Shown: one piece after another, positions 1-64,000 of the stretch
Layout: each line of letters opens with the position of its first letter
Position numbering within the stretch: the stretch's first letter is position 1
Assembly (NCBI GenBank): GCA_026770705.1
Contig: JANJGN010000056.1
Coordinates: 1,302,001-1,366,000 of the forward strand
Direction: 5' to 3'
Origin: Isurus oxyrinchus
Lineage: Eukaryota
DNA: 64,000 bases
Made by a program: the position numbers and the translations under genes
The notes under the pieces: model-generated
Database searches by the model: none
What the model saw: only the letters and a program-made list of their open reading frames with translations
What the model was told of the DNA's origin: nothing

Positions 1-3000
1 CCCAACCCCTACCGCCTTTCTATTCACAGCATTGAACCCGTCCCCATCAGGTCAAGGATTGCACTTCCGATTGGCTGCCGACACAGTTTTGAATCTCCCA
101 TTGCCTCCTGCCCGTTGTCATGGTCACATTGCTGTTAAACTGATGTCGGATTTCGGCTCGTGGACAAAATCCCATCCCTCTCTGTTTGATCAGTCTAGGA
201 TCATGGGCCAAAGAGGATCATGAGCCAAAGTGCACTGTACCTGGTCTCAGTTTATTTTCCCAACTGCAAATTATTAACGTGTCAGGAAGAGATCGTTGTT
301 GTTTAAAATAATGGATAATTACACAGCATGTACATATTTTAATTTCTCTATTTAATTTAGCAGGAAAGCGTCTGGATTTGTTTTCATTGTATTCTTAATT
401 TGATAGATACACTAATGGACCATCGTTTGCATTGTTCAATATTTCTTTCAGCTGATAATTTACCGATTCATTTTTTGGGTATTTCAACGTTTAATTCGGA
501 AATATAACAGAAAATATGTTGTTAATTTATTGATTTATTTTATATAATTAGTCTTTTCAAACTTCGGCTGCATCAACATGTAACTGTGAAAAATATTGTT
601 TTTTAACGAGTTTCCCTATTGGCAGAGATGGCCAAGACAGTTTGAGTGCTGATATTTTTGTTAAATTTTTGCATATTTCATGAAAGCGAATTGATAGTAT
701 GGAAATGACAAATTAAATCTCAGTGTAAATGCATCATGTTTTAGGGATGTAAATAGTGGGTTTGCTCAGCTAACACCTGGATAGTAAAAGGGCAAATGAA
801 GGCCGACTTTCATTTCTGTCGGACTTTGGTTCTTTCTTATGGATTTTGATTTTCTAATACATGCATCATTTCCAGTGCAGCCTAAGGGTCATCAGACAAT
901 CCCTACTCAGTTTATGCACATTATGTGACCCTGTAAGGTTGTTATGATTGGTCTGATGGGATCTGCCACAGCCAATCAATATTGGATGCTTGCAATCGCT
1001 ATTCAAAATTGTGAATGAGAGTTAGCTTATTAACTCACAAGCTGATCCAGAAATGTAAACCGTTCTTTATCCTTATTCGAATAATTCTTCTTAATGTTTT
1101 CAAAGTTCGTCAAAATCGTTAATCAACAACTTGCCTAAATAATCAGATTCAAATTATTGATTCACCATCCAATCAACATACAATGCCACATTGCATTGTT
1201 GTTTTCCTAAGTTCCAGTGTGCAACGCCTATGCATCAGTGTGCAGCATTTCCTATAACCTTAAAACAACTTCATACTTCAATGAAAGCTCGATTGTGAAA
1301 ATGTGAATTTTCCATTTCTAATCTGTTCCTCTCGAGCCTCACTGGAGATTTCAGTCGGAAAGCTGTTCTGAACCCTTACCTGATCCATGGTAGGCTATTG
1401 CAACCGGGACTACACACACAATGGAATTTAAGGATATGCATTTAGTCTAGTGTTATGTAATTAATTTTGAAATGCACAAAATGATTTGATAAACGTTTGA
1501 ATTAAGAAGTTGCATTTCTGGCTGCATCAAATTTGTCCCTTCAGATTCACTGAGTAATGCTACCCCTCGAAATGCAAACGGAGGTTATTTAAGTAAGCAA
1601 CATGACTTATATGATGCAGCCAGGATCATGCAAGGATCAGAACAATTTCGCTTCATTTTTACTGATGAGTGAATATCATCAGTCTTTAATTGAATGCTCT
1701 TACTGTAAACTTCCGCATAATAACAAAGCATTGAATGAATTCACTAAAAAGTTCCTGCTTTTTGAAAGAAAATTAAATATGGATCTACCAAACAATTCTA
1801 AAATGCACTGGTATTCTGTTCCCGACAAATGTAAAATGAAATTAGAATAAAAATCATTACTTTAGAAATGGATTTGTTCTCTATCATCAGGTAATCAACA
1901 AATCGCAAACTAATTTTTCCAATCATGTCTTAGCTATTTCAAATACTTTACCAACACAAGTCGATGTGCAAATCATGGTCAATTTCTCTCTGGGTTTTCT
2001 ACATTTGGTGTCCAGCAGGAATCAGTGTTCAATTTTTCATTTCTAAACGTTTCACAAGGATGCAGCTTCTGAGATGAAAATGATTCTTTTCTGCCCTTTC
2101 AGAAACAAATATTTTGTACTTCACCCGGTCAAAAAAGCGACCTCTCTCCTGTGCCCTGAGTTGGAAAACTCTGAGTTAAATCGCAGCCGAATAATATTTC
2201 TGAATTGCTCATTCACCATGTTTTGGTTATCGATCTAATTCCCATTCCCCCTGCATTTTACCATATCTATTCAATGTGCTTTAAAACTGGCCTGCCTAGA
2301 AAAAAACGTGGCCATGCACAAAACTAACTCTGCCCTGAAACTGCCAATAAATATTCCCCGACCAATATAATCAGTCTGCCTGACAATATCGCTTTTCTCC
2401 CATTTGGAGATTAAACTGCCCCTTGATCAGCACTGACTAAACCAGACTTCCCACCCTGCATAGTACATGTTGCTTCAGTCCTTCTGCAATGAATCAGCGA
2501 AAGATACGTTCTGAACTTTTCCTCGACAATTCTCACCTTGCCTATCAATGTCACATTACTCATCGTGCCTTAAAACTACTGACTGGTCTGTCATGAACCC
2601 CTACTTCACACCGCTAGTCTCCATAAACATACTTCCTTACTTGTACTGTCGTTGAACGCCAGCATGAGGGCGCCTGAGTAAACATTCATTCAGCCTCTTC
2701 TATGTGGGACTTTTTTGTAGTCCAGTGACCATTATAACATTTCCTGTTTATTGCAATTCCACCTATACCATCCCAACTGCCCAGACTTGCCCAGGGCTAC
2801 GTTTTTTCTTCAAGCTGTCTCTCCTGTTGCACAATGAAACATCCCACCACTTACTGAATCTATTAAGTGCCCGGCACACTTTCCACCACTACATCTTCCA
2901 GAACAGAACTCTACTATGCTAAGTCTTTATTTTGTGCCCGCATTTCACAGTACACATTGCACCTGCACACGTGAATTCGCTCGTTCCACCTCCTTTTTCT

Positions 3001-3353
3001 CATTTAAAATTTAACAAGCCGAGGCTTTTTTGGACCTTCAGCCAGTCCAGTACACATTCACCCTCAGCGCGCTGAATCTTCAGTGCACAATAGCTGTTCA
3101 GAATTCATTGAGGGTGCTGCTCCCTAAGGATGAATAATCAATTAACGCTTAACCATCCTGCGCACTTTTACTAGGTTCAATGCACATATAAAACACGTTG
3201 CTATTGGAAATCATGCTAAACATGATTGCATTAAACAATTTAAAAGATGCATGAAGAAGCTAAATTTGCAATGAATACCGTTTGCTGCAAACAAAAGAAA
3301 AATATGTTCATCTTTGTTGTTTATCTCATGTTATGTGTCTCTCTCTCTTACAG

Positions 3354-3454
3354 TGAATGGCGTTGCAATTGTGAATCTTTTGCGAGGAAAGCATGGTCTC
3401 TGCAAATGCAATACATACTATATGATGGCAATGGCAGCGGCTGGTCTCCTTATT
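3354..3454 (+). pseudogene. Truncated exon-2 fragment of a GPR139/142-like GPCR (TM1-ICL1-TM2)
   Basis: Pyrimidine tract + ttacag acceptor, then phase-1 (V)NGVAIVNLLRGKHGLCKCNTYYMMAMAAAGLLI, which aligns to VNLVTIVILRRRRCGLSNCVTRYLEAMAVADLLV at 11867. Similarity stops where LTR-element sequence begins. Confidence 0.75.
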
Positions 3455-3459
3455 GATTG

Positions 3460-5785
3460 TGCTGTTATCACAATGACCTGTTTAATTCTGGTCATTGAGG
3501 CCTGTGTGCCAGCTAGCTGCGACAATGCTTTATGAGTCACATCAGCCTCTTTCTGGTTAACATTGATATCGCCCTTATGGTCACTGCGTTCTGTAATACA
3601 CTCTGTCTATGCTTCGTGGTAAGTTCTCTAATATAACTGTTTTATGTGTGGCTCTTTTTTCCTGTTACTCTACCAACTACCTTAATCTATACGTCTCAGG
3701 TTCATTATCTTCAATTCTTTCTTTCTAAACAATGTTATCAAATACATTGTTAGATAATTGAATTTCAGCACCTTCTCCCTGACCTTTAGATTCCTGTTCT
3801 TCATGTTTCAACCTGTGAGCTTGTGCTCTTGTTCCAATGCAACCGGGAAGGAACCTAGGATGCTCTTTCTGCAAAACATAGGTTGAAAATAACTCTACAT
3901 ATGCTCAACTACAATAGATATCAGCCACATCTGTGATCCAGGAATTACATTACCTAAAACAAATTGTATCAATGTAATGGGCAATTTGCCACTCCTCAGA
4001 CAAACAGCTCACCTGTTTTCCACCTACTGTTAACATGTACCTTCCACAATGAACTAGGCTTAGCATCTCGATGATTCCCAATTATTATCACCTGTTCTGG
4101 CAATACATCCTCTGAGCAACAAATATCACTCTCCGGCAACATTAAGGATTGTCTCGCCCATGTATTTCTTTAAATTCTAATATATTTTCCTGCTCTGCCC
4201 TATACACAGTGAAAGATTTCCGCATCATGTACAAAATGTTTATACATTTCCACAACCTGCTCCCCAGAACTCGCTTGGGTTATGAACACATTCAAGTCAT
4301 TCTTGACATATCATTGATTCTTCCTTTCTTTACCGCTAAACAAAACATTTCTTTTTCCTCTGCCTGAAGCTCAGAAGCCACAATAATTTTATACCCAGAA
4401 ATTTGCTGCATCTGATTAATTCCCTGAATTTTCCCTGAGATTTCCAACACACTGACTTCTTGTGGCCAACTTTATCACTTTGAAAACACTTCAAATTTGG
4501 ATTGTCTCTTCAGTCCTTAGCACCGTCCAATTTAGTTTTTGAAAAATAAATTGTTGCTTGGATATTGCACCTGCTCCTTCCCTCCCCTTATTACACACAG
4601 TACTTTCAGTTTCCTATTTTGTATGCCTCACTTATTTAAAAGGGTGACGAAAAGAAACGAATAGATGTAGGAGATAACTTCTAATGGTCAGCTATTTCTG
4701 TGGCATGTCTTACCGTTTTAACCCTCTGTCCCTCCACATGAGATCTCACTACCGAAGGAAGTGAATCTTTTAGTTAATCTAAAACTACTCCTTCTCGGAA
4801 GCACCATATGTTGTCTCTATATTTAATGCTTGGATGTATCAATCGAAATTATTGTGTTTAACTCTTGCAAACTCAGTTTACATTTGCCCAGGCTCCTTTC
4901 TTGTACTCCTAAATTTCTTGATGTCTGCCTCAAGATCCAACTCATATGCACTCAAATATGTATCTTATCACTTCAGAATACATTGAGCTTTCTTCTGACA
5001 GTGAAGCGTAACTATAATGAGCTCCACGCAATAACGTATACCTTAACAACAATGTCAGGTTTACTTCTGGTGAGTTAATCTCTTTATTATCTCCTCAAAT
5101 GTAACAGAGTGCGCCTGGACGTCTCTCCCTCATCAATCTTGGAAAAGATTGAACAAATTTAGATAGCTCCCCAGCAGGATATAAGATTTTCAAAATCAGA
5201 ACTTACATCAACATCATATGTCTCTTTTTAAAAACTCTAACGTATTAAAATCAGAACTCTCTATCTCTTTCCTTGAATCTCTCCTCAATTGTTAACGTTT
5301 TCTTCTGGAGATCAAGTTTTTATATTTCCAAAATTTTTTGATATAATCTCTTTTGTTTTTCTTTTGCATCCAATTCAAGTTTTTTCAGTTACTTTGCTTA
5401 TTGAAATTCAAGCCTCCTCAATTCCAACTGGAGTTTCACTACCTCCAGCTTTGACACATTAGTTTCAGTTTTTACTTCCAACATAAAATGTTGTGCTATC
5501 AGTTCAACTATATCTGCTTTCTTTTCTCCCACATTTAGCCTCAACTGCAACTTAACCAACAGACCTGTTGCTTACCCTTAGATTCTTTTGCTGTAACCAA
5601 ATAGGAGTTATTAATGCTATTTCCAGTAACGATTTAGCCATTGATAAGGGCATCTTGCTGTCTCCCAACTTTAACAATACCTCAAGCCAACTCCTGAATT
5701 CAAAGCGCTTCTCGTACCTCCAACCTTAATGTTCAGCTTTTCCAAGCCACTCAAATATTTTCAAATATACAGCAATTACTCCTCA
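3460..5785 (-). mobile_element. Decayed Gypsy/Gmr1-like LTR retrotransposon, gag(-protease) region
   Basis: Minus-strand translations with stops and frameshifts give D-V-x-A-x-x-x-x-F-E, YASLSEE, LSAYEL, KFR-x-x-RK-x-PGQ and EFARVK-x-x-NFD (about 4840-5160), which resemble the SCAN-like gag domain of fish Gmr1-type elements. Confidence 0.7.
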
Positions 5786-5789
5786 TTTT

Positions 5790-6150
5790 TTATGATGCGA
5801 CAATGATGTGGGCTAGATGGATGAAACAGACAAAAAAAACTTGTTCAAGCAGTCACAACGATTTGGCAATATGTATTTATTTCGAGATGCATGCCCTAAA
5901 TTGAGGGGTTATAAGCCCATAAATTTTTCGGTAAACTAAATTAAGCATGCAATAACAACAGTTAGGATTAAAAGCAAATGCATAGGTCTACAAATTAACA
6001 CACTAATAAATCCTAAAACGCCTAATTAATTTGGCTTCCATTTACACCCTCGTTAAGGCAACAGTAAAACAAGAAACACATTCCGCCTAGTCACACATCA
6101 CCCTGGACAGAATAATTCAAAGTGGCGTTTTTCACATAAAATAATATCAC
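5790..6150 (-). mobile_element. Probable LTR of the adjacent Gypsy element (internally deleted); contains the left boundary of the tandem array
   Basis: Non-coding AT-rich block directly 5' (minus strand) of gag. The same sequence recurs at 29040 and 56940 with ~470 bp more. Termini are not clearly resolved. Confidence 0.45.
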
Positions 6151-7014
6151 GAGAAATATTAGATATTCGGTAAAATATGGTTCAAATGGATTTCTAAAAT
6201 ACATAACATCAAGCCCTCAAGGAGGATATTGTTTTCATTACTGGACACAACAATTTTACAATAATTTGAAAGCATTTGGACAGTTGCAGAATAATTTCAC
6301 CACTATCGCTCTAAGGAAGAGAATTATAAATTACTTAGCAAGATCGTAGCAGTTGAAGAGGGAAAGGTTCAACATGGCTCGGTAGGGAGAGAGTTAATAA
6401 ACCTCATGGAGGTTTGAGTTTATTGTAAACAGGGCCGAGTGAACTGGTTTGTAAATGCTCAAAACGAATCGGCAGGTTTGTAGCCCAGGGGCCGCTGACA
6501 GTTCAATAATCCTTGGGGAATGAAATGATGCTCCCTGATTGGGTGAGGTAGGTGTTGATCACCGGGCGGATTTCTCTGATTATGTCAGGCGAATGTCAAC
6601 GAAATACCAAATAGGCTGAGTGAATCGTGGTTCACCTGGTCAATCATTCCGATTGGATGAGGTGGCTTTCAACAATGGGGTGCGTGAATTAATAGAGTGG
6701 TTGTGGAGATGGTGGTTTGGGGTAATGTTTATGAGTCCCTGGGTGAAGCTCCGGCTTGACTGTGCTACCTGTAAGACAGCGGGTGGAGCTCCCGGATTGG
6801 CTGAGTCTCTGAAAAATATGTAGAACCGATACTTCACGACAGTCTTTAACTGCTGTCTGATCATGGACTGACTCACCCCATAAATTAACATCTTTGTGCA
6901 GTAACTTTAATTCATCAGCATAAACTTGGCACGTTAACATATATAGTCAGGAAATCTATAATATACTAATTCACTAATTTTAACATATACGAATGTATAA
7001 GATTCCCCGACCAG

Positions 7015-7437
7015 GAATGTGATTTTGTGCTGGTTAGAATACATTCATACAGGGTGTTGATAATTGAGTGGATTTAGTGCTGGGTAACATATATTCAGCA
7101 GAGTGTTTGATAAGTGAGTGGGCTTACTGCTGGTTAAAATCAATTGAGCAGAGTATCGATAAGTGAATGGGATTTAGAACTGATTAAAATACATTCAACA
7201 GAGTGTTGATAAGTGAATGGGATTTAGAGCTGTTTAAAATACATTCAACAGAGTGTTGATAAGTGAGTAGATTTAGTGCTGCTGAAAATACATTCAGCAG
7301 GTCATTGAGAAGTGAATGAGATTTAGTGCTGTTTAAAATACATTCAGCAGAGTGTTGATAAGTGTGTACTGGTTAAGATACATTCAGCAGATTGGTGCTA
7401 AGTGAATGGGATTTTTTACTGTTTAAAATACATTCAG
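7015..7437. repeat. ~50-bp minisatellite, about 8.5 units
   Basis: Unit cagagtgttgataagtgaatgggatttagagctgtttaaaatacattca(a/g) at 7050, 7099, 7149, 7199, 7249, 7298, 7348 and 7388. Confidence 0.9.
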
Positions 7438-8989
7438 CTGCCATTTCCATGTCCCCCATTCTTAATGCGCAAATCTCATCCACGATGTGACTAACATTTA
7501 GTTCCTCTTTTGTTTCATGTGTGTTTGAAGGCTCTTTAAATGTATGTTGCCACATTTCTTGCCAGGCATGCGCTAATGTCTCCAACCGAATTTTCTTTGG
7601 GAACTGTTTTGCATGTGCCTACATTTTCTCAGTCTTCTGGCCGAATGCTAATCTTGGCTTAATTGTGCACTGTTCCTTTCCAGGTATAAAACGCTTGCCT
7701 TTCTGAGTTAGCCACGGGGACATCACCCTTAATTTAGTTGATGACCATTCCTAGAATAAACTACTTTTTAATTATGGCGTGGGTGAATGGCCCCCACTCT
7801 CTCAGACTTTGCCTATACTCTCAAAGATTTGCAAACCGTTTAATCCTTAAAACCAACTTACTAATTTTCCACACACATCTCAATAATTTAGTCACCATCT
7901 CACTGAGCGTCATCAACAATCTTTGATATAAAGTTCCACGTTGCTGCATCAGGGTTTTATGTGCATTTTAGTGAACTGGCAGCTGAGGCTGCAGAACAGG
8001 TCCTGGGTTGACACAATCACTCATGTTTGTTGGATTGGAGGACACCACCTTTTTCTGAATGTCTGCCTCCCACAGTTTAATTTCTTTCATATCCTGGCCA
8101 TTAGGGCGCTCCCAATTCCATTCAACCCTAACATGTACCTCCTTTATCAGGGAAGAATCGATATGAATTAGCAGCCGATCACGGCACAAGAATACATAAA
8201 GGTCCATTTATTTTTAATGCTTGAAATGATTTAAAGAAAAGGACGGCAACCACCCTCGGATATTCCTCATCGGGAAACTAGAGTCGATTTGAAAGGACAG
8301 ACAGTCACCATTCCCTGCATCATGACAGAGAAAACCGTTCATATCTGATTTTACAGGGATAATCCACGGCTGCCCTCTCCAGAAATCCTCACAAAAGTCA
8401 CCACTGGGACATTAAGGATGACCAGAAAGCGGCACAGAGGACGGCAGCAGCGCGAAAATAATGCGCCCCCTCCCCTCCCCGGTCACTAAAAGCTGGTTAG
8501 CCTGTGATGGTCATTACCGAAGGCCAGTGAAACGCTACCAGGAGACATCATATATGGGATTAGCTCACTTGATGTTCAAAAGGGGGCAGACTGTATTTGA
8601 ATGTAACAGTGATAAATAGTCTGATTTAGTGTCGTTATTCTCCTAACAATGTTATTGTGAAAAAGGGTCCTAGACTGACTGAGAGCAGGGACCGAGTCCA
8701 ACTCGACTGACAGCAAACCCTCAGCTCGAATGTTGCTTTCCAATTTTACCCGATGGCTCTCTGATCGAGCAGAATGATATGTTCAACGTCCCAATAGCAG
8801 CACGGGGTCACGGTTTCGTTTACCTTTCACTGCAGTGAGTCTAGTGACTTTTCCTAAGGCACTTTCAGACAGGTTACCCTTCTGACATTGCACGTTTACT
8901 CGCTGATTACCTTAACTGGGTGATGGATATTTTAAGAAACTATTGTTATGTGGAATACTGTAACTCTATTGCATTCCAATGCAGCATTG

Positions 8990-9450
8990 ACTGATTTCTG
9001 CACTGATGGACTGCCAGTTCTGAATTGTACTGCAATATCTGTGTTTCAGTACTGAGGAGTTGCTGCACCGCCAGAGAGTCAGTACTGAGAGAGCAGGACA
9101 CCGTCAGAAGCATCAATGCTGGAGCAGAGATGAATTACAGGATGGTCGGTACAGGTCAAGTGCTGCATTGTCGAAAGATCTACACTGGAAGTGTGCTGTA
9201 CGTTGAAGACAGGGATAGGGTGAGACAAGTGCTGAGAGAGAGAGAGTGAAAGACAGAGATTTTGAGAAAAAAAAAACAAAAACAAAAATAGAGGTAACAG
9301 GAAGGCGAGATGAAGAGAGAGGGTGAGAGAAAGAGGTGGACAGCACTGATGGAGCGCTGCACTATCGGTGGGTCAGTACGAAATCATGCTTCTCTGTCAA
9401 ATTTCAAACCCGAGGGGGTGCTGCACTCTTGTAAGGTCACCGCTGAGGGA
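8990..9450 (+). repeat. Degenerate ~32-bp tandem repeat (cagtactgagggagtgctgcactgtcggagggt-like); paralog at ~36900-37365
   Basis: Recurrent cagtactga / gtgctgcact / gggtcagtac words at ~32-bp spacing. Resembles, from memory, a DeuSINE-core-like repeat common in shark genomes. Confidence 0.5.
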
Positions 9451-9459
9451 TCATTTCTG

Positions 9460-9925
9460 TTTATTCGTCTCTCCGTCTCTCCCTCTCTTGCTCTTCCTCT
9501 CACCTTCCTGTTATCTCTCATTTTGTTTTTGTTTCTTTCTCAACATCTTTCTGTCTGTCTCTCACTCCTTCTTTGTCCTTCTCTCACTCAATCCCTCTCT
9601 TAACTCCTTTTCACGTCCTCTGCCCTGTCACTCAATTTCTCCCTCTCTCCCATTCTTATTGTACGTCTCCCCCTTTCTCACTGTTGTTCTCTTCCAGCCT
9701 CTAGTTCTCTCTTTATCTCTTTCTCACTCTTTGTCTTTCTGCCGCTCTCCAGCCAGGCATGTTCACCTCTCACTATGCCTCCACCTCTCTCTCTATCAGC
9801 CTTTTTCTCTCCCCCCACTCACACTCTTTCTATCTCTTTTTCAACCTCTCTTTGTCTTTCTCTGTCTGTTAAGTAACCTGCGTCTTTCTCTCCTTCTCTC
9901 TCTATATCAATCTGCATCTCTTTTA
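9460..9925. repeat. CT-rich low-complexity tract; paralog at ~37380-37820
   Basis: Almost purely pyrimidine on the + strand. Confidence 0.85.
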
Positions 9926-10989
9926 GGGAGATCGAGGTCCAGTTGTGCCATCTTGCCCAACACACACACCCCAAATCCCCTGCAACGCCAACCCCTTTCT
10001 GTGCTGCATTGATACCCACTTCCGTTGTAAACACTAGTATTCAGTGGGAGCTGGCATGCTGCACATGCACTGATTTCCACTGTTACCTCGCTTTCACTTT
10101 GTTATCTTACTTGCGTTGTTGGTTACCCGAAATCTACGCTGTGACCACATCTCCTCTGAAGAGACCGCACCACGTTGCACTGTGACATTCCATTTCGGCT
10201 TCCAATCACGTGTTGGAAGGAGGATTCATGTCCAATCACTGAGAAGCAGCGGACAGTTCCACCAGCGATTTTAGAAGTAGGCTATCAGTGGCTTAGTTTT
10301 CTGTTCATTCAGTGCGAGAGAGAAGTATAATGGCCATATTTCGTGGGCAATGGAAGTGTGGAAATGGCTTGAGATGTGTCTCCTGCCCTTCCCGTGTGAG
10401 GGATGGGGACGATGGGCTTTGCAATCGTCCAATGGGATGGGAGAAGTAGGTCAGTGGTGAACATTCAGTGCCTCCTCTCGCCCCCGCACACCCCCACCCT
10501 CCCATCACCATCTTCCCACCCCCGCCGCTGTAAATAAGAGAAAATGCTTTAATTCCAGAACATCATGGTTTCCTTGCTCCCACAGTGAGAGAAATTTTCC
10601 TCCTTTCAAACTGAGCAATGAGCTGATAAAATATTGGAAGCGCTGAGTCATTATGTTCCATTGATAAAGACACCTTGAACGCACTGGACACCCCCATCCT
10701 ACACCCCCTCCCCCGTGCCAGCTGGCAATGTTAAATTCAATGAGAGAATTCATGAAACTCCTAGAATTTAATACTTCCAGATAGTAAACCCACTTCCACC
10801 TCCCAAATATCCCCACCCCATCTCCCAGCCCCATCCTCTGAAAACGTTAAGTTAAATGTTAAAATTCAGGATGTTCGCATTGATTCTTTCTGCCCAGTGA
10901 CAGACCCATATACCCTGCTGAAAATGTGAAATAATGTCCTATAAATGTCAGATATTCAGCTCTTCTAATCATTGAACAAAGTAAAGAAT

Positions 10990-11867
10990 TTAAGCGAAAG
11001 GATATTTCAACATTTTCCACAACTGCTCCCTGAACCTCGTCTGTGTCACAGCATAAATCCAAGTGTTTGTGCAGCAACTAAGGAGCTGCAGCATGAAGCC
11101 CAATTCCAGAACAAAAAAATCTAGATACAGGGAATTATAGCCTAAAGCAGACATCCGGATCCATATGGAAAAAAACATTAGCATTCCCCATAAAACGATG
11201 AAATTGGTTGAAATATAAAAGAGTAACATGATCGATTTCTTTCGATTCTCCACCGCTGGGTCTTTGGGGCTTTGCCCACTCCTGTGAGGCCGGAGTCTCA
11301 TGCGGGCCCTGCTGGTCACTAAAATATACTCTATGGTCAAAATATTGATGAGCAGGATCAGCACAAATGGGACACACGGTGTTAGAATGTGATGGGTGAA
11401 CTCGATTGTTGTCCAGACAGGATTGAACAGAACCTCCTTTCTGTAACCACAAAACCAGGGGAAGTTTACCATCCAGTACTGACCTGTGAACAAAAAATAC
11501 CAGAAAATGTTCTTTGAACAGCTCAGTGCAATGACGGTTCCCAGAATCACAGCTGCCGTTTTCTCACTGCAATATTTAGTTTTCAGCTTCGGGCAACAAA
11601 TGGCCACAAATCGATCCAAGGTAAAAGTGACAGTGAACCACACAGAACAGTCAGTGGCTGCATAAAGCAGGACAGCATGGATATTACACACTGAGATTGA
11701 TCGCAGGAAAGAAAAATACTTATCAAACACAATTGGAATATGCCTCAGTATCAGGTCCAGGATAATGACCAGTAGATCAGCGACTGCCATGGCCTCCAGG
11801 TAACGGGTAACACAATTGGAGAGGCCACACCTCCGGCGCCTGAGTATCACAATCGTGACCAGGTTCA
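10990..11867 (-). CDS. Class A 7TM GPCR, GPR139/GPR142-like family, exon 2 (unit A, ORF intact)
   Basis: Open frame with TM2 MAVADL, Cys at the top of TM3 (VCNIH), DRF motif (FTLDRFVAICCP), TM5 PCVPF and TM7 LSCCTNTWIY. Acceptor cctttccttgcag|TG at 11868/11867; stop TAA at 10992-10990. Confidence 0.92.
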
Positions 11868-12989
11868 CTGCAAGGAAAGGTAATGAATAATAAAACGCTA
11901 TATCACTCTGGTACCAAGGTTGCCAGTAAAATTGAGATGCGATGGAGATGTGTTACAGCAGCCTCCAGTGTAATGAAATGAATGGTCCAGAAACAAGGTA
12001 TAAAAAATGTCTGTGATATAGTGGAAGGCAGGATACATTGAATGGTTAAAATAAGGAGGTGGGAATAAGGTGGAGATGGGAGTTTGCGGGAGAGCGGGAA
12101 TATTTGCGAGACAAAGGAGGAAAGGAGTAATCGGGGATAATAGGTGCGCATAGCGGTGATAACAGCGCATGGAGTGGCGGGCGAGCGTGCCCATTACGTG
12201 TGGTACCCATGGGTGATGGTGGAACTCATGAGTGAGAGGGGAGACGTGTTTGAGTGAGAGCAGCCAGAGGTGATGATTGCGTTCAGGCAAATAAGTGAAA
12301 TGGGGTAATTTTATATTTTGCTCAACATATCTCCTGACAGGAAGGCTCTGCAGTTATGTGATGGAATGTTTCCTCGTCCAAGGATGTTATTTTAGGAATT
12401 TCGAAGAGAGCTTTCTTGCGAATTATCATTTCAAATTAAAGGATAAATGACCATTTCTTACAAAATACGAAATGCAAGTTATAATGATCATGTACACGAC
12501 AAACACTCATACACCCTCACACAAAAATAATAATTTGCAGAAATGCTGCACATACTTAAATTATTACGAGTGTAGAACAGGAACAGCTCATTCCTTAATG
12601 TGCTTAATGTGCTGGTTGTAAACATTGCAGGACTGAGGTGTTCATTCCTCAGCGATTGAAGACAAATGGAGTTTTTAAATATCTGGCTTTTAGTCTACAA
12701 TGTGGTGGAGCCTCTGTGTTGAAGATATGTACCAACATGTACAGCCTATCAGCCTCTTTTAATGCCTGAAATCTTCAAAAATGTCTCTTAAAAATATTAT
12801 TTTGAAGTGTTTCTATTATGAGCAAGAGTCTCCCTGTCCTTCGATCTTGGTGTTGGATTTCCATTCTCCAAACACTAAATTTTACGTTGTGTACAACTTC
12901 AGAAAATGAAGTTATGTTCAAACTGGTTTCTTAGTGGCACAGCTAGACAACCTGTCAAAGGCGAAAGCATCCAGAATATATCTTACCAC

Positions 12990-14000
12990 AATCTCCTCTT
13001 CTCCTGCAGTGTACTCCGGATTCCTGGTGACAATGCCTGTGTCCTTAAGATGGTGATGATATGAAGGATGCAGCAGAACACTATGAACATCAGCACCCGC
13101 TCCAGCGTGTAAGGGAGGGTTCACTCCCAATGGCTCAGGAATGAGAAGCGTTTCTTTCCCACAATGGCGGGCTGATCCACAATGGCCTGTGCGACTCCAT
13201 TACTCTTGGTATTGAGGTGTTATGTTCACCTGCTTTGTTGGAGGTAGGGAATGGCAAAGTTGCATTCTTTTGATCCATGTACCGACGGGGCAGCCTTCAT
13301 CTATGAAAAGCCACTGTGTGCTTCCCTATGGAGCTACGGAGATGCTGGAAACGTCCGACTGCTTCATAATGAAGGTATTGTGGCTCTCGCCAGGATATTG
13401 GATGTTCACCAACGTGATGTACTGTGCATAAATATACATCAAATGGACGTGAATTCAGTCAGAATTCTTTCAGAGCCTTTAACTCTGTCCATTCTAATGG
13501 GGACACGGCAGAATTACGTACACCATTGGAATCCCTCTGCCCTGGGAGGCCATGGGACCGATCATTCTGCTTCTCCCTATTAAGGGAGCAAAAGTACAAA
13601 CGTGGCACCCAACAGAGATGTTCTCTGTCAGCTAATGAATACATAGTTAGACAACATACTGGGAGATAATTAATATAACATCAGCTATTCTCCTGCGTGT
13701 ACTGTTCCGAATCCATAGCACTTTCAATGATCATGTGAACACCGTGTCCAAAGACAGCAGCTCCCTCACCCTGGTGTGCGGCCCCAGGTCCTGTTGAAGG
13801 AGGTGACACGGGTCTGTAGCACCTTATTGTTGTGTCAGAGTTATATCCGTCTCTGAACATGTTTTGGGTGTAGGTTTGTAAAGTGTTCCTGACAATCCAG
13901 GGGTGCTTAGAGCAGTGCAACACCTATCCCCCCAAAAAAAATGTTAACAGACGGTCCCCTCCCTATTCACTCCGCTCATTTCGCTCGTCATGGTACAGGT
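12990..14000 (-). mobile_element. Decayed PIF/Harbinger (HARBI1-like) DDE transposase inside the GPCR intron
   Basis: Minus-strand remnants VNIQYPGESHNTFIMKQS, WLFIDEGCP, KKRF and ERVLMFIVFCCILH match Harbinger motifs (PG-x-x-HD, WLLGDxGYP, KxRFxxL, IVxCCxLHN). Confidence 0.75.
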
Positions 14001-14144
14001 CCAGGTGCACTGTAACTACATCCCCAAAACCTCTTCCAAGGTTGGGCCTATAGATACTCTATCCTCTCTCAATTCATGCAGCCCTTCACAGCACAGCACC
14101 AAGGAGACCATCTAAAGCACTTCAATGGACTTTGAAATAACAGT

Positions 14145-14282
14145 GATTAAAAAAAACAACTGCAGATGCTGGAAATCCAAAAAGTTCTGTCGAAGGGTCA
14201 TGAGGACTCGAAATGTCAACTCTTTTCTTCTCCGCCGATGCTACCAGAACTGCTGAGTTTTTCCAGGTAATTCTGCTTTTGT
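14145..14282. mobile_element. Short Penelope-like terminal fragment with internal inversion, flanked by a 14-bp direct repeat
   Basis: tttgaaataacagt at 14131-14144 and 14283-14296. The first ~38 bp match the PLE end at 34832 directly; the rest matches it in reverse complement. Confidence 0.85.
14183..14221 (+). ncRNA. Minimal type I hammerhead ribozyme motif (PLE-associated)
   Basis: AGTT-CTGTCGA-A-GGGTC-atgag-GACTC-GAAA-TG-TC-AACT: stem I AGTT/AACT, stem II GGGTC/GACTC, GUC site. Stem III has a C-to-T change. Confidence 0.65.
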
Positions 14283-15077
14283 TTTGAAATAACAGTAGTC
14301 CGTCAAATTCCGTTCAGCTGACAGTCAGATGTCTGGCCCGTTTCAATTAAACTGGAAAGGGTGCCTCGTGTTTTTTAACAAATATTTAGCTGAGAGTGAT
14401 TAACACAGCTTTTTGGTGGACGGGTACAGCCAGTGTTTCAAAGGCATGCATCAAACATGCTGAAAACCCCCGGACAACACGGGACACCATGTGTGAGTTT
14501 CTGGACATGGGATTGATTGGAGAAGCGAGATGAAATTGTGATCAAATCACCCGATTGGGAATTTTGAAATTGACGGACTGAAAGACCTGGCAGCAATCTT
14601 GGCCCTTGAGCACAGGGATAATGGTGGAATGAGATTTGGCATGGGCAAGTTTACAAAGATTAGAGTTTTGTATGGGGTATGTTTTAAGAACGTTTGTAGC
14701 AGCAATTGTCTGGCCAGATTAACATTTTAATAGCCGAGTCTGGCTTGGACAAATGCACAGCTGAGGGATCATTCGGGTGATGTGTTGATGCAGCGAGGAT
14801 AGTGGGTGAGACTAAATAGCTGGTAGAAGACAGGCTTAAGGATAGAAAAGGTGAGGGCTCACAAATCAGCTCAGGGCAAAATGGAGCATGGGAGTCGAAG
14901 ACACTATGGTTCAGGCTTAGATAGTAGTGCGGTAGGCGGGTGGAGCGACTGGATATGGAACGATCATTAAAACGGGAACAGTAGCAAATGACTTCCATCT
15001 TCCTGAAATGTAAGAGACAGTAACAGTAATACAGTCAATCTGGTTTAAGGAACAGATTGTTGCATATAGGTTCTTAC

Positions 15078-15273
15078 CGCTGACACCAACAAGAGCCAGG
15101 ATGGGGAAGTAACCAACTTGGATTAACGAAATTACTCCCTCGATCCTAACAGCTAATGATATCCGATCTTGAGAAAGGTAGTAAAGCCCCGAGGATAAAC
15201 TCCTGTCCATTTTTGTAAAATTCCAAGATTTTGTTCTAAGATTCTGATTCATTGTTGTCACGTTCCAATCCAT
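15078..15273 (-). CDS. GPCR exon 1 (N-terminus and first half of TM1), unit A
   Basis: ATG at 15273; MDWNVTT...IQVGYFPILALVGVS, then G|gtaag donor at 15078/15077. The phase-1 donor joins exon 2 as GTG (Val) and completes TM1 (ALVGVSVNLVTIVIL). Total 196+878 nt = 357 aa; intron 3210 bp. Two N-glycosylation sequons (NVT, NFT). Confidence 0.88.
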
Positions 15274-15386
15274 TATTCTCAGGCTCTGATGTTTTCTCTC
15301 CCCCTCTCAGGAGTCGTTGATCCTTGCGACTGCTGAATGCGACTGTCCCCCTGACATTAGGGGACAGCACTTTGAAATGAGCCCCG

Positions 15387-15394
15387 TATAAATA
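15387..15394 (-). promoter_or_regulatory. Possible TATA-like element (TATTTATA on -, TATAAATA on +); paralog at 43280-43287
   Basis: About 115 bp upstream of the GPCR ATG. Motif and position only. Confidence 0.3.
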
Positions 15395-15849
15395 GCACTG
15401 TGAAACCCTCCAGTGACACAATTAGGATCCAGGGAGATTGAAGTTAATTACAGGGACTGAACAAATCGGTTCAGTTAACGCCTTGGATTCCAACAATTTT
15501 TGTCTCACAACATAGTAGAAGATTTACTTGGCGTGGATCGGATGTATGTGGGTCGCTAAGGGATGGAAGGCTGCGAATAGAGGTTTGACTGACCATGACA
15601 TGTAAAGGCACCTGGGAATGATATCCGAGGACAGGAGGGTTTTAATTGTTCCACGCTATTTATAAAAGCAGAGTTCCAAAGCAGAATGGAACCTGGATTG
15701 ATGACCTATTTTGAAAAATCATTTATTTTGGAAGCGTGGGTTCCTTACTGAAGGAGGTTCACAGGAGCCTGATTTGACTTTGCAAGATTCACAAAAAAGA
15801 TGTAATTAATCATGATCATATTACACCAGGCAACCAAACGCTTGGTAAG

Positions 15850-18800
15850 TTTTCATTACAGAGACCACGAAATAAGTGGCAGAAACTCACGCTGCTCCTT
15901 TCATCCTACTAATGCCCTTATTAACCCAGGACAACCGGCGGCCAGGCACCATTATTTTTGGACCAAGGATAACGTTTGTTCAGTGGTAAAGAAGTAGATC
16001 TTCCAGTGGTCTCCTGAACATTCACTAGAAGCAATTGCACAATTGGTATATCCCTTTCGAAATCCAGAACACTCAATCTAAATTCACCTCTCCTTTAGTG
16101 TTAGAGGATTATCCACGAGTTCCTTAAGAATCTGGCATCATGCCAAGTTGCAGACAAACTGAGGCCTTTTCGTCAAGTCTTGACTCATTGGCAATCTGAT
16201 ACAACTGAAACTACAAGGTCATAGGCTCCTAGTCTTTATGTATCTGTGCAGCTCCGCCTGATCACAAGTTGCGAGTCAACAACACAGTTTTATTTCCTAC
16301 TTCTTGTCTTAGATGTGACTTCACTAAATCACCAAAACCTTTAGTAGCCAATCTCTTCATTTCAAGATTCGTAATGCAGCCATTAAAATGTATACATTTA
16401 AACAGTGCCCCAGGCTGGCCGGCTAAATGTCACAAAAATCCAAACTGAAACCAAGCCCAGGCTTCACATTACAAATACAATTGTAGCTTGCCTAAAATAA
16501 TATCGAGTTCCCATCATTTACCCCGCAAAAGGATAAGAATTGAAAAGGTAGCTTTAAGAGGCATTTTCATTTCCCGTTAGCATCTCCTCTCGTCACTAAA
16601 TCTATCTCATCTTACAGCTTTTACAATAGCTGTAATTATGTTCTTACAACAAATAAGCAAGTATTTCCATAAGAATCATATTCTATACAAGTCCATTTTA
16701 ATTATGGCGTTCGTCTTCCTCCATATTTGCACTTGATGAAATATCTGTTGTTACACTGTAACTTCCAGCGAAATGGCTGAGTTTTTCATTGGAAGGGTGT
16801 GGCCTTAAACTCAACCAAAATAGTATTGGTTTCTTATTCTGAAACTTTTCTAGGAAGGATATTGGATTTTGATTCTTATAAAATAATAATTTCTGCAGAA
16901 TGTTTGGATGAGGAGACATATTGTACAGCCAGCACTATATTTAGATAATCCTTCTCACTTCTGAATATTTCCCCTGGTAAAAAAAAAGTACATTTCCAGT
17001 AACTTAACAGACTGGCCGTTCAATTCCCGTCTCGTCGCCCTGTGGTAAAAATGCTCCAACACTCACTAGCATCAAAAAGTAGTTTAAATGGCTTCACACA
17101 ATGTGATGCTGCTAAAGCCAGTGGAGTGGTGAGTACAGCATTCAAGATGCCAAAGGCACTTAGGCCATCCTTTGTCCATTCAAATATTTTTGCTTTTCTT
17201 TACCGAGGTGAAATTGAGGACAAACGTCCTATAAAATGCATTTATGCCAAGCGACCATAACATCGCTCCATTATTCTTAAGCACTGTCAATCCTGGATTA
17301 CCCATATTTTCGCTTTTCTGGAGATCAGTATGCGTTTTCACCAAAATTTGGCCCAAATCAATCACTTTCGTTTTGGAAAATTCACTTTATGCAAATTTGA
17401 TGACTAAATTGTATGTTTGTAAATGACCATACACATCATTCAATTGTATAAATTCCCACAAGCTCAGCGGAACACAACGAACTTCTCACTATATGTATAA
17501 CACTGTTAAATAATCCTTCAAAAACGCGTTCGCTTAATCATTGAGATGTTACTGTTGCATTCTTCATTCCGAAAGACATGAAATTACGTTTAAAATACCC
17601 ATTCGTGTTTGCAAAATCTGTTGTTTCTTTGGCCACTTCTGTTAACGGGACTTTTCAGTACCCCTACAATAAATCATTTCTTTTACCAGGAAACTTGCTT
17701 GCCCAATCTTTTCAGTACAGTTTTCCAATCCTGGAATAAGATATGGATCCGCGTATGTGAATGCATTAACGTTGCCACAAAATATACACAATCATTCTGA
17801 CCCATATAGTTTAAGTGGTTTTATAAGAGGTAAGCTCCATGTACTGTGAATCGGTTGAATAATGTCATCGTCGAACATAAACTTTATTGCTTCTTTCGCT
17901 TAGATTAACATCCCTGGAAGAAGCCTGATAGATGTTGCTTTTTTGGTGACATCCCCAACATTGCAACATTTTAGGCCAAAGCCATTTTCCTTGGTCGATC
18001 TGTACAATGAGTTTCATGAGTTTTTAATAACTTTCATAAGACATCTCGGAATTATTTTCTGGAAGTTAGCGTAATATGGCAGGGGCATCACGGGTTATCT
18101 GGCTTAAATTGCTAAATGGAAATCGAAACACTGGAAGATCAAATATTGTCTTATTGAATAGTGGAGCAGGTTCAAGGGACCGATTGCTCTACCGCTGTTA
18201 TTATTTCTTATGCTCTTATCTAAATTTTAACGGCCTCTGAACTGTACAATGTAACCACTGGAGAGTTGAGTTTAGAATTTCCGATTTCTGGTTCATTCTC
18301 CAAATGGTTTGAGATATTAATTCCTCCCCTTTCTCCTTTCACTTATGCAAACACATTCCTCTCCTGGTTACCTTCCCAGCCATTATTTGGCTTTAACATA
18401 TTGACGGGAAACATTCAGTTGAATTTCACCCTGATTGGAGTGCTCACTAGATCATTCACAGAATTGAGTTTCTTTGTGACTTGGTAAAGGCCGATGAACC
18501 TTGCTTTTCTCTTTTTACTAGCGAAAACTCACCAAACTCAAACATTTCCTCCAGCAACATAACTTCGAGTTTTAGAATAGATATCTGCACCTGCTTCTAT
18601 TGTTTGTCGTGCATTTCTATTTTTACATGTTTTTTGACCGATCCACAGGGCTTGGTTAGTTTTTCCCAGCAGTTTGTCACGTTGGTCAAATGTGACGCCT
18701 CGGAACTTTGGTTGATACATTTTCCTTTAATTAATTTCACTGGATCTCGCGCCACTTCCTCAACTTCAGGTCAAAAGCACTGAATGCTGTGGACTCCTTC

Positions 18801-19700
18801 TGGGCGTCCCTTAGAAATACCAATCGAAGGACTCTATCACAAAAATGGACCATCATTGACAATATACTTTAATCGTCATCTGTAAAGTTGGATTTCATTT
18901 TGCTAAAGTTCCTTATAACTGTGAATAAAACGCTGAAGGCTGAAAATAGTTTTTCCCTCTCCCAAACTTTTCATTTTTTATTTGAATATCTGTGACATAA
19001 AATATGAGCCTTGATCTGATTAATTTTCCTGAGGAAATCCACATATTTTAAAGAAATGAACTCGCTTTCCCCCTATAATTTTCACCATTATCTTCCTGAA
19101 ATGCACTGCCACTGGAAATCTTGTTAGAGCTACCATAATTTTTGAAACACACTGTTTCCCACTTCTGATTTAGCTGGGGGTCCAAAACAATCTATTAAGG
19201 AAGTGCTAAATGGTTCTGTACAAGCTGGTATTGGACTGAATAAAGGATGCACTTGAATTGATGATTCTGGCTTCCCCACTATTAGCATGTATGTCATGTC
19301 TGGCAGAAACTAACAACGCCTTTATGAAACCGTGGGAAAAAAATATGTTTCAGCATGTTAGCCTGTGTTTGGAACACCGTAAGCAACTCGTGATGGAACG
19401 TCCACCAGATGAACTATTGTAAAGTGCCGATTGGCTCATATTTGAGGTGGTCTCCCTTTCCTCATTAGCAGAGCATTGTTAAATAATAACACTCAGGTAC
19501 TGATTCTGATTCAGGCTCTGATAGGGTGTTATAGCATATTCTCTCAACTGAGGATCAGCCTGTTGCATTTCTACTAAAGTAGATGGACCAAAATGTCATG
19601 CCTATTCTAATTACATTCTTCAGTTTGCTCCAGTTCCTTCTAAGGCTTCCTTTTTTTGCGGGGCTGAGATCTAGTCATGAAGCAGTCAAGAAACAACCCA
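15850..19700 (-). mobile_element. Decayed Gmr1-like Gypsy element: integrase, RT, RNase H, PPT, 3' LTR
   Basis: Minus-strand remnants: MQQADPQL / ESESVPECYY / LMRK (~19460-19600, pre-integrase); FMSFGMKNA (~17560, RT); FEWTK..AF, KPFKL..DAS and GIERPV (~17000-17190, RT-RH linker and RNase H). Purine tract gagaggaga followed by TG at 16591-16581. Confidence 0.8.
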
Positions 19701-19879
19701 GGATATTGCTCAAATCGCGCCTCAGCTACTTTCAGTTCCAGTTGGTGTTATAACAGTCTCGGTGAGGCTAATATATTTGAGCCAGCTGTCTCATAGCCCA
19801 AGATGTAATCAATTCCTTAGATAGCGATTTGATCCAAAGCTCCAACTGCAGCCTCTACTCTCACTAAGTGACTTATTTT

Positions 19880-22477
19880 GGGTGGAGTCTTCTGAGACCA
19901 CTGACGGCGGGTGTGATATGTGGTGGGCATGGAAAATATGGTGGGGTCCACTTCAAGATGGCATGAATGCAGTTCGCGATCTTCTCCTTAGCCTACCGCT
20001 AACGGGCTGCATTTCTCACCATCGGTCAACGAGAAGCTGTAGCGAGTGTGATTTTATTTGATTCAGGTTGCCTACCCGCGCCTTTAAGGATCCAAGAGGC
20101 TCGAAAGTGCCATCAGCCGTTCCATGTATTACCCCCCCCCCCCCCAACTGACCCCCACACAAACCGGCACTGGTTTCAAATCCGCCAGCAATTCATTGCA
20201 CTGCACAACAGTTGGACTTCACACGTTGTGTAATCTCTTCGCCAACACTGGTCATGTAGCAGTCACTGCTGGAGGCGCTGTCAGCTCCTTGCATATTCAG
20301 CATCATTGTTTGTATCAGTGTCCCCAATGCCGAATGTTGACAAGGCACCCAGGCAGAGCAATCCTCCCTGGCATTCTGAGGGGTGACCAGCACTTTCTGG
20401 GAAGCATTATGGGTTTTTACTAAAGGACCAGCGATGATTACCACGTGTCGCTCTCTTTCATGCTGTAGGAGGACCATGTCAGGAACATGAATCCTGGTTA
20501 CTTAGCAGCACGCCTGATGGCCGACAGGGACCGTTTAAGATGGAGGAGAGAGCGACTGGTCAGGCAGCTTCAGGAGCAAAATCCCGGAATTAAAGACTGC
20601 ATGCTGACTGTGACGCTCTGGCTGTGAAAACTTTGGCTTCGGTCCTCTCAGAGGCCGAGATTTGCAGGACACCTGTCTGTTTTCATCGCCCTGCTGTGGG
20701 ACAGTGGCATCCTGCTCGACCTGTGCAGCTGGACCTGTATAGTCTACAGGAAGAGGGAAGGCACATGGGCCTGTCATTCGCTGAGTCACTTGGTTGGATG
20801 GCCCCGGAGCGTGCACATGCTGACCTTCCTCCCTATGTGTGCCCGAGAAACCCTTGCTGACTCAGTGAGTGGGAGGGGCAGCTGGATTGAGATCATGCAT
20901 CCGAGGACCCATCTTATGTACGGTCTGCTGGATGCTAACTATGGCAGCAGCAAAATAGTTATGCCCATGCAGCATTGCATGAGTAGATGCTCTGGACCAA
21001 GGTCTCCATGGCAAACGCCATAATGCCAGTGTTGGACACTGCATGTTGCAATGCCGGTGCTCCTACATGAGCCTGGAGATGGATGGTCTCCTCCATCATG
21101 CATTACAATTTGAGGAGTGCAGCCGACATTACTTTCTGATGTTGGCTGGCTTACCGTTGCAGCTCCAATTCTGTGATATGACCAAGTCCAGTTGCTCAAC
21201 ATCTGACTCGTATTCAACAACTTTCTGGCTTCAGAACTCCGTGTGTGGAGACCAGGGAAATCCGTGCCTCCACCTGCTATGGAGGGGGCAAGTTGTCATC
21301 AGATTATGATCCCGAGGCTTCTCTAAACCTACGTCCCATGGAGTCGTGTGTCTCTACACTGGCAGAGGGCGTGGATGAGCGCTCTAATGCAACTTTAGGC
21401 AGGGTGCCTTCAGACTCCTCCTCAGACTTTTCAACGGAGCTGTATGGGGGCACTGGGACCTGGAATCCGTCGGCCGTTTCGCAGGTGTGCCTGAGAAAAC
21501 AAGGGGAAATAATCAGTGCATGATATTGGCATATGATAGAGGACACATCACACACAGAAGTGTTTGCTAATGAATGCTGCACTCCTGGATCCTCACTTGG
21601 TAGATCATTGCTGACCTCATCGTTAACACAAGAGTGGTCCCAGTTATAACTGCCCAGTTGAATGCCTCTGTTGTCCAATTCCATCAGAATGTTGATGTCC
21701 AGCAATACGTTCCTGTCTGCGATCTAGCCTTCCTGTTGTGATCCAATTTGTCCATCATGGATAGAGATAAGAGGGTGTATCATGATTCCTGCCAGGCCAG
21801 ATGACAAGTATGCCTGGTATGTGTGGGTGGTGAGTGGCCCAATGTGCGGGATGAAGACAATGGCGGCCTGTGTGAAAGAGTCAATGTCGCCATCCCTTGC
21901 ACTGGCAGTGAGTGAGGGCCTTGCGTTTGAGTGATGGGTTTGTGAGTGTGTGTTATGCGTGAAGGAAAGAATGACTTACACTGGAGGGACAGAGAAGATC
22001 ATTCATACTTATGTGACTCTTGGTGGTTGATTTTATCTGCAGGTCGTTCGCCCTGACCAATGCTGTGAGCGCTGCCCAGTCTGGGTTTGTGACATTGATG
22101 CCCATCCTCCAGATGGTAGGGCACATCCCGGCTGCCCTCCAGCAGTATCTCGAGGGATCCATCATTTAAGAGGGTGGCTGCAGGCATTTTACCTTTATTG
22201 GCCTTATCTCCCAGACAGAGGTGGTGAGCTGGTGGTGATCAGCGATTTGCTGAGGGCTACATTGTAAAGGCAACGGCCAGGGTGATGCAAAAGCGCTTTA
22301 ATGTTGAGTGATCAAATCGAAGTTCTGCCACCTTGGAAACAATGTGTTTATTATGCATAAATAATAAAGTGGTCTTGGGAAGTTATGGCATGAAAACCCG
22401 CCATTTTTGTCGATGGCCAGGGCTCCATTTCACCAGCATGCTAGCGCAATTAGAGCAATTATGGGTGAATTCCAGCC
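19880..22477. mobile_element. Decayed Harbinger-type DNA transposon (transposase remnant on +, Myb/SANT-like ORF remnant on -)
   Basis: Plus strand ~20270-20390 reads SSLHIQH...RHPG...IL, like HSLNVQ...xPG. Minus strand ~21975-22170 reads NDGSLEILL...PDWAALTALVRA...MNDL, like Harbinger ORF2. Degenerate terminal inverted ends gggtggagtcttc / gaattccagcc. Confidence 0.6.
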
Positions 22478-22825
22478 ACTGAAACAATGTGTTAAGAAAG
22501 AATAAGTTATTTTGGCTGTGGGCTTTCAGAGCCGAGGCACCAACGAAAGGAGCACAGCAGCCCTTTTGCAGCCAGAGCCAGCCCACAGCTGGAGGTGAAT
22601 ATCAGCTACTCTGAAGTCATCGACCTGCAGGGATTGAGATCCCATGAGTATTTGTTGTGCCTGAACGAAAAGAATCATCAGTTCTTTCAATGATCAGTTT
22701 TGGGAGGCCAAGATGACGCCATTCAAGAATTGCTCCATTTTTGCTTACCCCTTGCAATATTGATTTTTGACCTTTGGGAGAATTCCTATTTTTCCAGTGT
22801 ATTTTTGTGCACATGAGTGTTTGCG

Positions 22826-23126
22826 TATCTGTCTCACTCGCTACCTCTCACTCCATATGCCTCTCTCTGTTCAGGCCTTTCTCTTTGACTCCCTCTCTCT
22901 CTCTCTCTCTCTTTGTTTTTCTATCTCTCATCTCTCTCTTTCTTTCCCCCTCTCTCTCAGATAAATGTATCTCTAATTTTCCTTTTCAGTTCCCAAATTA
23001 ATTGGGAATTATCCTTGACACTTCGCCCCTCGCTTCCTGCTCGAATTTGTCTGGCAAATGTGTTTGTGTTTGTTTGAGTATATTTGCCTACGTTTGTGTG
23101 CCTGTGTGTGTGTGTTAACATGTGTG

Positions 23127-23163
<37 letters not shown>

Positions 23164-23766
23164 ATCCATGTGTGTGTTCATGTATGTGTGTGTGCACACT
23201 TGTCTGTCAATGTGTGTGTCTCTGTTTGCATTTGTTGGTCTGTGTGTATGTCACTGTGCATGTACACATGCGCGTGTGCCCGTGGAAGTGCTCAAACGTG
23301 TGTGTGAGTGACAGAGAGAGAGAGAGAAAGAGAGAGAGTCTTTGAATATCTTGTAAAAGTGGTTAGTATAACTTCATATTCAATACTGCAAGTTAACAAC
23401 TTTTGCCTATCTATTTAACAGGACTGGTCTTATAATTAACAAACATGCTTGTTATTTACTGAACGAAGCTTGATTAACGTCTCTTTTATTCTAACAGTAG
23501 CAAAAGTAAACAATTGGCTATTTTAGTGTGTGAATCTGTCTTTTAAACTATTGGTATGACCTATGGAGTAGTGGGGTTAAATATACTGCACTCGTATCCC
23601 AATTGATCGAAACAGGCTATGTCTCTCTCTGCCACTCCTCTGCTGTCTTGTACTCTCATTCTCTATCTGCTTATCTGTCTCACTCTCTACCTCTCACTCA
23701 ATATGCCTCTCTCTGTTCAGCCCTTTCTCTTTGACTCACTCTCTCTCTTTGTTTTTCTATCTCTCA

Positions 23767-23797
<31 letters not shown>

Positions 23798-23902
23798 CCC
23801 CCTCTCTCTTAGATAAATGTATCTCTAATTTTCCTTTTCAGTTCCCAAATTAACTGGGATTTATCCTTGACCCTTCGCCCCTCGCTTTTTGCTGGAATTT
23901 GT
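22826..23902. repeat. ~225-bp local direct repeat (22826-23050 and 23672-23902) flanking a TG microsatellite and an AT-rich LTR-like piece; paralog at ~50890-51950
   Basis: Both copies read tatctgtctcactc...agataaatgtatctctaattttccttttcagttcccaaatt...cttcgcccctcgctt...gaatttgt. Confidence 0.85.
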
Positions 23903-24299
23903 GGGGTTGTGTGATGGAAATTTTTCTGACAAATGAAAGGGTAGTTTTGCCATGTTGTTGATTTTAATTGGAATCAGTGTGACGAATGAGAATGCTGGAC
24001 AGTAGGAAGTGCAATTTGGAGGGGACACAGCCAGGGCAGGGGTTTTCTCTCCAACCAGTGTGAGGGATTTCTGTGATGCCAAAGCTCCCATGAGAGGGAA
24101 GAGATGTCTTATTACTGATAGTTCTTCCTTTGAATCATTGTGTTGTACGATGAACAGTTGAACTGGCAAAAGAGCGACGACGGCTGACTGGATGTGTGTC
24201 CCCCTCCACACCCTCCATCTCTGCAGCTCCAGCCGCTGTGGTTCTGTAATTAACTGAGAACCTGCTGAAACGCTCAGTGATTTGTTTATTTTTATTGTT

Positions 24300-25178
24300 T
24301 AATATGTTGAAATAATTGGGGTGAAGAGATGTTGCAGCATATTCTTAACTGCTCCGTGAACTTAGCCTGCTCTCTCTGTAAATCCCAGTGTTTGTGCAAC
24401 AACCCAGGCACTGCAGCATTAAGCCTAATTCCTGAACAAAAGCATAGAGATACATAGACTTATAGCACAAATTTCACATCAGTCTCCAAATAGAAGAAAC
24501 AATTGATATTGAACATAACAGGAAGAAATTGGCTGAGATAACAGACAGAAAATTCATAGATTTCCTTCTACTCACCATCTATGGATCGCCTTCTGTGAGC
24601 CTGGGATCCCCTGTGTTCTCTGCTTTACATTAAAATCTGCTTTACCATGAAAACATTGAGCAGCAGAATCAGGGTAAATGGAAAGCACGATGTTAGAATA
24701 TGTTGGAGGAACTCAATTGCTACCCAGAACAGAGATTCGTGAATATCCCATGTGAAATCCATGAAACCAGGGGGCGTTCATCAGCCGATATTCAACTGTT
24801 ATCATAATATACGAGAAAATGTTATTTGAACAGCTCAGCACAATCAATGTTCCCAGAAGCACAGTGGCTATTTTCTCACTGCAATATTCAGTTTTCAGCT
24901 TCAGGGAACAACGGGCCACAGATCCCTCAAAGGTGAAAGTGACGGTGAAACAGACAGGACAGTCTGTGGCTGCATAAAGCAAGATGGTGTGGATATTACA
25001 CACGTGGATGGAGTTCCAGAAGTAAAACTGTTCCTTGAACAAGAATGGAATGTGCCTTATTATCACATCAGGGATAACGACCATTCGTCAGCCACAGCCA
25101 TGGCCACCAGGTACTGAGTTACACATTTGGACAGACCACATCTGTTGCTCCTGAGGATCACAATCATGACAAAGTTCG
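24300..25178 (-). pseudogene. Degraded paralogous GPR139/142-like GPCR, exon 2 (unit A)
   Basis: Acceptor gcag|CG at 25179/25178, then NFVMIVILRSNRCGLSKCVTQYLVAMAVAD and a frameshift, then IIRHIP...VCNIHTILLYAATDC...FTFEGSVARC (DRF motif lost). Further frameshifts follow; TM7/helix 8 remnants near 24320-24440. Confidence 0.9.
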
Positions 25179-26536
25179 CTGCCTGGACGGGAGTTACAGA
25201 ATTTGATCATACATCAGGCTGAGTCAAAGCAAATCGTTTAATTGAGGAGTTTTTGTATGTGTTATTGCAGCCTGTAATATATTGTGAGAAATGAACCTGA
25301 AATAATAAATGGGAAGGTTTGCGATCGAGTTGTAGGAAGCCGAGAAAAACAACAAAAGCTGAAGGGGTGGAGGAAGTGGATGCAGGATTATCGCGGGTGC
25401 TTGAGGTGATGAGGGTACAAAGGATGAATGTTGGGCCCAGGGGACCACAGGAGGATTTAGTTGGAGATCGGAAAAGTCAGGAGTGATTGAAACGTAACTT
25501 TGAAACCCAATGCTAACGGAGGAGCCAGGCAATAATAGGGCGGCCCAGGGGTGATGGGAGAACTAAGGAACACGTATGATTGGGAAGAACCTGAGGTGAT
25601 GGTTGTGTTAAGGACAGGGGTGTGATCTGGATGTTTTCCCTATTTCTCTGCTAACTAGAACAGGATGCATTTCTGGGAAGGAGTGTTTAAACATTACAGT
25701 GCAGCAGTTTTTAGGAAAAGTGACTAAGTAGTTTTTCTTGTAAAGTAAAAAAATTAAAGGAAATGATTAAAATGCATTTCTTACGAAGTGTATCGAGATG
25801 TCATTCTTCAAAGACACACACAAGCAAACACAAACACACAAACACACACGTTAGAACTCTAGGGAACTAGTATACGCTTCGATTATTAGAAGCTTGGAAC
25901 AGAAGCAGGCCCCTTCATTATATTCCTTAAGATGGTACTTGATTTTCTCCTTTTTGAAGACAAATGGAGGTTGCAAAATTATGGTTATTAGTCTAAATTG
26001 TAGTTATGAAGAAATATATCAAAAGGTAGAACTTGTTAGCCTCTTTATATCACCTGCACTGATTCCAAACATTGTGCTTCTTTTTCTTGGATGGGCATAT
26101 CTTCCCTCAAGTGTTTCTTCCTTTCTGAGAATAACTGACTTCCATATATTCAAAAATGATGTCAGCTATTCAATGTTTCCAGAAGATATCTGTTGCACCA
26201 CGTCAGTTGTAAAGATTATTTTTACTAACATAAGCTTACTTCCTGACCCGTGACCATCGAGTTCGATTTTATGTCTCCATACATTAACATTCCCATTACA
26301 AGCAAGATGCAAACCCCTCCTCTATCCATCTTCCAGAGAGATGTAATGTGACCATGACAGGGGAGAAAGGAGAGTGGGTGGGGGAAGGGATGATGAGTGA
26401 GAGAGGTGTGCAAAGGGAAAGCTGGTTTCACATTTGACGACGAAGCACGTCCCGGCACACAGAAACCTGACTCTTGTAGTGTGTGCACTCTTCCAGAGGA
26501 GAGACAAGAAATTGGACATCTCACCTAGCGTTGGAC

Positions 26537-27460
26537 TGACACACACACACACACACAAACACACATGCACACACATGCACACCCATTCAAATAAACATAC
26601 ACACAGGTAAATACACATGTATATGAAAACATTGGAACAAACACATGCAGGCACATACAGACGCAGCGGCAAACACACTCACAGAAACACACACCGACGC
26701 CCATCCCCAGAAAGACACAAACNNNNNNNNNNNNNNNNNNNNNNNNNNNNNNNNNNNNNNNNNNNNNNNNNNNNNNNNNNNNNNNNNNNNNNNNNNNNNN
26801 NNNNNNNNNNNNNNNNNNNNNNNNNNNNNNNNNNNNNNNNNNNNNNNNNNNNNNNNNNNNNNNNNNNNNNNNNNNNNNNNNNNNNNNNNNNNNNNNNNNN
26901 NNNNNNNNNNNNNNNNNNNNNNNNNNNNNNNNNNNNNNNNNNNNNNNNNNNNNNNNCAGAAAAACACACACACACACGCACACACACACACATGCGTGTG
27001 TACACACTTAGAAGTACAGGCACAAACAAACAAACACTTACATATGAAAATGACACAGAGACACAGCAACAAAGCACATGCACACACAGAAAAAATACAC
27101 ACGCACACACAAATTCACCCCTATGCACAAACAGAGAGACAAACACACATACGCAGAGAATAAAAGCACAGAGGCTCATGTACTCATGATCTTACTCACT
27201 CTTCCTGCCTCTCTCTATATCGCATAGACACGTATATTCCCATGCTCCACCACACCTCACATACACTCACATACAGCCACACTCACATCCACACATACAC
27301 ACACGCACATACACACACACATACACACACACACAAACACATACACAGACACTCACACACAATCACATACACTGGCACACACTCGCATAGAAGCAAGCAC
27401 ATAGAAAAATACAGACAGGCGCAATCACACACATACGTCATGAAAAACCAAGACACACAC
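26537..27460. repeat. CA-rich compound microsatellite containing an assembly gap (N 26723-26956)
   Basis: Seen directly. Confidence 0.95.
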
Positions 27461-27474
27461 ATTTGGTTCATTCA

Positions 27475-28060
27475 TGCCCTTTATGGAATGAATTCTGCCA
27501 TCGTAACCTGGTCTCGTTTAACTGTGAATCCAGACATGCTTCAGTGTGGTTGACCTTTTAATGAGCTAATAAATCAATCAGATATGTCAAAGAGCTGAAA
27601 ACCTCAAATAAAGGAATGAAACTGAAAGCCCACACAAATTCGAACTATGCACTGTAAACAACAAAGTAAACTCACCCCTCTCGGCCCTGCAATAACTTCG
27701 TTATTGATATTGGGGCTAAAGTCATAATTGAGAATTAAGTTTTTAGATAAGGTTATTTAACTGAGAGCTTGGTTCATGATGGAGATGAGCTTCGAAATCA
27801 ATAAGAACTATTAATTTGCAAAAGATAAACTGCTTGAATCGTTAAGGTAGCAAAACTGCTGTCAATCAAGCAGGGTGCTTTGTCCTAGATTTAGTCAATA
27901 TTGTTGGATGTTATTGGAACATAACTTATCCAGACAAGTGTAGTATTTTCCAATCACACTCTTGATTTGCGCCTTGTAGAAGAGAGACGGGCTAAATGAC
28001 ACGGAGTGTTTGTTGGATAATTATTTACTGTCAATGATCATTGCCTGTCGCTGGTGTCAG
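27475..28060. mobile_element. Old LINE (L2/CR1-group) fragments; paralog at ~55375-55960
   Basis: Words such as tgtgaatccagac...tgtggttgacc and atcacactcttgatttgcgccttgtaga recall fish/shark LINE sequence. Recognition from memory only. Confidence 0.35.
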
Positions 28061-30529
28061 GCGAATATAACTTGTCGGTTTTCAGCAGAGGCCTGGGTGT
28101 TGCCCAGGTCCTGTTAGTTACACATAGGCAAAGATTTCTTCAGCATCTGTTGACTCGCAACTTTTGCTTAAGCTTGCGCAAATATGAGTGGATGCTCTCT
28201 CCACCCCCCGCTCCCCAAACCCAAACCCTTTCTGAGCACATGATGGAGAGAGATTCAGTGATCAAGTGGATTAAGGTGGTTGCGCCCCGGACTATGACTT
28301 CAGCATCTCCTGCAGTGATATCAAGAGGCTGAGGTGGGTGACTTGCAAAAATAAAAATCCTTTGTGCTCGGCATACTACAATCAGTAGAGACTCCCCCAA
28401 GCCCCTTACATGTATTGACTCAAATTTTGCTTGTGTTCCCTGCTAACATAAAATGACAAACGTTGTATTGATATGAAGCACAGTCGCTCTCGCATCACAT
28501 CATGAGTTCAGCACCAATGTCCATGTCTGTATCAAATCTGAACGAAGAGCTGGAGCTCAGACAAAACACATAATGAGCGTCAATGAACAGTCTTATCGCG
28601 TAAAGGCTGGTATTTTAGTTGCACTATTACAACGTGGCTAGGAAAGATTTTTCAGGGACACTGATCTCCAATCCAATTGGTGAAATCTGACAGGACCCAT
28701 ATCCTCTCGCATCATCAAGCCCCTACAGTTGTTTCTTCATATCACGCTATGTGAATCACATAGGCTGAAGACTGGCCCCTACGATGTTGCCATCTTAAGA
28801 ACGAGGCCGGAATGTTCCATCGACTCCTCACTTCAACCTGAATGTGGCTGCAAATTTTTTTGCCATTTTTTGGCACTGATGTGCTGAGCTCCACAATCAT
28901 TGTCGATGAGGATATGGGTGGAGTGTCCTTTGATCACTCTCCAACAGTAAAGGAACGATTTCAAGTTATCAGAACCGTCGTTTGAGAACAAAGTCAACAT
29001 CCTTTTATACATCAAATGATTGTGTTTATGCTCTCACCAAAGCAGTCACAACGATTTGGCAATATGTATTTATTTCGAGATGCATGCCCTGAATTGAGGG
29101 TTAATAAGCTCATAAAGGTTTCTGTAAACTAAATTAAACATGAAATAACAGCAGTTGGGATTAAAAGCAAATGCATAGGTTTACAAATTAACACAATAAT
29201 AAATCCTAAAACGCCTAATTAATTTGGCTTCCATTTACACCCTCGTTAAGGCAACAGTAAAACAAGAAACACATCCCGGCTAGTCACACATCACCCTGGA
29301 CAGAATAATTCAAAGTGGCGTTTTTCACAGCTTGGATTTCTGTAGACAGCAGCCTTATGCTCAAACGATGGGGGCTTTTCCCAATTATGTTAGATTTTTC
29401 ATTGCCTCCTCTAACTGCAAAGTTCCACATCCTTGTTATATGTTTCTCCCTTTAACTGAAAATTTCATTTTCCCCAAATATCTGTTGAACATTACTTTTT
29501 TCCGTACAGAAACTCATTACATTGTGCTAATGTTATTGTTAACCTTTTTGAAAACAAAATAAATGCACCTCTTTGCTAGTCTTCACGGTCTAGGTGTTAC
29601 ATCCTCTATGAAATTCAAACTACCCAGATTTAACTAAAATGCAGACTCTACACATCTCACATTCCAACTCTTCAGCCACGTTTACATATTTTGCATTTCA
29701 AAACTTCCTAACTTTGTTGACTCAAGGCCTCCAGACTTAGTAAATTAAATCTCACAAACACACTGAAACTATCTAAAACCCAGTATTAACCTACCTATAA
29801 AATAATATCACGAGAAATATTAGATATTCGGTAAAATATGGTTTAAATGGATTTCTAAAATACATAACATCAAGCCCTCAAGGTGGCTATTGTTTTCATT
29901 ACTGGACACAACAATTTTGCAATAATTTGAAAGCATTTGGACGGTTGCAGAATAATTTCACCACTATCGCTCTAAGGAAGATAATTATAAATTACTTAGC
30001 AAGATCGTAGCATTTGAAGAGGGAAAGTTTAAATATGGCTCGCTAGGGAGAGAGTTAATTAACTTCATGGAGGTTTGAGTTTATTGTAAACAGGGCCGAG
30101 TGAATTGGTTTGTAAATGCTCAATAGGAAAGGGTTTGTAGGCCAGGGGCCGCTGACGGTTCAATAGTCCTTGGGGAATGAGATGGTAATTGACCTCTAAT
30201 TTGAGTTGAGGGAGGAGTTCCAAAGAACACATGCGCAGGAGGTGTTGGTCAATGAGTCTCTAAACACACCCAGGCGATCAGAATCTGTTAATAAGCCCTT
30301 GAGGGTGCAGGGCTTATTAATCCTAGGCACAATGGTAGAGGGGGGAGGTAGGTGGGGCGGTGGAGGGGTCTGTGTGGAGGTGGGTGGGGTGGGTGGTGGA
30401 TGGTATGGTTTTGGATGGGGGGTGGTGGTGGTAAATGAAACTAAGGACCAGGGGGTGGATTATTAAATCCTGGGAAGAGGGAACAGGAGTGTGCAGACGC
30501 AGATGAAACGTATAGTGAATACTGCTTAA

Positions 30530-30615
30530 GAAAGAAAGCAAGAAATGAAAAAGCAAAAAAGCAAGAAAGAAGAAAGGAAAGAAAGAAAGACAGAAAGAAA
30601 GAAAGAAATAAAGAA
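30530..30615. repeat. (GAAA)n-like purine tract; paralog at ~58470-58555
   Basis: Seen directly. Confidence 0.9.
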
Positions 30616-31229
30616 GAGCAGCAACTTAATTTACCCATTGGGCCAGTCCCTTGTTTCAAACTCAGGAAGAAAATATGGATCAATATATTCAGTTTATGGG
30701 AGCGTTAACTTAACTGCGCTGGGTTCAAGCGGGTTACAAAGAACACCAGGTAACGGTCGCTGATTTAGGAATGCCGGTTAGGGGCCCATATTAGTTTTCC
30801 ACGATGGGATTGTTCTCATGAATAAAAACTGAGAGAGAGGGGGCAGTGTTGTGAACCTTGATAGAGAGGAAACTATTTGAAAGCTGTGGAAATTGGGGGC
30901 TGGATCTTTAATCTCAAGTGAGGGGCTGATAAGTAACAGGGTTGCCTGGAGCTACGGAAAATGGTGATTTATGTCAGTGAGTGGGCGTTCGCTAATATAG
31001 CCTGGTGGTAGGCTGGCGGTAAAAATGGTAACAATATTGGTGACAAACGGGGCGGGGGGGGGGGGGGTGGGGAGAGGTGGTGGGTGGGGGTAATAACGCC
31101 GGGGAGATGTCGCAAGTTATTTAACTCCTGGGCAAGCATGTGCTTTTATAAATGCATGAAGGAGACTTAGATTAGGAAACCCTGGGCAGAGACAGAATCT
31201 TAAAAGCCAACGGCCTGGAAAACAGTTTA

Positions 31230-31506
31230 ATACTCTAAGTGGCAAGGGAATGGTTTATTAAAAAGTGGGAGGAAAGTGAGGATGGGGGAGTTAATTCATC
31301 CTCCGGGAATGGTCTCAGATGTGATTCAGGGAGTTTTGATCATGGTTTTCAAGAGGAAATTGGTCTTGAGCTTGAAAGGGGAATATTTACCGGGCTACAG
31401 GGGAAGGGTGGAGGACGGGGGCTATATGTATAACATTTGCAGGCAGCCAATACAGATGTGAAGATCTGAATGGCCTTCCTTTCTCCTGTAAACATTCAAT
31501 GATTTA
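31230..31506 (+). mobile_element. CR1-type LINE 3' end fragment; paralog at ~59165-59440
   Basis: Ends ...gaatggccttcctttctcctgtaaacattcaatgatt, resembling the CR1 3' UTR followed by an (ATTCTATG)-like tail. Confidence 0.5.
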
Positions 31507-31924
31507 CAGATTAAATTTCCAGTCACAAAATGTTTTACTCGTTCTGCCATTGACAGTAACTGCATTTCTACTTCGTAACCGAGTTATTTTTCTGTAAAGG
31601 TGAGAGTGTCTCTCGCTCTAGTCCCTTTTCAGACAATGCGTTCCAAACTGCAACCAGACATTGAATGAAAAAAAGGATTACATTTCAGTATAACTATTCC
31701 AAAAGTTTCATTGAATCTATTTAACCTGGAGATTGGCCTCTGTTCATACCATCCACTGCCTCCAGGTCCCTCATAATACTTTAACGCTGAATTATTGGTG
31801 GGAGGGTATTGATGGAGTGTATAATGCAGTGCAGACAGAAATATGAGCTGTCCATTATTTTTGATTAAATCAGAAAACCATCAACGTATTGGCACCAATT
31901 TACTGAAGGGGATCCTTGAAAAGT

Positions 31925-32418
31925 TAGTCAGTGGATATCGGATTCATCTACAACTATACAACATCGTATGAGCTGCAGACTAAAGATCTGGATCAGTGGG
32001 TACATGATTCAGATTCACCTCAGCAACATGCCAATGACTGCGGACTGGAGATCTGGACCATGGCATACAGGATACAAAACCTTCTGCGCAACAACCCATG
32101 TACCATTGACTGCATACCTGGACCGATGGAAAGAGGATTGAAGTCCATCTCCAACCTTGGCTGCTGACTCCAGACTGAAAATCTGGATCAGTGGCTACAG
32201 TATTCACGTTCAACCCCACAACATCCCAGGCTACACCAGGATGGAGATCTGGATAAGTAGAGACAAGATTCATATCCCCGTCCAACACATCGCTGCTCAT
32301 GCAAGCTGGAGATCTGTATCAGTGTATACAGGGATTAAATTCATCTCCAAAATATAATTGCTACTGTAGGCTGGAGATCTGGATCAGGGGATACAGAATT
32401 TAAATTCATCTCCAAAAT
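31925..32418. repeat. Diverged ~65-bp tandem repeat, about 8 units; paralog at ~59876-60368
   Basis: Core ctggagatctggatcagtggatacag...attcatctccaa recurs near 31930, 31980, 32046, 32115, 32176, 32242, 32307 and 32371. Confidence 0.8.
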
Positions 32419-32427
32419 TTTTAGAGA

Positions 32428-33105
32428 TAAAATCAAAAAACTGTGGAAGGTGAAAATCCAAAAAGAAGACAGAAATACCTGGAAAAACTCAGCAGGTCTG
32501 GCAGCATTGGTGGAGAAGAACAAATTTGACGTTTCAAGTCGTCATGACCCTTCAACAGTACTGAGTAAAATTAGGAGAGGGGTGAAATATAAGCTGGTTT
32601 AATGTTGGGGCGTGGGCACGGAACTGGGTGGGGGTGGGGGAGAGATGTGCGTGCAGGGTGTGGCTGTAGAGACAAGCAAGCAGTAATAGAAGCTGATAAT
32701 CAAAAGCTGTCCCAGTCAAAAGAACAAAGAGGTGTTGAAGGTGGTGACATTATCTAAAATAATGTGCTAATTAAGAATGGATGGCAGGATGCACAAGGTA
32801 CAGCTATAGTGGAGGTGGGATGAAATAAGACTAAGAGGACATAAAAGGTATAGATTTACATATAATGGAAATAGGTAGGAAAAGAAAAATCTATATAAAT
32901 TATTGGAAAAAAATGGATGGCGAAGAAACAGAACGGTGTTGGGGATGGAGGAGGGAGTTCAAGATCTAAAGTTGTTGAATTCAGTATTCAGTCTGAAAGG
33001 CTGTAAAGTGTCTAGTTGGAAGATGAGGTGTTGTTCCTGCAGTTTGCGTTGAGCTTCACTGGAACAATGCAGAAGGCCAAGGACAGACATGTGGGCAAGA
33101 GAGCA
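32428..33105 (-). mobile_element. Older 5'-truncated Penelope-like element (end of GIY-YIG domain + 3' region with decayed hammerhead at 32524-32562)
   Basis: Homologous to 34832-35505 and shared with unit C, so it predates that duplication. Confidence 0.85.
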
Positions 33106-33790
33106 CGCAGCATCGTAATTAATCCAGAAATTACAATCTTTGATGAGCTGCTTTTCAAGCTGCCACCTTGCTCCCTAAAGTCTTGTTGCAGGTCCCCATC
33201 CCGATTGGTACTTAGGACGCATATGAACCAATGCATTTGGCTGCACGCCCTCCCCATTCAGAATTCCTTGGAGCAGTAAAATGACAGTCTTGACCCTGGT
33301 TCCAGGGAAGTAACGCACCATCCTGGAGTCACGCCTGTGGCCGCTGATACGCCTGACTCTGACCTAAACTACTGTTGTTCCTCGCTTTCACCACCCCCCA
33401 GACTTTGCAGGAATAAACACTTTCACCATTTTCCAACACAAAGCAAGAATCTGTTCTTAAAAGAGACAGACTCTGTGCCTTTCCTGACTATTTACTTGCT
33501 TCCCTTCTTCTGACTTTGGTCACCCATCCCTTGTCTGACTGCACATCCTTAAACTGTGCGGTGACTGCATGTAATTGAAAAAAACACATGCTATCCATAT
33601 AAGTCTCGGACACCGGAGTGCACGACTGTGCATCCAGCTGATTGTTGAGCTCCCAAACCCGGTTCTCAAGCGCGTTGAAAGGGTCCCACATTCTCCAGAT
33701 ATGGTCATCCATGCAGCCAAGTGTGCTTTATCTATGTCAGCCTCTATCTCAGACTTGCTGATCAGCTGTAGCGACCGTGAAGCACCGAAA
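33106..33790 (-). mobile_element. CR1-type LINE ORF1 remnant (coiled-coil N-terminus + SGNH esterase-like domain); paralog at ~61056-61740
   Basis: DDHI...LENRVWELNNQL...WVTKVRRR (ORF 33488-33712), RRDSRMV and QDFREQGGSLKS...KIVISGL (ORF 33012-33257) match CR1 ORF1 motifs. Confidence 0.7.
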
Positions 33791-34269
33791 ACAGCTTCCT
33801 GATTGGGGAAGAAGGCCCCGAGTTACCAAATGAAGTCCCAGATTGGCTGGGCGGATTTCGCGGATTATGTCAGGAGAATGTCAGCGAAATACCAAATAGT
33901 TTGAGTGAATCGTGGTTCACCTGGTCAAGCATTCTGATTGGATGAGGTGGCTTTCAACAATGGGGTGAATGAAATAATAGAGTGGCTGTGGTGGTTTGGG
34001 GTAATGTTTGTGTGAGGCCCTGGGTGAAGCTCCGGCTTGACTGTGCTACCTGTCAGGCAGTGGGCAGAGCTCCTGGATTCGCTGCGTCTCTGAATAATAT
34101 GTAGAACCGATACTTCATGACAGTCGTTAACTGCTGTCTGATCATACTGCACATCTCTGTGCAGTATCTTTAATTCATCAGCATAAATTTGGCACGTTAA
34201 CATGTATAGTCAGGATATCTATAGTAAACTAATTTTAACATATACGAATATATAAGATTCCCCATCCAG

Positions 34270-34493
34270 GAATGTGATTTGGTGCTGGTTAGAATACAGT
34301 CATACAGGGTGTTGATAAGTGAGTGGATTTAGTGCTGGTGAAAATACATTCAGCAGATCATTGATAAGTGAATGAGAATTAGGGCTGTTTAAAATACATT
34401 CCGCAGAGTGTTGATAAGTGTGTACTGGTGAAGATACATTCAGCAGATTGGTGCTAAGTGAATGGGATTTTTCACTGTTTAAAATACATTCAG
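34270..34493. repeat. ~50-bp minisatellite, about 4.5 units (unit B paralog)
   Basis: Same unit as 7015-7437, with fewer copies. Confidence 0.9.
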
Positions 34494-34926
34494 CTGCCAT
34501 TTCCATGTCCCCCATGCTTAATGCCCAAATCTCATCCACGATGTGACTAACATTTAGTTCCTCTTTTGTTTCATGTGTGTTTGAAGGCACTTTTAATGTA
34601 TGTTGCCACATTTCTTTCCAGGCATGTGCTAATGTCTCCAACTGAATTGTCTTTGGGAACTGTTTTGCATGTGCCCACATTTTATCAGTCTTCTTGCCTA
34701 ATGCTAATCTTGGCTTCATTGTGCACCGTTTCTTTCCAGCTATAAAACGCGTGCCTTTCTGAGTTAGCCATGGGGACATCACCGTTAATTTAGTTGATGA
34801 CCATTCCTAGAATAAACTACTTTTTAATTATAAAAACAAAAAACTGCGGATGCTGGAAATCCAAAACAAAAACAGAATTACCTGGAAAAACTCAGCAGGT
34901 CTGGCAGCATCGGCGGAGAAGAAAAG

Positions 34927-34965
34927 AGTTGACGTTTCGAGTCCTCATGACCCTTCGACAGAACT
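34927..34965 (-). ncRNA. Minimal type I hammerhead ribozyme motif in the PLE 3' terminal region
   Basis: Minus strand AGTT-CTGTCGA-A-GGGTC-atgag-GACTC-GAAA-CG-TC-AACT, on the same strand as and downstream of the endonuclease ORF. Palindromic ACGT stem III. Confidence 0.75.
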
Positions 34966-35358
34966 TGATTTCGGGTCCGAGAAAGAGTTGAAATTTAAGC
35001 TGGTTTAAGGTGTGTGTGTGGGGGGCGGAGAGATAGAGAGAGAGGGGGGGGGGGGTGTGGTTGTAGGGACAAACAAGCAGTGATAGAAGCAGATCATCAA
35101 AAGATGTCAGCGACAATGGTACTAAAGAACACATAGGTGTTAAAGTTAAAGTTGGTGATATTATCTAAACGAATGTGCTAATTAAGAATGGATGGTAGGG
35201 CACTCAAGGTACAGCTCTAGTGGGGGTGGAGGGAGCATAAAGATTTTAAAATATTTAAAAATAATGGAAATAGGTGGGAAAAGAAAAATCTATATAATTT
35301 ATTGGGGAAACAAAGGGGGGGAAACAGAAAGGGGGTGGGGATGGGGGAGGGGGGGAGC

Positions 35359-35688
35359 TCACGACCTAAAGTTGTTGAATTCAATATTCAGTCCGGAAGG
35401 CTGTAAGGTGCCTAGTCGGAAGATGACGTGTTGTTCCTCCAGTTTGCGTTGGGCTTCACTGGAACAATGCAGCAAGCCAAGGACAGACATGTGGGCAAGA
35501 GAGCAGGGTGGAGTGTTAAAATGGCAAGCGACAGGGAGGTTTGGGTCATTCTTGCGGACAGACCGCAGGTGTTCTGCAAAGCGGTCGCCCAGTTTACGTT
35601 TGGTCTCTCCAATGTAGAGGAGACCACATTGGGAGCAACGAATGCAGTAGACTAAGTTGGGGGAAATGCAAGTGAAATGCTGCTTCAC
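35359..35688 (-). CDS. GIY-YIG endonuclease domain of the Penelope-like element (5'-truncated, no RT)
   Basis: FTC-x-S-x-NLVYCIRCSQCGLLYIGETKRKLGDRFAEH...PVACHFN...RKLEEQHVI..LGTLQPSGLN: VY...YIG core, conserved R, E and N, CCHH pattern; uninterrupted. Confidence 0.9.
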   Translation of the reverse strand: MKQHFTCISPNLVYCIRCSQCGLLYIGETKRKLGDRFAEHLRSVRKNDPNLPVACHFNTPPCSLAHMSVLGLLHCSSEAQRKLEEQHVIFRLGTLQPSGLNIEFNNFRS

Positions 35689-38600
35689 TTGAAATTATGG
35701 CGTGTGTGAATGGCCGCCACTCTCTCAGACTTTGCCTATACTCTCAAAGATTTGCAAACCGTTTAATCCTTAAAACCAACTTACCAATTTTCCACACACA
35801 TCTCAATAATTTAGTCACCATCTCACTGAGCGTCATCAACAATCTTTGATATAAAGTTCCATGTTGCATCAGGGTTTTATGTGCATTTTAGTGAACTGGC
35901 AGCTGAGGCTGCTGAACAGATACTGGGTTGACACATTCACCCATGTTTGTTCGAATGGAGGGCACCACCTTTTTCTGAATGTCTGCCTCCCACATTTTAA
36001 TTTCTTTCAAATCCCGGCCAATAGGGCGCTCCCAATTCCATTCAACCCTCACATGTACCTCCTTTATCAGGGAAGAATCGATATGAATTAGCAGCCGATC
36101 ACGGCACAAGAATACATAAAGGTCCATTTATTTTTAATCCTTGAAATGATTTAAAGAAAAGGACGGCCACCACCCTCGGATATTCCTCATCGGGAGACTA
36201 GAGTCGATTTGAAAGGACAGACAGTCACCATTCCCTGCATCACGACAGAGGGAAACCGTTCCAAATCTAATTTTACCGGATAATCCACGGCTGCCTTCTC
36301 CAGAAATCCTCACAAAAGTCACCACTGGGACATTAAGGATGACCAGAAAGCGGCACAGAGGACGGCAGCAGCGCGAAAATAAAGCGCCCCCTCCCCTCCC
36401 CGGTCACTAAAAGCTGGTTAGCCTGTGATGGTCATTATCGAAGGCCAGTGAAACGGTGCCGGGAGACATCATATATTAGATTAGCTCACTTGATGTTCAA
36501 AAGGGGGCAGCCTGTATTTGAATGTAACAGTGACAAATAGTCTGATTTAGAGTCGTTATTCTCCTGACAATGTTATTGTGAAAAAGGGTCCCAGACTGAC
36601 TGAGAGCAGGGACCGAGTCCAACGCGCCTGACAGCAAACCCTCAGCTCGAATGTTGCTTTCCAATTTTACCCGATGGCTCTCTGATCGAGCAGAATGATA
36701 TGTTCAACGTCCCAATAGCAGCCCGGGTCAGGGTTTAATTTACTTTTCACTGCAATGAGTCTAGTGACTTCTCCTAAGGCACTTCCAGACAGGTTACCCT
36801 TCTGACATTGCACGTTTCCTGGCAGACTACCTTAAGTGGGTGATGAATCTTTTGACAAACTATTGTTATGTGGAATACAGTAACTCTATTGCATTCCAAG
36901 CAGCACTGACACATTTCTGCACTGATGGATTCCCAGTACTGAATCGTTCAGCGATATCTGGGTTTCAGTATTGAGGAGTTGCTGCACCGCCAGAGAGTCA
37001 GTACTGAGAGAGCAGGGCACCGTCAGAAGTATCAATGCTGGAGCAGAACTGAATTGCCGGATGGTCAGTACAGGTCAAGTGCTGTGTTGGCGAAGGATCA
37101 GTACTGAAAGTTTGCTGCAAATTTGAAGAGAGGGACAGGGTGAGACAAGTGCAGAGAGAGAGAGTGAAAGACAGAGAATTTGAGAAAAAAACAAAAATAT
37201 AGATAGAGATAACAGGAAGGCGACAGGAAGAGAGAGGTTCAGAGAAAAAGGCGGACAGCACTGATGGAGTGCTGCACTATCGGTGGGTCAGTAAGAAATA
37301 ATGCTGGTCTGTCAAATTTCAAAACGGAGGGGGTGCTGCAATATTTCTGGGTCAGCGCTGAGGGATCATTTCTGTTTATTTGTCCCTCCATCTCTCCCTC
37401 TCTCTCTCTTCCTCTCATCTTCCTGTTATCTCTCATTATGTTTATGTTTCTTTCTCAACATCCGTCTGTCTGTCTCTCTCTCATTCTTTGTCCTTCTCTC
37501 AACCAATCCCTCTCTTTCCTCCTTTTCACGTCCCGTCCCCTGTGACTCAATGTCTCCCTCTCTCCCTCTATTATTGTCCATCTCTACCTTTCTCACTGTT
37601 GTTCTCTTCCAGCCTTTAGTTCTCTTCTTGACTGTCTTTCTGTCCCTCTCCATCCCAGTATGTTCAACTCTCACTATGCCTCCAACTCTCTGCCTATCAG
37701 CCTCTTTCTCTCCCCCTCTCACACTCTTTCTATCTCTTTTTCAACCTCTCTTTGTCTTTCTCTGTCTGTTAGGCAACCTGCCTCTCTCTCTCTCACTCTC
37801 TATATCAATCTGCATCTCTTTTAGGGAGATCGAGGTCCAGTTCTGCCATCTCGGCCAACACACACACCCCTAATCAACTGCAACGCCGCCCACTTTCTGC
37901 AGCTGAATTGACGCCTACTTGCTTTATAAACACGAGCATCCAGTGGGAGCTGGCGTGCTGCCCACGCACTGATTTCTACTGATATCTCACTTTCACTTTG
38001 TTATCTTACTTGCGTTGTTGGTTACCTTAAATCTACGCTGTGACTGCATCTCCTCTGAAAGGACTGCACCACGTTCCACTCTGACATTCCATTTCAGCTT
38101 CCAATCACGTGTTGGAAGGAGGATGCATGTCCAATCACTGAGAAGCAGTGGCGATTTTGGAAGTCGGCGTCAGTGGCTTAGTTCTCTGTTCAATCAATGC
38201 GAGAGTGAAGGATAATGGCCATGTCTGGTGGGCAATGGAAGTGTGGAACTGGCTTGAGATGGGTTTCCTGCCCTTCCTGTGTGAGGGATGGGGATGATGG
38301 GCTTTGCATTCGGCCAATGGGATGCGAGGAGTTGGTCAGTGTGTGAACATTCAGGGCCTCCCCTCGCCCCCGCACACCCCCCCCCCCCCCCACCACCACC
38401 ACCCCACCCCCATCACTGTAAATAAGAGAAAATGCTTTAATTCCAGAACATCATGGTTTCTTTGCTCCCGCAGTGAGAGAAATTTTCCTCCTTTGAAACT
38501 GAGCAATGAACTGATAAAATATTGGAAGCGCTGAGTCATTATGTTCCATTGATAAAGACACCTTGAACGCACTGGACACCCCCATCCTACCCCCACTCCC

Positions 38601-38877
38601 CCGTGCCAGCTGGAAATGCTAAATTCAATGAGAGAATTCAGGACCTCCTAGAAATATAATCCTTCCAGATAGTAAAACCACTTCTCCCTCCCAAACATCC
38701 CCACCCCATCTCCCAGCCCCATCCACTGAAAACGTTAAGTTAACTGTGAAAATTCAGGAAGTTCGCATTGATTCTTTCTGCCCAGTGACAGACCCATAGC
38801 CCCTGCTGAAAATGTGAAATAATGTCCTATAAATGTCAGATATTCAGCTGTTCTAATCATTGAACGAAGTAAAAAAT

Positions 38878-39755
38878 TTAAGTGAAAGGATATTTCAACA
38901 TTTTCCACAACTGCTCCCTGAACCTAGTTTGTGTCACAGCATAAATCCAAGTGTTTGTGCAGCAACTAAGGAGCTGCAGCATGAAGCCCAATTCCAGAAC
39001 AAAAAAATCTAGATACAGGGAATTATAGCCTAAATCATACATCCGGATCCATATCGAAAAAAACATTAGCATTCCCCATAAAATGATGAAATTGGCTGAA
39101 ATATAAAAGAGTAACATGATCGATTTTTTTCGATTGTCCACCTCTGGGTCTTCGGGGCTTTGCCCACTCCTGTGAGGCCGGAGTCTCATGCGGGCCCTGC
39201 TGGTCACTAAAATATACTCGACAGTAAAAATATTGATGAGCAGGATCAGCACAAATGGGGCACACGGTGTTAGAATGTGATGGGTGAACTCGATTGTTGT
39301 CCAGACAGGATTGAACAGAACCTCCTTTCTGTAACCACAAAACCAGGGGAGGTTTACCATCCAGTACTGACCTGTGAGCAAAAAATACCAGAAAATGTTC
39401 TTTGAACAGCTCAGTGCAATGACGGTTCCCAGAATCACAGCTGCCGTTTTCTCCCTGCAATATTTTGATTTCAGCTTCGGGCAACAAATGGCCACAAATC
39501 GATCCAAGGTAAAAGTGACAGTGAACCACACAGAACAGTCAGTGGCTGCATAAAGCAGGACAGCATGGATATTTCACACTGGGATTGATTGCAGGAAAAG
39601 AAAATACTTATCAAACACAATTGGAATATGCCTCAGTATCAGGTCCAGGATAATGACCAGTAGATCAGCGACTGCCATGGCCACCAGGTAACGGGTAATA
39701 CAATTGGAGAGGCCACACCTCCGGCGCCTGAGTATCACAATCGTGACCAGGTTCA
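38878..39755 (-). pseudogene. GPCR exon 2, unit B, with a single in-frame nonsense codon
   Basis: Same length as unit A exon 2 and same acceptor. TGT(Cys) to TGA at 39576-39574 (one A-to-T change on + at 39574); the frame is open on either side. Confidence 0.88.
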
Positions 39756-40879
39756 CTGCAAGGAAAGGTAATAAACAATAAAACGCTATATCACTCTGGT
39801 ACCAAAGTTGCCAGTATGATTGAGATGCGATGGAGATGTGTTACAGCATCCTCCAGTGTAATGAAATGAATGGTCCAGAAACATGGTATAAAAAATATCT
39901 GTGATATCGTGGAAGGCAGGATACATTGAAAGGTTAAAATAAGGAGGTGGGAATAAGGTGGAGATGGGAGTTTGCGGGAGAGCGGGAATATTTGCGAGAC
40001 AAAGAAGGAAAGGAGTAATCGGGGGATAATCGGTGCACGTAGCGGTGATAGCAGCGCATGGAGTGGCGGGCGAGCGTGCCCATTATGGGTGGTACTCATG
40101 GGTGATGATGGAACTCAGGAGTGAGAGGGGAGACGTGTTTGAGTGAGAGCAGCCAGAGGTGATGATTACGTTCAGGCAAATAAGTGAAATGGGGTAATTT
40201 ATTATTTTGCTCAACATATCTCCTGACAGGAAGGCTCTGCAGTTATGTGATGGAATGTTTCCTCTGTCCAAGGATGTTATTTTAGGAATTTCAAAGAGAG
40301 CTTTCTTGTGAATTATCATTTCAAATTAAATGATAAATGACCGTTTCTTACAAAATACGAAATGCAAGTAATAATGATCATGTACACCACAAACACTCAT
40401 ACACCCTCACACATAAAATAATAATTTGCTGAAATGCTCCACATACTTAAATTATTACGAGTGTAGAACAGGAACAGCTCATTCCTTAATATGCTTTATG
40501 TGCTGGTTGTAAACATTGCAGGACTGAGGTCTTCATTCCTCGGTTATTGAAGACAAATGGAGTTTTTAAATATCTGGCTTTTAGTCTACAATGTGGTGGA
40601 GCCTCTGTGTTGACGATATGTACCAACATGTACAGCCTATCAGCCTCTTTTAATGCCTGAAATCTTCAAAAATGTCTCTTAAAAATGTTATTTTGCAGTG
40701 TTTCTATTATGAGCAAAAGTCTCCCTGTCCTTCGATTTTGGTGTTGGATTTCCATTCTCCAAACACTAAAATTTATGTTGTGTACAACTTCAGAAAATGA
40801 AGTTATGTGCAAACTGGATTCTTAGTGGCACATCTAGACAACCTATCAAAGGCGAAAGCATCCAGAATATATCTTACCA

Positions 40880-41890
40880 CAATCTCCTCTTCTCCTGCGG
40901 TGTACTCCGGATTCCTGGTGACAATGCCTGTGTCCTTATGATGGTGATTATATGAAGGATGCAGCAGAACACTATGAACATGACCACCCGCTCCAGCGTG
41001 TAAGGGACAGTTCAATCCCAATGGCTCAGGAATGAGAAGCGTTTCTTTCCCACAATGGCGGGCTGATCCACAATGGTCTGTGCGACTCCATTACACTTGG
41101 TATTGAGGTGTAATGTTCACCTGCTTGGTTGGAGGTAGGGAATGGCGAAGTTGCATTCTATTGATCCATGTACCTACGGGGCAGCCTTCATCTACGAAAA
41201 GCCACTGTGTGCTTCCCTATGGAGCTCCGGAGATGCTGGAAACATCCGACTGCTTCATAATGAAGGTATTGTGGCTCTCGCCAGGATATTGGATGTTCAC
41301 CAACATGATGTACTGTCCATAAATATACATCAAATGGACGTGAAGTCAGTCAGAATTCCTTCTGAGCCTTTAAATCTGTCCATTCTAATGGGGACACGGC
41401 AGAATTATGTACGCCATCGTGAATCCCTCTGCCCTGGAAGGCCATGGAACCGATCAGTCTGCTTCTCCCTGTTAAGGGAGCAAAAGTACAAACGTGGCAC
41501 CCAACAGAGATGTTCTCTGTCAGCTAATGAATACATAGCTAGACAAAATACTGGGAGTAATTAATATAACACAAGCTATTCTCCTGCGTGGACTGTTCTG
41601 AATCCATAGCAGTTTCAATGATCATGTGAACACCGTGTCCAAAGACAGCAGTCCCGCACCCTGGTGTGCGGCCCTAGGTCCTGTTGAAGGAGGTGACACG
41701 GGTCTGTAACACCTTATTGTTTTGTCAGAGTTATATCCGTCTATGAACATGTTTTAGGTGTACGTTTGTAAAGTGTTCCTGACAATCCAGGGGTGCTTAG
41801 AGCAGTGCAACACCTCTCCCCCCCAAAAACAAATGTTAACATGCGGTCCCCTCCCTATTCACTCCGCTCATTTCGCTCGTCATGGTACAG
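40880..41890 (-). mobile_element. Decayed Harbinger transposase, unit B paralog
   Basis: Colinear with 12990-14000. Confidence 0.72.
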
Positions 41891-42036
41891 GTCCAGGTGC
41901 ACTGTAACTACATCCCCAAAACCTCTTCCAAAGTTGGGCCTATAAATCCTCTATCCTCTCTCAATTTACGCAGCCCTTCACAGCACAGCACAATGAAGAC
42001 CATCTAAAGCACCTCAATGGACTTTGAAATAACAGT

Positions 42037-42175
42037 GATAAAAACAAAACGACTGCAGATGCTGGAAATCCAAAAAGTTCTGTCGAAGGGTCATGAGGAC
42101 TTGAAATGTCAACTCTTTTCTTCTCCGCCGATGCTGCCAGACCTGCTGAGTTTTTCCAGGTAATTCTGTTTTTGT
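42037..42175. mobile_element. Short inverted Penelope-like fragment, paralog of 14145-14282 (decayed hammerhead at 42076-42114, +)
   Basis: Same structure and same flanking tttgaaataacagt repeats (42023-42036, 42176-42189). Confidence 0.85.
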
Positions 42176-42970
42176 TTTGAAATAACAGTAGTCAGTCAAA
42201 TTCCGTTCAGCTGACAGTCAGATGTCTGGCCCGTTTCAATTAAATTGGAAAGGGTGCCTCGTGTTTTTTTAACAAATATTTAGCTGAGAGTGATTAACAC
42301 AGCTTTTTGGTGGACAGTACAGCCAGTGTTTCAAAGACATGCATCAAACATGCTGAAAACCCCCGGACAACACGGGACACCATGTGTGAGTTTCTGGACA
42401 TGGGATTGATTGGAGAAGCGAGATTACATTGTGATCAAATCACACGATTGGCAATTTTGAAATTGACGGACTGAAAGACCTGGCAGCAATATTGGCCCTT
42501 GAGCACAGGGATAATGGTGGAATGAGATTTGGCATGGGCAAGTTTACAAAGATCAGAGTTTTATATGGGGTATGTTTTAAGAACGTTTGTAGCAGCAATT
42601 GTCTGGCCAGATTAACATTTTAATAGCCGAGTCTGGCTTGGACAAATGCACAGCTGAGGGATCATTCAGGTGATGTGTTGATGCAGCGAGGATAGTGGGT
42701 GAGAGGCTAAAGAGCTGGTAGAAGACAGGCTTAAGGATAGAAAAGGTGTGGGCTCACAAATCAGTTCAGGGCAAAATGGAGCATGGAGGTCGAAGACACT
42801 ATGGTTCAGGCTTAGATAGTGGTGCGGTAGGCGGGTGGAGACTGGATATGGAACGATCATTAAAACAGGAACAGTAGCAAATGACTTCCATCTTCCTGAA
42901 ATGTAAGAGACAGTAACAGTAATACAGCCAATCTGGTTTAAAGAACAGATTGTTGCATATAGGTTCTTAC

Positions 42971-43166
42971 CGCTGACACCAACAAGAGCCAGGATGGGGA
43001 AGTAACCAACTTGGATTAACGAAATTACTCCCTCGATCCTAACAGCTAATGATATCCGATCTTGAGAAAGGTAGTAAAGCCCGGAGGATAAACTTCTGTC
43101 CATTTTTGTGAAATTCCAAGATTTTGTTCTAAGTTTCTGATTCATTGTTGTCACGTTCCAATCTAT
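42971..43166 (-). pseudogene. GPCR exon 1, unit B
   Basis: First ATG changed to ATA (43166-43164). The second in-frame ATG at 43145 and the G|gtaag donor at 42971/42970 are retained. Confidence 0.85.
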
Positions 43167-43372
43167 TATTCTCAGGTTCTGATGTTTTCTCTCCCCCTCT
43201 CAGGAGTCGTTGATCCTTGCGACTGCTCAATGCGACTGCCCCCCTGACATTAGGGGACAGCACTTTGAAATGAGCCCCGTATAAATAGCACTGTGAAACC
43301 CTCCTGTGACACAATTAGGATCCGGGGAGATTGAAGTTAATTACAGGGACTGAACAAACCGTTTCAGTTAAC

Positions 43373-43611
43373 AAAAACAGAATTACCTGGAAAAACTCAG
43401 CAGGTCTGGCAGCATCGGCGGAGAAGAAAAGAGTTGACGTTACGAGTCTTCATGACCCTTCGACAGAACTTTGGTTCTGTCGAAGGGTCATGAAGACTCG
43501 AAACGTCAACTCTTTTCTTCTCCGCCGATGCTGCCAGACCTGCTGAGTTTTTCCAGGTAATTCTGTTTTTGTTTTGGATTTCCAGCATCCGCAGTTTCCT
43601 TTGTTTTATCT
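43373..43611. mobile_element. Young palindromic Penelope-like terminal-repeat insertion, present in unit B and absent from unit A
   Basis: 14-bp direct repeat ccgtttcagttaac at 43359-43372 and 43612-43625. ~100-bp inverted arms (43370-43469 / 43474-43573) around tttg. Empty site in unit A at ~15467-15485. Confidence 0.92.
43474..43510 (+). ncRNA. Minimal hammerhead ribozyme motif (right arm of the palindrome)
   Basis: GTT-CTGTCGA-A-GGGTC-atgaa-GACTC-GAAA-CG-TC-AAC. The mirror copy on - (43433-43469) has GAAA changed to GTAA. Confidence 0.7.
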
Positions 43612-43999
43612 CCGTTTCAGTTAACGCCTTGCATTCCAACAATTTTTGTCTCACAACATAGTAGGACACTTACTTGGCGTGGATCGGATTTATGTGGGTC
43701 GCTAAGGGATGGAAGGCTGCGAATAGAGGTTTGACTGACCATGACATGTAAAGGCACCTGGGAGTGATATCCGAGGACAGGAAGGTTTTATGTGTTCCAC
43801 GCTGTTTATAAAAGCAGAGTTCCAAAGCAGAATGGAACCTGGATTGATGACCTATTTTTAAAAAATCATTTATTTTGGGAGCGTGGGTTCCTTACTGAAA
43901 GAGGTTCACAGGAGCCTGATCTGACTTTGCAAGATTCACAAAAAAAATGTAATTAATCATGATCATATTACACCAGGCAACCAAACGCTTGGTAAGTTT

Positions 44000-46900
44000 T
44001 CATTACAGAGACCACGAAATAAGTGGCAGAAACTCACGCTGCCCCTTTCATCCTACTAATGCCCTTATTAACCGAGGACCCCAGCGGCCAGGCAACATTA
44101 TTTTTGGACCAAGGATAACGTTTGTTCAGTGGTAAAGAAGTAGATCTTCCAGTGGTCTCCTGAACATTCACTAGAAGCAATTGCACAATTGGTATATCCC
44201 TTTAGATATCCAGAACACTCAATCTAAATTCACCTCTCCTTTAGTGTTAGAGGATTATCCACGAGTTCCTTAAGAATCTGGCATCATGCCCAGTTGCAGA
44301 CAAACTGAGGCCTTTTCGTCAAGTCTTCACTCATTGGCAATCTGATACAACTGAAACTACAAGGTCATAGGCTCCTTGTCTTCATGTATCTGTGCAGCTC
44401 CCCCTGATCACAAGTTGCGAGTCAACAACACAGTTTTATTTCCTACTTCCTGTTTTAGATGTGACTTCACTAAATCACCAAAACCTTTAGTAACCAATCT
44501 CTTCATTTCAAGATTCGTAATGCAGTCATTAAAATGTATACATTTAAACAGTGCCCCAGGCTGGCCTGCTGAATGTCGCCAAAATCCAAAGTGAAAATAA
44601 ATCCAGGCTTCACATTACAAATACAATTGTAGCTTGCCTAAAATAATATCGAGTTCCCATCATTTACCCCGCAAAAGGATAAGAAATGAAAAGGTAGCTT
44701 TCAGAGACATTTTCATTTCCCGTTAGCATCTCCTCTCATTACTAAATCTATCTTATCTTATAGCATTTACAATAGCTGTAATTATGTTCTTACAAAAAAC
44801 ATGCAAGTATTTTCCATAAGAATCATATTCTATACAAGTCCATTTTAATTATGGTGTTCGTCTTCCTCCATATTTGCACTTGATGAAGTATCTGTTGTTA
44901 CACTGTAACTTCTAGCGAAATGGCTGAGTTTTTCACTGGAAGGGAGTGGCCTTAAACTCAACCAAAATAGTATTGGTTTCTTATTCTGAAACTTTTCTAG
45001 GAAGGATATTGGATTTTGATCCTTATAAAATAATAATTTCTGCAGAATGTTTGGATGAGGAGACATTTTGTACAGCCAGCACTATATTTAGATAATCCTT
45101 CTCACTTCTGAATATTTCCCCTGGTAAAAAAAAAAAGTACATTTCCAGTAACTTAACAGACTGGCCGTTCAATTCCCGTCTCGTCGCCCTGTGGTAAAAC
45201 TGCTCCAACACTCACTAGCATCAGAAACTAGTTTAAATGGCTTCACACAATGTGATGCTACTAAAGTCGGTGGAGTGGTGAGTACAGCATTCAAGATGCC
45301 AAAGGCACTTAGGCCATCCTTTGTCCATTCAAATATTTTTGCTTTTCTAGAGATCAGTTTGCCTTTTCACCAGAGCTTGGCCCAAATCAATCTCTTTCGT
45401 TTTGGAAAATTTACTTTATGCAAATTTTATGACTAAATTGTATGTTTGGAAATGACCATACACATCATTCAATTGTATAAGTTCCCCCCAAGCTCAGCTG
45501 AACACAACGAACTTCTCACTATATGTATAACACTGTTAAATAATCCTTCGAAAACGCGTTCGCTTAATCATTGCCATGTTACTGTTGCATTCTTCATTCC
45601 GAACGACATGAAATTACGTTCAAAATACCCATTCGTGGTTGCAAAATTTGGTGTTTCTTCGGCCACTTCTGTTAAACGGACTTTTCAGTACACCTACAAT
45701 AAATCATTTCTTTTACCAGGAATCTTGCTTGCCCAATCTTTTCAGTACAGTTTTCCAATCCTGGAATAAGATATGGATCCGCGTATGTGAATGCATTAAC
45801 GTTGCCATAAACTATACACCATCATTCTGACCCATCTAGTTTAGGTGCTTTTATAAGAGGTAAGCTCCATGTATTGTGAATCGGTTGAATAATGTCATCG
45901 TCGAACATAAACTTTATTGCTTCCTTCGCTTAGATTAACATCCCTGAAATAAGCCTGATAGATGTTGCTTTTTTGGTGACATCCCCAACATTGCAACATA
46001 TAAGGCCAAAGCCGTTTTCCTTGGTCGATCTGTACATTGAGTTTCATGAGTTTGTAATAACTTTCATAAGACATCTCGGAATTATTTTCTGGAAGTGAGC
46101 ATAATATGGCACGGGCATCACGGGTTATCTGGCTTAAATTGCTAAATGGAAATCGAAACACTGGAAGATCAAATATTATCTTATTGAATAGTGGAGCAGG
46201 TTGAAGGGACTGATTGTTCAACCGCTGTTATTATTTCTTATGCTCTTATCTAAATTTTAACGGCCTCTGAACTGTACAATATAACCACTGGAGAGTTGAG
46301 TTTAGAATTTCCGATTTCTGGTTCATTCTCCAAATGGTTTGAGATATTAATTTCTCCCCTTTCTCCTTTCACTTATGCAAACACATTCCTCTCCTGGTTA
46401 CCTTCCCAGCCATTATTTGGCTTTAACATATTGACGGGAAACATTCAGTTGAATTTCACCCTGATTGGAGTGCTCACTAGATCATTCACAGAATTGAGTT
46501 TCTTTGTGACTTGGTAAAGGCCGATGAACCTTGCTTTTCTCTTTTTACTAGCGAAAAGTCACCAAACTCAAACATTTCATTCAGCAACAAAACTTCGAGT
46601 TTTGGAATAGATATCTGCACCTGCTTCCATTGTTTGTGGTGCATTTCTATTTTTACATGATTTTTGGCCGACCCACAGGCCTTCCCAGCAGTTTGTCACG
46701 TCGGTCAAATGTGACATCTCGGAACTTTGGTTGATAAATTTTCCTTTAATAAATTTCACTGGATCTCGCATCACTTCCTCAACTATCAGGTCAAAAGCAC
46801 TGAATGCTGTGGACTCCTTCTGGGCATCCCTTAGAAATACCAATCGAAGGACTCTATCACAAAAATGGACCATCATTGACAATATATTTTAATCGTTGTC

Positions 46901-47720
46901 TTTAAAGTTGGATTTCATTTTGCTAAAGTTCCTTATAACTGTGAATAAAACGCTGAAGGCTGAAAATATTTTTTCCCTCTCCAAAACTTTTCATTTTTTA
47001 TTTGAATATCTGTGACATAAAATATGAGCCTTGATCTGATTAGTTTTCCTGAGGAAATCCACATATTTTAAAGAAATGAACTAGCTTTCCCCCTACAATT
47101 TTCACCATGATCTTCCTGAAATGCACTGCCACTGGAAATCTTGTTAGAGCTACCATAAGTTTTGGAAAACACTGTTTCCCACTTCTGATTTAGCTGGGGG
47201 TCCAAAACAATCTATTAATGAAGTGCTAAATGGTTCTGTACAAGCTGGTATTGGACTGAATAAAGGATGCACTTGAATTGATGATTCTGGCTTCCCCACT
47301 ATTCGCATGCATGTCATGTCTGGCAGAAACTAACAACGTCTTTATGAAACCATGGCAAATAAAATATGTTTCAGCATGTTAGCCTGTGTTTTCCTAAAAC
47401 ACGCATGAACTGCCATTGGAACACCGTAAGCAACTCGTGATGGAACGTCCACCAGATGAACTATTGTAAAGTGCCGATTGGCTCATATTTGAGGTGGTCT
47501 CCCTTTCCTCATTAGCACAGCATTTTAAAATAATAACATTCAGGTACTGATTCTGATTCAGGCTCTGATAGGGTGTTATAGCAAATTCTCCCAACTTAGG
47601 ATCAGCCTGTTGCATTTCTACTAAAGTAGATGGACCAAAATGTCATCCCCATTCTCATTACATTCTTCAGTTTGCTCCAGTTCCTTCTAAGGCTTCCTTT
47701 TTTTGCGGGGGCTGAGATCT
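44000..47720 (-). mobile_element. Gmr1-like Gypsy element, unit B paralog
   Basis: Colinear with 15850-19700; carries a 120-bp deletion near 45345. Confidence 0.8.
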
Positions 47721-47927
47721 AGCCATGAAGCAGTCAAGAAACAACCCAGGATATTGCTCAAATCGCGCCTCAGCTACTTTCCGTTCCACTTGGTGTTATA
47801 ACAGTCTCGGTGAGGCTAATGTATTTGAACCAGCTGTCTCATAGCCCAAGATGAAATCAATTCGTTATTTAGTGATTTGATCCAAAGCTCCAACTGCAGC
47901 CTCTCCTCTCACTAACTGACTTATTTT

Positions 47928-50543
47928 GGGTGGAGTCTTCTGAGCCCACTGACGGCGGGTGTGATATGTGGTGGGCATGGAAAATATGGTGGGGCCCACG
48001 TCAAGACGGCATGAAGGCAGGTCGCAATCTTCTCCTCAGCTTACCGCTAGCGGGCTGCATTTCTCACCATCGGTCAACGAGAAGCTGTAGCGAGTGTGAT
48101 TTTATCTGATTCAGGTTGCCTACCCGCGCCTTTAAGGATCCAAGAGGCTCGAAAGTGCCATCAGCCGCTCCATGTCTTACCCGTCCGTCCGTACCCCCCC
48201 GCCCCCCCCACCACTGACCCCCACACAAACCGGCACTGGCTTCAAATCCGCCAGCACTTCATTGCACTGCACAACAGTTGCACTGCACATGTTGTGTAAT
48301 CTCTTCGCCAACACTGGTTATGTAGCAGTCACTGCTGGAGGCGCTGTCAGCTCCTTGCATATTCAGCATCATTGTTTGTATCAGTGTCCCCAATGCCGAA
48401 TGTTGACAAGGCACCCAGGCAGAGCAATCCTCCCTGACATTCTGAGGGGTGACCAGCACTTTCTGGGAAGCATTATGGGTTTTTACTAAAGGACCAGCGA
48501 TGATTACCACGTGTCGTTCTCTTTCGTGCTGTAGGAGGACCATGTCAGGAACATGAATCCTGGTTACCTAGCAGCACGCCTGATGGCCTACAGGGACCGT
48601 TTAAGATGGAGGAGAGAGCGACTGGTCAGGCAGCTTCAGGAGCAAAATCCCGGAGTTAAAGGCTGCATGCTGACTGTGACGCTCTGGCTGTGAAAACTTT
48701 GGCTTCGGTCCTCTCAGAGGCCGAGATTTGCAGGACACCTGTCTGTTTTCATCGCCCTGCTGTCGGGCAGTGGCATCCTGTTCGACCTGTGCAGCTGGAT
48801 CTGTATAGTCTACAGGAAGAGGGAAGGCACATGGGCCTGTCATTCGCTGAGTCACTTGGTTGGATGGCCCCGGAGCGTGCACATGCTGACCTTCCTCCCT
48901 ATGTGTGCCCGAGAAACCCTTGCTGACTCAGTGAGTGGGAGGGGCAGCTGGATTGAGATCATGCATCCGAGGACCCATCTTATGTACGGTCTGCTGGATG
49001 CTAACTATGGCAGCAGCAAAAGAATTAAGCCCATGCAGCATTGCATGAGTAGATGCTCTGGACCAAGGTCTCCATGGCAAACGCCATAATGCCAGTGTTG
49101 GACACTGCATGTTGCAATGCCGGTGCTCCTACATGAGCCTGGAGATGGACGGTCTCCTCCATCATGCATTACAATTTGAGGAGTGCAGCCGACATGACTT
49201 TCTGATGTTGGCTGGCTTACCTTTGCTGCTCCAATTCTGAGATATGACCAAGTCCAGTTGCTCAACATCTGACTCGTATTCAACAACTTTCTGGCTTCAG
49301 AACTCCGTGTGTGGAGACCAGGGAAATCCGTGCCTCCACCTGCTGTGGAGGGGGCAAGTTGTCATCAGATTATGATCCCGAGGCTTCTCTAAACCTACGT
49401 CGCATGGAGTCGTGTGTCTCTACACTGGAAGAGGGCGTGGATGAGCGCTCTAATGCAACTTTAGGCAGGGTGCCTTCAGACTCCTCCTCAGACTTTTCAA
49501 CGGAGCTGTATGGGGGCACTGGGTCCTGGAATCCGTCGGCCGTTTCGCAGGTGTGCCTGAGAAAACAAGGGGAAATAATCAGTGCATGATATTGGCATAT
49601 GATTGAGGACACATCACACACAGAAGTGTTTGCTAATGAATGTAGCACTCCTGGATCCTCACTTGGTAGATCATTGCTGACCTCATCGTAAACACAAGAG
49701 TGGTCCCAGTTATATCTGCCCAGATGAATGCCTCTGTTGTCCAATTCCATCAGAATGTTGATGTCCAGCAATACGTTCCTGTCTGCGATCTAGCCTTCCT
49801 GTTGTGATCCAATTTGTCCATCATGGATAGAGATAAGAGGGTGTATCATGATTCCTGCCAGGCCAGATGACAAGTATGCCTGGTATGTGTGGGTGGTGAG
49901 TGGCCCAATGTGCGGGATGAAGACAATGGCGGCCTGTGTGAAAGAGTCAATGTCGCCATCCCTTGCACTGGCAGTGAGTGAGGGCCTTGCGTTTGAGTGA
50001 TGGGTTTGTGAGTGTGTGTTATGCGTGAAGGAAAGAATGACTTACACTGGAGGGACAGAGGAGATCATTCATACTTATGTGACTCTTGGTGGTTGATTTT
50101 ATCTGCAGGTCGTTCGCCCTGACCAATGCTGTGAGCGCTGCCCAGTCTGGGTTTGTGACATTGATGCCCATCCTCCAGATGGTAGGGCACATCCCGGCTG
50201 CCCTCCAGCAGTATCTCGAGGGATCCATCATTTAAGAGGGTGGCTGCAGGCATTTTACCTTTGTTGGCCTTATCTCCCAGACAGAGGTGGTGAGCTGGTG
50301 GTGATCAGCGATTTGCTGAGGGCTGCATTGTAAAGGCAACGGCCAGGGCGATGCAAAAGTGCTTTAATGTTGAGTGATCAAATCGAAGTTCTGCCACCTT
50401 GGAAACAATGTGTTTATTATGCATAAATAATAAAGTGGTCTTGGGAAGTTATGGCATGAAAGCCCGCCATTTTTGTCGGTGGTCAGGGCTCCATTTCACC
50501 AGCATGCTAGCGCAATTAGAGCAATTATGGGGGAATTCCAGCC
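47928..50543. mobile_element. Harbinger-type element, unit B paralog
   Basis: Colinear with 19880-22477. Confidence 0.6.
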
Positions 50544-52359
50544 ACTGAAACAATGTGTTAAGAAAGAATAAGTTATTTTGGCTGTGGGCTTTCAGAGCCG
50601 AGGCACCAACGAAAGGAGCACAGCAGCCCTTTTGCAGCCAGAGCCAGCCCACGGCTGGAGGTGAATATCAGCTACTCTGAAGTCATCGACCTGCAGGATT
50701 TGAGATCCCATGAGTATTTGTTGTGCCTGAACGAAAAGAATCATCAGTTCTTTCAATGATCAGTTTTGGGAGGCCAAGATGACGCCATTCAAGAATTGCT
50801 CCATTTTTGCTTACCCCTTGCAATATTGATTTTTGACCTTTGGGAGAATTCCAATTTTTCCAGCGTATTTTTGTGCACATGAGTGTTTGCATATCTGTCT
50901 CACTCTCTACCTCTCACTCCATATGCCTCTCTCTGTTCAGGCCTTTCTCTTTGACTCCATCTCTCTCTCTCTGTTTGTTTTTCTATCTCTCATCTCTCTC
51001 TTTCTTTCCCCCTCTCTCTTAGATAAATGTATCTCTAATTTTCCATTTCAGTTCCGAAATTAACTGGGAATTATCCTTGACCCTTCGCCCCTCGCTTCCT
51101 GCTCGAATTTGTCTGGCAAATGTGTGTGTGTTTGTTTGAGTATATTTGTATACGTTTGTGTGCCTGTGTGTGTGTGTTAACATGTGTGTTTCTGTGTGTG
51201 TGTGTGTGTGTGTTAATCCATGTGTGTGTTTATGTATGTGTGTGTGCACACTTGTCTGTCAATGTGTGTGCCTGTGTTTGCACTTGTTGGTCTGTGTGTC
51301 TGTCTCTGTGCATGTACACACGCGCGTGTGTGCGTGGAAGTGCTCAAACGTGTGTGTGAGTGTCAGAGAGAGAGAGAGAAAGAGAGAGAGTCTTTGAGTA
51401 TCTTGTAAAAGTGGTTAGTATAACTTCATATTCAATACTGCAAGTTAACAATTTTTGCCTATCTATTTAACAGGACTGGTCTTATAATTAACAAACATGC
51501 TTGTTATTTACTGAACGAAGCTTGATTAACGTCTCTTTTATTCTAACAGTAGCAAAAGTAAACAATTGGCTATTTTAGTGTGTGAATCTGTCTTTTAAAC
51601 TATTGGTATTACCTGTGGAGTAGTGGGGTTAAATATACTGCACTCGTATCCCAATTGATCGAAACAGGCTATGTCTCTCTCTGCCACTCCTCTGCTGTCT
51701 TGTACTCTCATTCCCTCTCTGCTTATCTGTCTCACTCTCTATCTCTCACTCCATATGCCTCTCTCTGTTCAGCCCTTTCTCTTTGAATCACTCACTCTCT
51801 CTCTTTGTTATTTTATCTCTCATCTCTCTCTCTCTCTCTCTTTCTTTCCCTCTCTCTCTTAGATAAATGTATCTCTAATTTTCCTTTTCAGTTCCCAAAT
51901 TAACTGGGATTTATTCCTTGACCCTTCGCCCCTCACTTCTTGCTGGAATTTGTGGGGTTGTGTGATGGAAATTTGTCTGACAAATGAAAGGGTAGTTTTG
52001 CCATGTTGTTGAATTTAATTGGAATCAGTGTGACGAATGAGAATGCTGGACAGTAGGAAGTGCACTTTGGAGGGGACACATCCAGGGCAGGGGTTTTCTC
52101 TCCAACCAGCGTGAGGGATTTCTGTGATGCCAAAGCTCCCATGAGAGGGAAGAGATGTCTTATTACTGATATTTCTTCCTTTCAATCATTGTGAGGCTGT
52201 TACACGATGAACAGTTGAACTGGCAAAAGAGCGAGGACGGCTGACTGGATGTGTGTCCCCCTCCACACCTTCCATCTCTGCAGCTCCAGCCGCTGTGGTT
52301 CTGTAATTAACTGAGAACCTGCTGAAACGCTCAGTGATTTGTTTATTTTTATTGTTTAA

Positions 52360-53229
52360 TATGTTGAAATAATTGGGGTGAAGAGATGTTGCAGCATATT
52401 CTTAAATGCTCCATGAACTTAGCCTGCTCTCTCTGTAAATCCCAGTGTTTGTGCAGCACCCAGGAGCTGCAGCATGAAGCCTAATTCCTGAACAAAAGCA
52501 TAGAGATACATAGACTTATAGCACAAATTCCACATCAGTCTCCAAATAGAAGAAACAATTGACATTGAACATAACAGGAAGAAATTGGCTGAGACATCAG
52601 ACAGAAAATTCATAGATTTCCTTCTACTCACCATCTATGGATCGCCGGGATTATCCCACTTCTGTGAGCCTGCAATCCCCTGTGTTCTCTGCTTTACATT
52701 AAAATCTGCTTTACCATGAAAACATTGAGCAGCAGAATCAGGGTAAATGGAAAGCACGATGTTAGAATATGTTGGAGGAACTCAATTGCTACCCAGAACA
52801 GAGATTCGTGGATATCCCATGTGAAATCCCTGAAACCAGGGGGCGTTCATCAGCCGATATTCAACTGTTATCATAATATACGAGAAAATGTTATTTGAAC
52901 AGCTCAGCACAATCAATGTTCCCAGAAGCACAGTGGCTATTTTCTCACTGCAATATTCAGTTTTCAGCTTCAGGGAACAACGGGCCACAAATCCCTCAAA
53001 GGTCAAAGTGACGGTGAAACAGACAGGACAGTCTGTGGCTGCATAAAGCAAGACGGTGTGGATATTACACACGTGGATGGAGTTCCAGAAGTAAAACTGT
53101 TCCTTAAACAAGAATGGAATGTGCCTTATTATCACATCAGGGATAACGACCATTCGTCAGCCACAGCCATGGCCACCAGGTACTGACCACATCTGTTGCT
53201 CCTGAGGATCACAATCATGACAAAGTTCG
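52360..53229 (-). pseudogene. Degraded paralogous GPCR exon 2 (unit B)
   Basis: Same frameshift after AVAD as unit A, plus an 18-bp deletion near 53186. ORF pieces 52782-53153 and 52419-52634 (SANFFLL...QELGFMLQLL). Confidence 0.9.
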
Positions 53230-54479
53230 CTGCCTGGACGGGAAATAAACAATTAGATCATACATCAGGCTGAGTCGAAGCAAATCGTTTAATTGAGGAG
53301 TTTTTGTATGTGTTATTGTAGCCTGTAATATATTGTGAGAAATGAACCTGAAATAACAAATGGGAAGGTTTGCGATCGAGTTGTAGGAAGCCGAGAAAAA
53401 CAGCAAAAGCTGAAGGGATGGAGGAAGTGGATGCAGGATTATCGCGGGCGCTAGAGGCGATGAGGGTACAAAGGATGAATGTTGGGCCCAGGGGACCACA
53501 GGGGGATTTTGTTGGAGATCGGAAAAGTCAGGAGTGATTGAAACGTAACTTTGAAACCCAATGCTAACGGAGGAGCCAGGCAATAATAGGGCGGCCCAGG
53601 GGTGATGGGAGAACTAAGGAACACGTATGATTGGGAAGAACCTGAGGTGATGGTTGTGTTAAGGACAGGGGTGTGATCTGGATGTTTTCCCCATTTCTCT
53701 GCTAACTACAACAGGATGCATTTCTGGGAAGGAGTGTTTAAACATTACAGTGCAGCAGTTTTTAGGAAAAGTGACTAAGTAGTTTTTCTTGTAAAGTTAA
53801 AAAATTAAAGGAAATGATTAAAATGCATTTCTTACGAAGTGTATCGAGATGTCATTCTTCAAAGACATACACATGCAAACGCAAACACACAGACACACAC
53901 GTTAGAAATCTAGGGAACTAGTATACGCTTCGATTATTAGAAGCTTGGAACAGAAACAGGCCCCTTCACTATATTCCTTAAGATGGTACTTGATTTTCTC
54001 CTTTTTGAAGACAAATGGACGTTGCAAAATTATGGTTATTAGTCTAAATTGTAGTTATGAAGAAATATATCAAAAGGTAGAACTTGTTAGCCTCTTTTTA
54101 TCACCAGCTCTGATTCCAAACATTCTGCTTCTTTTTCTTGGATGGGCATATCTTCCTTCAAGTGTTTCTTCCTTTCTGAGAATAACTGACTTCCATATAT
54201 TCAAAAATGATGTCAGCTATTCAATGTTTCCAAAATATATCTGTTGCACAACGTCAGTTGTAAAGATTATTTTTACTAACATAAGCATACTTCCTGACCC
54301 GTGACCATCGAGTTCGATTTCATGTCTCCATACATTAACATTCCCATTACAAGCAAGATGCAAAACCCTCCTCTATCCATCTTCCAGAGAGATGTAATGT
54401 GACCATGACAGGGGAGAAAGGAGAGTGGGTGGGGGAAGTGATGATGAGTGAGAGAGGAGTGCAAAGGGAAAGCCGCGGC

Positions 54480-54550
54480 AAACACACTCACAGAAACACA
54501 CACCGACGCCCATCCCCAGAAAGACACATACATACACACACGCACACACA

Positions 54551-54594
<44 letters not shown>

Positions 54595-54772
54595 CACACA
54601 AACAGAAACACATGTCCGCCTCCAGGNNNNNNNNNNNNNNNNNNNNNNNNNNNNNNNNNNNNNNNNNNNNNNNNNNNNNNNNNNNNNNNNNNNNNNNNNN
54701 NNNNNNNNNNNNNNNNNNNNNNNNNNNNNNNNNNNNNNNNNNNNNNNNNNNNNNNNNNNNNNACACGCACAG

Positions 54773-54823
<51 letters not shown>

Positions 54824-55360
54824 ATCACACACAGACACACACACGCCCGCCTCCAGAAAAACACACACACACACGCACACACACACACATGCGTGTGTAC
54901 ACACTTAGAAGTACAGGCACAAACAAACAAACACTTACATATGAAAATGACACAGAGACACAGCAACAAAGCACATGCACACACAGAAAAAATACACACG
55001 CACACACAAATTCACCCCTATCCACAAACAGAGCGACAAACACAGATACACAGAGAATAAAAGCACAGAGGCTCATGTACTCATCATCTTACTCACTCTT
55101 CCTGTCTCTCTCTATATCGCATAGACACGTATATTCCCATGCTCCACCACACCTCACATACACTCACGTACAGGCCACACTCACATCCACACATACACAC
55201 ACGCACATACACACACACATACACACACACACAAACACATACACAGACACTCACACACACAATCACATACACTGGCACACACTCGCATAGAAGCAAGCAC
55301 ATAGAAAAATACAGACAGGCGCAATCACACACATACGTCATGAAAAACCAAGACACGCAC
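54480..55360. repeat. CA-rich compound microsatellite containing an assembly gap (N 54627-54762)
   Basis: Seen directly; paralogous to 26537-27460. Confidence 0.95.
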
Positions 55361-58300
55361 ATTTGGTTCATTCATGCCCTTTATGGAATGAATTCTGCCA
55401 TCGTAACCTGGTCTCGTTTAACTGTGAATCCAGACATGCTTCAGTGTGGTTGACCTTTTAATGAGCTAATAAATCAATCAGATATGTCAAAGAGCTGAAA
55501 ACCTCAAATAAAGGAATGAAACTGAAAGCCCACACAAATTCGAACTATGCACTGTAAACAACAAAGTAAACTCACCCCTCTCGGCCCTGCAATAACTTCG
55601 TTATTGATATTGGGGCTAAAGTCATAATTGAGAATTAAGTTTTTAGATAAGGTTATTTAACTGAGAGCTTGGTTCATGATGGCGATGAGCTTCGAAATCA
55701 ATAAGAACTATTAATTTGCAAAAGATAAACTGATTGAATCGTTAAGGTAGCGGAACTGCTGTCAATCAAGCAGGGTGCTTTGTCCTAGATTTAGTCAATA
55801 TTGTTGAATGTTATTGGAACATAACTTATCCAGACAAGTGTAGTATTTTCCAATCACACTCTTGATTTGCGCCTTGTAGAAGAGAGACGGGCTAAATGAC
55901 ACGGAGTGTTTGTTGGATAATTATTTATTGTCAATGATCATTGCCTGTCGCTGGTGTAAAGCAAATATAACTTGTCGGTTTTCAGCAGAGGCCTGGGTGT
56001 TGCCCAGGTCCTTTTAGTTACACATAGGCAAAGATTTCTTCAGCATCTGTTGACTCGCAACTTTTGCTTAAGTTTGCGGAAATATGAGTGGATGCTATCC
56101 CCACCCCCCGCTCCCCAAACCCAAACCCTTTCTGAGCACATGATGGAGAGAGATTCAGTGATGAAGTGGATTAAGGTGGTTGCGTCCCGGACTATGACTT
56201 CAGCATCTCCTGCAGTGATATCAAGAGGCTGAGGTGGGTGACTTGCAAAAATAAAAATCCTTTGTGCTCGGCATAACTCCAATCAGTAGAGACTCCCCCC
56301 AGCCCCTTACATGTATTGAATCAAATTTTGCTTGTGTTCCCTGCTAACATAAAATGACAAACGTTGTATTGATATGAAGAACAGTCGCTCTCGCATCACA
56401 TCATGAGTTCAGCACCAATGTCCATGTCTGTATCAAATCTGAACGAAAAGCTGGAGCTCAGACAAAACACATAATGAACGTCAATGAACAGTCTTATCGC
56501 GTAAAGGGCGGTATTTTAGTTGTACTATTACAACGTGGCTAGGAAGGATTTTTCAGGGACACTGATCTCCAATCAAACTGGTGAAATCTGACAGGACCCA
56601 TATCCTCTTGCATCATCCAGCCCCTACAGTTGTTTCTTCATATCACGCTATGTGAATCACATAGGCTGAATTCTGGCGCCTGCGGTGTTGCCATCTTAAG
56701 AACGAGGCCGGAATGTTCCATCTACTCCTCACTTCAACCTGAATGTGGCTGCAAATTTTTTTGCCATTTTTTGGCACTGATGTGCTGAGCTCCACAATCA
56801 TTGCCGATGAGGATATGTGTGGAGTGTCCTTGATCACTCTCCAACAGTAAAGAAACGATTTCAAGTTATCAGAAACGTCGTTTGAGAACAAAGTCAACAT
56901 CCTTTTATACATCAAATGATTGTGTTTATGCTCTCACCAAAGCAGTCACAACGATTTGGCAATATGTATTTATTTCGAGATGTATGCCCTGAATTGAGGG
57001 TTAATAAGCTCATAAAGGTTTCGGTAAACTAAATTAAACATGAAATAACAGCAATTGGGATTAAAAGCAAATGCATAGGTTTACAAATTAACACAATAAT
57101 AAATCCTAAAATGCCTAATTAATTTGGCTTCCATTTACACCCTCGTTAAGGCAACAGTAAAACAAGAAACACATCCCGGCTAGTCACACATCACCCTGGA
57201 CAGAATAATTCAAAGTGGCGTTTTTCACAGCTTGGATTTCAGTTGACAGCAGCCTTATGCTCAAACGATGGGGGCTTTTCCCAATTATGTTAGATTTTTC
57301 ATTGCCTCCTCTAACTGCAAAGTTCCAGATCCTTGTTATATGTTTTTCCCTTTAACTGAAAATTTCATTTTCCCCAAATATCTGTTGAACATTACTTTTT
57401 TCCGTACAGAAACTCATTACATTGTGCTAATGTTATTGTTAACCTTTTTGAAAACAAAATAAATGCACCTCTTTGCTATTCTTCACGGTCTAGGTGTTAC
57501 ATCCTCTATGAAATTCAAACTACCCAGATTTAACTAAAATGCAGACTCTACACATCTCACATTCCAACTCTTCAGCCACGTTTACATATTTTGCATTACA
57601 AAACTTCCTAATTTTGTTGACTCAAGGCCTCCAGACTTAGTAATTTAATTGCTGTCTGCAAGTAACTTAAATCTCACAAACACACTGAAACTATCTAAAA
57701 CCCAATATTAACCTACCTATAAAATAATATCACGAGAAATATTAGATATTCGGTAAAATATGGTTTAAATGGATTTCTAAAATACATAACATCAAGCCCT
57801 CAAGGAGGCTATTGTTTTCATTACTGGACACAACAATTTGCAATAATTTGAAAGCATTTGGACGGTTGCAGAATAATTTCACCACTATCGCTCTAAGGAA
57901 GAGAATTATAAATTAGTTAGCAAGATCGTAGCATTTGAAGAGGGAAAGTTTAAATATGGCTCGCTAGGGAGAGAGTTAATTAACTTCATGGAGGTTTGAG
58001 TTTATTGTAAACAGGGCCGAGTGAATTGGTTTGTAAATGCTCAAAAGGAAAGGACGGGTTTGTAGGCCAGGGGCCACTGACGGTTCAATAGTCCTTGGGG
58101 AATGAGATGGTACTTGACCTGTAATTTGAGTTGAGGGAAGAGTTCCATAGAACACATGCGCAGGAGGTGTTGGTCAATGAGTCTCTAAACACACCCAGGC
58201 GATCAGAATCTGTTAATAAGCCCTTGAGGGTGCTGGGCTTATTAATCCTAGGCGCCAATGGTGGTGGTGGTGGTGGGGGGGGGGGGTGGTGGGGGTGGGG

Positions 58301-60378
58301 CGGTGGAGGGGTCTGTGTGGAGGGGGGTGGTGGGTGGTGGATGGTATGGTTTTGGGTAGCGGGTGGTGGTGGTAAATGAAACTAAGGACCAGGGGGTGGA
58401 TTATTAAATCCCGGGAAGAGGGAACAGGAGTGTGCAGACCCAGATGAAACGTGCAGTGAACACTGCTTAAGAAAGAAAGCAAGAAATGAAAAAGCAAAAA
58501 AGCAAGAAAGAAGAAAGGAAAGAAAGAAAGACAGAAAGAAAGAAAGAAATAAAGAAGAGCAGCAACTTAATTTAGCCATTGGGCCTGTCCCTTGTTTCAA
58601 ACTCAGGAAGAAAATATGGATCAATATATTCAGTTTATGGGAGCATTAACTTAACTGCGCTGGGTTCACGTGTGTTACAAAGAAAACCAGGTAACGGTCG
58701 CTGATTTAGGAATGCTGGTTAGGGGCCCATATTAGTTTTCCACGATGGGATTGTTCTCATGAATAAAAACTGGGAGAGAGGAGGCAGTGTTGTGGACCTT
58801 GTAGAGAGGAAACTATTTGAAAGCTGTGGAAATTGGGGGCTGGATCTTTAATCTCAAGTGAGGGGCTGATAAGTAACAGCGTTGCCTGGGGCTACGGAAA
58901 ATGATGATTTATATCAGTGAGTGGGCGTTCGCTAATGTAGCCTGGTGGTAGGCTGGCGGTAAAAATGGTAACAATAATGGTGACAAACGGGGCGGGGGGG
59001 CGGGCGGCGAGGTGGTGGGTGGGGGTAATAACGCCGGGGAGATGTCACAAGTTATTTAACCCCTGGGCAAGCGTGTGTTTTTATAAATGCATGAAGGAGA
59101 CTTAGATTAGGAAACCCTGGGCAGAGACAGAATCTTAAAAGCCAGCGGCCTGGAAAACAGTTTAATACGCTAAGTGGCGAGGGAACGGTTTATTAAAAAG
59201 TGGGAAGAAAGTGAGGATGGGGGAATTAATTCAACCTGCGGGAATGGTCTCAGATGTGATTCAGGGAGTTTTGATCATGGTTTTCAAGAGGAAATTGGTC
59301 TTGAGCTTGAAAGGGGAATATTTACCGGGCTACAGGGGAAGGGCGGAGGACTGGGACTAGATGTATAACATTTGCAGGCAGCCAATACAGATGTGAAGAG
59401 CTGAATGGCCTTCCTTTCTCTTGTAAACATTCAATGATTTACAGATTAAATTTCCAGTCACAAAATGTTTTACTCGTTCTGCCATTGACAGTAACTGCAT
59501 TTCTATTTCATAACCGAGTTATTTTTCTGTAAAGGTGAGAGTGTCTCTCGCTCTAGTCCCTTTTCAGACAATGCGTTCCAAACTGCAACGAGACATTGCA
59601 TGAAAAAAAGGATTACATTTCAGTGTAACTTTTCCAACAGCTTCATTGAATCTATTTAACCTGGAGATTGGCCTCTGTGCACATGGGAAGATTTTCATAC
59701 CATTCTCTGCCTCTAGGTCCCTCATAATACTTTAACGCTGAGTTATTGGTGGGAGGGTTTTGATGGAGTATATAATGCAGTGCAGACAGAAATCTGAGCT
59801 GTCCATTATTTTTGATTAAATCAGAAAACCATCAACGTATTGGCACCAATTTCCTGAAGGGGAATCTTGAAAAGTTAGTCAGTGGATATCGGATTCATCT
59901 ACAACTATACAACATCGTATGAGCTGCAGACTAAAGATCTGGATCAGTGGGTACATAATTCAGATTCACCTCAGCAACATGCCAAAGACTGCGGACTGGA
60001 GATCTGGACCAATGCGTACAGGATACAAAACTTTCTGCGCAACAACCCATGTACCACTGACTGCATACCTGGACCGATGGAAAGAGGATTGAAGTCCATC
60101 TCCAACCTTGGCTGCTGATTCCAGACTGAAAATCTGGATCAGTGGCTACAGTATTCACGTTCAACCCCACAACATCCCACGCTACACCAGGATGGAGATC
60201 TGGATAAGTAGAGACAAGATTCATATGCCCGTCCAACACATCGCTGCTCATGCAAACTGGAGATCTGTATCAGTGTATACAGGGATTAAATTCATCTCCA
60301 AAATATAATTGTTACTATAGGCTGGAGATCTGGATCAGGGGATACAGAAATTAAATTCATCTCCAAAATTTTTAGAGA

Positions 60379-61055
60379 TAAAATCAATAAACTGTGGAAG
60401 GTGAAAATCCAAAAAGAAGACAGAAATACCTGGAAAAACTCAGCAGGTCTGGCAGCATTGGTGGAGAAGAACAAATTTGACGTTTCAAGTCGTCATGATC
60501 CTTCAACAGTACTGAGTAAAATTAGGAGAGGGGTGAAATATAAGCTGGTTTAATGTTGGGGCGTGGGCACGGTACTGGGTGGGGATGGGGGAGAGATGTG
60601 CGTGCAGGGTGTGGCTGTAGAGACAAGCAAGCAGTAATAGATGCTGATAATCAAAAGCTGTCCCAGTCAAAAGAACAAAGAGGTGTTGAAGGTGGTGACA
60701 TTACCTAAAATAATGTGCTAAGTAAGAATGGATGGTAGGATGCACAAGGTACATATCTAGTGGAGGTGGGATGAAATAAGACTAACAGGGCGTAAAAGGT
60801 ATAGATTTACAAATAATGGAAATAGGTAGAAAAAGAAAAATCTATATAAATTATTGGAAAAAATGGAGGGGGAAGACACAGAACGGGGGTGGGGATGGAG
60901 GAGGGAGTTCAAGATCTAAAGTTGTTGAATTCAGTATTCAGTCTGAAAGGCTGTAAAGTGTCTTATCGGAAGATGAGGTGCTGTTCCTGCAGTTTGCGTT
61001 GAGCTTCACTGGAACAATGCAGAAGGCCAAGGACAGACATGTGGGCAAGAGAGCA
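60379..61055 (-). mobile_element. Older Penelope-like element, unit C paralog
   Basis: Colinear with 32428-33105; decayed hammerhead at ~60475-60513. Confidence 0.85.
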
Positions 61056-62306
61056 CGCAGCATCGTAATTATTCCAGAAATTACAATCTTTGATGCCCTG
61101 CTTTTCAAGCTGCCACCTTGCTCCCTGAAGTCTTGTTGCAGGTCCCCATCACTGTTGGTACTTAGAACGCATATGAACCAATGCATTTGGCTGCTCGCCC
61201 TCCCCATTCAGAATTCCTTGGAGCAGTAAAATGACAGTCTTGACCCTGGTTCCAGAGAACTAACGCACCATCCTAGAGTCACACCTGTGGCCGCTGATAC
61301 GCCTGACTCTGACCTAAACTACTGTTGTTCCTCGCTTTCATCACCCACCAGACTTTGCAGGAATAAACCCTTTCACCATTTTCCAACACAAAGTAACAAT
61401 CCATTCTTAAAAGAGACAGAATCTGTGCCTTTCCTGACTATTTGCTTGTTTCCCTTCTTCTGACTTTGGTCACCCATTCCTTGTCTGAAGCACGACCTTA
61501 AACTGTGTGGTGACTGCATGTAAATAAAAAACACATGCTATCCATATAAGTCTCGGGCACCGGAGTGCACAACTGTGTATCCAGCTGATTGTTGAGCTCC
61601 AAAACCCGGTTCTCAAGCGCGTTGAAATGGTGCCACATTCTGCAGATATGATCATCCATGCAGCCAAGTGTACTTTATCTATGTCAGCCTCTATCTCAGA
61701 CTTGCTGATCAGCTGTAGCGACCAGGAAGCACCGAAAACAGCTTCCTGATTGGGGAAGAAGGCCCCGAGTTACCAAATGAATTCCCAGATTGGCTGTTAC
61801 GTCCATTAGCCATCAAATGTTGCTCCCTGATTGGCTGAGGTAGGTGTCGGTCACCGGGCGGATTTCTCTGATTATGTCAGGCGAATGTCAACGAAATAGC
61901 AAATAGGCTGAGTGAATCGTGGTTCACCTGGTCAAGCATTCCGATTGGATGAGGTGGCTTTCAACAGTGGGGTGCGTGAATTAATAGATTGGTTTTTGAG
62001 ATGGTGGTTTTGGGTAATGTTTGTGAGTCCCTGGGTGAAGCTCCAGCCTGACTGTGCTACCTGTCAGACAGCGGGCGGAGCTCCCGGATTGGCTGAGTCT
62101 CTGAATAATATGTAGATCCGATACTTTACGACAGTCTTTAACTGCTGTCTGATCATGGACTGACTCACCCCATAAATTAACATCTTTGTGCAGTAACTTT
62201 AATTCATCAGCATAAATTTGGCCCGTTAACATATATAGTCAGGATATCTATAGTAAAATAATTCACGAATTTTAACATATGCGAATGGAAAAGATTCCCC
62301 GACGAG

Positions 62307-62677
62307 GAATGTGATTTTGTGCTGGTTAGATACATTCATACAGGGTGTTGATAATTGAGTGGATTTAGTGCTGGGTAACATTTATTCAGCAGAGTGTTTG
62401 ATAAGTGAATGGGTTTACTGCTGGTTAAAATCAATTGAGCAGAGTATCGATAAGTGAATGGGATTTAGAGCTGGTTAAAATACATTCAACAGAGTGTTGA
62501 TAAGTGAGTAGATTTAGTGCTGGTAAAAATACATTCAGCAGATCATTGAGAAGTGAATGAGATTTAGTGCTGTTTAAAATACATTCAGCAGAGTGTTGAT
62601 AATTGTGTACTGGTTAAAATGCATTCAGCAGATTGGTGCTAAGTGAATGGCACTTTCACTGTTTAAAATACATTCAG
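62307..62677. repeat. ~50-bp minisatellite, about 7.5 units (unit C paralog)
   Basis: Same unit as 7015-7437. Confidence 0.9.
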
Positions 62678-64000
62678 CTGCCATTTCCATGTCCCCCATG
62701 CTTAATGCCCAAGTCTCATCCAGGATGTGACTAACATTTAGTTCCTCTTTTGTTTCATGTGTGATTGAAGGCTCTTTTAATGTATGTTGCCACATTTCTT
62801 GCCAGGCATGTGCTAATGTCTCCAACTGAATTTTGTTTGGAAACTGTTTTGCATGTGCCTACATTTTCTCAGCCTTCTGGCCTAATGCCAATCTTGGCTT
62901 AATTGTGCACCGTTCCTTTCCAGGTATAAAACGCGTGCCTTTCTGAGTTAGCCACGGGGACATCACCCTTAATTTAGTTGATGACCATTCCTAGAATAAA
63001 CTACTTTTTAATTATGGCGTGGGTGAATGGCTGCCACTCTCTCAGACTTTGCCTTTACTCTCAAAGATTTGCAAACCGTTTAATCATTAAAACCAATTTA
63101 CTAATTTTCCACACACATCTCAATAATTTAGTCACCATCTCACTGAGCATCATCAACAATCTTTGATATAAAGTTCCATGTTGCTGCATCAGGGTTTCAT
63201 GTGCATTTCACTGAACTGGCAGCTGAGGCTGCAGAACAGATCCTGGGTTGTCACAGTCACTCATGTTTGTTGATTTGGAGGACACCGCATTTTTCTGAAT
63301 GTCTGCCTCCCACATTTTAATTTCTTTCATATCCTGGCCATTAGGGCGCTCCCAATTCCATTCAACCCTAACATGTACCTCATTTATCAGGGAAAAATCG
63401 ATATGAATTAGCAGCCGATCACGGCACAAGAATACATATACGTCCATTTATTTTTAATGCTTGAAATGATTTAAAGAAAAGGACGGCAACCACCCTCGGA
63501 TATTCCTCATCGGGAGACTGGAGTCGATTTGAAAGGACAGACAGTCACCATTCTCTGCATCATGACAGAAGGAAACCGTTCCAAATCTGATTTTACAGGG
63601 ATAATCCACGGCTGCCCTCTCCAGAAATCCTCACAAAAGTCACCATTGGGACATTAAGGATGACCAGAAAGCGGCACAGAGGACGGCAACAGCGCGAAAA
63701 TAAAGCGCCCCCTCCCCTCCCCGGTCACTAAAAGCTGGTTAGCCTGTGATGGTCATTATCGAAGGTCAATGAAATGCTACCGGGAGACATCATATATGGG
63801 ATTAGCTCACTTGATGTTCAAAAGGGGACAGTGATAAGTAGTCTGATTTAGTGTCGTTATTCTCCTGACAATGTTATTGTGAAAAACGGTCCTTGGCTGA
63901 CTGAGAGCAGGGATCGACTCCAACCCGCCTGACATCAAACCCGCAGCTCGAATGTTGCTTTCCAATTTTACCAGATGGCTCTCTGATCGAGCAGAATGAT

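Follow-up and report, generated by a model that had tools for sequence, protein, structure and literature searches.

The 64-kb stretch of Isurus oxyrinchus DNA analyzed here (the window) carries one open G-protein-coupled receptor (GPCR) gene together with broken relatives of it. This raises the question of whether such an array is a local duplication or part of a receptor repertoire and, in the latter case, what the repertoire might detect. Complete olfactory receptor genes are reported to number only 20 to 62 in cartilaginous fishes, although their olfactory neurons are many (PMC10869828), and these fishes have also been described as showing a "relative paucity" of GPCRs (PMC8455134). Our literature search surfaced no description of the cartilaginous-fish expansion presented below.

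A repeated 28-kb unit with live and dead receptor genes

Self-BLAST of the window revealed repeat copies at offsets of approximately 27.9 to 28.0 kb, amounting to two periods of a unit of about 28 kb plus a further 7 kb (Table 1). The first-pass annotation had proposed at least three occurrences of this unit, the third partial, and the alignments confirm them. Aligned periods diverge by 4.3%, and the three unit copies differ pairwise by 5.3 to 5.7% over the 2,425 columns common to all three. The same annotation called the cluster amplifying; past duplication is supported by the 4 to 5% divergence, whereas no ongoing amplification was demonstrated. Two insertions are present in unit 2 only, a putatively SINE-like one of 240 bp and another of 867 bp that is probably a Penelope-like retroelement. 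The GIY-YIG match in the latter was the sole match above the cutoff when 31 of the 44 stop-to-stop open reading frames (ORFs) of at least 95 amino acids were scanned for other genes (positions 1 to 36000), and Rfam gave 0 matches.

Table 1. Receptor genes, pseudogenes, relics, and repeat features of the window
Feature	Position	Strand	Description
Inverted 5' fragment of an exon 2	about 3352..3460	+	AG acceptor retained; 30 bits; outside the repeated unit
Repeat unit 1	5847..29039	.	23.2 kb; without a 0.47-kb and a 3.6-kb block; self-BLAST
Third-paralog relic, C-terminal part (TM7/H8), unit 1	6814..6996	-	35 bits
Gene A exon 2	10990..11867	-	End of TM1 to helix 8; open; 7tm_1, E 2.7e-12
Gene A intron	11868..15077	-	3,210 bp, GT-AG, phase 1
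Gene A exon 1, coding part	15078..15273	-	N terminus and most of TM1; GT donor at 15077
Pseudogene P1	24348..25188	-	Exon 2 alone found; frameshifts and stops; ~28% from A
Assembly gap (N)	26723..26956	.	Within CA/TG-rich stretch; equivalent gap 54627-54762
Repeat unit 2	29040..56939	.	27.9 kb; self-BLAST
Unit 2 counterpart of the C-terminal relic, deleted (weak)	34104..34217	-	DNA homology and weak tblastn match (E=28) only
867-bp insertion	34826..35692	.	Unit 2 only; GIY-YIG endonuclease match, E 4.7e-5
Gene B exon 2	38878..39755	-	Nonsense TGA at 39576-39574 (codon 126), the conserved TM3 cysteine codon
Gene B exon 1	42971..43166	-	ATA in place of the first ATG; second ATG (43145) retained
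240-bp insertion	43373..43612	.	Unit 2 only; 13-bp target-site duplication; ~200 bp upstream of gene B exon 1
Pseudogene P2	52347..53257	-	Duplicate of P1; 2.1% from P1; frameshifted
Repeat unit 3, partial	56940..64000	.	7.1 kb; extends past the window end; self-BLAST
C-terminal relic, unit 3	62109..62264	-	33 bits

Because an N-gap lies at the same place in each unit and every duplicate pair spans it, the tandem order rests on scaffolding; nevertheless, it is very improbable that the array is an artifact of haplotypes scaffolded in series, since a single diploid locus cannot supply three versions 5 to 6% apart, which, with the unit-specific insertions and their target-site duplications, require at least two real loci, and since the family is multicopy in every well-sampled shark among its best 120 relatives (see below). 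Taken alone, the 28-kb duplication is unremarkable; what merits attention is the family.

Only one of the eight receptor remnants in the window has an open frame. The two joined exons of this copy, A, encode a class A GPCR of 357 amino acids, with ATG codons at 15273 and 15252 and two N-glycosylation sequons in exon 1. Copy B differs from A in 23 codons and is a recent pseudogene. P1 and P2 are 27 to 28% divergent from A and B, and no exon 1 was found for either in the window. They have four single-base indels (frameshifts) in common, which points to one pseudogenization followed by passive duplication and rules out five independent gene fates; independent gene deaths in the window are thus fewer than the copy count suggests. 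The five receptor loci described initially (the open ORF, the recently broken copy, two older pseudogenes, and an inverted fragment) were all recovered, but the count rises with three C-terminal relics (the best score on the reversed window, used as a control, was 2.9 bits), and the inverted fragment, although real, lies before position 5847, where the cluster had been taken to begin.

Lesions at conserved sites suggest that copy A may be decaying too. It is off consensus at 12 of the 155 columns that are at least 90% conserved across the family (top ~4% of members), its TM2 contains an E found at that position in 0 of 114 close paralogs, and its DPEM motif lacks the E that 113 of the 114 keep. 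The A/B dN/dS of 0.64 was statistically indistinguishable from 1 (P = 0.28) and did not show positive selection; the excess of extracellular changes was likewise not significant (P = 0.10).

A class A receptor related to GPR139

Sequence features assign the 357-amino-acid protein to the rhodopsin class (class A), and signaling through a G protein is predicted. Its 7tm_1 domain scored 47.2 bits against a curated Pfam cutoff of 30.5, and the micro-switches N1.50, D2.50, DRF, P5.50, W6.48, N7.49, and Y7.53 are present, with P6.50 and P7.50 absent. An AlphaFold model of exon 2, which excludes most of TM1 (encoded in exon 1), has a class A bundle (pLDDT 85.4) and TM-scores of 0.62 to 0.75 to peptide receptors and GPR139. 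By sequence, the best solved relative is GPR139 (profile score of 105.5 bits versus 80.3 for the next receptor). Identity with a known olfactory receptor was ruled out: Pfam returned 7tm_1 alone, the PDB neighbors are peptide receptors, and none of the 60 matches listed, out of 244 PDB profile matches, is an OR, TAAR, V1R, or V2R protein.

The family resembles GPR139 and GPR142 in having no TM7 proline. Compared with GPR139, its members carry cysteines in TM3 and ECL2, DRF, a first loop of the CGLSKC type, and the DPEM motif, and P6.50 is mostly absent. Activation of GPR139 by Trp/Phe requires F109, H187, W241, and N271 (PMC5430874). In the largest subfamily, position 3.33 is Y or F in 112 of 114 paralogs, 5.42 is H in 110, and 6.48 is W in all 114, corresponding to three of these four residues; the fourth, N271, is F in the family. 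This three-of-four retention could serve as a ligand lead.

An ancient and greatly expanded cartilaginous-fish family

At E ≤ 1e-5, 1,383 of 1,994 candidates qualified as relatives of the 357-amino-acid protein. All 118 named members of the best 120 came from sharks, and the best 120 paralog clusters scored 419 to 553 bits, versus just 30.7 bits for human GPR139. Horn shark has at least 48 distinct paralogs (53 matches forming 48 groups at 95% identity, from top matches alone). Hand counts within the best 120 placed 9 of the 12 whale shark matches on a single 94-Mb contig and, for sevengill, 11 of 30 on a single contig of 143 Mb. These data support the proposed birth-and-death turnover in a divergent, greatly expanded orphan family related to GPR139/142.

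One-to-one orthology with GPR139/142 is excluded on scores and copy number, in agreement with the first reading, and the family appears related to but distinct from these receptors. Dozens of copies per genome contrast with GPR139, which is highly conserved across vertebrates (PMC12208981). The nearest outgroup found was a conserved, roughly single-copy GPR139-like paralog, present in coelacanth, catshark, sturgeon, teleosts, amphibians, turtles, and squamates; the catshark protein matched GPR139 with 68.8 bits, above the 30.7 bits of the family protein. This paralog is possibly GPR210. Nonmammalian GPR139/142-like paralogs were named "GPR210A/B" by Rinne et al., in a passage that names bony fish only and in a text from which the word "shark" is absent (PMC6504862), and a table elsewhere gives "Orphan 139-like" (PMC5207463). 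In sharks, the single-copy gene (66% to coelacanth) exists alongside the expanded family, which forms a clade of its own.

A careful tree of 38 rows, from which three long rows (P0200, P0193, and P0186) and the majority of close paralogs had been left out, supported the family clade (99/97) and its sister relationship to salamander genes (100/99), with the family and the single-copy paralog in separate clades (99/98 and 100/99). HMM scoring for membership in the single-copy paralog gave 142 bits, versus 418 bits for the profile holding close relatives. Placement of the salamander gene inside the single-copy group was ruled out by the trees, by HMM scores (218 to 247 versus 148 to 178 bits), and by an AU test rejecting the two as one clade (p-AU 0.004, for a grouping picked after the trees were seen). 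The trees contain no true GPR139/142, and kinship to those receptors rests on scores; an amphioxus query for GPR139/142 returned nine proteins, eight named from amphioxus.

Members were found in sharks of several orders, skates, rays, and a chimaera (Callorhinchus), which rules out a species-specific expansion. The salamander sister and the separation from the single-copy paralog indicate that the family is ancient, and the idea of a lineage-specific repertoire fails given this spread and the single-gene salamander sister. Lineage-specific clusters did appear within the family in an 81-row tree, a quick one with long-branch warnings.

Variation is concentrated on the extracellular side

Among the 114 close paralogs, a set picked by similarity to the query (which lowers variability), positions of the G-protein face had a mean entropy of 0.33 bits. 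Within one species, extracellular loops were more variable than intracellular ones (horn shark, P = 3e-4; sevengill, P = 8e-7), whereas the single-copy control (61 sequences) gave P = 0.34. In 34 independent close pairs, differences affected 25.8% of positions outside versus about 7% inside and in helices; for 20 control pairs, the values were 22, 19, and 12% outside, inside, and in helices, respectively.

In odorant receptors, the pocket is more variable than other helix positions. Such hypervariability was not found inside the main subfamily, where classical pocket positions were no more variable than other helix positions (0.66 versus 0.62 bits; P = 0.54). Among 19 distant relatives (17 from cartilaginous fishes and 2 from salamanders), inspection revealed differing pocket residues, with C3.25, D3.37, W5.35, and W6.48 mostly retained. 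The largest subfamily thus combines a constant deep pocket with hypervariable extracellular loops, and the deep pocket differs between subfamilies, a pattern that fits the ligand-diversity repertoire suggested at the outset. These protein comparisons do not distinguish positive selection from relaxation. GPCR extracellular loops are often loose, a property that we counted against a repertoire.

Candidate roles of the family

We consider it slightly more likely than not (roughly 55%) that the window samples part of a tandem cluster belonging to a very large orphan GPCR family of cartilaginous fishes, most likely a ligand-diversity repertoire. New copies would arise as ~28-kb blocks are duplicated, for which unequal crossing-over within repeat-rich sequence is the probable mechanism; intact and dead genes travel together in these blocks, and decay affects many copies. 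All members retain one signaling face, subfamilies differ in the deep pocket, and the largest has a polar pocket with a variable extracellular rim. Their ligands would be related cues of amino-acid or peptide type that share a core but differ in their flanks, and the cells using them would most probably be outward-facing chemosensory or sentinel cells.

The family could be a sensor repertoire for olfaction, taste, or infection that has gone unrecognized. If its members have a sensory or immune function, current views of olfaction or of the sensing of infection in sharks would change; even if they have neither, they are hidden in databases under the automatic name "probable GPR139," and that annotation is misleading. 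The salamander survivor and the single-copy paralog provide starting points for inferring what the GPR139 group did ancestrally.

Like OR, TAAR, V1R/ORA, and V2R/OlfC genes, the shark genes are clustered and undergo birth-and-death evolution with many pseudogenes and lineage-specific expansions. Unlike them, they form a different sequence family with an intron in the coding region, and the main subfamily varies in loops rather than in the helix pocket. A bolder proposal, which we regard as less likely than not, is an additional vertebrate chemoreceptor family that would have originated, in the ancestor of jawed vertebrates, from a peptide receptor similar to GPR139, with one salamander survivor and a cartilaginous-fish expansion at least equal to the whole known olfactory repertoire, expressed sparsely in nose, taste, or skin cells and tuned to amino-acid or peptide cues. 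Counted against the favored explanation were catshark nose neurons, all Go/TRPC2-positive in keeping with V2R use (PMC10116579), and a brain-plus-olfactory-epithelium library whose 50 most specific genes, as reported, include no GPCR (PMC11979771).

A repertoire of immune or irritant sentinels in leukocytes, skin, or nociceptors, with loops that catch microbial or venom peptides or escape pathogen binding, seems rather doubtful. Mammalian MRGPRs and formyl-peptide receptors are expanded class A repertoires of this type, derived from non-olfactory peptide-type receptors and used in sensory neurons or immune cells; the shark family is like them in pattern only, with no specific sequence kinship among the best PDB matches. 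Variation confined to exposed loops over a constant pocket would suit sentinels, as would the V2R-type appearance of nose neurons (PMC10116579) and a role left free by the reported absence of MAS1 and its relatives from cartilaginous fishes (PMC8455134). Immune expression was not seen, and the nurse shark spleen supplement (one file of 4,750 characters) contains no mention but is too small to inform; "receptor 139" and "gpr139" were also absent from the supplements of cartilage (8 files) and whale shark genome (24 files) papers.

Mostly nonadaptive copy-number drift, in which a redundant receptor sits in unstable repeat-rich blocks with most copies dead or dispensable and the loops relaxed, is unlikely. 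The single open remnant among eight, the passive copying of dead genes, an A/B omega not different from 1, and the nearly invariant pocket of the largest subfamily all agree with drift. However, dozens of full-length paralogs per species keep the 155 conserved columns, deep subfamilies with different pockets extend across sharks, rays, and chimaera, and loops and helices contrast more strongly than they do in the single-copy control.

Reproductive proteins typically have fast-changing surfaces. By analogy with their invertebrate relative, the sex-peptide/MIP receptor, the shark proteins might recognize peptides of seminal or mate origin, either in the reproductive tract or in sperm, and GPR139/142 do group with MIP/sex-peptide receptors (PMC8514136, PMC12208981), but dozens of paralogs probably exceed the usual need of such systems. 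We regard this role as quite improbable. Protostome MIP/sex-peptide, proctolin, and FMRFamide receptors and nematode Srw proteins belong to the same receptor supergroup (PMC8514136); relative to these receptors, which are not in our tree, the shark family is an independent vertebrate expansion. The Srw Pfam domain is annotated on 16 to 69% of members in some neighboring Atlas clusters.

A large, ancient, and mislabelled receptor family

The exon 2 product of gene A, the one open receptor gene in the window, had 7tm_1 as its sole Pfam match, and its predicted model was a class A bundle (pLDDT, 85.4) whose nearest structures were peptide receptors and GPR139. A sequence search of the PDB returned only human GPR139 (30.7 bits), which was still the top PDB match with a 70-sequence profile (105.5 bits, versus 80.3 for the next). 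In a large protein search, 1,383 of 1,994 candidates were relatives. Among the best 120 of these, 118 were named proteins, all from sharks (53 horn shark, 30 sevengill, 12 whale shark, and 23 others) and all "probable" or "putative" GPR139; identities were mostly 65 to 72%, and the closest database protein shared no more than 72%. The horn shark matches had a median mutual identity of 77% and formed at least 48 groups at 95% identity, a lower bound because they were drawn from the best 120 relatives alone. The expanded family proposed in the first-pass annotation, as opposed to a one-to-one GPR139 ortholog, is borne out by these groups and by the low GPR139 score. In a full-library search, 107 clusters at 50% identity reached E ≤ 1e-30, many being matched only in part; looking up 30 of the 150 listed matches extended the taxa to skates, rays, a chimaera, coelacanth, salamanders, a teleost, amphioxus, and a snail. 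The window samples a large, ancient, and mislabelled family.

The family genes are already visible in RefSeq under wrong names. Automatic names include GPR139, capa receptor-like, vasopressin V2-like, and C5a receptor-like, and would scatter family members across name-based surveys. Full-text literature searches, which missed most subscription papers, found no description of the expansion and no match to "GPR139-like"; the family is apparently unstudied to date. In the accessible text of the sources, 10 cartilaginous fishes have 20 to 62 complete olfactory genes (PMC10869828), and a paucity of GPCRs is stated for this group (PMC8455134). Three Heptranchias proteins (P0002, P0003, and P0031) had scores far exceeding their identity, which suggests gene models with a repeated receptor segment; they were excluded from site statistics. 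The site set comprised 114 close paralogs (the big subfamily), that is, the 118 named proteins minus four that were long, tandem-like, or partial.

Placement of the family

The window genes grouped with galeomorph sharks in a quick tree of 81 rows, which makes a shark of this group the very probable source. In a careful tree of 38 rows, rooted on amphioxus and built without true GPR139/142, the 20 cartilaginous-fish rows formed one clade (support, 99/97), three salamander genes were its sister (100/99), and a single-copy paralog group was separate from both (99/98). From this topology we infer that the lineage goes back to the jawed-vertebrate ancestor and that the expansion occurred in cartilaginous fishes. 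The repertoire had been called a candidate lineage-specific one; the family instead extends across sharks, skates, rays, and a chimaera. Salamander proteins also carry the DPE motif and the TM3-ICL2 pattern of the family; the proteins from Pleurodeles, Ambystoma, and Lissotriton (P0248 and P0273 to P0276) look like one retained gene, sister to the whole family. Among the 30 matches looked up, no other bony-vertebrate members were found. A grouping of salamander with single-copy rows, picked after the trees were seen, was rejected (p-AU = 0.004).

The single-copy paralog (P0244 and P0292 to P0409) occurs about once per species in sharks, sturgeon, teleosts, amphibians, turtles, squamates, and coelacanth; none from birds or mammals was named among its best 120 matches. 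It is not GPR139, as the catshark member matched human GPR139 at merely 68.8 bits. It may correspond to one "GPR210" set of Rinne et al. (PMC6504862) or to "Orphan 139-like" (PMC5207463), judging from the accessible parts of those papers. Two of its models, from zebra shark and a frog, are named as TMEM183A isoforms, hinting at a conserved neighbor gene.

Segmental duplication and gene death

Self-comparison of the window placed repeat copies at an offset of 27.9 to 28.0 kb, confirming the earlier claim of a unit of about 28 kb present at least three times; unit 3 is incomplete and continues beyond the window end. Blocks of 468 and 3,607 bp are absent from unit 1. Divergence between periods was 4.3% overall and uneven per kilobase (1.3 to 5.6% in 23 bins, with four short or simple-repeat bins excluded; chi-square P = 7e-10), which suggests mosaic exchange between copies. 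N-gaps lie at the identical spot in both full units, so that each contig holds one copy and the tandem order depends on scaffolding. The three unit versions differ pairwise by 5.3 to 5.7% (2,425 columns) and carry private insertions with target-site duplications, which require two or more true loci. Locally, the array amounts to an ordinary segmental duplication in which one gene died recently and several died long ago.

Features of the repeat units and receptor loci in the window
Feature	Position	Strand	Basis or remark
Unit 1 start	5847		Self-comparison
Unit 2 start	29040		Self-comparison
Unit 3 start	56940		Self-comparison
Gene A, coding exon 1	15273-15078	minus	3,210-bp GT-AG intron follows
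Gene A, coding exon 2	11867-10990	minus	
C-terminal receptor relics	6996-6814; 62264-62109		Family profile, 30-35 bits
Third C-terminal relic	near 34104-34217		Weak
Inverted receptor fragment	near 3354-3460		Family profile, 30-35 bits
Private insertion	17200-17303		Target-site duplication
Private insertion, unit 2	34826-35692		Target-site duplication; matches GIY-YIG
Older copies of the unit 2 insertion	32418-33105; 60369-61055		~79% alike; within the 3.6-kb block of units 2 and 3
Private 240-bp insertion	43373-43612		13-bp target-site duplication
50-bp tandem repeat	7015-7438; 34270-34494; 62307-62678		8.7, 4.7, and 7.7 copies
GC-rich island	20000-22000; 48000-50000		51-52% GC

Gene A encodes 357 aa without a stop. 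Its sister copy, gene B, is laid out identically, apart from a TGA at codon 126 and a changed first ATG; dN/dS between them was 0.64, not different from 1. The frameshifted pseudogenes P1 and P2 each differ from A and B by 27 to 28% and from each other by 2.1%, and they share four 1-bp indels, so their gene was already dead when the block was copied. The two stronger relics and the inverted fragment were detected with a family profile made without window sequences (best score on the reversed window, 2.9 bits). The open, broken, older pseudogene, and inverted copies of the first-pass annotation were all recovered, but its count of five loci rises to eight remnants, one of them open, with about four independent losses. 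Even gene A may be failing, given a TM2 glutamate found in 0 of 114 relatives and the loss of the DPEM-motif glutamate.

The 240-bp insertion lies beside gene B and not gene A, with a TATA-like TATTTATA and gene B exon 1 just downstream, and may alter gene B expression. The unit 2 insertion is probably Penelope-like. In every unit, the 50-bp tandem repeat sits at the truncation point of the C-terminal relic. The GC-rich island has several short ORFs, differs by 1.6 to 2.7% between units, and had no convincing match in Pfam; it could be a transposon or a tract that underwent recent conversion.

Variation among paralogs and possible function

With generic residue numbers set by motif anchors, positions facing the G protein were almost invariant among the 114 close paralogs, as was a polar deep pocket (D2.57, R2.61, H3.28, D3.37, W5.35, E5.39, H5.42, W6.48, R6.59, and E7.36). 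Of the 30 sites with the highest variability, most mapped to the extracellular loops (all three) or to the outer ends of TM6 and TM7. Outer loops were more variable than inner loops within species (horn shark, P = 3e-4; sevengill, P = 8e-7), a difference absent from 61 single-copy control sequences (P = 0.34). Close paralog pairs differed at 490 of 1,902 outer positions (25.8%) and at about 7% elsewhere; control pairs differed at 22% of outer, 19% of inner, and 12% of helix positions. Between deep subfamilies the pocket itself varies, and D3.37, both cysteines, W5.35, and W6.48 are the residues that mostly persist. Mutagenesis ties four GPR139 residues, including N271, to Trp/Phe activation (PMC5430874, accessible text); by profile alignment, the big subfamily retains three of the four and has F in place of N271.

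The variable loops, constant core, and retained GPR139 residues lead us to favor slightly (probability, roughly 0.55) a repertoire in which a common core and variable outer flanks would bind amino-acid- or peptide-type ligands; the pattern of variation was observed directly, and the proposed ligand class, selection, and cell type are conjectural. One live rival is neutral drift of family copies, which is consistent with the A/B dN/dS and with a helix pocket whose variability in the big subfamily does not exceed that of the remaining helix positions (P = 0.54); both observations, and the gene A lesions, count against a repertoire. So do two papers on the nose, within their accessible portions: every catshark nose neuron bore microvillous markers associated with V2Rs (PMC10116579), and no GPCR ranked among the 50 most specific genes of a brain-plus-nose library (PMC11979771), a list that sparse receptors, V2Rs included, would escape. 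Putative use as immune sentinels is also a live alternative. That these receptors constitute a new chemoreceptor family is considered less likely than not.

Strong conservation across the family also marks a CGLSxC motif in the first intracellular loop (P0001 residues 14 to 19) and a CC pair that follows TM3, which are possible lipid-attachment or metal sites.

Follow-up and report, generated by a model that had tools for sequence, protein, structure and literature searches.

A minimal hammerhead motif with U at core position 6 in a recently mobile Penelope-like element lineage of Isurus oxyrinchus

Minimal type I hammerhead motifs are carried by metazoan Penelope-like elements (PLEs; Cervera and De la Pena 2014, PMC4209133). 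These motifs are described as weak even with A at position 6 of the core (A6), and as needing dimers (PMC4209133). Their proposed role is RNA processing or that of a passive rider (PMC4209133, PMC8557442, PMC11167929). The hammerhead of the Poseidon element PAc of Anolis carolinensis requires protein for cutting; its mutants were without effect on insertion in vitro, uncut RNA was the dominant substrate, and no RNA reads were recovered from the cut site of this cutting-competent motif (Frangieh et al. 2024, PMC11167929). The Naiad PLEs flourish with no canonical hammerhead (Craig et al. 2021, PMC8557442), and in viral UTRs translation can be driven by the cleavage of a hammerhead (PMC13725137). 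As regards the core itself, single and double mutants of the CUGA turn of a type III hammerhead had low activity, strong rescue being reported only for the C3-G8 swap (PMC9901934). The substitution A6C supports weak activity in Mg2+ and is favoured by Mn2+ (Perreault et al. 2011, PMC3088659; Naghdi et al. 2020, PMC7151607). Our literature search, whose coverage of the work on PLE variants (Lunse et al., PMC5785218) was incomplete, found no natural U6 hammerhead.

The DNA analysed here is a window of 64,000 nucleotides, by which we mean the whole stretch, and its minus strand carries a motif of this kind (Table 1). The motif shares with the metazoan minimal hammerheads the U-rich upstream tract, the 4-bp stem I, the extra nucleotide after A9, G10.1-C11.1, the GAAA box, A15.1-U16.1, the palindromic positions 15.2-16.2 and the UH site, as well as its location in both pseudo-LTRs about 3.3 kb apart (PMC4209133). 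However, position 6 is U, whereas A6 is found in all 44 visible rows of the published alignment, although the descriptor used in that search demanded A6. The core variant U3-A8 described in the same work keeps a pair, whereas the A6U change comes here without a known partner change. The U6 copies thus depart from the CUGANGA core, which the older relatives of the lineage carry. By descent and layout the motif would be a variant of the PLE minimal hammerhead lacking A6; we class it as a family variant and a candidate ribozyme, not as an established one.

Three other systems come close. PAc has, like the shark element, one ORF with reverse transcriptase (RT) and, C-terminally, a GIY-YIG endonuclease, tandem units, tails arising from internal initiation, AT-rich targets and uncut RNA as the apparent template; its hammerhead cuts with the help of protein and its ORF begins inside stem II (PMC11167929), whereas the shark element has U6 and an ORF about 170 nt after C3. 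The hammerhead of phage Bcep176 is likewise a natural position-6 substitution, but it has C6 and is a single phage example assayed for a low, Mn2+-favoured activity (PMC3088659, PMC7151607); the shark variant, a candidate ribozyme, has U6 in more than 100,000 copies, with A6 relatives in the same genome. The Naiad/Chlamys elements likewise lack a canonical hammerhead and are abundant; their endonuclease is N-terminal, and most have no motif that can be recognised (PMC8557442), in contrast to the C-terminal endonuclease and the single core change of the shark PLE.

Table 1. Positions of the motif copies and of the element features in the window
Feature	Position	Strand	Basis or remark
Young 5'-truncated PLE insertion	34832..35692	-	Endonuclease end, 3' UTR, motif-bearing pseudo-LTR and tail; 6-bp target-site duplication
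GIY-YIG endonuclease frame, C-terminal part	35365..35685	-	Pfam E=4.4e-5, 24.1 bits (cut-off 22.6)
AT-rich TATA-like box	34989..34998	-	About 30 nt upstream of stem I
Minimal hammerhead motif (candidate)	34927..34965	-	Sequence and layout against the published minimal hammerhead consensus
Stem I	34965-34962 with 34930-34927	-	Sequence
Core CTGTCGA	34961-34955, U6 at 34958	-	Sequence
Extra A	34954	-	Sequence
Stem II, 5 bp including one G-U pair	34953-34949 with 34943-34939	-	
GAA	34938-34936	-	Sequence
Palindromic ACGT	34935-34932	-	Sequence
Predicted cut	Between 34931 and 34930	-	
Tail downstream of motif	34832..34926	-	Equals the 5' leader in tandem elements
U6 motif copy	14183..14221	+	Short insertion with inverted tail arm (about 14160-14290); same insertion as 42076 copy
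U6 motif copy	42076..42114	+	Segmental duplicate of 14183 copy
U6 motif copy, older subfamily, decayed	32524..32562	-	Endonuclease remnant upstream; same insertion as 60475 copy
U6 motif copy	60475..60513	-	Segmental duplicate of 32524 copy
U6 motif copy, inverted arm of young insertion	43432..43470	-	
U6 motif copy, direct arm of 43.4 kb insertion	43473..43511	+	

All seven copies in the window have the CTGTYGA core with T at position 6, the extra A and the GUC site, as the sequence-only reading had stated. The GGGTC/GACTY stem II that it ascribed to all is present in six of the seven, the 60475 copy having GGATC, and the ACGT of stem III, ascribed to the best-preserved copies, in five, with ATGT in the 14183 and 42076 copies. 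The GAA box is gone in the 43432 copy, where it reads GTA. Taken alone, the CTGTYGA heptamer occurs in the window at chance level (18 seen, 17.98 expected). The seven copies do not stand for seven independent insertions but include two duplicate pairs and one inverted pair: since the window is a tandem duplication of about 28 kb and one insertion is inverted with two motif arms, they go back to four insertions. Those at 34.8 kb and 43.4 kb both have target-site duplications and have no counterpart at the paralogous sites (near 7775 and 63015 for the former), and they are therefore younger than the duplication. The 43.4 kb insertion (about 43370-43612) has a 13-bp target-site duplication, and its arms join at the start of stem I. 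An Rfam match to MIR1033 at 43433-43510 (E=3e-7, under the gathering score) corresponds to the hairpin of this inverted insertion and was rejected as a microRNA.

That the motif is borne by a PLE is supported by the GIY-YIG tail in the window and by intact relatives with RT and GIY-YIG elsewhere in the genome. Aligned with the intact element at locus L041, the 34832..35692 insertion has 815 identical positions, 35 mismatches and 21 gap positions. The 20 genome stretches chosen for the junction between tail and ORF yielded six intact ORFs (917-918 aa), mutually 97.4-99.5% identical. The U6 motif lies downstream of all six and also upstream of five, 169-171 nt before the start codon; the sixth is without an upstream copy. 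The domain scan of one of these ORFs (918 aa) revealed RVT_1 (Pfam E=8.5e-8) with the DKG and YIDD motifs, and GIY-YIG in C-terminal position at a score just below the cut-off (Pfam E=8.7e-4, 20 bits). In tandem elements, whose units repeat every 3,325-3,353 bp (loci L041 and L042), the tail leads up to where the ORF begins, about 170 nt after C3. Many genome loci show tails as well as inverted, 5'-truncated arms. Judged by this domain layout, the carrier is a canonical, EN+ PLE of the Penelope/Poseidon type. The AT-rich box upstream of stem I is a putative promoter element, and 1 of the 23 positions of its segment changed between subfamilies. The nearest named protein matches are from the bamboo shark Chiloscyllium punctatum (64-68% identity); a metagenome scan for outgroup elements yielded 11 loci, ten of them at 25-34% identity and one with a short 78% match.

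The prevalence of U6 was evaluated over the 4.98 Gb of the genome. The full motif of 31 bases, in its young-family context, has 78,939 exact matches, of which 138 have A6, against none for the reversed control. One relaxed pattern applied genome-wide returned 109,284 U6, 13,936 A6 and 3,779 C/G6 matches, with 3, 0 and 2 matches, respectively, for the reversed controls. These numbers uphold the view that a recently mobile family has U6 as its consensus and that the letter is no product of decay. The further claim that U6 is family-wide stands in part: it is the norm across the genome, but the A6 matches are older subfamilies of the same PLE lineage. For this reason U6 is probably derived, and the divergence of the copies together with A6 in the 44 visible published rows indicates that the direction of change was most likely from A to U. 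T at position 6 was also present in contigs from runs that carry the labels of organisms B, C and D (50, 11 and 4 contigs), so that U6 is probably not confined to one species. It occurred as well in 15 contigs of a run with the label coral metagenome; this run contains 0.48 of the element's sampled words, with A6 and U6 forms, which probably reflects host contamination or a label problem.

A graded series of subfamilies was resolved among 144 copies with intact upstream sequence, leading from A6 groups through old U6 groups to the youngest U6-C7 copies, one group having only two members. One old U6 form has 4,122 exact matches in the genome. With eight hand-picked copies per group, A6 copies diverge from their group majority by 4-13%, old U6 copies by 3-10% and young U6 copies by 0.2-2.6%. 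The series is not a strict line, with C17 in 7 of 22 A6 rows and a G-U stem in 5 of 22; given the same C17 count, the U17-to-C change is not supported as a compensation for U6. The endonuclease end was also used for a tree (237 columns; 67 of 85 candidate rows retained), in which 6 of 63 branches had good support; its poor resolution means that a single origin of U6 is not demonstrated. The core labels cluster on this tree, requiring 7 changes as compared to a shuffled mean of 14.2, and none of 200 shuffles gave a value as low. The 34927 copy falls within a supported group of 24 that contains 23 U6 copies and one A6 copy, the latter having come from the A6 search. Among the C/G6 matches, most of the first 100 listed of 3,779 read CTGCTGA (for example L122-L130). 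The three CTGCTGA copies in the tree were not grouped and therefore look like repeated U-to-C mutation in mid-aged subfamilies rather than like a C6 subfamily.

We then compared the majority sequences of old and young U6 subfamilies. A single change was observed at the 31 hammerhead-defining positions, from A-U to G-U in stem II, which keeps the pairing. Of the 6 free positions scored, 3 differ between these majorities (Fisher p=0.01), as do 59 of the 273 sites in the 3' UTR (p=0.015) and 16 of the 115 third codon positions (p=0.12), so that the neutral-like sites changed at 14-22%. In the spacer adjoining the motif, 11 of 19 positions changed. Changes within the motif are located at N7, H17 and loop II. 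Neighbouring non-ribozyme segments are equally conserved (1 of 23 and 2 of 44 positions changed). With moderate confidence these data suggest that the motif is under constraint, and they would fit catalysis or any other property as the one selected.

Stems I and II are paired in 95.2% of 495 cells, against 21-48% in slid controls, the structure scored having been read from the very sequences tested. The sequence-only reading had named missing covariation in these stems as a ground against itself. Indeed, none of the nine pairs has a compensatory change, in a set of 55 distinct copies too alike (89% mean identity) for this to say much; the covariation score was 0.106 versus 0.110 after shuffling, and the only variation was one-sided, between A-U and G-U. 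The palindromic ACGT is the majority in every subfamily and would permit a dimer with a loopless stem III. Monomer folds were no more stable than those of shuffled sequences (z 0.36 and 0.12), and in cofolding of two copies the double hammerhead was not the minimum-energy structure, a calculation uninformative for stems this weak. Rfam does overlook the U6 copies, with no hammerhead match in the window at E<=1; but four loci with A6 copies and one with U6 likewise gave no hammerhead match at E<=10, so the miss is not due to U6 and says nothing about it. In the youngest subfamilies, a stretch upstream of the motif (window 34966-34990 on the minus strand; L041:8134-8160) has stepwise become a near-copy of the 3' strand of stem II, of the GAAA box and of what follows the cut site. 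This stretch can form pairs with the 5' strand of stem II, in competition with the hammerhead fold.

The 5' ends of insertions bear on the RNA that was copied, since short copies would begin directly after GUC if cut RNA served as template. A junction was defined by a difference from the element at both bases before the tested site. Among 91,158 exact tails, the cut site has 298 junctions and a control site lying 8 nt upstream of it has 304; of the 30 inspected in each set, the script classed 21 and 24, respectively, as true junctions, a few of the control ones apparently misclassed. At the start of stem I, two adjacent positions gave 1,768 and 6,350 junctions with patterns that cover only the C7 subfamilies (30 of 30 and 22 of 30 inspected were classed as junctions). 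When 30 tail-selected copies were examined by eye, none began at the cut site and 3 began inside the motif; the starts of 12 lie no more than about 10 nt upstream of C3, and the other 15 copies extend further upstream. In a larger sample (224 of 364 copies), 46 copies end 1-8 nt upstream of C3, A6 and U6 alike; the junction-selected copies had been dropped from it and the rest are mostly core-selected, and hence blind to starts at the cut site. The lack of an excess at the cut site, combined with the pile-up at the start of stem I, makes the copied RNA look uncut.

This hotspot may mark the start of transcription. A cap-derived extra G was sought at the stem I junctions and not seen: among the junctions listed, another letter precedes stem I more often than G does. 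Splicing is not favoured as the cause because the hotspot remains in young subfamilies that have no pyrimidine tract, and because one junction with unique flank (L001, by eye) joins target DNA directly. In older subfamilies (L252, L259, L063), a pyrimidine tract located some 30 nt upstream of the motif terminates with an AG within stem I; it resembles a 3' splice site and was lost in the young ones. In Drosophila Penelope, an intron is reported to end at helix I (PMC4209133). Genome-wide, many insertions are short inverted pairs joined at the start of stem I, a hotspot common to A6 and U6 subfamilies.

We favour, with a probability of roughly 55%, a cleavage-impaired hammerhead that is kept in the 5' leader of a PLE copying uncut RNA. 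The A6U change would likely leave little or no self-cleavage. The transcript would start at stem I, about 30 nt after the AT-rich box; reverse transcription would begin in the tail and pass through the uncut motif to the 5' end of stem I. The remaining hammerhead positions would be selected as a leader fold or sequence, for protein binding, promoter function or translation, and some residual protein-assisted cutting is perhaps retained. The insertion-end counts make us lean towards dispensable cleavage over an active variant. The missing cut-site ends do not, however, imply inactivity, since the Anolis hammerhead cuts with protein and yet left no cut-site reads (PMC11167929); for the same reason the counts do not cleanly separate the impaired from the protein-assisted reading. 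Several points weigh against impairment. All catalytic positions except position 6 are kept, which would fit retained activity equally well, and the older A6 copies share the stem I hotspot with the U6 copies. By analogy only, the A6C and mutagenesis data apply to this core, as they come from other hammerhead types with no A6U rate among them. Finally, the start site at stem I is a presumed one, lacking a cap-derived G, and the promoter described for Drosophila Penelope is internal and TATA-less (PMC2377424).

Possible, though clearly second to an impaired hammerhead, is that U6 is a tolerated core variant and that a dimer chaperoned by the element protein cuts usefully in a step other than templating, such as translation or the release of tandem units. 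The single, pairing-conserving change at 31 constrained positions, as compared to 3/6 free and 59/273 UTR sites, argues for it, as do the retained palindromic ACGT, the natural, weakly active and Mn2+-rescued A6C core (PMC3088659, PMC7151607), the protein-assisted Anolis hammerhead (PMC11167929) and the viral-UTR precedent for cleavage-driven translation (PMC13725137). However, compensatory pairs are missing (0/9, with covariation at the shuffled level of 0.110 against 0.106 observed), neighbouring segments that are no ribozyme are as conserved (1/23, 2/44), the C17 of 7/22 A6 rows deprives U17-to-C of its value as a compensation, and second mutations failed to rescue CUGA-turn mutants (PMC9901934). 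It is rather doubtful that a natural U6 hammerhead still cleaves, rescued by dimerisation and by the element's own RT-endonuclease protein. If it did, a core that pairwise mutagenesis predicts to be inactive would have stayed under selection across several subfamilies and in excess of 100,000 insertions, and this ribozyme would escape any search requiring CUGANGA.

The opposite view, that the motif is dead and unconstrained and that A6U hitch-hiked in a successful master copy too recently for decay, appears unlikely. It draws on the comparison with third codon positions alone, where the conservation is not significant (p=0.06-0.12), on monomer folds that do not exceed shuffles (z 0.36, 0.12) and on the upstream stretch of the youngest subfamilies, which can pair with the stem II strand and replace the hammerhead fold. 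Yet over that interval 11/19 positions of the adjoining spacer and 22% of the 3' UTR changed, and the changes inside the motif lie at N7, H17 and loop II. A6U could also have been favoured by removing an AUG (A6-U7-G8) near the presumed 5' end of the mRNA, improving translation at the price of ribozyme activity. The A6 subfamilies nearest to the U6 ones read CTGATGA and thus contain that AUG, but later U6 subfamilies gained an AUG in loop II, a further one is kept in the tail part of the leader (AUG offsets 17 and 55) and the transcript start site is itself deduced; we consider this explanation very unlikely.

What appears to be new is the fixation of U at position 6 in more than 100,000 copies of a recently active PLE lineage, including intact elements. 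The change is a single base with a partial precedent in A6C, and its weight comes from its fixation in a huge lineage with A6 relatives in the same genome. The genome presents a graded series, from older A6 subfamilies through a single core change to further U6 subfamilies with intact elements, which offers a natural test of whether PLEs need their hammerheads. If U6 is dead, a canonical PLE expands massively in vivo without cleavage and its fold is still conserved, pointing to a second role. If U6 is active, the core of the hammerhead tolerates more change than mutagenesis suggests, and hammerhead counts based on descriptors overlook large families.

The tandem segmental duplication of about 28 kb occupies 5847-64000 of the window, with 94-96% identity, and involves the locus of a rhodopsin-family 7-transmembrane receptor. 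The open frame of this receptor lies at 10990-11952 on the minus strand (Pfam 7tm_1, E=3.4e-12), a paralogue at 38878-39573 and decayed copies near 24713-25087 and 52782-53156. Three paralogous places (7015-7440, 34270-34500 and 62300-62680) contain a degenerate tandem repeat whose period is about 50 bp.
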